From Tubulanus polymorphus (lineage: Eukaryota > Animalia > Nemertea), in assembly GCF_964204645.1 (NCBI RefSeq), contig NC_134033.1, positions 2,562,131 to 2,626,130 of the forward strand: DNA of 64,000 nt. Direction: 5' to 3'. Under the pieces are notes generated by a model. That model was not told the DNA's origin, did not search any database, and saw nothing but the letters and a program-made list of their open reading frames with translations. Of the stretch, positions 1-64,000 are shown piece by piece (position 1 is the first letter of the stretch; each line of letters starts with the position of its first letter). The translations under genes were made by a program, and so were the position numbers.

Positions 1-147
1 ACTCGTTTGCCTTCGGCCCTCTGCGCATACAGCGCGAAGTATGGCATAGTTCCACTCGTATTTATTCTGACCCCATTAAAGAAATCCTAGTGTCGACCCT
101 TGCAAGCTTTTATGATTTCACTAAAACAGAGTTTCTATTCTACACAG

Positions 148-3100
148 CGCCTTACCACCGACCCCCCGCACACCGGCGCCTGGCGGTCGACAACGCCGTA
201 CGTCGATAGTAGCGACACCTATGATCGAAACGACGTGGGAAGAACAGATAGAAGTGTTCGCGCTCAACACAGCGCGACAACTGATCGAAAATACTAAACT
301 TCAACCGCCGAAAGCGAGCATATTCAGTCGACCAATCGCCTTCTTGCTCAGCGATCAGATGACGCTGATTGGTCGATACGCGCGCGAGATCCTATTGGCT
401 GCCGATAAATTGATACACTACGGACTCAAGAATCAGGTACGTCCGGGTTCGAACCCCGCATTGTAGCAATATTTCGACATCACTCAGAACAGGAAAAAGA
501 CATTTTCTGAAACAAAGAATTAAATTTTTGACGCCGCCATTTTAATATCCGTCATCTTCCTCAAGCAAATATATTCTAGTTTTCAATTTTGTGGAACTTT
601 TTTAATCTCGGCCCCCATTTTGGAGTCTGGTGTTTTCTTTATTTTCAGCAAAGTCAATATACTGTATTATACAATATAGCGGCGACGAGCGGATATCCTT
701 CGATACCGTCTGCGAAAACACCGGCGCCGTCCATGTTCCCGGCAGGACGAGAGGATTTCGGAGCGTTCCGTATGACGACCCCGAAACTGTCTAAATCGAC
801 CAGCGAACATAGCATCATACGACCGTACCAGGTCAGTAGCGCAAACGTCTAAACACATTTACCCCTGGTGCTGGGTTTTGATGAATTTGAATTCAACCCT
901 CGACTTTGACTTAAATCTCAGGGCCTCCAATCTCAGGCATCTCCAAGAAATCTTAGAACTTGATTTCACAATAATTCTGCACGAATAATAGAACCTTCTG
1001 AAATAAGCGCGTTTAAGGGTCGATTTCATTTATAGTTCACCAGTTCTGTACCTTCGAACTGGGTTCGTACTAGTCCTGAAAATCCTGGTAAAGTCATAGC
1101 AATTAGTGATTATTTTTTCAAGGCTTGATTAAGTTGTGAAATTTTCAGTTGTGAAAAATCTATTGAATTTTAGAAAAAAAAATGCGTTGTTAGTAATTGT
1201 TAGTAATTGTGAGTAATAGTGGTTTCAGGTACGGTATCAACGTCATCTAGATCAAAGTTATTGAAATAAGTAATCATTCTTTCAGGGCTTGGAAATTTTC
1301 AGTTTTATGTTTGAAGCCGTGAAAAATGTTTATAATTCTAGAAATATTGTCTAAATTCTTATTCTTGGGGTTTAGCGCTGCAGGCTTAATATTGATTTTG
1401 ATAAACTTTCAATTCTGCCTTAGACAGTGTAAAACATGCCCCATTATGGCAACATGGATATTTGGCAATGGAAAAGGTATTGAAAATTGAAGACTGCAAA
1501 TAGTAAGAACCCTATAATCGTTTCCATCAGGCGTCTAAGTCTGACGTTAAAATAAATACTTCCTCGTGCATTTATACAAACGTTGTCACTGTCTCTTGAA
1601 GGCCAGATTATTACTAACACCGCGATCGAACAAAAATTGCGTGTCGATCTTTTCAAAGCGAACATTCTACCGCGCGAGAGTTCGTCGTTAATGAGCGAAA
1701 CGTGTTTCTTAATAATTCACGATATATAGTTCATAATGGACATTTCTCTCCAATTCAGAGTCGCCGCACAAGTGCGCGCAAAAATACCTCGTGCCTACAG
1801 GTTGTATACACGAACATAACTATAGTTCGGCGTATTTATGTCACAATTAGTCAACCCATACAGGCGTGAAAAAAGACAGTTACTTTATGGCATGTTTATG
1901 TATATATCGGTATCTTATCGATGTCTTACGGGTCGCCGGTGTAAATTCTGCGCCGTTATGATTGTCGCTCCTTACGTTAGTGGCATTTCTTAGCGACGTC
2001 AATTTCGAATTATTGTTTGTGTAATATTCGTAAACTGTGTTTGAAACGGAATCAAGGAATAGCTTTTCGAACAGTGGATACGGCAAAATACTGCGCTGAA
2101 ACCTGTGGTCGATTCGTTGGATTTGCTGTTGGTATTCTCCAGACGACAAGGGTATATAGTGACCCCTTGATCCACAGTTTTGCGGATTTAATTTGACTCG
2201 AAATCCAGTTGCACAGTTGTGTGGGTTTAATTTGACTCTGGACCCAGTTTCACAATTGTGTGGGTTTAATTTGGCTCTGGAGACAGTTCCGCAGTTGTGT
2301 GGGTTTAATTTGAATCAAGATCCAGTTGCACAGTTGTGTGGGTTTAATTTGTCTCTGGATACAGTTCCACAGTTGTGTGGGTATAATTTGACTCTGGACC
2401 CAGTTTCACAATTGTGTGGGTTTAATTTGGCTCTGGAGACAGTTCCGCAGTTGTGTGGGTTTAATTTGAATCAATATCCAGTTCCACAGTCGTGTGGGTT
2501 TAATTTCAATCAAGATCCAGTTCCTAAGTTGTGTAGGTTTACTTTGACTCTGAACCCAGTTCTAGGATAATATGGGTTTAGTCGTCCCAGTTAGTTGGGT
2601 CCAATCGAGTTAATTTTGAACTAGTATTTCGGTTTACCTTCTAATAACCGATGATTCCCGTTGAAACTCGCTGGAGACATTATTGACTGTTTTATACTCG
2701 CTGTTCCCACGTATAAAAAACGACTCATTCGCTCCGATGATGCTGATAATACGTTATACACAATAGGAGATGATGAGACGTTGTCAACCGCAACCATAAC
2801 CGAGGTCGATAAAACATTTACCGTAAAAACACTGTTATACTGTTTAACTAGTGTGCGTTAGCGTACAATAACAGACGTTTATAATTGACCATTTGTTGGA
2901 TTCATTCAGTGATTCTGTAAGTAGTTACTTTCTCCCAGAAATCTGGTGAAGATCGTGATAGTGGTAGAGCGTCTGAACTAGGAAAGTCAGCCACCTAGCT
3001 TCACGGAGTTAGTGACTAGGTCAGACGACTCGTCCGTCTGGTGCCTGTTTGGTGGGCAGTGGTTGTGAATGGAACGGATACCAACTATAATTCGTAGTGA

Positions 3101-6100
3101 GCCCGTCTATTCTATCACGTGGTATCAGTAAAGTGGAAAAGAAAAGACACGTAGGATCTTGGTTCTCAATGAACCCCTCCCTTCTTAGTTGGATTATTCC
3201 ACCACCGACTTAGAAGTCCGGTATAACTCGACTTGCCACGGGCAACTTGTGACCTACCGTCGCTGCCAAAGCCGCGATTGGTTCCCGGTGAAATCCCGCG
3301 TTCTGAGGTGAAAATATGGAATATACGACAATAGGTTCTTAACGCGCAATCCATTGATCGTAGAGAGCGCGCTGAAATCGCCGAGCGAAACCGAACCGTA
3401 ATTAGAAAACCAATTGACTTTATATAAACACCAGGTATATTTGAACGTGGAGTATATTGCGCATACAATTGAAGATTAATGGACGACAGAGCGCGAGTTG
3501 GGATTTATATTAACGCAAACGTTTAATGGTCGTAGTCTGTTTGTTAATGTCACGCTACCGCGAGCCCGCACACACCGAGCTCTGTCCAGTACTGAAACCA
3601 CCGCCAATAAAACCTCCGTTTCAGCGCTAGTCGATATACACCGGACTATTCGTAATTCCCGTTTTGGATACTGCGAGTAGGATTTATTCGAAACGACGGG
3701 GTTGAAATTAGACGCGGAAAAACTGGATGTTTACTGTTTTGTTCAGAACTCTTCGGAATACTTCGATAGTTCCGCAGCGTTTGGCTTCAATTCAATCGGG
3801 AAATTTGACGCTACGAGATAAAGGTTTTAAATACTGCGCTTGTAGCCGTGTTGTTTTGGAATATTTGAATACGACATTTTTTGAAAGCGCTTCATTATTT
3901 CAGTTATGGTAACGACCTCTCGTTTGAAAGGATTTACGCGTGAAAATTGGGATTGCGTTTGAGTATCGGTTTAATCCGGACTTCTAAACATTCAGGGCAG
4001 AAGAGTCTTGGGTTTCATCAGTATCACGTCTAACGGGCAAACGGATATCTGAGTTGGATGATACAGTAGACTCCGCTCAAGTCTGATCTTTTGAATTGAG
4101 AGTGATATCTGAGTCGGATGGTACAGTAGGCCCCGCTCAAGTCAGATCTTTTGACTGGAGAGTGATATCTGAGTTGGATGGTACAGTAGGCCCCGCTCAA
4201 GTCTGATCTTTTGACTTGAGAGTGATATCTGAGTTAGATGGTACAGTATACTCCGCTCAAGTCAGATTCTGTGGACCGCAGGGATCTTCCCGATTTGAGA
4301 ACGATACGAGTTTGGACGATATAACATTCATTTATAAGGTGGGAAAAATCCAAGTAGAGCGGATCTGACTTTGTTTGTTTACTTTGCTTTACACGGTTCG
4401 GATCGTGGTTTCCCACAAGACTATACCGAATATGATATCAGATTGTGCATTCATTGCGGCGTTAGTTTATCGTGATTTGTTAATAGCCTTTGATTAGGTC
4501 TTTCAAAACGTCGTAAATGGTTTGTAACTAATCCGCAATTCGCGAGAAATTAATCGGATTTCGAAGATTCAAAACGTGTCGTGTTCTGTACGAGGCAAAC
4601 TGTAAACATTCTACCGTCGAACAACGACCGCCGATATCAGATTCCTGCCGCCATATCAAATATCGTAGTTATTTTGTAACCTACCTACGCTTTCGTGGAA
4701 TATCACAATGTTTCGATTGTTCTGCGAAGGAGTTTCTACGCGCGGAAAAAGAAATATTTGCGAGTAATGTTGAAAGACGTCTTTATCGCAATCGCGGAGT
4801 TCAACCTACGTAAAATAGCTCAAAATCAGACCGTGATATTTCGAAGGAATTTAATTGAAAATTTAGTAGACTCGAACATATCATAAGGATATAAAACCAT
4901 CGAAGGTATTCGATAAGTTAGTGTTGGATTTGAGCAAAAATTGCTACGATTTTGTACATGATTTCACTTTCGGACTTGAGACCGTTCGCTGGATTTAGGA
5001 TTTTGGTAAATAAGCTCAGGACACAATCCGCGGCCTGATATCTGCAAATTCCCGAATCTAACCGTAAGATAGCGTTAGGAAGGATATATTTTCAAACCAA
5101 AAATATTAGTCGGACTTGCGATAGCAAGAATTTTGCTACTGCGGGATTACAGACTATTGCCTGGATTTATCTCAACGATAAAGATATCTAGACTTTATCG
5201 TTAAAAATGACGACTTTAGGCCTGGGCCGATCACTGAAAAACGACGATAATAAAACTCCGGCGCCACCTATAGGCATGTATCGTAGTCACACGTGCGCGT
5301 CTATACCGTCCAAAAGGATGACGCGTAAAAAGGTAAATGGGTTGGGAAGAAAGTTCACATATGTATATAGAGGGTGGGCCTCTATAAAGGGCAAACCTCT
5401 ATAAAGAGGGCAGTAGTCCTGTAGAGTGTGCACCTGTGTAAGGGTTAGGGGATGTCCCAGGATGAAAATATAGGGCGCACCCGCATCAGGGTGCACTGTG
5501 TCCGGGTAGGTGCTCCATTATATCGTAGTAACTAACTTCTGTTTGGAATGCCTCCTTTTTGGGAATGTTGAAGTTTTTGAAAGACAGTAACATTTATTAA
5601 TCAAAGTAACATTTCAAACACATTCCGCCAGTGAAGTCAAAACTAGCTAGTGTTTTCTAAACAGCAGGTATGCGTTAGTACCCCTAAAAGATTTTTGTTG
5701 ATAATAAAAAATCTTACTCAAAACAGTCGGTAATCTAAACATGTTCGTTAGTCGAAATCTAGGCTATTTGCGAAACGGCCCACGAATAGTATTTCAAGAG
5801 CAATATCATTTTCATCTATCCGTTTTTTCTTTGATTTATCGCTATTTTCAGGATGGAGACGGCGGACGGGAATTAGGATCGAGTATGACAATCAGCCGTA
5901 TGAACACAGCTTTATCGATGTCGGACATGGATCTGAGAAAATCACAATCGAGACAATCACAATCGGCCGGACACACCAGCGGTACTTCGAGCGAGGTAAA
6001 CATCTCCACGGGGTACTGTAAACAATCTAGAAAAGATGTTTGACATCGTCATGGAACCCTTAATCAAATTACCTAGAAAATCAGAAAATAAACGTAAAAT

Positions 6101-8383
6101 CCAAAAATGATGTCATCAAATCTTACGATGACGTCATAGGGGAGGGAGAAAGAGAAATACTTTGTCTACAATCTGTGAATGAAAGTTACATAGTGTGGCT
6201 ACCACCCAAATCAATTGATGACGTCACCGTAAATGATGAGCCCCAGAAACAGAGAATGAATTCACGATGACCGAGGGAGAAGAACAGTTCCTGAGCGAAC
6301 ACATGTACATTCGACGTGTCATGTCATCTTCAATATTCCTGAAAGTCATCGTCAGACATTTCACGCTCTTTTCATAATTCTTAGTGTGAAATATACACTA
6401 TCAATTACCCCGTCATTTGTGTTTATCGTAACTTTTTTTGTCCGATACTTTCATTTATCGATCAACTATTTTTTTCTCCAGAGATCTAAAATCTATCTTC
6501 ACGGCGCCATGTCGACCGCGGCCCAAGGACGCATGATGCCGAAACCGGCGCTGAACGTAGCCAAGGCGACGCTGCCCAAATCGGGAATGGTCAAACTGAC
6601 CGCTCTGTCTCAGGAACGCCATAATCCAAGCTTGTTCGACAATAAAGGTTCGTAGTGCAGCCGTGACTCAGGGTCACAGATACAATGCCTACTATTAAAG
6701 ATCTTATGACACTCCTCCAGTCCATTTTCTATCATTTTCTATCATATCATTCGGAGGCGTATTAACAAGACGTTGCAATTGAAAATTCCTTGATGGATGC
6801 ATTCTTTGCAGCATTTCAAAGTTGAAAATCTGTCCCTATCTGGAAAAATCGCGCGCTGCGCGTGAATCACTTACGTAATCTTTTCTGTAAATGTGAAGAC
6901 CTCGGGGGCATTATGTTCTCTAAAGCCCAATATTATCCCAAATTCCGGACTGTTAATAGGTTGATTTTACGGCAGAGTCGACATGTTTCAACAATTTTTA
7001 ACTGTTCATTTATGAATATTTGAGGACTTATGTACTAGAAATTAGTTAAATTTTTGATACATTTTGAGAAAGTCACAAAACATTTGAGACTGCGTTAAAT
7101 GTGATTTATAAGAATTCACATAGTAAGCCAGTAAAAATCTACGACTTCATTCAGAAAAATGCGACTCAAACTATTGAGGATCTTGTTGTACAAGGCCTAC
7201 ACAATGACGTAGGGCCTCTGGGCGGCCAAGTTGCAAATTCGCGAGCCATTCGATTTGATATAGAACTAAGATGGGACAAGACTGGTCTTAAGTCTAAGCC
7301 GTGATTGTGCAACAACTGGCCTCTGGAGGCTATCAGAATCAATAAACCGCTTTATTTCGAAGAGCATTTAAATTCTATACCGTATGGGGCACGGTTAGTA
7401 TTCCATTGCCCAATGCGGTTAGTTTTTCCTGGATCGGCATCTGTGATACACCGAACAGATGCCATATGCCTGTAATTATTATCTTGTATTTACGATGTTG
7501 TAGACGAAGTGAAGCGTCAAAAAGTAAAACCGGCTCCGATGAGTCACAAAAAACTTCACCAGAAACAGAAAGATCTTCTCGGATTCGGACACATCGCCTC
7601 CGACCAGATCCGCTACGCCCGCGAACCGGACTGGCTCGACCGCGATTTACCGGGAACGACATTCCGCGATTTACAGAAAACCATTCTACAATTCAGCGTA
7701 CGTTTTGATATGAATTCATACAATTTTCCACTTTCGAAACTCTGAAGTTACTACTATGCTTTGTACTGATTGGTCGTTAAGCGGGATACTTCTGCGTGAG
7801 GACCAATCAGAGATCGTGTTACGTATGATTGTTTTGCATATTGGACGCCGATGAGTTCATACTTTCATCCTTCTTTGTTTTGATTGGTTGATTTGCAGAG
7901 ATACACTCCCTGTGGACCAATCAGAGATCGTTTTGCATATTACGAAACCTTCTATGATTTCTGATTGGTTGAAAAATGAATACATAATATATCTGAACCA
8001 ATCAGAAATTGTGTTCCATAGAGAGATTGTTTTCTACATTTCGATCCATTTAAATTTTCCTGCAGGATTTCAAACCACAGAAAGAACAGCCGACTTTCTT
8101 CAACTTCTCCGGTCAAAAGGTCGACCCGATTCTGGCGCCTCAGACGGGCACTCCCAGCCCTCAGTCAAAAATGCTCGAATCACCTTACAGACAAAGCCCT
8201 ACGACGACGACGACGCCACCTTTCGGCCGAAACGACGACGATGACATAGTGGAAGGCCACAGCTCGGTGCCGCCTCAGAGTCCGAACATCAGTCAGCCGG
8301 TCAGCTCAACGGACCTGATCGGCGGCGACTTAGCGAAATTACCATCCGAATTATTGACTGGGCGACTACATGACCTAACGTGA
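148..8383 (+). CDS. 3' part of a multi-exon gene of unknown function (5' end outside the window). Exons 148-436, 649-831, 1759-1800 (less certain), 5852-5995, 6482-6647, 7504-7697, 8066-8383(stop)
   Basis: Each exon has a pyrimidine-rich AG acceptor and a GT donor. Phases join into one open frame (...LIHYGLKNQ|QSQYTV...RPYQ|SRRTS...CLQ|DGDGG...SSE|RSKIY...DNK|DEVKR...LQFS|DFKPQ...HDLT*). AATAAA at ~8501. The product is Ser/Pro/Thr-rich and I recognise no domain. Confidence 0.75.
2163..2580 (+). repeat. 39-bp satellite array (unit ~CCAGTTCCACAGTTGTGTGGGTTTAATTTGACTCTGAAC), ~10 copies, intronic
   Basis: Directly visible tandem units; they produce the spurious 13-aa-repeat ORF 2193..2570. Confidence 0.95.
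4044..4268. repeat. 60-bp tandem repeat, ~3.7 copies
   Basis: Four consecutive 60-nt lines align column for column (gatatctgagttggatggtacagtag..ccgctcaagtc.gat). Confidence 0.9.
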
Positions 8384-8879
8384 AAATGAATAACACAACT
8401 TCTTTCAGTCATTTCTTAAACGTTTTTAGATATCTGTAAATATTGACCGTGTAAATATTTCATGAACCCAAAAGGCAAATTTACGAATCTTGTTTGAGCC
8501 AATAAATAATTCAGCAACGTTTTCAGCTTTAAAGATTTTTAATGCAACGGGAATAAATCGTTATTTTCATTCAGCAATCGTCTTTGTCATTTATCTATCG
8601 AAAATTGGTTTCATCGACATGTATAAAGTTCACTGGCTACGAATGCACGATTAACGCAAATCACAAACTAAAGTATTTAGACAAGTATTTTATTTCATAA
8701 TGGGAAGTGAAATGAGTGGAAATGAGTTTTTTTTTGGGCACCCTTGGAATCTAAAAGGTAAGAGTTTTGCAGAAATCTTTTAATCTTAGAATACTTTGAC
8801 GTCATTCTATCAATAATTAAGTCCATCTTGCTTTACGTTCGTTTGGATCTGATTTCCATAGACTAACCCTATATCAATA

Positions 8880-9030
8880 ATTGTTCGATTAACCTCGCGC
8901 CAGGACCACGACCTTTAAGTGTTTCCTGCACACTGTAAGCAGCAGCAGGACTCGAACCCGCTTGTCGCTCAGCACTGATAATAGTGAATGCATCAGCACC
9001 AAGCCTTATCCCACTGAGCCACTGGACCGC
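8880..9030 (-). mobile_element. tRNA-derived SINE (free-standing copy)
   Basis: Minus strand reads ggtccagTGGCTCAGTGGgataagg...gatgcattcactat..cagtgctgagcg..GGTTCGAGTCCtgctg, giving Pol III A and B boxes with a non-tRNA spacer. The same family recurs at the 3' end of each GPCR and as a fragment near 30030-30065. Confidence 0.8.
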
Positions 9031-9205
9031 TTTCTGAAAAAAATGCTTAACAAATAGGATACGATTATTTTGACAACTTAGTAGAGATGCCTTTGTCGTT
9101 TATTGTACATCGTTGATTCTTAGGACATAATTTCTATTTTCAATTTTAATTCCCGTCCAGTACGTGTATGTATTAGAATCAAAAATGATCGCAGACGATC
9201 ACCGA

Positions 9206-12100
9206 TCATGGCTTTTCGGAATCTCTATCGGGCTTCCAGTATGTGGCAGATGTTGTCGGGCAATGCCGTTTTATCTCATTTCCCGGACAGCATATGTCTC
9301 GCCTGTAATCGTAAAGCTTGTCCCCGCAGCACGACGAATTAGTTGCAGTCCCGTTGGTTACCAGCAGACGACCGTTGCAGCATCGATGCGTAGTCGAATT
9401 CAACTCGTAGGCTTTACCAGCACAGCACCTGCGAATCAGATCATATTACGACTATGTAGAATTGGATATCGGTGATTATAGAGGTCACGACCAGGTTTTT
9501 GGGGTTCGAACCTATGTTTGATACGAAGGTTCTCACGATTGAAGGGATTGGAAAACCGTGCACCTGCCGATGATACCCTGAGTACAGCTGTTCGGCGAGT
9601 AGAAATAGGCAAATCAGCCTTATAAATATTGCCTCCGATGGTTGAAGGAAAAATAAGCATCGCGCCTACTGATAACAACATTGAGTGGTGCTCGGTGGGC
9701 CAACCTACCAAACCTGGACCAAGTACCATAATATTCCAAGTTTGGATTTGACCAAGAAAAACTTATTGATAATTATAACTAGTTTTAACTCAGAGTTAAC
9801 TCGTAGAGTAGCCTGGTGTTAACCGGGTTTAGAATAACTAACCAGACGAGTAGTACTTTATAGGTTAACTATTTATTTGACGCACGAGCTTACGCCACTA
9901 ATGTATAGTAGCTACATCAGAGGCGTTTTTACGAGCAGACGATTTTTGCGATCGATTTCGTGAACGACTTGCTCCGATCGTGCGATCGAATCGGACGTTC
10001 GTAAAAATGACGATCATGGTTTTTGCTGATCACATGACATAAATATGGCGACGTTGAGAAAAATCGGGTATCTTTTGAACTACCCGGAGCCGCCATCTTG
10101 GAAAGCAAATTGCCAAATCGCTCGCCGATCGCAAAAAATCGATCGGAAAATCGTGTTCGTAGAAACGCCGATCGTGAAATCGATCGCAAAAATCGGCGCT
10201 CGTAAATGCGTTTCTCCGATCGGTCGCAAAAAATCGAATGCTCATAAAAACGCCTCAGGAGAACGAGGGATATGTATATGGAAGCTTCATTCATCCGATG
10301 AAGCTATACTGTACCCCCTTGTAGCGTGCATCAAATCAATAGTTAACCTATATAGCACTACCCGTCTGGTTATTTATTCAGAGTGTTAACTGGCGACTGT
10401 GGAACTGGATCCAGGACCCAGTTCCACAGTTGTGAGTTAGAGTTAACTCTGAGTTAAAGTTAGTTCATTTTCAATGTTTTAACCCAGGGTCAAATCTTAA
10501 CTCACAACTGTGGAACTGGACCCAGGGTCGTATACGTCTACGAAACTGATTGATCCCTTTCTTTTATTTATGTTCGATAAGCCTTAACTTCAAATTTAAT
10601 ATCTAAACTTACCCGGTTGTATCGATTCGAATGACTTGGTCTCCGCAGCAGCTATCCGATCGGTGGTGCATATAACGCTTGCCACATTTTTTCATGTGAT
10701 GATAGAAGGCTATAGAACGCTTCAACGAGTTACAAGGGGTTCGCTGCAACTGGTTACCGCAACACACATACCCGGAACCGAGCTGGTACGGCTTACCGCC
10801 GCAAAAAGCCTCCCGCAGGGACGCGCGTGACGTCACTCGGTTACTTCCCTCGTCGACGCACGCGTACAGCAGATAATCGTAGGACACGCGGCCGCAGCAT
10901 TTGCCCAAATAAGGATGCGCTTTTGTGGTCAGACGACCGCCGCAACACGTGACACCCGACCGAAGCGAGTCGTCGTATAGGTACGAGCCTCCGCAACATT
11001 TCTGAGTTGGGAACTTTAATTCGGTCGTTTTTTTGTCGCAGCAAATTTCACCGGGTTTCAGTGTGACGATTTGGTCGTTGCAGCAGGTTTTCGTGGATTC
11101 TCGTTTGTGAAGTTGGTTATTGCAGCAAAAACCCCAATTACTGTGGTAGCCCTTTGCGCCGCAACAGGCGTCGAAGAACGGACGCCCGTATGGTTTTCCC
11201 GCGCAACATAGATGCTTAGTTGGGTCGACGTATGAAAAGCCACATTTCCCCCGTGGCGGCTGCTGGTCTAACTCAATCGTTGACAGTTTGTGAAGCGCCT
11301 CCGCCAAATCATGTTGCGACGTCGACGCCGATACGCTGCGCGGTCAGAAAGAAATAATTCGTGTTTTTAACGGTTGGAATTCAAAATGGAACACGCAAGT
11401 ATGAAGATATCGATTTCAGATACTGCTGGCCGAAATTCGACTGCGGGTTGGATTCGTAACTTGGCACCGGCACACACCAGGTGGCTTTTTAATAAATTCA
11501 GTGAAAATTAGTTCATTTTCGATGAACTATGAAGAACTTTTAGGCTCCAAAATCTCGTCAAATAAGTCATCAAACGGATTGGATATTGATACACCCAATG
11601 AGAGTATGGTATAGTTTAACTGAAAATTGATTTACTAATGAGAAAAGTTGATTCGAATTCAATTGAAATGTAGAAAAAATTGAAGCGCGGTAACCGAGTA
11701 ACCACTGGCGAACCTGGCGGATCCTCGCCTGCCACACTGCTAAGTGGAATCCTCGATTGCCACTAGTAGCACTGCGGGTACCGCTAAGACATGTAGTGAA
11801 CTAATATCATGGCACAGGTTTTGACATTTTTGATCTTAAAATAGGGATTGTCCATGTTATTTATTTGGTTGGTAAATTTCGTTTGATTTTTTGATTGAGT
11901 GTCCCTTACAGACCCACCAGCCGGTAGCGAAACAGGGGGTTTGATTTTGAAATCGGAAATCGTTTTGACATTAACTACGTGGCCTATCAACTGTATCATT
12001 CCTGTTCTTGTGAATTTTAGAAATTTTGCGTTTTACTGACAGAAAATACTTACCACGACATGAACGCGCATACAACCACTAAATATGTAGCAGAACTCAT
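9206..12100 (-). CDS. Secreted galaxin-like (di-cysteine repeat) protein, ~330 aa. Exons 12100-12054, 11335-10613, 9428-9206
   Basis: Exon 1 encodes a signal peptide (MSSATYLVVVCAFMSC-VSA) with a GTAAGT donor. Two phase-2 introns join the ORFs in frame. The protein carries many CC-x-G-x2-Y repeats (CCAGKPY, CCGAKGY, CCGRVSY, CCAGKAY, CCGDKLY), typical of galaxin and the usherin Cys-rich region. Confidence 0.88.
9921..10255. mobile_element. MITE, PIF/Harbinger-like, 335 bp, intronic
   Basis: TIR AGGCGTTTTTACGAGCA / TGCTCATAAAAACGCCT (1 mismatch), 3-bp CAG duplication on both sides, internally quasi-palindromic. Confidence 0.85.
10415..10522. mobile_element. ~110-bp MITE (TIR ..CCAGTTCCACAGTTGTGAGTTA), CWG target duplication
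   Basis: Terminal inverted repeats flanked by CAG...CAG. A second copy at 37612-37722 is flanked by CTG...CTG. Confidence 0.85.
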
Positions 12101-12560
12101 GTTGAACGAAGTCGAAATCAGTATTAAAGGCCTCGACTGAAGTTGGGGCGAAGTACGGACGATTTTAAATACGTTTGCTTCACGCTCCGGGCGTTATAGA
12201 GCGATAATTATTTTCATATAATTCAAATCCATCTAAAACTCAGTTTATCTTTAATCGATCTTTCGAAAATAACTATGGAGTTTTATCACTGTATCATTTC
12301 CAATCGAAAGACAATATTTTCAAAACGCCGCGATAAATTGGAAATTCTGACCTTCGAGCAATATGGATCTGTCCGGACATACGTTTTGGTCTACAAATAT
12401 CCAAATACAAAAACAATACGGGAAGATCGTGTGTTCATTATTGGAAATGTTATCTTAATAGTTAGTTGTTGGTAATTGGATTAACAAGGATTTTGTCATT
12501 ATTTGCACATTTTCATTGTGCGCGAATTGATACCCACGAATAAAATGATATGTCGACATA

Positions 12561-12852
12561 GAATCAAACCCACACAACTGTGGAACTGGGTTCAGTGTCA
12601 AATATAATCCACACAACAGTGGAACTGGGTTCAGAGTCAAATATAATCCACACAACTGTGGAACTGGGTCCACTCCAGAGTCAAATTAAAATCGTACAAC
12701 TGTGGAACTGGATTCAGAATAATATTAAACTCCTACAACACTGTCGAACTGGATTCAGAGTCAAATTAAACCCACACTACTGTGGAACAGGATACAGAGA
12801 CAAATTAAAATCCTACAACTGTGGAACTGGATCCAGAGTCATAAGAAACCCT
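12561..12852 (-). repeat. 39-bp satellite array (reverse orientation), ~7 copies
   Basis: Repeated cacacaactgtggaactgg..cagagtcaaat. Confidence 0.9.
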
Positions 12853-13344
12853 CACAAATTTTAAAAAAAGATTTAATATGTTTACGGGATACTAGGCCTG
12901 TCACTCGGCCGTGACGAGACCCTTGCTTTGCTCATGAAATTATCATTGGCAGGCACATTAGAAAAATATTACATGAAACTTTACTCCCATGTAATGATTA
13001 ATACAGTTCATAAAGAAAAAAAATTAATTGCAGAATATAGCTGCCAAGCAGCGATAACGGGTTTTCTGGCTCGCTGGGTTAAGGGTTGTATAACGAAGCG
13101 TATACGGTACACAGATTGCGAGGTTATTTTAATGGAGCGCAACCTTTCCACTTACACCTGACATGTAAATCCAGACGGGCTACTGTACAAAGTATACCGA
13201 TACACCAAGTTTAGTCAAAACAACTTTGATGATAACAGGGAGCTTTCCTTGGTTTCACATCATCACCGTTCTCAATTCTTGCGTTCAAAAAATCCAAGAA
13301 TCGCCAACAAATATCTGCATTTCATTTCCTTTAAAATGGTGTAT

Positions 13345-14024
13345 AACTTAAAACCCTTTTAAGTTCATGGTCGACCCTAGGTCGAGACGGAAAGACATTG
13401 GCTTTACGTTCATGCTCGACCGTAGGTCGAGCCCCGGCGTGCGCTGTAAAAGCGTAAATTAATATCGTCGTTTCACCTACAGGTTTTCGTCATAGCACAT
13501 CATTCGTCGGTAGATGGCGTTTCTGTCGATTATTCACCGAAAAATTTTTTTGATAGTTGCAATTCATTATTTTTGAACAAATTTGAGTCAAAATTTGTAA
13601 TTTTTTTCGAAATAAATAAGGTAAAATCAAGAATACAGATCAAGTTTTATTATAAATTTTTGCTTATGATGAGTTTGGAGACGATGATTTAGAGCTTATA
13701 GACAGTGAATCCAGTGACTTTAAAAAACAGTTCAGATGATATTCAAACCCTTCTCAAGGCAAGGCCAAGTCCTGGCCCCGACTCTGATGAATCTGACAGA
13801 TACTGACCAATACTATGTCATTAAAATACTCAAACCTGGTATCATATGAAAGGTCATAATATTGTCTACAAACTTTTTTTCGCTGCTAAGCTATAGGACT
13901 GATAATTTTTGAACTTTATGGCTTCAAATATGAGTTCTCAAAAAGCGCAACAATGGCCGAAAATAATTGAATTTCTAGGGTAGTCACAGTGTAAAAAAAC
14001 TAGAACCTAAAAGGGTTTTAAGTT
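13345..14024. mobile_element. Non-autonomous piggyBac-like element (~680-bp internal-deletion derivative)
   Basis: 22-bp terminal inverted repeat AACTTAAAACCCTTTTA(A/G)GTTC containing TTAA then CCC; subterminal direct repeat gttcatg.tcgacc.taggtcgag x2; internal acidic coding remnant (DEFGDDDLELIDSESSDF) like a piggyBac transposase N-terminus. No catalytic domain is present. Confidence 0.65.
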
Positions 14025-15201
14025 CATCAAGCAAGGGGCTGCAGAACTATATGATATTCAATCTAAACTAACGTTTTGAAAATGAGCGCAAATTATCGCA
14101 ACAATGGAGACCTCCACAAAATGGCGCCTAGAAACTGTGGAAACTTCTTTATTGCCTGGTGGTAGTACGAAATAATCATTCCAGTTGCATACTGGATATA
14201 TGTATACGTACTTAAATACCCGGTTTTGTGGTTTCTATGATAAAACGACTCACGTCTTACACGTGAAAGAAAGGGATGCTGAAATTAGTTTCTCAAAATT
14301 TAACCCACCTATTCTTTATAGCCTAAACTCATTGTGAAGTGCGCTTTGGATGATCCATATCGTTATCGATATCAATGTCTGATTATTCAAGTGTTGTTTT
14401 TAGGAGGCATTACGCGCTTCAAGACTCATTGTTTTTCCGCGGAATAAATCGATACATCGAATTTGAATTCATTACGGCGAAGACGAGCAGCGCGCGCGGG
14501 GATTCCCACACCGGACGGAGAATTTCAGATTTTTGGTGCATGTAGGAAATGTTTATCTGCAAATTGCAAAATCACGAATATCAATATCTGCAATATCGGA
14601 GAATTATTTTGACCTAAATCAGGATTCGAACACACAGGCCCCGCAGAGCCAGCGTTTTTTTTTAAATTCTGTTTTGACGTTTCTGTTTTAGCACCGTGTT
14701 CGCGTAGCTCGCGTTAACCGTATTAGGGGCTTTCCAGTACGTATCTTCCGTTCAAGACGGAATCGTATTCTATTGATTCCGCCATTCAATTCGTTAATAC
14801 AGTACACCGTGTGTAAGTCGGACCTTGTGGGTCCAAGAAAGATCCTCCGACTTTGAACATATACGGCGGGTTTCTAGCCTTTTTCCGAAAATATCGAATT
14901 TAGAATCAATTTCTGTACATGGAAAAATTATAGCAATATCTAAGAGAAATCTAAAAACACCACTGTTAAAAAATGTTTCATCTGGAACAGGGTATAGAAA
15001 TCAAATTGCAATAGGATGAAATACCCCTCCGACTCCTGGAGAGTGATTTTAACTGACTTCTTAACTGATTTCTTTTCGCATACTCCCCCCTGCCCCGTTC
15101 CGTAATATACGATTTGCAAAAATGGGATTTACAGGGATTATGATACACCGCAATCAGTAGTTGCGTAGGACTTTCAGAGATGGTTTGCATTTTCTCGACC
15201 A

Positions 15202-18200
15202 CTATCGGCGTTTTGTTTTAGCTCGTATTGATTTCAAATCAATAGTCAGTATGGTATAAAGAAGCGGATTCAGAGACGAGTTGATCGGTAAAAATAGAAC
15301 GGCCAGCCAAGCGGCCACCTGGTTCGGTATCTCGACCGAAAATACGGCGCAAAACTGAACGATTATTATCGGTAGCCAGCAAAATAGATTACAAAGATTG
15401 ATTACTAAACTCCTTCGAGCTAAAACCAGTTCGGTAGGATCGGCTCTACCCGAGCCCGACCTGCTTCCAGATACGAGTCTATACATCTGAGCGTACGTCG
15501 CCATTATCGTAGCAAGTATGACCGAGTTGGCTAATGAGAATATTGCGAATGAGTATTGCCAGCCATTGACGTCAATTGAGATCAAATTCATAGGCAAACA
15601 AACTCCGGTTGTGCCGTAGAAGTTGCTTCCAAAGTAAGAAACAGGTAAAAGAGGTATTAATGCAACAATACTTAAGCCAATCCAACACATGCAACAAATA
15701 ATGGACACATATTTCGGAGATGTAAATGGGCTTCCAGAAAATGGATTAACTATATTTGAAAATCTATGACGCGTCATGAAAAGTAAGAATATCAACGATC
15801 CTTCGCAAGAAATAGACACCAAGATACCAGCAAGACGACAGAATAAACTGTCCGTCCATGAGTCTGAATGAAGAAAATAAATGCCTTTATAAATGTAATC
15901 GGCTCCAGCGATCAAAAACAAATATATAGACATCATAGAATCAGACACAGCAACATTAATGATGATGATGTCTGAAGATAAATTTGAAGAGGAGGAGAAT
16001 CGAATTGCATGAACGCGAAGAGAAATGACGATTCCGTTAGCGAAAAAACTGAATGAAGCGATGACCCAGATGATGGCTCTGAGGACTGTGTTTCCCATCA
16101 GATCTGAACAGGAGGAAAACTGATCAGCTCCAGGAAGGCACTGGTCAACCTTCGGTGCCATGCAGCAAAATTTGTAAGCATCAGACGCTAAAGATACTAA
16201 CGTTGTCAAATTATCGAAAACCTTTCTATCGGTGGAAATGACTTCGTAATTGTTGGTTATATCGAGGATTTCAAGTGAAGTTAATCCAGAAAATGCGTTC
16301 AACGATATTTGATGGATTTTGTTACTGCTGATATTCAACATCTGCAATGAAGACAAACCCCGAAATACATTTCTACCGAGAAACGATAAAGATAGCCCTC
16401 GAAGATCAAGAATTTTCAGTGACTTCAAATCTTGAAAAGTATCGTCTTCTAAATGGCGCACTGGATTTTCAGTTACGAGTAAATTTTCCAAACTATACAA
16501 ACCTGTAAATGTGTTTGTGGATAATGATGTTATGTTGTTAAATGTAAGGTCTAATGTATGCAGATTGTGCAGGTTTGAGAACGAATTCGGTAAAATGTAA
16601 GACAATCCATTGAACGAGATGTTGAGCGACCGAAGGTAAACGACGGAGAAGAACGTCGACTCGTTCAAAAATATAGAATTATTCGACAAAATTAAAACTC
16701 GAGTTGATGCTGAGAAAAGACGAGTTATGTCTACTAAACCAAGATGTTTACAATCAACCAAGTGACCTTGACATTTACAACCTCTAGGACAAGTAGCGTT
16801 ACAGAAAGACTCGTCATCAGTTGCATATTTACAATTTACAACACCATCGCAAACGTCTGATTGTGGAATACATCGATTTTCCTGACCACATTTAAACATT
16901 CCCGGACACGAAATTGTCTTGCAGTTATGCTCGTCTTCTGAATTAGGACAATCTGATCGACCATCGCACACCTGTCTGATAGGTATGCAGTAGGATGCTG
17001 GACATTTAACAGTACCATCAGGACATTCAAATTCTTCACATCTCAACACGTGCTCAAGATTTCTACAAACTGGGTGACCATTTGACATTCTTTCTAGAAC
17101 ACACCTGTGACGTCTAGAGTAACAATGAGGAGATTTGAAAGAACATCTCTGTTCATCAGATTCCATACATAGATTTGTGAAGTTAGTTGTACAGTGGATT
17201 TCAAGATTGCAATCAACCGAAGGATTAACCGTAATATTAGTATTTGTTACTAATTCGTCTTCCTCAAGGTTTCCACTGCAGTCTACGACACCATCCTGAT
17301 ACAACTGAGAACTGATACAGTCCCCACTGTTACACAGAAACCCTAGACACAGTTGGGCAGTGCATCCCGTTTCATCAGAGCCATCTTGACAATCAGCAAC
17401 TCCGTCACATCTGTTGATCGTACTGGCACATTGACCATTGATACAGCGAAATTGTCCGAACGAACACGGGGGATGAAAACACGAGTTCTCATCCGAGCCA
17501 TCGACGCAATCTCTAATAAAGTCGCAGAAACCGCTAATCGATATAACCTGTCCATCGTTACAGCGGAACTGACTGTGTAAATTGATATCCGTACAATCGA
17601 GTTCATCTTCACCGTGTTGACAGTCGTGTCTGGTATCACATACGCGATGGTCGCTAATACATCTTTGATCGTAACATTCAAACTGCCACGATTTACAACC
17701 GCTTAAAGAAGCTGACTCTTCACCAGTTACATTATATGAACACAAAACAGAATGCGCTTCATCTGTGACATTATCGAACTGTTTCATCATCCATTCAACT
17801 GATTGAATATAAGTAATTTCGTCTCTGGTGATTTTTGGGTTTATAACTAGTAGTCTGCCATCAGAAGTCATCGCTAGTATGGAACTATACTGATGTTGAT
17901 ATTCAAATGTTCTTATCAAGTTGTTAATTTCTTTTTCTGTGTAACTGGTTATCACAGTGGCTATTTCACCATGGACGCTATGACACATATCTCTAGCAGT
18001 TTTCTTATCTAAACCTCGATGTTTGTTCCACTCTGTCAGTATTTGATAGCATTGTTTATTCATGCTCAACCATCCAATTGTACAGCTGGAATTGTTCAAA
18101 CCAGTGGCTTGAAATATATTTTCTTGTGTCAAAAGTGTGTCGTTGTTTTTTGAATCTGACTCTGCAACCATTTCATTTTCGATATCAATTCTTCCTGATT

Positions 18201-21200
18201 CACAAATGAAACTCGTGTGAACCTCCTCGATTTGACACGGGAATCGAACCCAGTTTGCCGATCCTCGTGGATTATTCAGTATCATCGCCGTACACGGCAT
18301 ATTGACGTCATTTATCGGCTGTTTTCTTATCGGAGATATCAATCCTCGAATAACTTCTGGTATCGTTTCGTTATTTATAGGTTGATACCACTCTGTGAAG
18401 CTCAATGGTTTACCGTCAGACCACGTGTAGTAACCAGAACTTGGCTAGAAATCAAATGAGAAATAATCATTGAAATTCAAATTGAAGACGAGCAACCACT
18501 ACCTATCGATAGGTGAAAAAATGCGTTTCAAATATTCAAGAAAGAATTTTTAAAACTTGAATCAATTCATAAGAAATTTGAGAAACAAAACTATGAATAC
18601 CAGCTGCTTTAATCCAATCATCATTATGAGCGCTTTCTGTGAATATGCGTATACCAGAAGTTTTGTAGCGAATAATCGTTTGATTGAAATCATCTCCTGT
18701 TCTGAGTTGATACTAAGTAGATGTCCCGCGTACTTCTGTCTACAGTATATTTCAGCGTTCTCCCAATTCAGACGTTCATCTCTGATGTATTTGATGCAGG
18801 AAATTCCCGCATATAGAAATCCTGATTTACAGACATTTTTAAAACGTTTTACCGTTAACGGCTGTTCTAATGTATATTGCATTTGAAATATAGGAATGTA
18901 ATTTCCCGTCTCAAAATACAGGTTGTAATCGAGAAAACTATGAAATACAACTCCCGGATTCGCAATTTTGTCACATATTTTGTAAACTTGTAGTTGTGAC
19001 CGGTGATTAATTTTATCAAAGATAGTTTGTTTTAAGAGAATGGAATTCGTGTCTGACGCTTTTGCCTTCTCACACCGGATCACTGCAATACGTTTTATGA
19101 TAAATCTGTAATATCGAATCGCCGAGGTTCTCAATAATCTAAATGTAAATGTTATTGTTTTTCCGGACGTAGCTTGTCCTCGTGGGTAGCCTGGTGACTG
19201 AATGATGCCGCACGAATCGGTGAGAAGTCCGTACTGTGCGATGGACGGCGTATTCGCTTTCTTTGATCGCTGACATCTACGTCGCAGTTTAAGTGTTAAC
19301 GAATATATCCGGAATGCATTCTGATTCCATATTCTAACGACGTTCAATGCGAAACTACCATTGAGAAACTGACTAGTCAAACTCAGATACCTGTTACATG
19401 GTGTCAATAATTTCTCTTCTGGAAAACATCGGTCAATTTGATATTCGTGCTCCGATAATATGTGAATATTTTTCAAACCAAGGCGTCGATTTTCAGGTGT
19501 AATCACGAGACAGTGTGACGTCATAATGATCTGACGTTCTCCTTCCTTTAAAGCGTACCCGTCACAGTCAGTAGGACGAAATACGAGATACGATTTCCTA
19601 TCGCCTGTTAACTGCATATCCCAGTTATAAGCGTATGCTACTACGGTAACCGGTCCACCTGATGTAATCAGGCTGACGACAGATCGACCGTAGTATGAAC
19701 CAGGACAATACGGACCATAGCGTCTAGCTGTGAAATAACTACCATCAAATATATAAAAACCAGCTCGCTCGCAGTTCTCTGATAGCACTCTTAGTTCCAT
19801 ATTCTCTTCAGTGATATCAACTTTCCATTTGAATAAAAAAGATGTAATGCCGTATGTAAAAGCCTTCTTTTCCAATGGTCGAAACACCGAGCGAGCATCT
19901 ATGGACCCTAATTGAGTGTTTCGCACCTATAAAGAAGAAAACTGACTTGAATGTTTATTGACGCCTTAAAAACACATACACTGCCTATGGACAATAAATA
20001 GTATGAAATGATTCATATAATCATATAATATATAATAATGTATATTATATTAATCGATTCGAATACATCGATAATCTAATTGATTGACCGGCAACCAGTC
20101 TATTCCCCGATGTATTGATGACGTAATGCACATCCTCAGAAATGTGATCAAACTTTATCAAAAAAGTTCAAAATTATGGAAATATATTTGACTATTGAAT
20201 TAACGCCAAAATTCACGATATTTTGATTGCTATCTTGAAGCCTGAATACACATCTTTTGATGACGTAGTGCACATCGACTCACATTTAAATTACACATCT
20301 AGGTATCGCGATGTACACAACGGCTTCAAAATATAGATATTTTTATACATCTCAGGATTGTCAGTTACAACGACTATTTGAATTTATTTACCGTGATGTG
20401 TAAATCTTCTGTTGACTTATTGTTCACTTGAAAGTCTATTTCTATCTTTTCTAAGGATTCAGCTTTTACTAAAATGCACAGTGTGACGAGAAAGCTGTCA
20501 GATTTGACACTCAGTGATTGCAGATAGTTGTAACCGAGTAAAATATCAGTTCCTGCAACGCGTAACCCTTCTAGTATATATACACCAATGACGTCACCGG
20601 ATGTGCTGAGATCACGTGTCCAGTTGAAGACGACGTACTGTAACACCTGCTCCGTGATAGACCAGCAGTGTAAGTGTTTTGATCGAGTTATTACGTGTAA
20701 ACTGTTGTCATCGGGAATGAGCACTCCCGACTCGTTATTAGAGATCTGAATCAACGGATTTGAGTTGTTCCAATCTGATACATTGTACAGCTCAACTAAA
20801 AGTCTGAACTGATTGGGAGGATATGAGAAGTGATTTACCAGAGAGATGAGGGCTTTATTAGTTTTAGTATAAAACGATGAAGGCGGATGTCCGGTTTGTT
20901 CTCGTATAACAGCTATAGGTTCACTGGTGCTGTTCCATCCGTCAAATATTTCTATAGCCACAGACTGTCGCCTAGGATCTGACTTCATTATGGTTTGTAT
21001 AAATGTGAGATTCATCGCATGATCGCGTGATATTCCAATCCACTCAACAAACATTTTGCAGTTACGGTTTATTTGCATGAAGAATTTATAACCGGTCGTT
21101 GAGCGAAGTTCTACTAAATTAAGGCTAGAACTACAGCGATGACTGATTCTTAAACGGCTTCGTTCATAACGATATATGATATAAACCCGACTACCTCGCG

Positions 21201-21600
21201 CTCCATCGACTTTACTCCTAAACATCAACGAAAACGAATCGTTACGGCGGATTTCGTGTTTTCCATCGCCGCAGAATCTGTCACCAAACTCGTCGACGAG
21301 AAGATAGTTATCGATACAGAATATCGACGGCTCGATGTCGTGGTAAACTTGCGCTTGGAAAGTTCCAGATAAAGAACTATTGATGAACCAACGGCATTCG
21401 ACACCGCGCGTATTAAACGACGGATAGTTCGGTGAAACGATGTAACCGGACGTAGAATCTAGCGGGTACCACGTGCTGTTACAAGACGAACGCACCGTCA
21501 CAGACGATTCCTCGATAGAGTCTGCGCGATCAGCGCGCGCGATGCTGACTCGACAGACGATCAGCGACGCTATAAACAGCGCTCTCAGTCGCTGCTCCAT
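15202..21600 (-). CDS. GRL101-like / LGR type C receptor, ~1925 aa: signal peptide, several CUB/CUB-like domains, 2 C-type lectin-like domains, ~6-7 LDLa repeats, LRRs, rhodopsin-type 7TM. Exons 21600-20392, 19926-18601, 18444-15202
   Basis: Three long ORFs are joined by two phase-0 introns (ACG|gtaaat...ttatag|GTG; CTG|gtattc...ttctag|CCA). Intron 2 splits a CTLD (…MIGLKQL|PSSGYYTWSDG…). CUB motif SGYIVSPNYP…CRW…FCG; LDLa CDG..DC.DGSDE; LRR LxxLxLxxN; hinge FSSCSDLM; TM7 NSSLNPLLY. ATG 21600 starts a signal peptide (MEQRLRALFIASLIVCRVSIA). Confidence 0.92.
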
Positions 21601-22107
21601 ACCGAACAACACCAACACGAAATACAATTAACGATATTCCTTCGCGATTCACGTCCACGCGATCCTATCACAGCTCGGCCGTCCACGCGCCGGGCAAAGA
21701 TAGCTTCAATTGAGCGATTCGGCAGACGTATGAATCGAATTATTCGCTTCCATCAGCAATTCTACCTATTTCAGCCACCGATGACTTGTAAAGCGATATC
21801 CTGACTCGTGCATCATTAAAATGTTTTTTTTTTCTCTGAGCTTCAAAGCGACGAAAATAACGAGCCTGCGAGTAATTACCATATATCTGTGCAACAAGTT
21901 TCAGTTTCACGTTTCTACGCGAAGTTATATCGATTGCTGCCAATTACATTTTCAAACTGTTCTCAGATTTTATTCAGTTTGGTCGGGTTTGCCGGGAATC
22001 AATCTTTCATATGATGTTGTAATATTTTCACTGATGCACTGAGCGAATATAGAACACATTGGTGTTCTAACGTGTAAGTAACAAGTAAGCGAAAACTCTT
22101 TGAACCA

Positions 22108-23452
22108 CCAGCAATACGCAAATTACAGACGAACTGTGAACATATTTCTCGTCGTGTATTATTTTTGAAATCACACGCAGAAATATGTATATACATATAA
22201 CATGTTCTATTTCGTGGTTTGATGCGACAATATGAAAGGAATTTAAACTATATATATTCACTACTAAAGCTGCAGCCTAACTTTGAATATCCAGAACCAA
22301 TCAATCCAACTGTCCGTGCTTCGATTTTCGATCGATTTTCAAAATCGAAACCCTAGTTTCTTGTTGTCGCAATCGAAAACTCTTTGAACCACCAGTGTGT
22401 CGATGATCCATTTTGCGAAAATGTGTAACTTGGCAATAAATTTATTGACAGTTTACATAGAGATAAAGGCCAAGTAAGTAAAAAGTAACTGAAAGAGCGC
22501 TCGTTGAATATAAGATTTAGTAACTATTTCAAAGTTGCTGGCCGCCATTTTGTCAGGGTATACTTTTGTCCGGGTAGATTGAGCCATATTTTCTCGTAAC
22601 AAAAGAAAACAAATAGTTGTGTTGCGTATTTCGTATTAGATCGGTCCTATAATCGATTTTGACAACACTTTATTAACATCCTAACCGTGTGAATATCTCG
22701 CTACTACGCGACATGTATCGAGGCTGATTCGGGCCGCATTGAAATAAAAATATGACTCTCAATATCCAACGATTTCTTTTCTACAATTTACATTTTTCCG
22801 TTTTAACGCCACTTAAAATTTCTAATTATGTACTTCGATTCAAACGAAAATTCGACCGCCGATCACACAACTATACATAAATGTACTTCGATTTCGGATT
22901 TCAAAATCAAACCCCCTGTTTCGCTCCCGGCAGGTGTCGCGGTTCTGCAAGGGACACTACCAGCGAAATCGAAACAAATCAAACGAAATCTACAAATTGA
23001 ATGAATTTCAGGGTCAATCACTACTTTTAGATTCAAAAAAAGAACGGTTTTTCGTTGTAACGTGGTCTTTTTGTTTTTAACGTGGTTTTTCGTTGAAACC
23101 ATATTTTCACAAATTCGCTGTAAAAACGAAAGGTTAGTTTTTTTTCTAATCTTAAAATAGGGGTTGACCCCGTAATTTATTTGATCGGTAGATTTCGTTT
23201 GTTGTTTTTTGAGTTAGTCTCCTCGTAAGGTGTGTTTTAACGCGGCGTTGAGACGAAAAGTGTAAAATGTTTAGAAATGAAATAACCACTGGATATCGAG
23301 TGTCATATCTATTTCAATGTGGCCCGAATCTTATTTTCTATCTGATGAATTTCTATGTCTTCTCTAGAATGAATTTCGATTGAAATTAGGACAACATTGA
23401 ATTGTCGATATAAATTTACTACCAAAATGTGACCAGTGAAATCTGAATACGA
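22108..23452 (-). repeat. ~1.35-kb module homologous (inverted) to the 5' spacer of the downstream GPCR array genes
   Basis: The reverse complement aligns collinearly with 45270-46330, 56440-57595 and 38330-39030; for example ORF 22067..22261(-) is nearly identical to ORF 57441..57686(+). Confidence 0.9.
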
Positions 23453-23461
23453 TTAATGATT

Positions 23462-24183
23462 TTTGACTCTTGATCCAGTTCCACAGTTGTGTGGGTTTGA
23501 TTTGACTCTGAACCCAGTTCCACAGTTGTATGGGTTTAATTTGACTCTGAACCCAGTTCCACAGTTGTATGGGTTTAATTTCACTCTGAACCCAGTTCCA
23601 CAGTTGTATGGGTTTAATTTCACTCTGAACCCAGTTCCACAGTTGTATGGGTATAATTTCACTCTGAACCCAGTTCCACAGTTGTATGGGTTTAAGTTGA
23701 CTCTGAACCCAATTCCACAGTTGTGTGAGTAATTGTGGGTTTGATTTGACTCTAGATCCAGTTCCATTGGGTTTAATTTGACCATGATCCCAGTCCATTC
23801 TGTCTCTGGATCCATTTCCACAGTTATATGAGTTTAATTTGACTCTGAACCCAGTTCCACAGTTGTATGGGTTCAATTTGTCTTTGGATCTAGTTCCACA
23901 GTTGTTTGGGTTTAAGTTAACTGTGGATCCAGTTCTAGGGTTCAATTTGATGCTGAACCCAGTCTCACACAGTTGAACACACTAAATTGGACTTTGGACC
24001 CAGTTCCACAGTTGTATATTCTGAATTCAACTCTTGATCCAGCTGTGTGGATTTAATCCAAGTCTGAATCCAGATCCACAGTGTTGTGCGGGTTCAATTT
24101 GAATGTGAACCCAGTTCCACAGTTAAACGCACTAAATTCGACTTTGGACCAAACCGTCCGAGATCGGAACCATCAGTTCCACA
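23462..24183 (+). repeat. 39-bp satellite array, degenerating rightwards
   Basis: Tandem ccagttccacagttgtatgggtttaatt..actctgaac units. Confidence 0.95.
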
Positions 24184-24809
24184 ATCGATATATATAATAT
24201 CAAAAATACATCCTTTTCATGTATTTTTGATAATATGTGCAGATTTCGTATTGGTCTTAATATCGAATGTCACACAAATCGACCAATCCTATCGACGATG
24301 TATTCGACACACATTTTATCCGCAAGCATCGATCCACATGATACGAGTGGCCTGGGAGAATCCCGTCTGCGACACCAACTGACTGAAAAACCAATTTGGA
24401 CGGCAATAACTATCAAACAGCGATATATTTTTTTCAGTTTTCACTCCATTCGATTCTCCCGACGGATAGACGAACTCTCTGGAATACCGGGATTACTAAA
24501 AATCTACGTGCCTCGCATACATATCGTTTACTTAAGCGAACCGATGACAAATTATACGGTTCTATTTTTGCGTGGAAATTATTTTCGCGGCTCAATTCGA
24601 TGTTCTATTTCATGCGATATATGCGGATCGACCTCATAGATGGTTTTACCTCGGGTTCCTGTATCCGGTGTTATTCCGCGCGAACAAAGTCGTTTCACAG
24701 GAATTGCGGACGTTTTGAAGATAAAATTGACGCCATAAAAAGGGAGAAAAATTCAAAGTCTGCCAACGTTTTCTTTGAATATAATTTTTATAAATGTTCG
24801 TGCTGAATG

Positions 24810-24817
24810 TAGGGAGA

Positions 24818-24866
<49 letters not shown>

Positions 24867-25199
24867 AGGGAGAGGGAGAGGGAGATGGAGAGGGAGAGGG
24901 AGAGGGAGAGGGAGAGGGAGAGGGAGAGGGAGAGGGAGAGGGAGAGGGAGAGGGAGAGGGAGAGGGAGAGGGAGAGGGAGAGGGAGAGGGAGAGGGAGAG
25001 GGAGAGGGAGAGGGAGAGGGAGAGGGAGAGGGGGGAGAGGGAGAGGGAGAGGGAGAGGGAGAGGGAGAGGGGGGAGAGGGAGAGGGAGAGGGAGAGGGAG
25101 AGGGAGAGGGAGAGGGAGAGAGAGAGGGGGAGAGGGAGAGGGAGAGGGAGAGGGAGGGAGGGAGGGAGAGGGAGGGAGGGAGAGGGAGAGGGAGAGGGA
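24810..25199. repeat. Polypurine microsatellite (GA)n / (GAGAGG)n, ~390 bp
   Basis: Directly visible. Confidence 0.97.
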
Positions 25200-26690
25200 T
25201 GGCGTTATTCAATGAACGGCCCTTAATGAATAATGCAGACATATATAGCGAAGGTTTTTTCGCTACTTTTATCGCAAAAAGCTAAATTTCACGCCCAAAC
25301 GATAACAGTCGGTATAACGTACGATCCCCGAGGATTCGCTAATACGCTAAATAAAAAACCAGACGCCTGATAGCCACTTTATCCGGCGGGTAACGCAACA
25401 GTGAGTTTATCGCTGGATCGCTCCGCACACACAACAACAACCACCAGCGAATACGTGCGGAAATAGCGGTGAGTCGGTCAGGCGGTCAGTGCGCCGGCGC
25501 GCGACGCGAAATAAATTAACCATCCGAGGAAAAAAAGGAGGACCAACAACTACGAGTGTGCGTGTTAGAGGAGATAAGGCGGTTTTATACGGTTGATGAA
25601 AGCCCGAGAGATCTCCGTATCAGTCGATCACTTCTTTCAGCAACACAATCAACAAATCGCTCTCGAGGAAGCCGCCGGCCCGCGGAATCGCGGTCGATGG
25701 AGACATCTCGTAAACAGTTCGGTGTCAGCTACGAATATTGTATCGACGAATCGGGTGAGCTTTCAATTTGCGGGGATTTCCTCGAATGATCGAACGCGAT
25801 ATCATCAATATCGTCCGGCTTCGATATAAGCAGACGTCGAGTTCTCGTTCGGCGAACATTTATACATCTGAAAATATCGGAAGCATTATTCCGCCTAAAA
25901 ACCAACATCTTTAGACTTTAGGCTTTAAGTTGGTGAAACGAAGTGTATCGGTCGATTCGCTTTCAGTTGAGGCTCATTGAAGATTCAATAATTTCGCCAA
26001 AGATTGGATACTATATTCCCGGTGTCGGCCACGATCGACTGACAGCTAAAAACCCTGCCTATACACAATCCGGAATCAGTCAGCAGATTCCGTGCTCCGG
26101 AAGGGTAACAACCCGGCCGTTCGTTTACGTATGCTAGGACCGAGCAACGAGATATCAAACTAGCAAAATCTCTGAAAACGTTTCCTAAAACTGTTGTGCT
26201 GCAGGGTTTCGACGGGTACCTGTTACAACAGTAAAAAAAATCTGATGAAAATTTACGTATTTCCAAAACAGTGGCGGATCCCGACTAGGCGTAATTGATA
26301 CATATACTATAGGATATCAAGTATTGAAAAAGTCGATTTTCAGTCGGAGGGGAAATAACTTTTTTCGAAGAATTTCGGAATTTTTGTGTCGGATGAAAAT
26401 ATCCATCGCGATAGAAAAAGACGATGTAGGACATTTTACTGATCGAGATAGCTGACTGACTGACTGACTGTTTGAATTCCGACGATAAACCGACATCATT
26501 ACGTAATCGATTCCGCAGACGATCGTCATAAAACGGCGACAGTGTTTTTACGACTCGGTTTTAAATTCGCAGCCGGTGCCGCCGCATTCTAAACTGATAT
26601 GGATTAGTGGTGTATTTTTATTCGGGATTAGATCGTTTTGAATATAGATGCGACTGTTGTTGTGCGGTGTGAAACCAGCGCGCGGTGAAT

Positions 26691-28800
26691 ATGGAGTTTT
26701 TTCGATTGAGATTTACAGCTGTTACGGCGCTGTTAGTTTACATGCTATTTATCGGTGAGTTACAAAAAATTACTTCCATATCAAATTGCACTTACTGAAT
26801 GTTATAGAATATACCCTGACCCTCCCTGAGCCTGAGCCGTTTAATCTGTCTGTGGACCCAATTCCACAGTTGTGTGGGTTAATTTCGACTATGAATCCAG
26901 TTCCACAGTTGTGTGGGTTTTATCTGTCTCTGGATCCAGTTCCACAGTTGTGTAGGTTTTATCCGTCTCTAGATCCAGTTCCACAGTTGTGTGGGTTAAT
27001 TTCGACTCTGAATCCAGTTCCACAGTTGTGTGGGTTTAATCAGTCTCTGGACCCAGTTCCATAGTTGCGTGGGTTTAATCTGTCTCTGGATCCAGTTCCA
27101 CAGTTGCGTGGGTTTTATCTGTCTCTGGACCCAGTTCCACAGTTGTATGGGTTAATTTCGACTCTGAATCCAGTTCCACAGTTGTGTGGGTTTAATCTGT
27201 CTCTGGATACAATTCCGCAGTTGTGTGGGTTTAATCTGTCTCTAGAGCCAGTATCACAGTTGTGTGGGTTTCATCTGTCTCTGGACCCAGTTCCACAGTT
27301 GTGTGGGCTTCATCTATCTCTGGAGCCAGGGTCACAGTTGTATGGGTCTAATTCGACACTGCATTCACTTCCACATAGTATAAGTTCAATATCACTCTAA
27401 ATCCAGTTCCACAGTTGTGTCGGCTCTGGATCCAGTTCCACTTGTTCCAGTTGTGTGGGTTTGATTTGTCTCTGAATTCAGTTCCACAGTTGTACGGCTT
27501 CAAGTTATCCTTCGGACCCAGTTTCACATTTTAGTGGGTTTACGATAGGGGCCACAATATTAAAGCTCCACAATATTAAAGCTTCCTAGTGATAGATACA
27601 TGTCTGAGTCAGTGAATTGGTAAGAGTTGATGATTCAATGAGTATTTTTTTTTTCGTTTAGGTTTTACCGGTACTGAGGGTGTCACGTGCTATATGAGGA
27701 CATGTGGAAGCGCCGGATGTGGTCACTGGTCAGAATGCCGTGGTAAAGTGTGTTTCGTAAGTATTGGCAATCTACTACGCTATAACGCCTTAATTGTCGA
27801 ATTCATTATCTGTGGAACTGGATCCGGAGTTGAATTAAACCCACACAACTGTGGAGCTGGGTTCATATTCAAATTAAACCCACACAACTGTGAAACTGGG
27901 TTCAGAGTTGAATTAAACCCACACAACTGTGGAACTGGGTCCATATTCAAATTAAACCCACACAACTGTGAAACTGGGTTCAGAGTTAAATTAAACCCAC
28001 ACAACTGTGAAACTGGGTTCAGAGTTGAATTAAACCCACACAACTGTGGAACTGGGTCCCTATTCAAATTAAACCCACACAACTGTGAAACTGGGTTCAG
28101 AGTTAAATTAAACCCACACAACTGTGGAACTGGGTCCCTATTCAAATTAAACCCACACAACTGTGGAACTAGGTCCATATTCAAATTAAACCCAACTGAT
28201 GAACTGGGTTCATATTCGCGACCGAGTTTCAAATCGGGTACTGGCTCAAACGACCGTTGGTAGCAGATCAGGATCTGATGTCGCTGGAAGTAATCATTAC
28301 TAATCAATTTCATCTACATTTCCTATTCAAAACGGAATCAACCTTTTAAACTATACTAAACACTTTTAAGTAAAAAAATAGAATCTTGCATCTTTTTAGT
28401 AGCTCGTGTTTTGAAAATTCAGTTCAATGTGGAACATGAAGTGATTTTGGACTGACCGTACCGCCATCTGACGGTGTACGTCGGTACCTCATTGAACAAA
28501 CAACTTCTGAACTGCGGATGAAAATACAAATTCGCGACGTTAACTAAACTAATTTGACTCCGCGTGTTTTTTTTTTCACTTCAGTTTGCGCACACCACCA
28601 TCAACAACGTCGCCTACGCTTATCACGGATGTCAACCGGACGCGTGCCCGGACGTGTGGACGCTGAACGGAATTTACCGGGTCACCCCTGAATGCTGTTG
28701 GTCGGGATTCTGTAATCGGTCGACGAATCTTACACCTTTGCGATTCGACGTCACCGCTGCGGTGGCACTTTTCGTCTTAAATGTTGTATGGTTGTTCTAG
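26691..28800 (+). CDS. Ly6/uPAR (three-finger) protein, 124 aa, predicted GPI-anchored. Exons 26691-26754, 27662-27756, 28585-28800
   Basis: Spliced product MEFFRLRFTAVTALLVYMLFIGFTGTEG-VTCYMRTCGSAGCGHWSECRGKVCFFAHTTINNVAYAYHGCQPDACPDVWTLNGIYRVTPECCWSGFCN-RSTNLTPLRFDVTAAVALFVLNVVWLF. It has a signal peptide, 10 Cys ending in CCxxxxCN and a hydrophobic C-tail. Donors are GTGAGT and GTAAGT, phases 1 and 0. Confidence 0.9.
26838..27540 (+). repeat. 39-bp satellite array in Ly6 intron 1
   Basis: ~17 tandem units, forward orientation. Confidence 0.95.
27810..28215 (-). repeat. 39-bp satellite array in Ly6 intron 2 (inverted relative to the intron 1 array)
   Basis: ~10 units of aaacccacacaactgtggaactggg. 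Confidence 0.95.
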
Positions 28801-28891
28801 GATCCTGCATCCACGAGCCGGATTTCGATATTTGGTGTTCCATTAGAAAAAATGCGTTTTCGAATACTTTGAGGAATCATCTTCATGAGAA

Positions 28892-29520
28892 CAACCGTGG
28901 AACTGGGTTTAGATTCGAATTAAACCCGCATAACTGTGGAACTGGGTTTAGATTCGAATTAAACCCGCATAACTGTGGAACTGGGTTTAGATTCGAATTA
29001 AACCCGCATAACTGTGGAACTGGGTTTAGATTCGAATTAAACCCGCATAACTGTGGAACTGGGTTTAGATTCGAATTAAACCCGCATAACTGTGGAACTG
29101 GGTTTAGATTCGAATTAAACCCGCATAACTGTGGAACTGGGTTTAGATTCGAATTAAACCCGCATAACTATGGAACTGGGTTCAGAGTCAGATCAAACCC
29201 ACATAACTGCGGAACTGGATTCAGAGTCAAATCAAACCCACACATCTGTGGAACTGGGTTTAGATTCAAATTAAACCCGCATAACTATGGAACTGGGTTC
29301 AGAGTCAGATCAAACCCACACAACTGTGGAACTGGATCCAGAGTCAAATCAAACCCACACAGCTGCGGAACTGGATTCAGAGTCAAATCAAACCCACACA
29401 ACTGCGGAACTGGATTCAGAGTCAAATCAAACCCACACAACTGTGGAACTGGATCCAGACACAAATTAAAGCCAAAACAACCATCGGAACTGGGTTCAGA
29501 GTCAATTTAAACTCGCGCAA
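28892..29520 (-). repeat. 39-bp satellite array in the probable Ly6 3' UTR; the first ~7 units are essentially identical
   Basis: Tandem ggaactgggtttagattcgaattaaacccgcataactgt; AATAAA signals follow at ~29617 and ~29708. Confidence 0.95.
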
Positions 29521-30267
29521 CCGTCGGACTGCATACAGATTAAATCATACCCTCAAAATCAAACTCATGGAAGAAGGCGTTTCTTTTCACAACTTCAATG
29601 ATCCCTTTTTTATACAAATAAAGACAAAATCTGTGTTAAGTTTTGTTATCTATATTCTGTGTAAATATATTGTTTAAAAGTGTATTGATTTTTATCATTT
29701 GATAATGAATAAATATTATTTATTCGAAAAAATAAATGTACGAGAAAAATACGTCATAGTTTAGGAATCGTCCTTAGATACGAACGCTCACAATATAATG
29801 TTACACAAGTTAAAAAGCTTTTTGACATTCAGTGTCAACATGGCGTCGCAGCGCTGGTGTTCCGTGATGGAGAGTTTCTTTATCGCTTCCGTTTCCGGTA
29901 TGAAATGTCAAACGCATTGGCGGAATCGGGCTTCGTTCTACGGCCACTCGTCAAACGGTGGAGAAATTCATTAATTAACAAAATGATGTCCAAGACAAAA
30001 AATCCGTTTCATTTTCGTTGATCATGACTCGAACCCACTTGTCATTCAGCAGCCATAGTGAATGCAACGGGGTTATTATCGGTAAATCCTAGTCTTGATG
30101 GTCGATACAAAATGGCGGCTTTTTAAATCGGACTAACTGTATCTAAAGGGTCCGGAGGGTTAGAGTATTAGGTTAAGAGGGTCCAAAGGATTGGGGTTAG
30201 GGTAATATCATCGCTCCTTATCCACTAGCACTAATTTACTGAGGCGACTCGTCTGCTGAAAAACGAA

Positions 30268-30476
30268 GCCCTCTAGCGGCAGCTGCTTAAAAAAACTGGT
30301 TTCCGTATCACGGCCTCTAGTGGTGAATGTATGTATTGAACACATCGGTTTTTGTATCACGCCCTCTAGTGGTGTATGCGTGTATCAAAGACACTGGTCG
30401 GCGTATGTCGCCCTCTAGTGGTGGTATATGTACGTATTAAAGACGCCGGTTTTCGTGTCGTGCGCCATCTAGTGTT
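30268..30476 (-). promoter_or_regulatory. Five co-oriented CTCF-like motifs in a degenerate ~49-bp repeat
   Basis: gccctctagcggc, cggcctctagtggtg, cgccctctagtggtg (x2), gcgccatctagtgt. The reverse complement CACCACTAGAGGGCG fits the CTCF core CCACYAGRKGGCR. Binding is not demonstrated. Confidence 0.55.
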
Positions 30477-30543
30477 GTCTGCGAGTATTACGAAACGAGA
30501 CGGTTTTCGAAACACGAAATTCGCTATTGTGCGGAACGATTTT

Positions 30544-30786
30544 TTATCCATCTTCGTGGGATGACTCCGAAATTCTGGGCAGTATCTTGCCGCGAAACCG
30601 AACGGGAACGTTCCTCTTCATTCCCATATTGTAAACCATCGCGTAACCGAGTACGTCATCGATATCTGTCATGCGCAGACGACCCTTGCGACGTCGGGCG
30701 TTTTCGGACGACGTTTTCTGCAAAATGGCGGCGCTGCAATCGGCCGATATGATGCAGCCGATCTTCGAGCTAGTCGCGCATCCCAT
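30544..30786 (-). CDS. Candidate small (80 aa) N-myristoylated/palmitoylated protein
   Basis: The ATG at 30786 begins MGCATSSK (M-G-C-x-x-S dual-acylation consensus), followed by a basic cluster (RRRKGRLR). The ORF is more GC-rich than its flanks. No family recognised. Confidence 0.45.
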   Translation of the reverse strand: MGCATSSKIGCIISADCSAAILQKTSSENARRRKGRLRMTDIDDVLGYAMVYNMGMKRNVPVRFRGKILPRISESSHEDG

Positions 30787-33781
30787 ACGTGCGTATCTTA
30801 GAATCGACTCATACGTACACGTATCTAGACGAAATGTTGATAAGATAATGAATATCATAAGATAATCCGTGCTCGCTACTCGTATCGCGTGCGTATGATA
30901 GTGATTTCATTGATGACAATGCGCACCACGCTGTTCGTTCAGGAAATACAATCTCAGGTGCAGCGCGAACGGAACTTTGATAAGATGTAGCCATGGAAAT
31001 GCCATCATTACGTCTGATCTGAGGCTATCATTTATCTTCTATATTTGGATTCGTCGTCGCGGACCTAGAAATAGCCGCTTCTTTTCCCCTGTTATTTGTT
31101 CGTTCGTTTTTTTTTCGAACGAAGAGATCACAATCTATTCCACTCTATAAGACATATACGGCGCGGAGGTAGGCCAAGTCTAGAGCGGTAAATCCTAAGG
31201 ATGCCCTCGTACAAAGGCTCTGCAAAAATTCTTCCTTCAAGATTGTCTAGCCGAGTAACCCAACGACCTTTGTAGTGTCAGTTTATAGAACTAACTTCAA
31301 AGTTTTGTTCCAGTCGATATACTAGTCTTTAAAACTGACTCGGCTTTTTTGCGGGATAAAGTTTTCACGTCAAAGTGATCCTACCCTGAAAACGAGTCCC
31401 GTTGTCGGACTGGACTAAAAACCTCGATAGCTCTCAGAGTTGAAATTAGTTCGTTTTCGATGTTTAAACACTGCGCAGTTTGACCGAGAACTGGGGGCAG
31501 TAAATAGAATTTGCGTGGGGCATAGGAACCCTAAATAGGGCAGTAACGTAGAATCAAACACGATAGAACGATTCTTCTTGTAGACCTCAACAAAAACCTG
31601 CGTTAGGCCAATTACAAGATACTTGTAGAGCACCGCTGGATAAGAGATTGAATTTCTATTGGTTATTTCATCGGTATTTCATACCACCACTGAACGAGAA
31701 AACTAACTTTGGCTTAATATCGTTGACGATAAATGATATGATATCGATAATATAATGTCAAAGATCAATACAGTTTTGAATGAAGTGAATTTGCATGGAT
31801 TATTGAATTGACCGGCAACCAGTCTAGCCCCGATATATTGAAGTAATGACGTAGTGCACATCCTTTCAAAAATAACCATTAAAATCTATCAAATCATGGA
31901 AAAACGAGTTTTGAAATCAATTCATCGGCAAAATAGACGCCAAAATTCACAAGTAATTATTATTTCTAAACGGCAATATTGATGTTGTAGTGCACATCGA
32001 CTCGCACAGAACCCCTTACATAACGGATACTAGGATAACGCACAATGTATATAGACATCGGGGAACGATAACCACACTCAAACGTGGTGAAAGGATAATA
32101 AGAAAAAAACCCACTATCTACAGATTAAAATAATTTAAAAACAAGAATTTATTTATTCAATCTAAAATATATAGAATACACGACGTTCCGATCTCACCCT
32201 AGAGATCACCTAACATTTCATCTTTTTACATAGACATTATTGTTACGGTTTTGACGGGGTCAAAAAATCATACTGCACAAGTGGATGAATTGTAACATTA
32301 AACGTGTTTGGTTGTTTATTTTTCTAACGCTTTGTGGAAGAGTTTGCCATATGCCGCGTATTCGGGGACCTAAGACCTATTCGACACTGAAGAACGACCA
32401 AATACGAATACGTTTCTAAAAATGGCGTAGAACGTAGATAAAAATAGAAACTGAAATCAAGATTTCTAGACGAAGGCATTTGCCCCAACTCCCCGGCCCT
32501 GGAATTGCGGAGCTCGATAAACGATAAATAAGGTTCTGGCGTTAAAATGGCGCGATATCTGACTGAATGTAAAGATTATTGATGACTCTATTTAATTCGT
32601 AGCGTAGGAGTTTTTAGATGGCTAAACAATAGCTAAACAGATGGGTCGTTCTTTTGGTTTTAAGAGCTTTTAGAATTGAATGCGATGCCAAATGAGAATG
32701 GGTCGGCATTCGGGGAGAAGCGACTATCTAAATGTGTCGAAACTACCGATAAATGACACCTGCGACCGTCGACAGGTGGCGTTAATGGCCGTGTTAGCGT
32801 CATCAAACGGGGAAATCTTTCCGTCCTGCAAAACATGATAGATGGATTCTATGTATAAAGCGTATGGTTCGCGTTGTTCTGAGCTCGCGCGCTGTTGTTT
32901 AGTTTGATCTTAATATTATTGATATTATGATCAACTCTGCGATCGAAACAAGGATCTAAGCAATTTTGAAGGGAATTTTATTTAGAGTTACAATACCAGA
33001 ACGCAGGTAAGATGACCCGCGAACCAGCAGCCGAATTCAAGAAGGCATTCATTACATTTAAAAAAAGGTCTAGATACCAACTAAGGTATTGCGAGTGTTT
33101 TCTTTTTTAATCAGACCGTTGGCCACTGTTTAGTTCTATAGATGGGGTAAAACACTGTAAAGCCCTTGGAGCAATGAGTACATGGCTATCATCGCCACAA
33201 TAAGTACCGACTTAAAAATACATTCCTTGCGACTTAAGTTGTACCTATTCATATCTATAACTCTGAACCCTGGACGCAAAAAATAGACTATTTTTATCAC
33301 GCGCGGTATTGAAGACAATAGTAGTTCACGTTTCATTCAGAAAAGACCGTTGTCGGTTCGAAGTGATTTTGGCACTTAGGTATAACTTAACAGAAGACTA
33401 ATGGATTCTGAACATTTAACCGGCGTAAAGCCTCGCCTAATTTTCCGTAGTCGAAGTCTTAGGTCAACTCTATTTTTCGAGTCCCAATAGGTATTCGTGT
33501 AAGTCGTCAGCCTAATTATCGTCCCGTCTGCCAAGCAGTCGTCTGCCTACAACAACTGCGTCTGACTATGATTACTTTATATATCGATAACTTTATTTAC
33601 TGCGATTGTTTTTACATTATATATATTCATACAATAGTTTATATATTATGTACATTTTACATCGTTACAATGATGTAAATATAGAATGTAAGAACAAACC
33701 ACCAAACAAACTTTGAGGGAATAGCAGAATAGAAACTTCTCAATTATTCTCATACATTTTTCTGTCGTACGTTTTTGCAGA

Positions 33782-36700
33782 ATGTGGCTTATATCGTTTT
33801 TTATCGCGACGCAACTTTTCATTCACGCAAATTCGATTGCGGGTAAGTGCGAGCTCTCTCGGAAATGCGTAAGTACATCAGTCTTTGAAAACACCTCGAT
33901 AAATCAGTACTCATATTTCTTGAAAATAGTTCTTCGTCTAAAGAATAACCACGCACTAAAACGCGTAGAACAGACTAGGTTTGATGAAAACCCACAATGT
34001 ACAGGTTTCTAAAACCAAGACTTTATTAAATAGAAAAATCAGAAATGACATCACGATGCACGTTCGAACTCTCACTGCAGATCATCGTTACCGTCATCGT
34101 TATCGTCATCGTCACCTGAGGCCAGTTGTGTTATCACGGCCCAGACCTAAGACCGGTCGAAGACCAACTTAGTTCTATATTTTAAGACCAGTCTTGATAT
34201 TTAAGACGACGTTTTGGAGTTAAGTCACGACTGTGCAGTGCCATCTACTGGCGATGATCTCTAGTGAATTTTCGTAACGGAGGCGTCAGTAATTTTTGTT
34301 TTAATTAATTCTTGTTTTCAAAAACTTGTAATCTGTACAAAGTTAGTTTTTATTATATAAATTCTGTGATATTTTTTTTTTAATAGCGCAAACGACGAAA
34401 CACCAGTTGATATAGGGCACGCAACACGCTGTAGCTAGCACCGTATGTGTCATAGACATCTGGTTAAAACTGATTGCTGTAATGTACCGATTGTTTATGT
34501 TCTAGCTGCTGACGGCGGTCAAATATCCCCAGATCAGAAGGACGCCTCCGGTAAGAAGCCAGCCGCCAAACCACCGGTAGCGTCGGACGAAGCGGGAGAC
34601 CCTGAAGTCCAAGGGAGGTATTTCCTAGGAAGCGGCTGGCCCGCCGCTCAACCCGCCTACCAGCCGACTTACAACGCGGCACCTAGCACCGGAACCAGCG
34701 GAACGCCTTCGTATTGGCCGGTAGGTGGCAGCGCGACGCCGTCGTACTGGCCAACCAACAACCAGCAGACGGCTCCGAGTTCGACGTCATATTGGCCTAC
34801 AGCTGGTGGTAATAATAATTCACCGTGGCCTGCGGCTGGATACAGCCCTCAGAATAATTTCAATAGCAACCCGATTGGTTACAACACCAACCCGACTTAC
34901 ACCAACCCAGGGACTAACACCAACCCGACTTACACCAACCCAGGGACTAACACCAACCCGACTTATACCAACCCAGGGACTAACACAAACCCGACTTACA
35001 ACAACCCAGGGATTTACAACAACCCGACTTACTCCAACCCGGTACCTAACACCAACACCAATGGCTTCAACACTAACCCAAATAGTTTCGGCACTCACCC
35101 AAATGCCTTCAATAACATCCAAAATGGTTTCAACACGAACCCGACTGGTTTCAACAATAACCAAAATGGGTTCAATACAAACACCAATAATGGTTTCAAC
35201 GCGCCTTTCAATGCCGCCCCGAATGGTTTCAATGTTAACCAAAACACTTACAGCCCAAACGCTTATCAGCAACCAGCGCAAATGCCGATGCAGGCCGGGC
35301 CTAGGGATAATTCATACGCGCCGCAGCAACCGGCCAAATATGTATTCGACGACCGCCGCATGAGAGTCGAGCGCGTGTTGATGGGTAACGCGGCGACCGC
35401 GATCGTTCAACCTCGCTCCGAGCCGGTCGCAGACGAGACCAGTAACGAGTACTTCCTCCCGGGGCAAGGACCGATCGAAAAAAATTCGGCGGTGTCGGGT
35501 GCGGCGGCGGCGGCGGCGGCGGCGGCCGGTGCTGATGGCGCCGATGCGAAGAAGAAGGGCCCTCACATGGTGGAGTCGGTCGGAGATCGTTCGCGTCGGA
35601 CGCGAGGCAGAGCAGACGATTCCGAAACAGGTGCGTTCAACGAATAAAGCATAAATCATACGATTTCTATCAGCAAATATTCGGAGGACTCGTTGACTTA
35701 CTATCCATATCAAAATTATATAGATAAGATAATTTTGAAGAAGAACTAAGAAAGTAGTGACATTAAGACTCAATTCTATAAGACATTTTTAAAACTAAAG
35801 GAGTAGTGACGTTTAGACTCAATTCTATGAGCCATTTTCAAAACTAAGAGAGTAGTGACGTTTAGACTCAATTCTATGAGACATTTTTAAAACTAAAAGA
35901 GTAGTGACGTTTAGACTCAATTCTATGAGCCATTTTTAAAACTAAAAGAGTAGTGACGTTTAGACTCAATTCTATGAGACATTTTTAAAACTAAGAGAGT
36001 AGTGACGTTTAGACTCAATTCTATGAGCCATTTTCAAAACTAAGAGAGTAGTGACGTTTAGACTCAATTCTACGAGCCATTTTCAAAACTAAGAGAGTAG
36101 TGACGTTTAGACTCAATTCTATGAGACATTCTTAAAAACTAAGAGAGTAGTGACGTTTAGACTCAATTCTATGAGCCATTTTCAAAACTAAGAGAGTAGT
36201 GACATTTAGACTCAATTCTATGAGACATTTTTAAAAACTAAGAGATTAGTGACGTTTAGACTCAATTCTATGAGCCATTTTCAAAACTAAGAGAGTAGTG
36301 ACGTTTAGACTCAATTCTATGAGCCATTTTCAAAACTAAGAGAGTAGTGACGTTTAGACTCAATTCTATGAGCCATTTTCAAAACTAAGAGAGTAATGAC
36401 GTTTAGACTCAATTCTATGAGCCATTTCTAAAACTAAAAGAGTAGTGACGTTTAGACTCGATTCTATGAGCCATTTTCAAAAACTAAGAGAGTAGTGACG
36501 TTTAGACTCAATTCTATGAGCCATTTTAAAAAACTAAGAGAGTAGTGACGTTTAGACTCAATTCTATGAGCCATTTTCAAAAACTAAGAGAGTAGTGATG
36601 TTTAGACTCAATTCTATGAGACATTTTAAAAAACTAAGAGAGTAGTGACGTTTAGACTCAATTCTATGAGCCATTCTTAAAAACTAAGAGAGTAGTGACG

Positions 36701-37312
36701 TTTAGACTCAATTCTATGAGACATTTTTAAAAACTAAGAGAGTAGTGACGTTTAGACTCAATTCTATGAGACATTTTTAAAAACTAAGAGAGTAGTGACG
36801 TTTAAACTCAATTCTATGAGACATTTTTAAAAACTAAGAGAGTAGTGACGTTTAGACTCAATTCTGTAAGGCCAAAAAAAAGTATATTCTGTTTCTGGTC
36901 AGAGCTTTCTTCACAAAATGATGCGGTATTTTATGCTCCTACATTTGACTAAGTGTCATCCATTTATTGTTTATGCAAATAAGGGGAGTGAGGGTTTTCT
37001 GAAAATGCGTACACTATATTGTATTGAGGAGATAATTAAAAAGATTTACATTGGATGGGGATATGAAATTTCAGAAAATGATGCATATGTAATACATAGA
37101 TGGCGCTAGCGCACGGTGCTCCAATTTTTAAGAAAAACTTTTTCGGAGCCGATTCTTTCTGAAAAAAACTGCTTTGTCAGTTTTTTTTTTAATAATCGCT
37201 GTGAGTTTTTTTATTTGTAGCCCCAGAAGCGGAAGCGGAAGCGGGAACGGAAGCGGAAGCGGACGTTGAAGCTAAAGTGGAGAAAGCGACGCCCAAACGC
37301 CGTCGTCGATGA
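33782..37312 (+). CDS. Secreted low-complexity Asn/Thr/Pro/Gly-rich repeat protein, ~425 aa. Coding exons 33782-33842, 34506-35630, 37221-37312; probable non-coding exon ending at 33006
   Basis: Signal-peptide exon MWLISFFIATQLFIHANSIA with a GTAAGT donor; two phase-1 introns keep the frame; last exon APEAEAEAG…PKRRRR*; AATAAA at ~37407. Confidence 0.85.
35744..36866. repeat. 49-50-bp satellite, ~22 copies, intronic
   Basis: Unit aaaactaagagagtagtgacgtttagactcaattctatgagccattttc in head-to-tail array with no unique spacers. Confidence 0.97.
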
Positions 37313-37611
37313 AGTGAAGACTAGGAAATTCATTTCGAGAAATTTCGATATTCATTTCGCGATCAATACTACTACTACTAGCATGTATCATCATCATATT
37401 CGCACAATAAATAGATTAGTCGGGGAATTTTGTGGTACGCTGGTTTTTTTTCGATTCGAAATTCAAACTGTAACGGTTCTAACGGTTTTTCGTTACTAGA
37501 GCAGACGGTAGGGACATTTAGCGGCCATGTACTTTTTCGACGTTTCGACCATTGATGGTCAATTGCAATAACTGATTCACATGGCAGACCCTTGAAGTTT
37601 GTAAATCCCTG

Positions 37612-37722
37612 GAACCAGTTCCACAGTGTTGTGAGTTAGAGTTAACTCTGAGTTAAAATTAGTTCATTTTCAATGAGTTAAATCAAGACTCAAATTTTAA
37701 CTCACAACTGTGGAACTGGGTC
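37612..37722. mobile_element. ~110-bp MITE (same family as 10415-10522)
   Basis: TIRs g..ccagttccacag…ctgtggaactgggtc with a CTG duplication on both sides. Confidence 0.85.
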
Positions 37723-37934
37723 CTGCTGATTATCTTTTGTTGGCAGACGGCAAGTCCCCGGCACTGACGGGCAAATTTCTATAGAGGTGTTTCCTGTGAC
37801 GTCATAGTATGACAAGAAAAGGTAATCAGAGAATTGATCACCTGTGGAACTGATACGCTTCGAACCTCTAGACACATTACAGACGGACTGTGACCATATT
37901 CGTCGTGAACATTATTTGAAAATTTACCGGACGA

Positions 37935-37941
37935 GAAAGAA

Positions 37942-38024
<83 letters not shown>

Positions 38025-38047
38025 AAGAGAGACAGAGAGAGAAAGAG
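37935..38047. repeat. (GA)n microsatellite, at the position where GA tracts precede array GPCR genes
   Basis: Directly visible; shorter GA tracts occur before copies 1, 2, 4, 6 and 7. Confidence 0.95.
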
Positions 38048-38059
38048 TAGACAGGACAG

Positions 38060-38297
38060 GGTAATGATAAACTCGACGCTATATCGGTTACTAAAACAGG
38101 TGGCGAAGGAAGAAAACTTCGAGTAATATCCCGAACGCTCGTGAGATTTGTATATGGATGAGAAATCGATGAATTCTTAGAATTCAACCGTGATTAAGGT
38201 GTTCATAAACGCATTAATTTCTCTAAAGTATTGTTCCTGTATCCGCTGGGAAGCGCGTTCAACTTTCTGACAATCATTTTACTGATAAAGTGTCGCA
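38060..38297 (+). pseudogene. Degenerate 5' fragment (leader to TM1) of an array GPCR
   Basis: 38229-38297 (gtattgttcctgtatccgctgggaagcgcgttcaactttctgacaatcattttactgataaagtgtcgca) matches TM1 of the array genes. The upstream leader is homologous but disrupted, and the sequence then jumps into spacer DNA. Confidence 0.85.
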
Positions 38298-39317
38298 CAC
38301 GTTAAAACCAACCTTTCACGGACACCAACTCAAAAAAAAATCAAACGAAATCGACTAATCAAATAAATTACGGGGTCAATCCCTATTTTAAGTTAAAGAA
38401 AAAACTAACCTTTCGTTTTTACTGCGAATTAGAAAATACGGCTTCAACGAAAAACCACGTTAAAAACAAAAAGACCACGTCACAACGAAGTTCTTTCTTT
38501 AAATCATATATGTCATAAGTAGCGATTGACCCTGAAGTTCATTCAATAGATAGATTTCGTTTAATTTGTTTCGATTTGATCGTTGTCCCTTACAAACCCA
38601 CGACGCCTACCGGGATCGGACACAGGCGGTTTTCATTTTGATTTGAAATCACGAATCGAAGTACAGATATAGTTTGCGTGATCGGCGGTCGAATTTACAG
38701 AATCGTTTTTGTTACATGTTTTTTTGAAGTACGTATCTGGAACTGGTTGTAACGTGGCTCAAGACGAAAAGTGTAAAATGTAGAAAAGAAAATAGTCATA
38801 TTGTGTCATTTAAATAGTTTCATATCTTTATTTCAATGCGGCCCGAATTAGCTAAGATACATGTCGCTTAGTTGCGAGAGATTCACACGGTTAAAATTTA
38901 CCAAAGTGTCGTCAAAATCGATTATAGGACCGATCAAATATGAATAAACACATGGCTCATCCAACCGGACGAAAAGTATCCTAACAAAATGGCGGCTAGC
39001 AACTTTAAAATGGTTACTAAAACTTACATTCAAAGCGCGCTCGTTCTCTGCGTTCTCAGTTCGTCTGTAATGTGCCTACCGCTGCATTGAGCCGACAGAT
39101 TCGAAGCGCGTTCAACTACCATGTACGGAAAAGAAAAAAAAACAGGGAGTGTCAATCTAGAGAGCTTACCGGCAGTCTGACGTGAGAGAGACAGACAGAG
39201 AGAGGGGAGAGAGAGGGAGGAGAGATATCGTAAACTCGATGCTACTGAACTGGCTCAGTTTGTGCGAAGGAGGAAAACTTCAGGTTATCGCTCAAACGCT
39301 CGTGAGATTTATGTACG

Positions 39318-40541
39318 ATGAGAAACTTGACGCTGCCGTCGTTACCAACGCCCCCTGCAACACGGCCGCTACCTGCGTCGCCACCTCAGTTTATCAGGGC
39401 TTTCTTACATTTTCTCCATGAATACAATGTTGTATGGCGCGTTAAAATCGCTGAAGTATTGTTCCTGTATCCGCTGGGAAGCGCGTTCAACTTTCTGACA
39501 ATCATTTTACTGATAAACTGTCGCAGATTTCAGTCGGTTCGTTACACGTTCCCCTATCTCATAACACTGGCGTTTTCGGATCAACTTGTCGTGTTGTTTG
39601 GTTTAAGGAAATTCGCTAACACCATTGTGTCAACCCTAACAGATGGATTAGGATATCATCCGGAATGTAAAAGTTGGACTCTACATGGGCGTCAAAAGGG
39701 CGTCGCATCATGTCCATCGATTTATTATTATTGGCATTATTTCTATCGTGTAATAGAACGGAATACTCCGGTTTGTTACATCGAGTATTTGTTCAATGAT
39801 CAAGCGATCACTGTGTCTAATTATATCATTGTTGTGATTTCTATCGAGAGATTTGTCTCCGTTCGTTTTCCTTTTTTCCATATGAAATATTTCACCGTTA
39901 CTCGACGTAGATTCGCCGTAATAATTGTAGTCGTTTCTGCAACAATTTTGAACTTGGATCTGCCGATATTTAATCGAATTAGGTTACCGAAAAGGCGTAA
40001 TGGTGGCTACCACGAGTTCTACTGTAGTTCGTATAGTTATCGTGACAACACTGTCATGGTACGCACATACAGATCTGTTGCGGTATTTATTCGGGATATA
40101 GTCCCGGTTTTGATTGTAGTAACAACATCAGTGGCAACTGCTAGAATTCGCCGTGGAGGTAAAACACGTATTGGCGCCTCAGTCGGCAACAGTCGTCATA
40201 AAACTGAAACCAGTAAAACACTTCTACTAATAGTTCTTGTTTATCTGGTACTAGTAATGCCATACGCTATATGCGACTGTACGGACAAGTTGGCCAGTGT
40301 GGTGTCCTCGTTAGTGCGTCGAATTAATGGCTTTGAAATCACTATCGGAGAAACCCCCATCATTGTCTTCTTTGTTAGGATACTGTGGAATATATTTGCC
40401 CGGATATTAACGTTTCCTCGACAGTGCGTTTTCTGTGTGAATTTCTTTATATACGTAACAACGCTGAGAGTTTTCCGACGCAAACTTGTCGGTGTTTTCC
40501 GCTGTAACTGTCGCCGAACGATTCCGAGTCAGTCCCAGTAG
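39318..40541 (+). CDS. Intronless class A GPCR, copy 1 (407 aa; FMRFamide-receptor/Srw-like, putative chemoreceptor)
   Basis: Seven hydrophobic segments; TM2 LAFSD, TM3 SIERFVSVRFP, TM5 DIVP, TM6 VMPY, TM7 NFFIY. Confidence 0.92.
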   Translation: MRNLTLPSLPTPPATRPLPASPPQFIRAFLHFLHEYNVVWRVKIAEVLFLYPLGSAFNFLTIILLINCRRFQSVRYTFPYLITLAFSDQLVVLFGLRKFANTIVSTLTDGLGYHPECKSWTLHGRQKGVASCPSIYYYWHYFYRVIERNTPVCYIEYLFNDQAITVSNYIIVVISIERFVSVRFPFFHMKYFTVTRRRFAVIIVVVSATILNLDLPIFNRIRLPKRRNGGYHEFYCSSYSYRDNTVMVRTYRSVAVFIRDIVPVLIVVTTSVATARIRRGGKTRIGASVGNSRHKTETSKTLLLIVLVYLVLVMPYAICDCTDKLASVVSSLVRRINGFEITIGETPIIVFFVRILWNIFARILTFPRQCVFCVNFFIYVTTLRVFRRKLVGVFRCNCRRTIPSQSQ

Positions 40542-42643
40542 CTCAGTGGGGTAAGGCGTGATGCTGTTGCATTCACTACCCTATCAGTGTCGAGTGGCAA
40601 ACGGGTTTGAGTTCTGCTGGCTGCTTACAATGCGTGCGGGGCTGTTGTCCAATCGTGACGGTAGATGATGGAAAATCAATGATCCAAAAGGATTGAAATA
40701 AACGATATTAATATCACTTAAACTGTACCATTTAATCAATTACCTAAACTTGATATTTAATGTCGTGGAAGCTAGGAACAAGGAAATTAACTAAGTTTTA
40801 TTGAAGCCTCGATCGATGAAATATATTGATTAATGTTTTCGATAATGAATAACTGAATGACAATGGGAACAGCATTAAACGAATATGATACCAAGACTCA
40901 TTCGCATCTGCGATGTACGGCGTATTCAGATCTCACTGGCCATGTTTTGGTAGAAAAAAACATATCATCAATTCAATCCATTGAATCGATAATATTGATC
41001 GGCAACTAATATTGCCCCAATGTCATCCTAGTAGTCAATAAAGATTCATTACCAAAAATATAATTCACGAAGTTTTGCTTATTGTAAAATAATCGCCAAA
41101 ATGTTCTCAACTGTATTGTATATTGAAGCCGGTTTGTGAAACGCCAATATCGATGACGTAGTGCACATTGACACACATACTGCACAAACCCCTTTTCGGA
41201 AAAACCAAAAAAAGGTTGAAGCTCATTTTTGCTTTTTTCTCAAAAAGATAAACCTGCTTGTCTTAACTATCAAGTTCATCGATATCCATCAGATATCCAA
41301 GAAGGCTATCCTGGTGGCCATATTTGACGTCTGATGACCTCCGTTTAGAAAATGTTGGGCATTGAAACGACTGTAAGACATCTAGAAGGGCATACTGATA
41401 CAGTGTGAACTGCCAGTTCGTTCAGTTTGCCATCCCGTGAAAAATAGGTCAGTGTCGTTCAGAATGATGTAACGGTCGTGATCTTCTGGCCAAATTTTTG
41501 TGTGCATTAAAACAAGTAGAAATTCTACTCACCAAATGATACTAAATTGCCATAGCACAGCGCCACTCTTCTATTCCATGTATTCATTTTTTGGAAGACT
41601 TCCGCGGGCACTCCCTTATAGTTTCCGGATTCAGTTGATCAGATAATCCCGAGTCTAATTTCCTCAAGTTATGGAGAGTAAACGCGAGCGAACTTTAAAC
41701 ACGTATATTCCGATATGTTAAATCGCTTGTCGTGTGGACTGAAGACCGCGGGAACAACATCGAATAAAACCGCGTCAGAATAACTATATTCGAAGTTGAG
41801 AACACTGAAATTGTACGCGTGATTCAAGAAGTCGTCAGTTATTTGCAAATTAGCGAAATGAATTTCATATCCCTGAAAACTAGAGATTAACGCGGTTTTG
41901 CATGTGACCAGTTTGAAAATAGTTTTTTAAATCGATCTCGGGACCGATGAAATAAATATGAAGAAACTCGTGACACAAATATTTTCTTAAAAGAAACGGC
42001 CCAAAAAACAGGGTCCAGTTCGACAGTCATGAGTTAGAGTTAACTCTGAGTTAAATAAAGTCAGTTCATTTTCAATGAATTAACTCTGAGCCAGGTACTG
42101 GATCAAGGACAAAAGTACCCTAACAAAAAGGCGGCTAGCAACTTGATTGAAAATGGTTGCAAAAACTTATATCCAACGCGCGCTCATTCAAATACTTACT
42201 TGGCCATCTATATCTAAATTGTCCGTACATTTGTTGCGAGGTTCCAGTTTATCGCAAAACGTCATAAACGTTCTAGGAAGGACAGTGTTCTGTGTCGTGG
42301 TTCGTGTAGTTGAATGCAGCGGTGAAAGATATATGAGGGACTGGTACAAAGTGACCGGTCACCTGTTTATTGTAATGCGACAAACACGACCGAGCATCTG
42401 GCGAAACCCAGCGTGGCGAAAACGCGGCCGATTTTAAAAATCGCGAAAACATCTCTTAAATTGTCAAGTCAGATTGTCGAATCTAATAAGCAAAGTTCTA
42501 CAAGATAGGCTCAATGTTTCTGGTATATTGATTATAAATCAATTTTCAACCACGTGTGACCGTAATAACGACAGTTGGGGTAATATCAATCACGACAGAT
42601 CATCCAGATGTGACACGATGCCCCGAAGCAAATTTGACGACAA

Positions 42644-42716
42644 GCCTCCATAGGTCAGGGGTTAGAGCACTGGTCTTGTAAACCAGGGGTCGAGAGTTCA
42701 AATCTCTCTGGGGGCA
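42644..42716 (+). tRNA. tRNA-Thr(TGT), one D-stem mismatch (gene or young pseudogene)
   Basis: GCCTCCA TA GGTC AGGGGTTA GAGC A CTGGT CTTGTAA ACCAG GGGTC GAGAG TTCAAAT CTCTC TGGGGGC A folds as a cloverleaf; a T7 terminator lies ~10 nt downstream. Confidence 0.85.
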
Positions 42717-43328
42717 TGGCAGCAATTTTTTTCGCGAAATGATGGATCCTCGGACACTGGTGATTCAAAGAAATCTAGGGGTTTGATTTGAAAAGTCGAT
42801 TGGAAATCGAAGCACGGACAGTTGGATGGATTGGTTCTGGAAATTCTGGAAGTTATGCTGTAGCTTTAGTGGTGAATATATATCTACAACAACATAGTTA
42901 AATTCCTCTCATATTGACGCATCAAACCACCAAATAGAACAAGTTATATGTATATACATATTTATGCGCGGGATTTCAAAAATATACACGACGAGAAATA
43001 TGTTCACAGTTCGTCTGTAATTTGCATGTTGCTGCATAAAGCCGACAGATTCGAAGCGCGTTCAACAACCATGTATGGAAAAAACAGGAATTGTCAATCT
43101 AAAGGGCTTACCGGCAGTCTGACGTAAGGGAGTGAGAGAGGGAGGAGAGAGGGAGTAGAGAGTTGGAGAGAGAGAGGAAGGAGAGAGAGGGAGAGAGAGA
43201 GGAAGGAGAGAGAGATGGCAAAGTGAGGGAGAGATATCGTAAACTCGATGCTACATAGAACTGAATCAGTTGACGCGAAGGAAGAAAACTTCAAGTTATT
43301 TCTCAAACGCTCGTGAGATTTATATACG

Positions 43329-44573
43329 ATGAGAAATTTTACGCTGTCGCCACTACCGCAGCTTCTACCGACACGGCAGCTACTACCGACACGACAGCTA
43401 CTACCGACACGGCCGCCACCTTCGCTGCCAATGCCGCAGTTTATCAGGGCTTTCAATAAATTTCTCTACGAAAACAATGTTTTTATGCGCGTTGATATCG
43501 CTGAAGTATTGTTCCTGTATCCGTTGGGAAGCGCGTTCAACTTTCTGTCGATCATTTTACTGATGAAGTGTCGCAGATTTCAGTCAGTTCGTTACACGTT
43601 CCCTTATCTCATAACTATAGCGTTTTCGGATCAACTTGTCGTATTGTTTGGTTTAAGGAAATTCGCGAACACCATTGTGTCAATCCTAACCCGTGGATTA
43701 GGATACTATCCGGAATGTAAAAGTTGGACACTACTTGGGCGTCAAAAGGGCATTGCATCATGTCCATCGATTTATTATTATTGGCATTATTTCTATCGTG
43801 TAATTGAACGGTATACTCCGGTTTGTTACATCGATAATTTGTTCAATAATCAAGCGATCACTGTGTCTAATTATATCATCGTTGTGATTTCTATCGAGAG
43901 ATTTGTCTCCGTTCGTTTTCCTTTTCTTCACATGCAACATTTCACAGGAACTCGACGTAGATTCGCCATAATAATTGTAGTCGTTTTTGCCTTCATTTTA
44001 AACTTGGATTTACCGATATTTAATCGAATTAGGTTATCAAAGATTGGCTTATACTTATGTAGTTATAATAATCCCGACAACACTCTCATGGTTCAAACAT
44101 ACAGATCTGTTGCGGTATTTATTCGGGATATAGTCCCGGCTTTAATTGTATTAACAACATCAGTGGCAACTGCTAGAATTCGCCGGGGAGGTAAAACACG
44201 TATTGGTGCCTCAGTCGGCAACAGTCGTCATAAAACTGAAACCAGTAAAACACTTCTACTAATAGTTCTTGTTTATCTGTTACTAGTAATGCCATACGCT
44301 ACATGTGACTGTACGGACAAGTTGAGCAGTTTGGTGCCCTTGTTGGTGCGTCGAATAAATGGCTTCAAAATCACTTTTAGAAAAACCCCCATCATTTTCT
44401 TCTTTGTTAGGATACTGTGGAATATATTAGCCCGGATATTAACGCTTCCTCGACAGTGCGTTTTCTGCGTGAATTTCTTTATATACGTAACAACGCTGAA
44501 AGTTTTCCGACACAAACTTGTCGGTGTTTTCCGCTGTAACTGTCGCCGAACGGTTCAGAGTCAGTCCCTGTAG
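43329..44573 (+). CDS. Class A GPCR, copy 2 (414 aa)
   Basis: Paralog of copy 1 with the same motifs; N-terminal LLPTR(Q) x3. Confidence 0.92.
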   Translation: MRNFTLSPLPQLLPTRQLLPTRQLLPTRPPPSLPMPQFIRAFNKFLYENNVFMRVDIAEVLFLYPLGSAFNFLSIILLMKCRRFQSVRYTFPYLITIAFSDQLVVLFGLRKFANTIVSILTRGLGYYPECKSWTLLGRQKGIASCPSIYYYWHYFYRVIERYTPVCYIDNLFNNQAITVSNYIIVVISIERFVSVRFPFLHMQHFTGTRRRFAIIIVVVFAFILNLDLPIFNRIRLSKIGLYLCSYNNPDNTLMVQTYRSVAVFIRDIVPALIVLTTSVATARIRRGGKTRIGASVGNSRHKTETSKTLLLIVLVYLLLVMPYATCDCTDKLSSLVPLLVRRINGFKITFRKTPIIFFFVRILWNILARILTLPRQCVFCVNFFIYVTTLKVFRHKLVGVFRCNCRRTVQSQSL

Positions 44574-45010
44574 TCAGTGGGATAAGGCGAGATGCATTCA
44601 CTATCAGTGTTGAGCGGTATCGGGTTCGAGTCCTGCTGCCTGCAGCGTGTGCGGGCTTCGAGTCCTGCTGGCTGCTTATAGAGTGTGCGGGCAACACTTC
44701 GCGGACCTTGGTCCCGTCGGGATAGAATCTGGGGGGGGGGGGGCAGTCTTGGGAAAACCAATCCGGTGTAGAATCACAAATCCAGCTTCCCATCCTAATG
44801 TAAACGATGGTAATGATTAACCCAACAGGGTTAGTGTGGTGAAATTAAGATCCAACTGACGTAAAGCGCTGAGTTACAAGCAGGTTCGAGTCCTGCTGGC
44901 TGTGTACAGTGTACGGGTCCTTAATCCCATCCTGAAGGTAAACCGTGTTAAATGAAACCAACAGGGTTAGTATGTGGTGAAACCAAGATCCAACTCTAAA
45001 GCAAGATAAA
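44565..45010 (+). mobile_element. tRNA-derived SINE sequence with internal duplications, abutting the GPCR stop. Equivalent copies at ~50857-51310, 52520-52970, 55746-56195, 62275-62620; truncated heads at ~40532, 47717, 59038
   Basis: A-box-like tag(c)tcagtggg and repeated B-box ggttcgagtcc; homologous to the free copy at 8880-9030(-). Confidence 0.75.
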
Positions 45011-46527
45011 CTCTTATTTGAAATAAAACGTTATTAATATCGCTAAAACTGTACCATTTAATCAATTCTCTTCACTTGATATTAATGTTGTTGAAGCTTT
45101 AAACAAGAAAACTAACTAACTCAGTTTATTGAAGCCTTCAACGATAAAATGCATTGCTTAATATTGTCGAAAATGAATTACTGAGCGTTTTTGTTAAAAA
45201 CAGGGCGGATTTGACGAAAATATGGTCAATATACCAGGTCTAAACCGCATCTGCGGTGCATATCGCATTCAGATTTCACTGGTCACATTTTGGTAGTAAA
45301 TGTATATCGACAATTTAATGTTGTCCTAATTGCGATCGAAATCCATTTTAAAGAAGACATAAAAATTCATCAGATAGAAAATAATATTCGGGCCACATTC
45401 AACAAGATACGACGCTCGATAATCACTAATCATTTTTTTTTTACATTTTTACACTATTCGTTTTAACGCCACGTTACAACCAACCTTTCGGGGAGACCAA
45501 CTCAAAAAATCAAACGAAATCATTGACCAATCAAATAAATTATAGGGTCAATCCGTATTTTAATATATAGAAAGAATTAGCCTTTCGTTTTTACTGCGAA
45601 TCAGCAAATATGGTTTCAACAAAAAAAAAGCAGGTTAAACCCGAAAAGACCACGTTACAACGAACAACTGATCTTTCTTAAAATTTTTAAGTAGTGATTG
45701 ACCCTGAAGTTCATTTAAATGATAGATTTCGCTTGATTTGTTTCGATTTGATCGGTGTCCCTTACAGACCAAACCACCACACCTGCCGGGATCGAAACAG
45801 GGGGTTCGAATTAGAAATCAGCAATCGAAGTACAGATATAGTTGGCGATATATATCCGATCGGTTGTCGGATCTACAGATTTTTTTTGGTCTAAATCGAA
45901 GTACGTAATTGGAACTGGTTTAAACATGGCTCAAAACGAGAAAAATGTGGCGTTATGGCGGCTAGGAACTTTAAAACGGTTACTGAATCTTACATTCAAC
46001 GCGCGCTCTTTCAGTTACTTGTTACTTTCTTGGCCATATCTCTGTAAACTAGCCGCCAATAGATTTGTTGCGAAGTTAGACATTTTTCGCGAAATGGATC
46101 CTCGGACAAACTGGTGGTTCAAAGAGTTTCCGATTGCGACAACAAGAAACTAGGGTTTGGATTTTGAAAATCGATCGAAAATCGAAGCACGGATAGCTGG
46201 ATGTTTTAGCATTGGTTCTAGACTGGATATTCATAGTTAGGCTGCAGCTTTAGTAGTGATTTTTGCGCGTGATTTCAAAAATAATACACGACGAGAAATA
46301 TGTTCACAGTTCGTCTGTAATGTGCGTATTGCTGCATAAAGCCGACAGATTCGAAGCGCATTCAACAACCACGTACAGAAAAAACAGGGAGTGTCAATCT
46401 GAAGAGCTTACCAGAGGAGAGAGGCAGGAGTGATATCGTAAACTCGATGTTACATAGAACTGAATCAGTTGACGCGAAGGAGGAAAACTTCAAGTTAATT
46501 CTCAAGCGCTCGTGAGATTAATTTACG

Positions 46528-47739
46528 ATGAGAAATTTAACCCTAACCCCGCTACCTCCGCCACGTCCAGTTCCACTGCTGCAGTTTATCCGGGCGTTCG
46601 CGCAATTTTTCCGTGATAACGGTGTTTATAGACGCATGGATTTCGCTAAAGCATTGTTCCTGTATCCGCTGGGAAGCGTGTTCAACTTTCTGACAATCAT
46701 TTTACTGATAAAGTGTCGCAAATATCAGTCGGTTCGTTACACGTTCCCCTATCTCATAACACTAGCGTTTTCGGATCAACTTGTCGTGTTGTTTGGTTTA
46801 AGAACATTCGCTGTAACCATCAGGACATTTGTTATCTACGAATTAGGATATTATCCGGAATGTAAGAGTCGGATGGTGTTTGAAAGTAAAGAGGCAAGTG
46901 CATTATGTCCATTGATTTACTATTACTGGTATTATTTCTATAGTGTAATAGAACGGAATATTCCGATATGTTACATCGAGAATTTGTTCAATAATCAAGC
47001 GATCACTGTGTCTAATTATATCATTGTTGTGATTTCTATCGAGAGATTTGTCTCCGTTCGTTTTCCATTTTTTCACATGAAAAATTTCACCGCAACTAAC
47101 CGTAGATATGCCCTAATAATTGTGGTCGTTTTTGCAATCATTTTGAACTTAGATCTACCGATATTCAATAGAATTAGGTTAGTAAAAACAATTTATGGTG
47201 GCTACGATGTGTTCTCCTGTAGTCATAGTAGTTTTAATTTCGACATCATTGTCGTGATTCGTACATACAGATCTGTTGCGGTATTTATTCGGGATATAGT
47301 CCCGGTTTTGATTGTAGTAACGACATCAGTAGCAACTGCTACAATTCGCCGGGGAGGTAAAACACGTATTGGCGCCTCAGTCGGCAACAGTCGTCATAAA
47401 ACTGAAACCAGTAAAACACTTCTACTAATAGTTCTTGTTTATCTGGTACTAGTAATGCCATACGCTATATGTGAATGTTGGAACAATTTGTTCCATTTGG
47501 TGTTCTCGTTATCGATTATGATTAATCGCTTCGTAATCACTCCTACAGAAAACCCCATCATTTTCTTCTTTGTTTTAACGTTGTGGAACACATTATCCAA
47601 TATGTTAACACTTCCTCGACAGTGCGTTTTCTGCCTGAATTTCTTTATATACGTAACAACGCTGAGAGTTTTCCGACACAAACTTGTCGGTGTTTTCCGC
47701 TGTAGTCCGCTTGTCAGTCCCAGTAGCTCAGTGGGTTAA
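46528..47739 (+). CDS. Class A GPCR, copy 3 (403 aa; most divergent)
   Basis: Same TM motifs; distinct N-terminus, ECL1, ECL2 and ECL3. Confidence 0.92.
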   Translation: MRNLTLTPLPPPRPVPLLQFIRAFAQFFRDNGVYRRMDFAKALFLYPLGSVFNFLTIILLIKCRKYQSVRYTFPYLITLAFSDQLVVLFGLRTFAVTIRTFVIYELGYYPECKSRMVFESKEASALCPLIYYYWYYFYSVIERNIPICYIENLFNNQAITVSNYIIVVISIERFVSVRFPFFHMKNFTATNRRYALIIVVVFAIILNLDLPIFNRIRLVKTIYGGYDVFSCSHSSFNFDIIVVIRTYRSVAVFIRDIVPVLIVVTTSVATATIRRGGKTRIGASVGNSRHKTETSKTLLLIVLVYLVLVMPYAICECWNNLFHLVFSLSIMINRFVITPTENPIIFFFVLTLWNTLSNMLTLPRQCVFCLNFFIYVTTLRVFRHKLVGVFRCSPLVSPSSSVG

Positions 47740-48964
47740 GGCGACGATTCCCTTCAAAAATACTGTTTGTATAAGGACGATTCCGCCTACTGTACGACGG
47801 TCGAAACATTGTCCCCGTTTCATATAAGACTGAAGAAATATTTCAATTCAAAAAAACGAGCGCGAAGTAAAAAATGCGGTGAAATTCATCATTTGCCGAT
47901 CGAAAAATAGAAACTCTACTTACCAAACAATCATTAATTGCCAACAACTTTCAGACTTCCGCGCGCACTTCCTTTTATGGTTTCGGATTCAGTTGATGAG
48001 ATAATCCCGAGTCTAATTTCCTCAAGTTATGGAGAGTAAACGCGAGCGAACTTTAAACATGTATATTCCGATATGTTAAATCGCTTGTCGTGTGGACTGA
48101 ACACCGCGGGAACAACATTGAATAACACCGCGTCAAAATTAACTATATTCGAAGTTGAGAACACTGAAATTGTACGCGTGATTCAAGAAGTCGTCAGTTA
48201 TTTGCAAATTAGCGAAATGAATTTCATATCCCTGAAAACTAGAGATTAACGCGGTTTTGCATGTGACCAGTTTGAAAATAGTTTTTTAAATCGATCTCGG
48301 GACCGATGAAATAAATATGAAGCAACTCGTGACACAAATATTTTCTTAAAAGAAACGGCCCAAAAAACAGGGTCCAGTTCGACAGTCATGAGTTAGAGTT
48401 AACTCTGAGTTAAATAAAGTCAGTTCATTTTCAATGAGTTAACTCTGAGCCAGGTACTGGATCAAGGACAATATACCCTAACAAAAGGCGGCTAGCAACT
48501 TGATTGAAAATGGTTACAAAAACTTATATCCAATGCGCGCTCATTCAAATATTTACTTGGCCATCTCTATCTAAACTGTCCGTACATTTGTTGCGAGGTT
48601 CCAGTTTATCGCAAAACGTCATAAACGTTCTAGGAAGGACAGTGTTCTGTGTCGTGGTTCGTGTAGTTGAATGCAGCGGTGAAAGATATATGAGGGACTG
48701 GTACAAAGTGACCGGTCACCTGTTTATTGTAATGCGACAAACACGACCGAGCATCTGGCGAAACCCAGTGTGGCGAAAACGCGGCCGATTTCAAACTCGT
48801 GAAAACATCTTTAAAAATTGTCAAGATAGGCTCAATATTTCTTGTATATTGATTATGAATCAATTTTCAACCACGTGTGACCGTTATAACGACAGTTGGG
48901 GTAACATCAATCACGATGGATCATCCAGATGTTACTCCATGCCTCGTAGCGAACTTGACGACAA

Positions 48965-49037
48965 GCCTCCAAAGCTCAGGGGTTAGAGCACTGGTCTTGT
49001 AAACCTGGGGTCGAGAGTTCAAATCTCTCTGGGGGCA
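48965..49037 (+). tRNA. tRNA-Thr(TGT) copy, probable pseudogene
   Basis: Same cloverleaf, but the invariant U8 is A and the anticodon stem has a T:T mismatch (ACCTG). Confidence 0.75.
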
Positions 49038-49621
49038 TGGCTGCAATTTTTTTCGCGAAATGGATCCTCGGACGCTGGTGATTCAAAAAAAACTAGGGGT
49101 TTGATTTGTAAAACCTATCGGAAATCGAAGCACGGACAGTTGGATTGATTGGTTCTGGATATTCAAAGTTAAGCTGCAGCTTTAGTAGTGAATATATATA
49201 GTTTAAATTCCTCTCATATTGTCGCATCAAACCACGAAATAGAACATGTTATATGTATATACATATTTCTGCGCGTGATTTCAAAAAAGATTCACGACGA
49301 GAAATATGTTCACAGTTCGTCTGTAATTTGCATGTTGCTGCATAAAGCCGACAGATTCGAAGCGCGTTCAACAACCATGTACGGAAAAAACAGGGAGTGT
49401 CAATTTAGAGAGCTTACCGGCAGTCTGACGTAAGGGAGTGAGAGAGGGAGGAGAGAGGAAGTAGAGAGTTGGAGAGAGAGAGGGAAAGAGAGAGGAAGGA
49501 GAGAGAGATGGCAGAGTGAGGGAGAGATATCGTAAACTCGATGATACGTAGAACTGAATCCGTTGACGCGAAGGAGGAAAACTTCAGGTTATTTCTCAAA
49601 CGCTCGTGAGATTTATATACG

Positions 49622-50865
49622 ATGAGAAATTTTACGCTGTCGCCGCTACCGCAGCTACTACCGACACGACAGCTACTACCGACACGCAGCTACTACCGAC
49701 ACGGCCGCCACCTTCGCTGCCAATGCCGCAGTTTATCAGGGCTTTCAATAAATTTCTCTACGAAAACAATGTTTTTAGGCGCGTTGATATCGCTGAAGTA
49801 TTGTTCCTGTATCCGCTGGGAAGCGTGTTCAACTTTCTGACGATCATTTCACTGATAAAGTGTCGCAGATATCAGTCAGTTCGTTACACGTTCCCCTACC
49901 TCATAACACTAGCGTTTTCGGATCAACTTGTCGTGTTGTTTGGTTTAAGGAAATTCGCGAACACCATTGTGTCAATCCTAACCCGTGGATTAGGATACTA
50001 TCCGGAATGTAAAAGTTGGACTCTACTTGGGCGTCAAAAGGGCATCGCATCATGTCCATCGATTTACTATTATTGGCATTATTTCTATCGTGTAATTGAA
50101 CGGTATACTCCGGTTTGTTACATCGATAATTTGTTCAATAATCAAGCGATCACTGTGTCTAATTATATCATCGTTGTGATTTCTATCGAGAGATTTGTCT
50201 CCGTTCGTTTTCCTTTTCTTCACATGCAACATTTCACAGGAACTCGACGTAGATTTGCCGTAATAATTGTAGTCGCTTTTGCCGTCATTTTAAACTTGGA
50301 TTTACCGATATTTAATCGAATTAGGTTATCAAAGATTGGCTTATACTTATGTAGTTATAATAATCCCGACAACACTCTCATGGTTCGTACACACAGATCT
50401 GTTGCGGTATTTATTCGGGATATAGTCCCGGCTTTAATTGTATTAACAACATCAGTGGCAACTGCTAGAATTCGCCGGGGAGGTAAAACACGTATTGGCG
50501 CCTCAGTCGGCAACAGTCGTCATAAAACTGAAACCAGTAAAACACTTCTACTAATAGTTCTTGTTTATCTGGTACTAGTAATGCCATACGCTATATGTGA
50601 CTGTACGGACAAGTTGGCCATTTTGGTGTCCTCGTTAGCGCGTCGAATAAATGGCTTCAAAATCACTTTTAGAGAAACCCCCATCATTTTCTTCTTTGTT
50701 AGGATACTGTGGAATATATTAGCCCGGATATTAACGTTTCCTCGACAGTGCGTTTTCTGCGTGAATTTCTTTATATACGTAACAACGCTGAGAGTTTTCC
50801 GACACAAACTTGTCGGTGTTTTCCGCTGCAACTGTCGCCGAACGGTTCCGCGTCAGTCCCAGTAG
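49622..50865 (+). pseudogene. GPCR copy 4: frameshifted just after the normal ATG; may be rescued by the in-frame ATG at 49723 (380 aa)
   Basis: One base is missing in the 18-bp N-terminal repeat near 49687 (gacacg-cagcta versus gacacgacagcta in copy 2). The rest of the frame is intact and near-identical to copy 2. Confidence 0.75.
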
Positions 50866-51995
50866 CTCAGTGGGGTAAGGCGAGATGCATTCACTATCAG
50901 TATTGAGCGGCATCGGGTTCGAGTTCTGCTGCCTGCTTATAGCGTGTGCGGGCTTCGAGTCCTGCTGGCTGCTTATAGAGTGTGCGGGCAACACTTCGCA
51001 GACCTTGGTCCGGTCGGGATAGAATCTCGGGGGGGGGGGGGGGCAGACTTGGGAAAACCAATCCGGTGTTGAATCACAAATCCAGCTTCCCATCCTAATG
51101 TAAACGATGGTAATAATTAACCCAACAGGGTTAGTGTGGTGAAATTAAGATCCAACTGACGTAAAGCGCTGAGGTACAAGCAGGTTCTAGTCCTGCTGGC
51201 TGTGTACAGTGTACGGGTCCTTAATCCCATCCTGAAGGAAAACCGTGTTAAATGAACCCAACAGGGTTAGTATGTGGTGAAACCAAGATCCAACTCTAAA
51301 GCAAGATGAACTCTTATTTGAAATAAAACTTTATTAATATCACTAAAACTGTACCATTTAATCAATTCTCTTCACTTGATATTAATGTTGTTGAAACTTT
51401 AAACAAGAAAACTAACTAACTCAGTTTATTGAAGCCTTGAACGATAAAATGCATTGCTTAATATTGTCGAAAATGAATTACTGAGCGTTTTTGTTAAAAA
51501 CAGGGCGGATTTGACGAAAATATGGTCAATATACCAGGTCTAAACCGCATCTGCGGTGCATATCGCATTCAGATTTCAATGGTCACATTTAGGTAGTGAA
51601 TTTATATCGACAATTTAATGTTGTCCTAATTGCGATCGAAATTCATTTTAAAGAAGACATAGAAATTCATCAGATAGAAAATAATATTCGGGCCACATTC
51701 AGCAAGATACGACGCTCGATAATCACTAATCATTTTTTTTTTACATTTTTACACTATTCGTTTTAACGCCACGTTACAACCAACCTTTCGGGGAGACCAA
51801 CTCAAAAAATCAAACGAAATCATCGACCAATCAAATAAATTATAGGGTCAATCCGTATTTTAATATATAGAAAGAATTAGCCTTTCGTTTTTACTTCGAA
51901 TCAGCAAATATGGTTTCAACAAAAAAAAACAGGTTAAACCCGAAAAGACCACGTTACAACGAACAACTGATCTTTCTTAAAATTTTTAAGTAGTG

Positions 51996-52528
51996 ACCAC
52001 GAGTTCTACTGTAGTCATTACAGTAATATTGACAACACTGTCATGGTTCAAATATACAGATCTGTTGCGGTATTTATTCGGGATATAGTCCCGGCTTTGA
52101 TTGTAGTAACAACATCAGTGGCAACTGCTAGAATTCGCCGGGGAGGTAAAACACGTATTGGCGCCTCAGTCGGCAACAGTCGTCATAAAACTGAAACCAG
52201 TAAAACACTCCTACTAATACTTCTTGTTTATCTGGTACTAGTTCTACCATACGCTATATGTGACTGTACGGACAAGTTGGCCAGTTTGGTGTCCTCGTTA
52301 GTGCAGAAAATTAATGGCTTCAAAATCACTTTTAGAACAACCCCCATCATTTTCTTCTTTGTTAGGATGCTGTGGAATATATTAGCCCGGATATTAACGC
52401 TTCCTCGACAGTGCGTTTTCTGCGTGAATTTCTTTATATACGTAACAACGCTGAAAGTTTTCCGACACAAACTTGTCGGTGTTTTCCGCTGTAACTGTCG
52501 CCGAACGGTTCCGAGTCAGTCCCAGTAG
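51996..52528 (+). pseudogene. GPCR copy 5: 5'-deleted fragment (ECL2 to C-terminus)
   Basis: Spacer sequence (…tttttaagtagtga) joins directly to ECL2 coding sequence (accacgagttctactgt). The proximal spacer and TM1-TM4 are absent. Confidence 0.9.
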
Positions 52529-54554
52529 TCAGTGGGATAAGGCGAGATGCATTCACTATCAGTGTTGAGCGGTATCGGGTTCGAGTCCTGCTGCCTGCTT
52601 ATAGTGTGTGCGGGCTTCGAGTCCTGCTGGCTGCTTATAGAGTGTGCGGGCAACACTTCGCGGACCTTGGTCCCGTCGGAATAGAATCTCGGGGGGGGGG
52701 GGCAGTCTTGGGAAAACCAATCCGGTGTTGAATCACAAATCCAGCTTCCCATCCTAATGTAAACGATAGTAATAATTAACCCAACAGGGTTAGTGTGGTG
52801 AAATTAAGATCCAACTGACGTAAAGCGCTGAGTTACAAGCAGGTTCTAGTCCTGCTGGCTGTGTACAGTGTACGGGGCCTTAATCCCATCCTGAAGGTAA
52901 ACCGTGTTAAATGAACCCAACAGGGTTAGTATGTGGTGAAACCAAGATCCAACTCTAAAGCAAGATAAACTCTTATTTGAAATAAAACGTTATTAATATC
53001 GCTAAAACTGTACCATTTAATCAATTCTCTTCACTTGATATTAATGTTGTTGAAGCTTTAAACAAGAAAACTAACTAGCTCAGTTTATTGAAGCCTTGAA
53101 CGATAAAATGCATTGCTTAATATTGTCGAAAATGAATTACTGAGCGTTTTTGTTAAAAACAGGGCGGATTTGACGAAAATATGGTCAATATACCAGGTCT
53201 AAACCGCATCTGCGGTGCATATCGCATTCAGATTTCGATGGTCACATTTAGGTAGTGAATTTATATCGACAATTCAATGTTGTCCTAATTGCGATCGAAA
53301 TTCATTTTAAAGAAGACATAAAAATTCATCAGATAGAAAATAATATTCGGGCCACATTCAACAAGATACGACGCTCGATAATCACTAATCATTTTTTTTT
53401 TTACATTTTTACACTATTCGTTTTAACGCCACGTTACAACCAACCTTTCGGGGAGACCAACTCAAAAAAATCAAACGAAATCATCGACCAATCAAATAAA
53501 TTATAGGGTCAATCCGTATTTTAATATATAGAAAGAATTAGCCTTTCGTTTTTACTGCGAATCAGCAAATATGGTTTCAACAAAACAAAAACAAGTTAAA
53601 CCCGAAAAGACCACGTTACAACGAACAACTGATCTTTCTTAAAATTTTTAAGTAGTGATTGACCCTGAAGTTCATTTAATTGATAGATTTCGCTTGATTT
53701 GTTTCGATTTGATCGGTGTCCCTTACAGACCCACCCACGACACCTGCCGGGAACGAAACAGGGGGTTCGAATTAGAAATCAGCAATCGAAGTACAGATAT
53801 AGTTGGCGATATATATCCGATCGGTTGTCGGATTTACAGAATTTTTTCGTTTAAATCGGAGTTCGTAATTGGAACTGGTTTAAACATGGCTCAAAACGAG
53901 AAAAATGTGGCGTTATGGCGGCTAGAAACTTTAAAACGGTTACTGAATCTTACATTCAACGCGCGCTCTTTCAGTTACTTTTTACTTTCTTGGTCATATC
54001 TCTGTAAACTAGCTGTCAATAAATTTGTTGCGAAGTTAGACATTTTTCGCGAAATGGATCCTCGGACACACTGGTGATTCAAAGAGTTTCCGATTGCGAC
54101 AACAAGAAACTAGGGTTTGGATTTTGAAAATCGATCGGAAATCGAAGCACGGATAGCTGGACGTTTTAGCATTGGTTCTGGATATTCAAAGTTATGCTGC
54201 AGCTTTAGTAGTGAATATATATAGTTTAAATTCCTTTCATATTGTCGCATCAAACCACGAAATAGAACATGTTATATGTATATACATATTTCTGCGCGTG
54301 ATTTCAAAAATAATACACGACGAGAAATATGTTCACAGTTCGTCTGTAATTTGCATGTTGCTGCATAAAGCCGACAGATTCGAAGCGCGTTCGACAACCA
54401 TGTACGGAAAAAAACAGGGAGTGTCAATCTAAAGAGCTTACCGGCAGTCTGACGTGAGGGAATGAGAGAGGGAGGAGAGATATTGTAAACTCGATGCTAC
54501 GTAGAACTGAATCAGTTGACGCGAAGGAGGAAAACAAGTGATTTCTCAAACGCG

Positions 54555-55754
54555 ATGAGAAACTTTACGCTACCGACGCGGCCGCCACCTCCGACACCGC
54601 CGCCGTTTATCATGGCTTTCGTATATTTTCTCAACGAATACAATGTTGTATGGCGCGTTAAAAACGCTGAAGTATTGTTCCTGTATCCGCTGGGAAGCGT
54701 GTTCAACTTTCTGACGATCATTTTACTGATAAAGTGTCGCAGATTTCAGTCAGTTCGTTACACGTTCCCCTATCTCATAACTATAGCGTTTTCGGATCAA
54801 CTTGTCGTATTGTTTGGTTTAAGATCATTCGCCGACACCATCGTGTTATCCATTACCCGTGGATTAGGATACTATCCGGAATGCAAGAGTTGGACTCTAC
54901 TTGGGCGTCAAAAGGGCATCGCATCATGTCCATCGATTTACTATTATTGGCATTATTTCTATCGTGTAATTGAACGGAATACTCCGGTTTGTTACATCGA
55001 TAATTTGTTCAATAATCAAGCGATCACTGTGTCTAATTATATCATTGTTGTGATTTCTATTGAGAGATTTGTCTCCGTTCGTTTTCCTTTTTTTCACATG
55101 CAACATTTCACAGAAACTCGCCGTAGATTCGCCATCCTAATTGTGATCGTTTTTGCGACCGTTTTGAACTTGGATCTGCCGATAATATATCGAATTAGGT
55201 TAATAAAAAGGAATGATGGTGGCTTCTATGAGTTCTACTGTAGTTATAATGATCCTGACATTATTTTAACGGTTCAAACATACAGATCTGTTGCGGTATT
55301 TATTCGGGATATAGTCCCGGCTTTCATTGTAGTAACAACATCAGTGGCAACTGCTAGAATTCGCCGGGGAGGTAAAACACGTATTGGCGCCTCAGTCGGC
55401 AACAGTCGTCATAAAACTGAAACCAGTAAAACACTTCTACTAATAGTTCTTGTTTATCTGGTACTAGTAATGCCATACGCTATATGTGACTGTACGAACA
55501 AGTTGGGCAGTTTGGTGTCCTTGTTAGTGCAGAGAATTAATGGCTCCAAAACCAATCGTAGAGAAACCCCCATCATTCGATTCTTTGTTAGGATGCTGTG
55601 GAATATATTAGCCCGGATATTAACGTTTCCTCGACAGTGCGTTTTCAGCGTGAATTTCTTTATATACGTAACAACACAGAGAGTTTTCCGACGCAAACTT
55701 GTCGGTGTTTTCCGCTGCACCTGTCGGCGAACGGTTCCGAGTCAGTCCCAGTAG
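54555..55754 (+). CDS. Class A GPCR, copy 6 (399 aa)
   Basis: ATG homologous to the other copies (MRNFT); full 7TM frame. Confidence 0.92.
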   Translation: MRNFTLPTRPPPPTPPPFIMAFVYFLNEYNVVWRVKNAEVLFLYPLGSVFNFLTIILLIKCRRFQSVRYTFPYLITIAFSDQLVVLFGLRSFADTIVLSITRGLGYYPECKSWTLLGRQKGIASCPSIYYYWHYFYRVIERNTPVCYIDNLFNNQAITVSNYIIVVISIERFVSVRFPFFHMQHFTETRRRFAILIVIVFATVLNLDLPIIYRIRLIKRNDGGFYEFYCSYNDPDIILTVQTYRSVAVFIRDIVPAFIVVTTSVATARIRRGGKTRIGASVGNSRHKTETSKTLLLIVLVYLVLVMPYAICDCTNKLGSLVSLLVQRINGSKTNRRETPIIRFFVRMLWNILARILTFPRQCVFSVNFFIYVTTQRVFRRKLVGVFRCTCRRTVPSQSQ

Positions 55755-57805
55755 TCAGTGGGATAAGGCGAGATGCATTCACTATCAGTGTTGAACGGCA
55801 TCGGGTTCGAGTCCTACTGCCTGCTTATAGCGTGTGCGGGCTTCGAGTCCTGCTGGCTGCTCATAGAGTGTGCGGGCAACACTTCGCAGACCTTGGTCCC
55901 GTCGGGATAGAATCTCGGGGGGGGGGGGGCAGTCTTGGGAAAACCAATCCGGTGTTGAATCACAAATCAAGCTTCCCATCCTAATGTAAACGATGGTAAT
56001 AATTAACCCAACAGGGTTAGTGTCGTGAAATTAAGATCCAACTGACGTAAAGCGCTGAGTTACAAGCAGGTTCTAGTCCTGCTGGCTGTGTACAGTGTAC
56101 GGGGCCTTAATCCCATCCTGAAGGTAAACCGTGTTAAATGAACCCAACAGGGTTAGTATGTGGTGAAACCAAGATCCAACTCTAAAGCAAGACAAACACT
56201 AATTTGAAATAAAACGTTATCAATATCACTAAAACTGTACCATTTAATCAATTCTCTTCACTTGATATTAATGTTGTTGAAGCTTTAAACAAGAAAACTA
56301 ACTAACTCAGTTTATTGAAGCCTTAAACGATAAAATGCATTGCTTTATATTGTCGATAATGAATAACTGAGCGTTTGTGTTAAAACAGGGGGATTAAACG
56401 AATATGATACCAGGACTCAACTACATCGGCGGTGCATGTCGTATTCAGATTTCACACTGGTTGCATTTTGGTAGTAAATTTATATCGAATATTCAATTCA
56501 ATGTTGTCCTAATTGCGATCGAAATTCATCTTAAAGAGAACATAAAAATTCATCAGAAAGACAATAAGATTCGGGCCATATTAAATAAGATACGACACTC
56601 GACCTTCACTAATCTTTTTTTTTACATTTTTACACTATTCGTTTTAACGCCACGTTAAAACCACCAACCTTTCGAGGAGACCAACTCAAACAAAAACAAA
56701 CAAACGAAATCGACCGATCAAGTTATAGGGTCAATCCGTATTTTCAGATGAAGAAAATTCTAACCTATCGTTTTTTACTGCGAATTAAGAAAATATCGTT
56801 TCAATAAAAAAAACCAGGTTAAACCCGAAAAGACCACGTTACAACGAACAACTGATCTTTCTTAAAATCTTAAAGTAGTGATGAACCCTGATGTTCATTT
56901 AATTAGGTAGATTTCACTTGATTTGTTTCGATTTGATCAGTGTCCCTTACAGACCCACCCACGACAACTGCCGGGAACGAAACAGGGGGTTCGAATTAGA
57001 AATCAGCAAAGCAATCGAAGTGCAGATATAGTTGGCGATATATATCCGATCGGTTGTCGGATTTACAGATTTTTTTCGTTTAAATCGGAGTTCGTAATTG
57101 GAACTGGTTTAAACATGGCTCAAAACGAGAAAAAATGTGGCGTCATGGCGGCTAGAAACTTTAAAACGGTTACTAAATCTTACATTCAACGAGCGCTCTT
57201 TCAGTTACTTTTTACTTACTTGGCCATATCTCTGTAAACTAACTGTCGATAAATTTGTAGCGAAGGTAGACATTTTTCGCGAAATGGATCCTCGGACACA
57301 CTGGTGGTTCAAAGAGTTTTCGATTGCGACAACAAGAAACTAAGGTTTGGATTTTGAAAATCGATCGGAAATCGAAGCACGGATAGCTGGACGTTTTAGC
57401 ATCGGTTCTGGATATTCAAAGTTATGCTGCAGCTTTAGTAGTGAATATATATAGTTTAAATTCCTTTCATATTGTCGCATCAAACCACGAAATAGAACAT
57501 GTTATATGTATATACATATTTCTGCGCGTGATTTCAAAAATAATACACGACGAGAAATATGTTCACAGTTCGTCTGTAATTTGCATGTTGCTGCATAAAG
57601 CCGACAGATTCGAAGCGCGTTCAACAACCATGTACGGAAAAAACAGGGAGTGTCAATCTAAAGAGCTTACCGGCAGTCTGACGTGAGGGAATGAGAGAGG
57701 GAGGAGAGATATTGTAAACTCGATGTTACGTAGAACTGAATCCGTTGACGCAAAGGAAGAAAACTTCAAGTTATTTCTCAAACGCTCGTGAGAGATTTAT
57801 ATACG

Positions 57806-59062
57806 ATGAGAAATTTTACGCTGCAGCCGCTACCGCAGCTACTACCGACACGACAGCTACTACCGACACGACAGCTACTACCGACACGGCAACCACCTTC
57901 GCTGCCGCCGCCGTTTATCAGGGCTTTCGATAAATTTCTCAACGAATACAATGTTTTAATACGCGTTGATATCGCCGAAGTATTGTTCCTGTATCCGTTA
58001 GGAAGCGTGTTCAACTTTCTGACAATCATTTTACTGATAAAGTGTCGCAGATATCAGTCAGTTCGTTACACGTTCCCCTATCTCATAACACTAGCGTTTT
58101 CGGATCAACTTGTCGTGTTGTTTGGTTTAAGATCATTCGCTCACACCATTGTGTTAAACATAACCCGTGGATTAGGATACTATCCGGAATGTAAAAGTTG
58201 GACACTACTTTTGCGTCAAAAGGGCGTCGCATCATGTCCATCGATTTACTATTATTGGCATTATTTCTATCGTGTAATTGAACGGTATACTCCGGTTTGT
58301 TACATCGATAATTTGTTCAAAAATCAAGCGATCACTGTGTCTAATTATATCATTGTTGTGATTTCTATCGAGAGATTTGTCTCCGTTCGTTTTCCTTTTT
58401 TTCACATGCAACATTTCACAGAAACACGACGTAGATTCGCCGTAATAATTGTAGTCGCTTTTGCCTTCATTTTAAACTTGGATTTACCGATGTTTAATCG
58501 AATTAGGTTATCAAAGATTGGCTTATACTTATGTAGGTATAATAATCCCGACAACACTCTCATGGTTCAAACATACAGATCTGTTGCGGTATTTATTCGG
58601 GATATAGTCCCGGCTTTGATTGTAGTAATAACATCAGTGGCAACTGCTAGAATTCGCCGGGGAGGTAAAACACGTATTGGCGCCTCAGTCGGCAACAGTC
58701 GTCATAAAACTGAAACCAGTAAAACACTTCTACTAATAGTTCTTGTTTATCTGTTACTAGTAATGCCATACGCTATATGTGACTGTACGAACAAGTTGAG
58801 CAGTTTGGTGTCCTCGTTAGTGTATAGAATTAATGGCTTTGAAATCACTTTTAGAACAACCCCGATCATTTTCTTCTTTGTTAGGATGCTGTGGGATATA
58901 TTAGCCCAGATATTAACGCTTCCTCGACAGTGCGTTTTCTGCGTGAATTTCTTTATATACGTAACAACGCTGAGAGTTTTTCGACGCAAACTTGTCGGTG
59001 TTTTCCGCTGTAACTGTCGCCGAACGATTCTGAGTCAGTCCCGCGGTAGCTCAGCGGGATAA
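57806..59062 (+). CDS. Class A GPCR, copy 7 (418 aa)
   Basis: ATG MRNFT at 57806; full 7TM frame. Confidence 0.92.
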   Translation: MRNFTLQPLPQLLPTRQLLPTRQLLPTRQPPSLPPPFIRAFDKFLNEYNVLIRVDIAEVLFLYPLGSVFNFLTIILLIKCRRYQSVRYTFPYLITLAFSDQLVVLFGLRSFAHTIVLNITRGLGYYPECKSWTLLLRQKGVASCPSIYYYWHYFYRVIERYTPVCYIDNLFKNQAITVSNYIIVVISIERFVSVRFPFFHMQHFTETRRRFAVIIVVAFAFILNLDLPMFNRIRLSKIGLYLCRYNNPDNTLMVQTYRSVAVFIRDIVPALIVVITSVATARIRRGGKTRIGASVGNSRHKTETSKTLLLIVLVYLLLVMPYAICDCTNKLSSLVSSLVYRINGFEITFRTTPIIFFFVRMLWDILAQILTLPRQCVFCVNFFIYVTTLRVFRRKLVGVFRCNCRRTILSQSRGSSAG

Positions 59063-60372
59063 GGCGACGATTCCCTTAAAAAGTCCTAAGCTTTGTTCGT
59101 ATATGGACGATTCCACACTCTGTAGGAAGGTCGAAACATTGTCTCTGTTTCATTACAAGTTAGAAGAAATATTTCCATTTAAAAAGCGAGCGTGAAGTAA
59201 AAAATGCAGTGAAAACAACATTTGCCGGTCAAAAATGGTTGCGCTTTAAAACAAACAGAAATCCTACTTACCAAACAATGATTATTGCCAACGACCTTCA
59301 GACTTCTGTGCGCACTTCCTTTTATGGTTTCCAGATTCAGTTGATGAGATAATCCCGAGTCTAATTTCCTCAAGTTATGGATGGAAAACGTTAGCGAACT
59401 TTAAAAATGTATATTCCGATAAGGTAACTCGCTTGTCGTGTGGACTGAAGACCGCGGGAACAACATTGAATAACACCGCGTCAAAATAACTATATTCGAA
59501 ATTGAGAACACTGAAATTGTAGGCGTGATTCAAGAAGTCGTCAGTTGTTTTCAATCGCTCTCATGTCGCGTAGTTGCAAATTAGCGAAATGAATTTCATC
59601 TCCCTGAAAACTAGACATTAACGCGATTTTGAATGCGACCAGTTTGAAAATAGTTTTAAAAATCGATCTCGGGACCTATGAAATATAAATAAACACGTGG
59701 TACAAATATTTTCTCAAAAGAAACGGCACAACAAACAGGGTCTTGTTCGACAGTCATGAGTAAGAGTTAACTCTGAGTTAAAATCAGTTCATTTTCAATG
59801 AGTTAACTCTGAGTCAGGTACTGAATCCAGGACAGAAGTACCCTAACAAAATGGCGGCTAGTAATTGGTTACTAAAACTTATATCCAATGCGCGCTCATT
59901 CAAATACTTTTTCCTTACTTGGCTATCTCTATCTAAACTGTCTGTACATTTGTTGCGAGCGTCAATTTTATTTCAAAACACCATATTATACGTTTTAGGA
60001 AGGACAGTGTTCTGTGTCGTGGTTCGTGTAGTTGAATGCAGCGGTGAAGGATATATGAGGGACTGGTACAAAGTGACCGGTCACCTGTTTATTGTAATAA
60101 TGCGACAAACACGACCGAGCATCTGGCGAAACGTCCAGTGTGGCGAAAACGCGGCCGATTTTAAAAATCGCGAAAACATCTCTAAAAATTGTCAAGTCAG
60201 ATTATCGAATCAAATAAACAAAGTTCTACAAGATTATTCTCAATATTTCAGGTATATTGATTATAAATCAATTTTCAACCACGTGTGACCGTTATAACGA
60301 CAGTTGGGATAACATCAATCACGACAGATCATTCAGATGTCACCCGATGCCTCGAAGCGAAATTGATGACAA

Positions 60373-60445
60373 GCCTCCATAGCTGAGGGGTTAGAGTACT
60401 GGTCTTGTAAACCGGGGGTCGAGAGTTTAAATCTCTCTGTGGGAA
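60373..60445 (+). pseudogene. tRNA-Thr(TGT) pseudogene
   Basis: Homologous to 42644-42716 with damaged D-stem, T-loop (TTT for TTC) and acceptor stem, and no T-run terminator. Confidence 0.8.
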
Positions 60446-60487
60446 TTTGTTTAGACTGGTGGTTCAAAGAGTTGTCGATTGCGGGAA

Positions 60488-60550
60488 TGAACGCTAGGGG
60501 TCGACTGTGAACGCTAGGGGTCGACTGTGAACGCTAGGGGTCGACTGTGA
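60488..60550. repeat. 20-bp tandem repeat x3 (tgaacgctaggggtcgactg)
   Basis: Directly visible. Confidence 0.9.
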
Positions 60551-60612
60551 AAATCGAAGTGCGTATAGCGAGAAGCTATACGTATAAAGTGATGATGTAG
60601 GTTTAATGGTGA

Positions 60613-60789
<177 letters not shown>

Positions 60790-61072
60790 ACATATAGTTA
60801 AATTCCTCTCATATTGTCGCATGTATATACATATATCTGCGTGTGATTTAAAAAACAAAATACACGACGAGAAATATGTTCACCGTTCGTCTGTAATTTG
60901 CATGTTGCTGCATAAAGCCGACAGATTCGAAGTGCATTTAACTACCATGTACGGGAAAAACAGGGAGTGTCAATCTAAAGAGCTTATCGGTGGAGAGATA
61001 TCGTAAACTCGATGCTACGTAGAACTGAATCAGTTGATGCGAAGGAGGAAAACAAGTTATTTCTCAAACGCG

Positions 61073-62293
61073 ATGAGAAACTTTACGCTACCGACGCGGC
61101 CGCCACATCCGCCACGGCCACAATCGCCGCCGTTTATCAGGGCTTTCGTACATTTTCTCAACGAATACAATGTTGTATGGCGCGTTAAAATCGCTGAAGT
61201 ATTATTAATATATCCACTGGGAAGCGTGTTTAACTTTCTGACGATCATTTTACTGATAGTGTGTCGCAGATTTCAGTCAGTTCGTTACACAATCCCCTAT
61301 CTCATAACTCTCGCGTTTTCGGATCAACTTGTCGTATTGTTTGGTTTACGATCATTTGCTCACATCATCGTGTTAACCATAACAGATGGATTAGGATATC
61401 ATCCGGATTGTAAAAGTTGGACTCTATTTGGGCGTCAAAAGGGCGTCGCATCATGTCCATCGATTTACTATTATTGGCATTATTTCTATCGAGTAATTGA
61501 ACGGTATACTCCAGTTTGTTACATCGATAATTTGTTCAATAATCAAGCGATCACTGTGTCTAATTATATCATTGTTGTGATTTCTATCGAGAGATTTGTC
61601 TCCGTTCGTTTTCCTTTTTTTCACATGCAACATTTCACAGTAACTCGCCGCAGATTCGCCATCATAATTGTGATCGTTTTTGCGACCGTTTTGAACTTGG
61701 ATCTGCCGATACTATATCGGATTAGGTTAATAAAAAGGAATGATGGTGGCTTCTATGAGTTCTACTGTAGTTATAATGATCCTGACATTATTTTAATGAA
61801 ACAAACATACAGATCTGTCGCGGTATTTATTCGGGATATAGTCCCGGCTTTGATTGTAGTAATAACATCAGTGGCAACTGCTAGAATTCGCCGGGGAGGT
61901 AAAACACGTATTGGCGCCTCAGTCGGCAACAGTCGTCATAAAACTGAAACCAGTAAAACACTTCTACTAATAGTTCTTGTTTATCTGGTACTAGTAATGC
62001 CATACGCTATATGTGACTGTACGGACAAGTTGGCCAGTTTGGTGTCCTTGTTAGTGCAGAGAATTAATGGCTCCAAAACCAATCGTAGAGAAACCCCCAT
62101 CATTCGATTCTTTGTTAGGATGCTGTGGAATATATTAGCCCGGATATTAACGCTTCCTCGACAGTGCGTTTTCTGCGTGAATTTCTTTATATACGTAACA
62201 ACGCTGAAAGTTTTCCGACACAAACTTGTCGGTGTTTTCCGCTGTAACTGTCGCCGAACGATTCCGAGTCAGTCCCATTTGTCAGTGGGATAA
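61073..62293 (+). CDS. Class A GPCR, copy 8 (406 aa; alternative in-frame ATG at 61037)
   Basis: Full 7TM frame; ECL2 and ECL3 are shared with copy 6. Confidence 0.92.
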   Translation: MRNFTLPTRPPHPPRPQSPPFIRAFVHFLNEYNVVWRVKIAEVLLIYPLGSVFNFLTIILLIVCRRFQSVRYTIPYLITLAFSDQLVVLFGLRSFAHIIVLTITDGLGYHPDCKSWTLFGRQKGVASCPSIYYYWHYFYRVIERYTPVCYIDNLFNNQAITVSNYIIVVISIERFVSVRFPFFHMQHFTVTRRRFAIIIVIVFATVLNLDLPILYRIRLIKRNDGGFYEFYCSYNDPDIILMKQTYRSVAVFIRDIVPALIVVITSVATARIRRGGKTRIGASVGNSRHKTETSKTLLLIVLVYLVLVMPYAICDCTDKLASLVSLLVQRINGSKTNRRETPIIRFFVRMLWNILARILTLPRQCVFCVNFFIYVTTLKVFRHKLVGVFRCNCRRTIPSQSHLSVG

Positions 62294-62619
62294 GGCGAGA
62301 TGCATTCACTATCAGTGTTGAGCGGTATCGGGTTCGAGTCCTGCTGCCTGCTTATAGCGTGTGCGGGCTTCGAGTCCTGCTGGCTGCTTATTGTGTGCGG
62401 GCAACACTTCGCAGACCTTGGTCCCGTCGGGTTATAATCCCGTGGGGTAAGCATTGGGAAAACTAATTCAGTGCTGAGTTACAAGCTGGTTCTAGTCCTG
62501 CTGGCTGTGTACAGTGTACGGGGCCTTAATCCCATCCTGAAGGTGAAACCATGATAAATGGATAACCCAACAGGGTTAGTATGTTGTGAAACCAAGATCC
62601 AACTGACGTAAAGCAAGAT

Positions 62620-64000
62620 AAACTCTCATTACAAATCAAACGTTATTAATATCACTAAAACTGTACCATTTAATCGATTCTCTTCACTTGATATCAATGT
62701 TGTTGAAGCTTTAAACAAGAAAACTAACTAACTCAGTTTATTGAAGCCTTGAACGATAAAATACATTGCTTTATATTGTCGAAAATGAATAACTGAACGT
62801 TTGTGTTAAAACAGGGGGATTAAACGAAAATGATACCAGGACTCAACTACATCGGCGGTGCATGTCGTATTCAGATTTCACACTGGTTGCATTTTGGTAG
62901 TAAATTTATATCGAATATTCAATTCAATGTTGTCCTTATTGCGATCGAAATTCATCTTAAAGAGAACATAAAAATTCATCAGAAAGACAATAAGATTCGG
63001 GCCATATTAAAAAAGATACGACACTCGATATTCACTAATCTTTTTTTTACATTTTTACACTATTCGTTTTAACGCTGCGTTAAAACCAAACTTTCGGCGA
63101 GACCAACTCAAAAAAAAAAATCAAACCAAATCGACCAATCAAAAAAATTATAGGGTCAATCCGTAATTTCAGATAAAGAAAATTCTAACCTATCGTTTTT
63201 TACTGCGAATTAAGCAAATATGGTTTCAATAAAAAAAAACAGGTTAAACCCGAAAAGACCACGTTACAACGAACAACTGATCTTTCTTAAAATCTTAAAG
63301 CAGTCATTGACCCTGAAGTTCATTTAATAGGTAGATTTCGCTTAATTTGTTTCGATTTGATCAGTGTCCCTTACAGACCCATCCACCACACCTGCCGGGA
63401 TCGAAACAAGGGGTTCGAATTAGCAATCGAAGTACAGATATAGTTGGCGATATATATCCGATCGGTTGTCGGATTTACAGAATTTTTTCGTTTAAATCGA
63501 AGTACGTAATTGGAACTGGTTTACATGGCTCAAAACGAGAAAAATGTGGCGTTATGGCGGCTAGAAACTTTAAAACGGTTACTAAATCTTACATTCAACG
63601 AGCGCTCTTTCAGTTACTTGTTACTTACTTGGCCATATCTCTGTAAACTAGCTGTCAATAAATTTGTTGCGAAGTTAGACATTTTTGCGCGAAATGGATC
63701 CTCGGACACATTGGTGGTTCAAAGAGTTTTCGATTGCGACAACGAGAAACTAGGGTTTCGATTTTGAAAATCGATCGGAAACCGAAGCACGGATAGCTGG
63801 ATGTTTTAGCATTGGTTCTGGATATTCAAAGTTATGCCGCGGCTTTAGTAGTGAATACATATAGTTTGAGTTCATCTCATATTGTCGCATCAAACCACGA
63901 AATAGAATATGCATACATGTTACATGTATATACATATTTCTGCGCGTGATTTCAAAAATAATACACGACGAGAAATATGTTCACAGTTCGTCTGTAATTT
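62620..64000 (+). repeat. GPCR array spacer unit; implies a further copy just beyond the window
   Basis: Collinear with 56200-57580; the window ends ~200-300 bp before the expected ATG position. Confidence 0.85.

What the first reader, a model, noticed from the sequence alone, without database searches (positions are those of the whole stretch)
38060..64000. Tandem GPCR array with shuffled extracellular segments on a near-invariant signalling core
Seen: TM3-ICL2 (…SIERFVSVRFPF) and ICL3 (RRGGKTRIGASVGNSRHKTETSKTLLL) are almost identical even at silent sites, while extracellular parts fall into discrete types that assort independently. ECL2 RLSKIGLYLC is in copies 2/4/7, RLIKRNDGGFYEFYC in 6/8, HEFYCS in 1/5. 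ECL1 TDGLGYHP is in 1/8 and TRGLGYYP in 2/4/6/7. TM2 end RKFANTIVS is in 1/2/4 and RSFA.(T/I)IVL in 6/7/8. N-terminal EYNVVWRVK is in 1/6/8 and LLPTRQ repeats in 2/4/7. No single tree fits these patterns. Inference: gene conversion or unequal crossover recombines ligand-contact modules into a combinatorial receptor repertoire (chemosensory or non-self recognition). ERF, NFxxY and lack of introns fit the FMRFamide-receptor/Srw-like expansions known in invertebrates.
Basis: partly seen in the sequence, partly recalled or inferred. Interest (0 to 1): 0.8.

Follow-up and report, generated by a model that had tools for sequence, protein, structure and literature searches.

The report
Mosaic tandem array of orphan GPCRs
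A ribbon-worm chromosome carries a long tandem run of single-exon receptor genes whose inner signalling parts are kept almost letter-identical by copying between neighbours, while the outward-facing parts stay different and have been swapped between copies. This is a clear example of a known way in which sensor gene families evolve.

Summary
Window 38.1-64 kb holds eight + strand copies of an intronless rhodopsin-class GPCR gene. Five are intact in their canonical frame (c1, c2, c3, c6, c7, c8 minus none: six intact in fact), one is frameshifted (c4) and one is a 3' fragment (c5). A ninth copy starts at the window's end.

The array runs about 111 kb in total, with 17 distinct copies. A 51-kb higher-order unit is repeated at 99.91% identity. 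The genome is almost certainly Tubulanus polymorphus (Nemertea).

Silent-site diversity is 0.03-0.08 in two core blocks (TM3-ICL2 and TM5-ICL3-TM6). It is 0.16-0.30 in the extracellular-half segments. Against paralogues on another chromosome the core's silent sites diverge freely (0.35-0.47). So the invariance comes from homogenisation within the array, not from constraint on the nucleotides.

Recombination is supported by a PHI test, decay of linkage with distance, GENECONV-like tracts, a GARD-like scan and AU tests. Breakpoints fall at the borders between variable and constant blocks. The flanking DNA is mosaic too.

Positive selection is not shown: pN/pS is at most about 1. Srw/FMRFamide-receptor membership is not supported. 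Chemosensory function is only inferred.

This is a new member of a known kind: lineage-specific GPCR arrays of nemerteans, and regional gene conversion as in protocadherin and odorant-receptor clusters. Two earlier notes of this scan on neighbouring and other DNA of the same genome reached the same reading.

The parts
38165..38296 (+). Short N-terminal fragment of a family member at the left edge of the array
   Evidence: tblastn with copy 8: residues 22-65, 54.5% identity; blastn 38210-38297
39318..40541 (+). Copy 1, intact intronless GPCR gene, 407 aa
   Evidence: ORF; Pfam 7tm_1 at 53.6 bits. Its N-terminal 130 nt are identical to copy 16 outside the window
43329..44573 (+). Copy 2, intact, 414 aa, with three LLPTRQ repeats
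46528..47739 (+). Copy 3, intact, 403 aa. It is the most divergent copy in the window (82-86% nt identity), yet its core blocks are 96-97% identical to the others
49622..50865 (+). Copy 4. A 1-nt deletion in the third LLPTRQ repeat (about 49687/49688) puts the canonical ATG out of frame. The body ORF stays open, with an in-frame internal ATG at 49723
51998..52528 (+). Copy 5, a 3' fragment only (ECL2 to the stop). Nearly identical to fragment c11 beyond the window
54555..55754 (+). Copy 6, intact, 399 aa
57806..59062 (+). Copy 7, intact, 418 aa, with three LLPTRQ repeats (an 18-nt coding minisatellite at 57836-57888)
61073..62293 (+). Copy 8, intact, 406 aa. Used as the reference for numbering and as the first sequence for the structure model
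63923..64000 (+). Conserved upstream element of copy 9. Copy 9's coding sequence (frameshifted) lies just beyond the window
61916..61987 (+). Longest invariant run in the seven full-length window copies: 72 nt, CDS nt 844-915 of copy 8, in ICL3 and the start of TM6
46259..64000 (+). The window's share of a 51,043-bp higher-order unit of 15 gene copies, repeated in tandem at 99.912% identity

Best explanation
The region is the left part of a tandem array of about 111 kb. The array belongs to a lineage-specific, single-exon, rhodopsin-class (class A) GPCR family in a nemertean genome, almost certainly Tubulanus polymorphus. It grew by repeated unequal crossover, both of units of about 3.2-4 kb and, very recently, of a 51-kb unit.

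Germline interlocus gene conversion and unequal crossover between the copies keep two blocks nearly identical across all copies, silent sites and pseudogenes included. These blocks are TM3-ICL2 and TM5-ICL3-TM6. The four segments of the extracellular half escape homogenisation and remain old and divergent. They are the N-terminus, TM2 top plus ECL1, TM4 plus ECL2, and TM6 top plus ECL3 plus TM7 top.

Exchanges start and end in the conserved blocks. The divergent segments and the flanking DNA are therefore passed between copies as cassettes, which gives mosaic genes. Shown here: the recombination, the homogenisation and the module borders.

Inferred only:
- The long identical blocks favour further exchange, so the pattern reinforces itself.
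- Selection for different ligand specificity protects the outward-facing segments.
- The receptors sense external chemicals and share one intracellular partner.
For: Anatomy:
- Eight copies lie in the window and 17 distinct copies in the array: 12 intact, 3 frameshifted, 2 fragments.
- Pfam gives 7tm_1. The AF2 model has seven TM helices plus H8, and the fold matches peptide and chemokine class-A receptors.

Homogenisation:
- pS is 0.034-0.075 in the core blocks against 0.16-0.30 in the variable segments within the array. Against paralogues on contig C7 the core pS is 0.35-0.47.
- The minimum-pS window has permutation p = 1e-4.
- Frameshifted copies and fragments share the same core.

Recombination:
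- PHI gives z = -15.6 for 15 copies and p = 0.001 for the window's 7 copies.
- r2 decays with distance, p = 0.0005.
- Twelve pairs have matching tracts at the minimum permutation p, for example c1-c16 at nt 6-135 and c6-c8 at nt 963-1080.
- Each variable segment rejects the trees of the other segments and the whole-gene tree, AU p < 0.005.
- The GARD-like scan places breakpoints at CDS nt about 112, 443, 751, 931 and 1081, with AICc gains of 60-310. These lie at or near the borders between variable and constant blocks of the model.
- All six partitions reject the whole-gene topology at an equal number of parameters.
- Downstream flanks fall into types that cut across the CDS groups.

Lineage:
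- The LGR ORF's best hit is an NCBI T. polymorphus protein on a contig of exactly C9's length.
- More than 100 family matches occur genome-wide, in several arrays.
- No outside relative scores better than E = 5e-15 among 1.84 billion representatives.
- Nemertean class-A lineage-specific expansions in tandem arrays are described in PMC11886862.
Against: - GC3 is not raised in the homogenised blocks (0.29-0.37 against 0.38-0.50 elsewhere). The GC-biased-conversion signature used for protocadherins is therefore absent.
- pN/pS does not exceed 1 significantly anywhere (ECL3 1.05, CI 0.68-1.64). Selection for diversity is not shown, and relaxed constraint would fit as well.
- With the window's seven copies alone the per-partition topology tests are weak.
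- No reads, population data, expression data or ligand data were available.
- The 51-kb duplicate could be an assembly duplication.
Confidence: 0.8

Rival explanations
1. Assembly artefact. The mosaic copies would be chimeras made by mis-joining haplotypes or collapsed repeats, and the 51-kb repeat would be a false duplication.
For: Tandem arrays with 3-kb units and blocks of near-identity are hard to assemble. The 51-kb unit recurs at 99.912% identity, close to a plausible level of heterozygosity.
Against: - The same mosaic copies appear in both 51-kb units, which differ by 13 mismatches and 3 indels. The mosaics were therefore assembled twice from different molecules, whichever way the duplication is read.
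- Copies differ by 2-17%, enough to be told apart by accurate long reads.
- Linkage decay and tract statistics are what germline exchange predicts.
Confidence: 0.05
2. No recombination. The invariant core would reflect constraint on the nucleotide sequence (an embedded RNA or regulatory element) or a mutational cold spot. The shared extracellular motifs would be convergent or due to rate differences.
For: The core is also the most conserved part at the protein level across the wider family. Against C7 paralogues the core's pS is somewhat lower than in the variable segments (0.35-0.47 against 0.52-0.58).
Against: - Silent sites in the core do diverge to 0.35-0.47 against paralogues on another chromosome.
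- ICL3 differs in protein sequence in those paralogues.
- Rfam finds no RNA family in the genes.
- Topological incongruence is significant at an equal number of parameters.
- Identical tracts of 100-130 nt include many silent sites.
Confidence: 0.04
3. A dedicated diversification system. The constant blocks would be selected recombination joints that generate new receptor combinations at a high programmed rate, possibly somatically, for non-self recognition.
For: The cassette-like layout with breakpoints at module borders. Fourteen distinct module combinations occur in 15 copies.
Against: - Nothing beyond ordinary homologous exchange is needed to explain the data.
- No recombination signal sequences, and no neighbouring recombinase or deaminase genes, were seen in the window's ORFs.
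- Three frameshifted copies and two fragments fit passive birth-and-death evolution.
- Positive selection is not shown.
Confidence: 0.03

Closest known systems
Lineage-specific expansions of class-A GPCRs in Lophotrochozoa, including Nemertea (PMC11886862)
   Same: Single-exon class-A receptors in tandem arrays, with no one-to-one orthologues in other species. Pseudogenes and truncated copies sit among intact ones. They are taken to be candidate chemosensory receptors.
   Different: That paper holds no mention of gene conversion or recombination and did not include Tubulanus. Here the within-array mosaic and the silent-site homogenisation are measured.
Regional gene conversion in clustered protocadherin genes (PMC1852091; Noonan et al. 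2004, as cited there)
   Same: Tandem paralogues in which one part of the coding exon is homogenised to near-identity, silent sites included, while the recognition part stays divergent. The argument from silent sites is the same.
   Different: A different protein family: cadherin ectodomains rather than a 7TM receptor. There is one homogenised 3' region rather than two or more internal blocks alternating with four variable segments. GC3 is raised in the converted protocadherin regions but not here.
Vertebrate odorant, vomeronasal and taste receptor clusters, and CCR2/CCR5 (review PMC1995454; PMC2942037; PMC8877049)
   Same: Tandem arrays of intronless GPCR genes that expand by unequal crossover, with gene conversion and recombination producing mosaic receptor sequences and pseudogenes.
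   Different: No sequence relationship beyond class A. The alternation of homogenised intracellular blocks and divergent extracellular blocks is unusually regular here.
Mosaic divergence of tandem paralogues by interlocus gene conversion (model and HMA4 case, bioRxiv 10.1101/2025.10.29.685298)
   Same: Effective conversion rates vary along the gene, which gives a mosaic of homogenised and diverged stretches.
   Different: Three plant metal-pump copies against 17 or more receptor copies. No population data are available here.
Nematode Srw / FMRFamide-receptor-like chemoreceptors
   Same: Class-A fold, large lineage-specific tandem expansions, and feature-based look-alikes in the ESM Atlas.
   Different: No Pfam Srw match. 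The family has its own hallmarks: a long ECL1 of about 40 residues with two extra invariant cysteines, ERF for DRY, and NFFIY for NPxxY.

Membership tests
Rhodopsin-class (class A) GPCR, Pfam 7tm_1 | Pfam PF00001 match above the gathering score | tested here: met
   41.7-53.7 bits against a cut-off of 30.5 for copies 1, 3 and 8. The match covers TM3-TM6/7 only
Rhodopsin-class (class A) GPCR, Pfam 7tm_1 | Seven transmembrane helices plus helix 8, with a fold like solved class-A receptors | tested here: met
   AF2 model, pLDDT 72.4, helices as listed. Foldseek probability 1.00, TM-score 0.5-0.75 by target, to CCR5, CCK1R, opioid, FPR2 and NMU receptors
Rhodopsin-class (class A) GPCR, Pfam 7tm_1 | E/DRY at the end of TM3 and the TM3-ECL2 disulfide cysteines | tested here: met
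   E173-R174-F, and C149 and C232, are invariant in 18 family members. The third position is F, not Y
Rhodopsin-class (class A) GPCR, Pfam 7tm_1 | NPxxY in TM7 and CWxP in TM6 | tested here: not met
   N370-F371-F372-I-Y374 has no proline at 7.50. TM6 has (M/L)P with no tryptophan. This is a divergent class-A subfamily rather than a non-member
Nematode-type Srw / FMRFamide-receptor-like | Match to Pfam 7TM_GPCR_Srw (PF10324), or clear sequence kinship to FMRFamide receptors | tested here: not met
   No Srw hit at E <= 10; only a sub-threshold Srx hit (E 0.008, 16 bits). The best outside hits of the family profile are at E 5e-15 to 1e-11 and, where named, are GPR139-like (Lingula) or unnamed GPCRs
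Lophotrochozoan lineage-specific class-A GPCR expansion | Tandem clustering of many paralogues | tested here: met
   17 distinct copies in 57 kb, repeated to about 111 kb. Further arrays lie on C5, C6, C7, C8, C12 and C33, with at least 104 matches
Lophotrochozoan lineage-specific class-A GPCR expansion | No close orthologues in other species | tested here: met
   Profile search of 1.84 billion representatives: none at E <= 1e-30 and 8 at E <= 1e-10. Caveat: records of the window's own genome appear to be withheld from the libraries, and no other palaeonemertean proteome may be present
Regional interlocus gene conversion (mosaic concerted evolution) | Silent-site homogenisation confined to part of the gene, and absent against unlinked paralogues | tested here: met
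Regional interlocus gene conversion (mosaic concerted evolution) | Significant phylogenetic incongruence between segments, and identifiable shared tracts | tested here: met
Regional interlocus gene conversion (mosaic concerted evolution) | Raised GC3 in converted regions (GC-biased conversion) | tested here: not met
   GC3 is 0.29 (TM5-ICL3-TM6) and 0.37 (TM3 block), against 0.38-0.50 elsewhere. This is not a universal feature of conversion
Chemosensory receptor | Expression in sensory cells and response to external ligands | not testable with these tools
   No expression or ligand data. Inference from family dynamics only

The most novel reading that the evidence does not exclude
The alternation of long, letter-identical blocks with divergent ligand-facing cassettes might not be a passive by-product. 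It might be a selected germline cassette-shuffling architecture: the constant blocks would serve as recombination joints that let a ribbon worm generate and test new combinations of four extracellular modules much faster than point mutation could. In the extreme version the exchange would also occur somatically.
Probability: 0.05. Interest if true: 0.8.

Novelty: new member of a known kind. Interest (0 to 1): 0.35.

Why it matters
This is a clean, quantifiable invertebrate example of partial concerted evolution in a receptor array. The intracellular coupling face is homogenised, down to silent sites and pseudogenes. The extracellular half is kept divergent and is exchanged between copies.

It also shows that trees built from whole genes of such lineage-specific expansions will mislead. 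Nemertean GPCR expansions, so far only counted, have an internal recombination dynamic like that of vertebrate protocadherin and odorant-receptor clusters.

The family has its own hallmarks: a long, cysteine-braced ECL1, ERF for DRY, and NFFIY for NPxxY. It has no close relatives in public protein sets, so it is a candidate for deorphanisation.

It does not reveal a new mechanism.

Tried and rejected
- Word-index protein search with copy 8: no hit.
- PDB sequence search: no hit.
- ESM Atlas features: only generic class-A look-alikes.
- Pfam Srw: no match.
- GC3 test for biased conversion: negative.
- pN/pS above 1 in extracellular segments: not significant. PAML/HyPhy site models were not available and would in any case need partition-specific trees.
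- Rfam scan for an embedded RNA that might explain the invariant nucleotides: only three spacer tRNAs.
- Nucleotide-level constraint: rejected by the comparison with C7 paralogues.
- I first guessed a cnidarian, from the galaxin-like ORF and the genome size. One search corrected this to Nemertea.
- I first took c1 and c2 for a third copy of the higher-order unit. They are not: c1 against c16 is 92.5% identical, and c2 against c17 is 97%.
Full report
**What is there**

ORF listing shows a run of + strand ORFs of 400-424 aa from 39.3 kb to the window's end. Each carries a Pfam 7tm_1 match above the gathering score. Self-comparison shows a tandem repeat with units of about 3.2-4 kb and two alternating spacer types.

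Taking the conserved MRN(F/L)TL start as the initiation codon, the window holds the following copies:
- c1: 39318-40541
- c2: 43329-44573
- c3: 46528-47739
- c4: 49622-50865
- c5: 51998-52528
- c6: 54555-55754
- c7: 57806-59062
- c8: 61073-62293

There is also a short N-terminal fragment at 38165-38296, and the upstream element of a ninth copy at 63923-64000.

Copy 5 is only a 3' fragment that begins in ECL2. Copy 4 has a 1-nt deletion in the third of its 18-nt LLPTRQ repeats, at about 49687/49688. This puts the canonical ATG out of frame with the otherwise open body. The coding sequences have no introns.

**The array is much larger than the window**

The window is C9:2562131-2626130 of a 267.8-Mb assembly. 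I fetched 100 kb beyond the window. The array runs from about 38.2 kb to about 149.5 kb in extended coordinates.

It holds 17 distinct copies: 12 intact, 3 frameshifted (c4, c9, c14) and 2 3' fragments (c5, c11). A 51,043-bp unit of 15 copies, starting at window 46259, is repeated in tandem at 99.912% identity, with 13 mismatches and 3 gaps.

At least 104 family matches occur genome-wide, in further arrays on C5, C6, C7, C8, C12 and C33.

**Organism**

The neighbouring LGR-type ORF (15202-18405, minus strand; LDLa, LRR and 7TM domains) has as its best hit an NCBI protein of Tubulanus polymorphus. That protein lies on a contig of 16,481,795 bp, exactly the length of C9. T. polymorphus is a palaeonemertean ribbon worm. 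Flow-cytometry genome sizes of 313-358 Mb (PMC8468679) are compatible with the assembly.

**Checking the observation**

The N-terminal partition {1,6,8 | 2,4,7} and the TM2-end partition {1,2,4 | 6,7,8} give all four combinations, so they cannot sit on one tree without homoplasy.

The nucleotide alignment shows two blocks with almost no differences, even against the divergent copy 3. Nucleotide diversity ranges from 0.016 to 0.24 along the gene.

Synonymous diversity among 15 full-length copies is 0.00-0.07 over codons 249-308, and 0.02-0.09 over codons 153-176. It is 0.2-0.45 in the variable stretches. The lowest 60-codon pS window (0.040, codons 254-313) was not reached in 10,000 codon permutations. 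The seven full-length window copies share a 72-nt invariant run in ICL3 and the start of TM6.

**Topology of the receptor**

I built an AF2 model of copy 8 from an alignment of 18 family members (A1). Its mean pLDDT is 72.4. The elements, in copy-8 residue numbers, are:
- TM1 34-66
- TM2 74-106
- ECL1 107-147, long, with short helices
- TM3 148-179
- TM4 190-214
- ECL2 215-236, with a hairpin
- TM5 237-275
- ICL3 276-288
- TM6 289-332
- ECL3 333-341
- TM7 342-377
- H8 379-389

The variable stretches are codons 1-43, 93-128, 189-248 and 321-356. They correspond to the N-terminus, the top of TM2 with ECL1, TM4 with ECL2 and the top of TM5, and the tops of TM6 and TM7 with ECL3.

Foldseek places the model among peptide, chemokine and opioid class-A receptors, with none specifically close.

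**Why the core is invariant**

Across family members at 35-65% identity from other chromosomes, the intracellular half is the most conserved part at the protein level. Examples are KCRRYQSVRYTFPYLITLAFSDQ, ERFVS(I/V)RFPFFHM, ASKTLL and NFFIY. ICL3 itself is not conserved in those members.

The decisive control is silent sites.
- Within the array, pS is 0.034 (TM5-ICL3-TM6) and 0.075 (TM3-ICL2), against 0.16-0.30 in the variable segments.
- Against two paralogues on contig C7, the same blocks have pS of 0.35 and 0.47, against 0.52-0.58 in the variable segments.

So the nucleotides of the core are free to change. They are alike within the array because they are copied between its members. Frameshifted copies and fragments carry the same core, only 1-5% from the consensus. 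This fits copying rather than selection on each copy.

GC3 is not raised in the homogenised blocks. The GC-bias signature used for protocadherins (PMC1852091) is therefore absent.

**Recombination tests**

- PHI: observed 0.355 against 0.460 ± 0.007 for 15 copies (z = -15.6). For the seven window copies z = -3.8 and p = 0.001.
- Squared correlation between informative sites falls from 0.245 at up to 50 nt to 0.115 beyond 800 nt (permutation p = 0.0005).
- A GENECONV-like permutation of polymorphic sites finds 12 pairs at the minimum attainable p. Examples are c1-c16, identical over nt 6-135 (63 polymorphic sites) while differing at 84 sites elsewhere; c4/c17-c16 over nt 309-418; and c6-c8 over nt 963-1080.
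- Maximum-likelihood trees of the four variable segments differ. Each segment rejects the trees of the other three and the whole-gene tree (AU p < 0.005).
- A greedy GARD-like scan places breakpoints at CDS nt about 112, 443, 751, 931 and 1081, with AICc gains of 310, 100, 73, 73 and 60. These lie at or near the borders between variable and constant blocks.
- I refitted the whole-gene topology to each of the six partitions with free branch lengths, so that the number of parameters is equal. Every partition rejects it with 15 copies (AU p 0.028 to 7e-6, summed ΔlnL 215). With the seven window copies alone the signal is weak (p 0.04-0.27, summed ΔlnL 28.9).

A nearest-neighbour table makes the mosaics concrete. 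For copy 7 the nearest copies are c4 (N-terminus), c16 (ECL1), c10 (ECL2), c5/c11 (ECL3) and c12 (C-terminus). The downstream flanks fall into types {c2,c4,c6,c14,c16,c17,(c8)}, {c3,c7,c9,c12,c13} and {c1,c15}. These cut across the CDS groups, so crossovers as well as short conversion tracts are involved.

The 'discrete types' picture is only partly right. At 94% identity many segments are singletons, although 14 different module combinations occur in 15 copies.

**Selection**

pN/pS is 0.50-0.59 in three extracellular-half segments. It is 1.05 (bootstrap CI 0.68-1.64) around ECL3, and about 0.3 in TM1-TM2 and TM3. Positive selection is therefore not shown. Relaxed constraint, or a mixture of the two, fits equally well.

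**Could it be an assembly artefact?**

No reads were available. However, both 51-kb units contain the same mosaic copies, and the units differ by 13 substitutions and 3 indels. The mosaics were thus assembled from two different sets of molecules, whether the duplication is real or represents two haplotypes. This makes chimeric assembly of the genes unlikely. Whether the 51-kb duplication itself is real stays open.

**Relatives and family membership**

Copy 8 finds nothing in the word-index protein search and nothing among PDB sequences. A profile of 18 family members, searched against 1.84 billion representatives, finds no protein at E <= 1e-30. The best E-value is 5e-15, and matches cover TM3-TM7 only. 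The named ones among the best hits are GPR139-like proteins of Lingula and unnamed GPCRs of Globodera.

Records of the window's own genome seem to be left out of these libraries. The result therefore says the family lacks close relatives in other sequenced species. It does not say the family is unannotated.

The family's own hallmarks are four invariant extracellular cysteines (C113 and C128 in ECL1, C149 in TM3, C232 in ECL2), ERF, NFFIY without the TM7 proline, and no TM6 tryptophan.

**Comparison with what is known**

- Large lineage-specific, tandemly arranged class-A GPCR expansions are reported for nemerteans, for example about 2,352 class-A genes in Notospermus geniculatus. They are read as candidate chemoreceptors. 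That paper holds no mention of gene conversion or recombination (PMC11886862).
- Mosaic receptor sequences made by gene conversion and recombination are a stated principle of vertebrate OR, V1R and V2R evolution (PMC1995454).
- Regionally confined homogenisation, argued from silent sites, is well described for clustered protocadherins (PMC1852091).
- A general model of mosaic divergence by interlocus conversion exists (bioRxiv 10.1101/2025.10.29.685298).
- In corals, gene conversion among tandem duplicates was judged rare (PMC10236652).

The present locus is therefore a new, well-resolved member of a known kind, not a new kind.

**Earlier notes of this scan**

After my own tests I found two earlier notes in this scan. 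Note s1-500305 covers the adjacent window, which is the continuation of this same array. Note s1-516488 covers another array in the same genome. Both were read by follow-up agents as mosaic orphan GPCR arrays shaped by ordinary germline recombination, which agrees with my result.

**Verdict**

The functional part and the family-name part are not. Interest is moderate to low (0.35).

Noticed in passing
window 42644-42716, 48965-49037, 60373-60445 (+): Three tRNA-Thr(TGT) genes sit in one of the two spacer types of the GPCR array, so tRNA genes have been amplified along with the receptor units (Rfam 44-64 bits; ARAGORN).
   Followed up: partly
window 46259-64000 and beyond (extended coordinates 46259-97300 against 97193-148204): A 51,043-bp higher-order unit of 15 receptor genes is repeated in tandem at 99.912% identity. 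It is either a very recent segmental duplication or an assembly duplication of haplotypes.
   Followed up: partly
window 57836-57888, 43360-43420, 49650-49700: An 18-nt coding minisatellite (QLLPTR) in the N-terminal tails of copies 2, 4, 7, 10 and 17, with 3-4 repeats. Copy 4's frameshift is a 1-nt deletion inside it.
   Followed up: yes
window 60821-60910 (and upstream of each copy) against 22109-22196 (-): A conserved element of about 90 nt, 160-250 nt upstream of each array gene, recurs at 91% identity upstream of the unrelated CUB-domain ORF at 20374-21627 (-), in the same relative orientation. A spacer segment (62865-63428) also matches 22897-23452 (-).
   Followed up: no
window 15202-18405 (-), 18562-19926 (-), 20374-21627 (-): A 1067-aa single ORF encodes a GRL101-like LGR receptor (four LDLa repeats, LRRs, 7TM). 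Upstream on the same strand lie a CUB-domain ORF (20374-21627) and an ORF with no Pfam match (18562-19926). They may be exons of one large receptor gene.
   Followed up: partly
window 10609-11307 (-): An ORF with galaxin-like cysteine repeats (Pfam PF24748, 68.8 bits).
   Followed up: no
window 50914-50989, 52576-52651, 55802-55877, 62329-62402: A 36-nt unit repeated about twice lies just 3' of the stop codon in one class of downstream flank. It marks that flank type.
   Followed up: no
window 36000-36865; 60613-60787; 23364-23945, 27694-29510: Three kinds of simple or tandem repeat lie around the array: a 50-nt tandem repeat (17.5 copies) just left of it; an (AT)87 tract in the spacer before copy 8; and long tandem repeats that read as NPHNCGTGFR-type peptide repeats in ORFs on both strands, which are probably non-coding satellites.
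   Followed up: no
G000:C33 (loci L023-L025): A small contig carries at least three or four further copies of the same subfamily. They resemble c13 and are 72-73% identical to copy 8. Two of them give identical scores 36 kb apart, which hints at another higher-order duplication.
   Followed up: no
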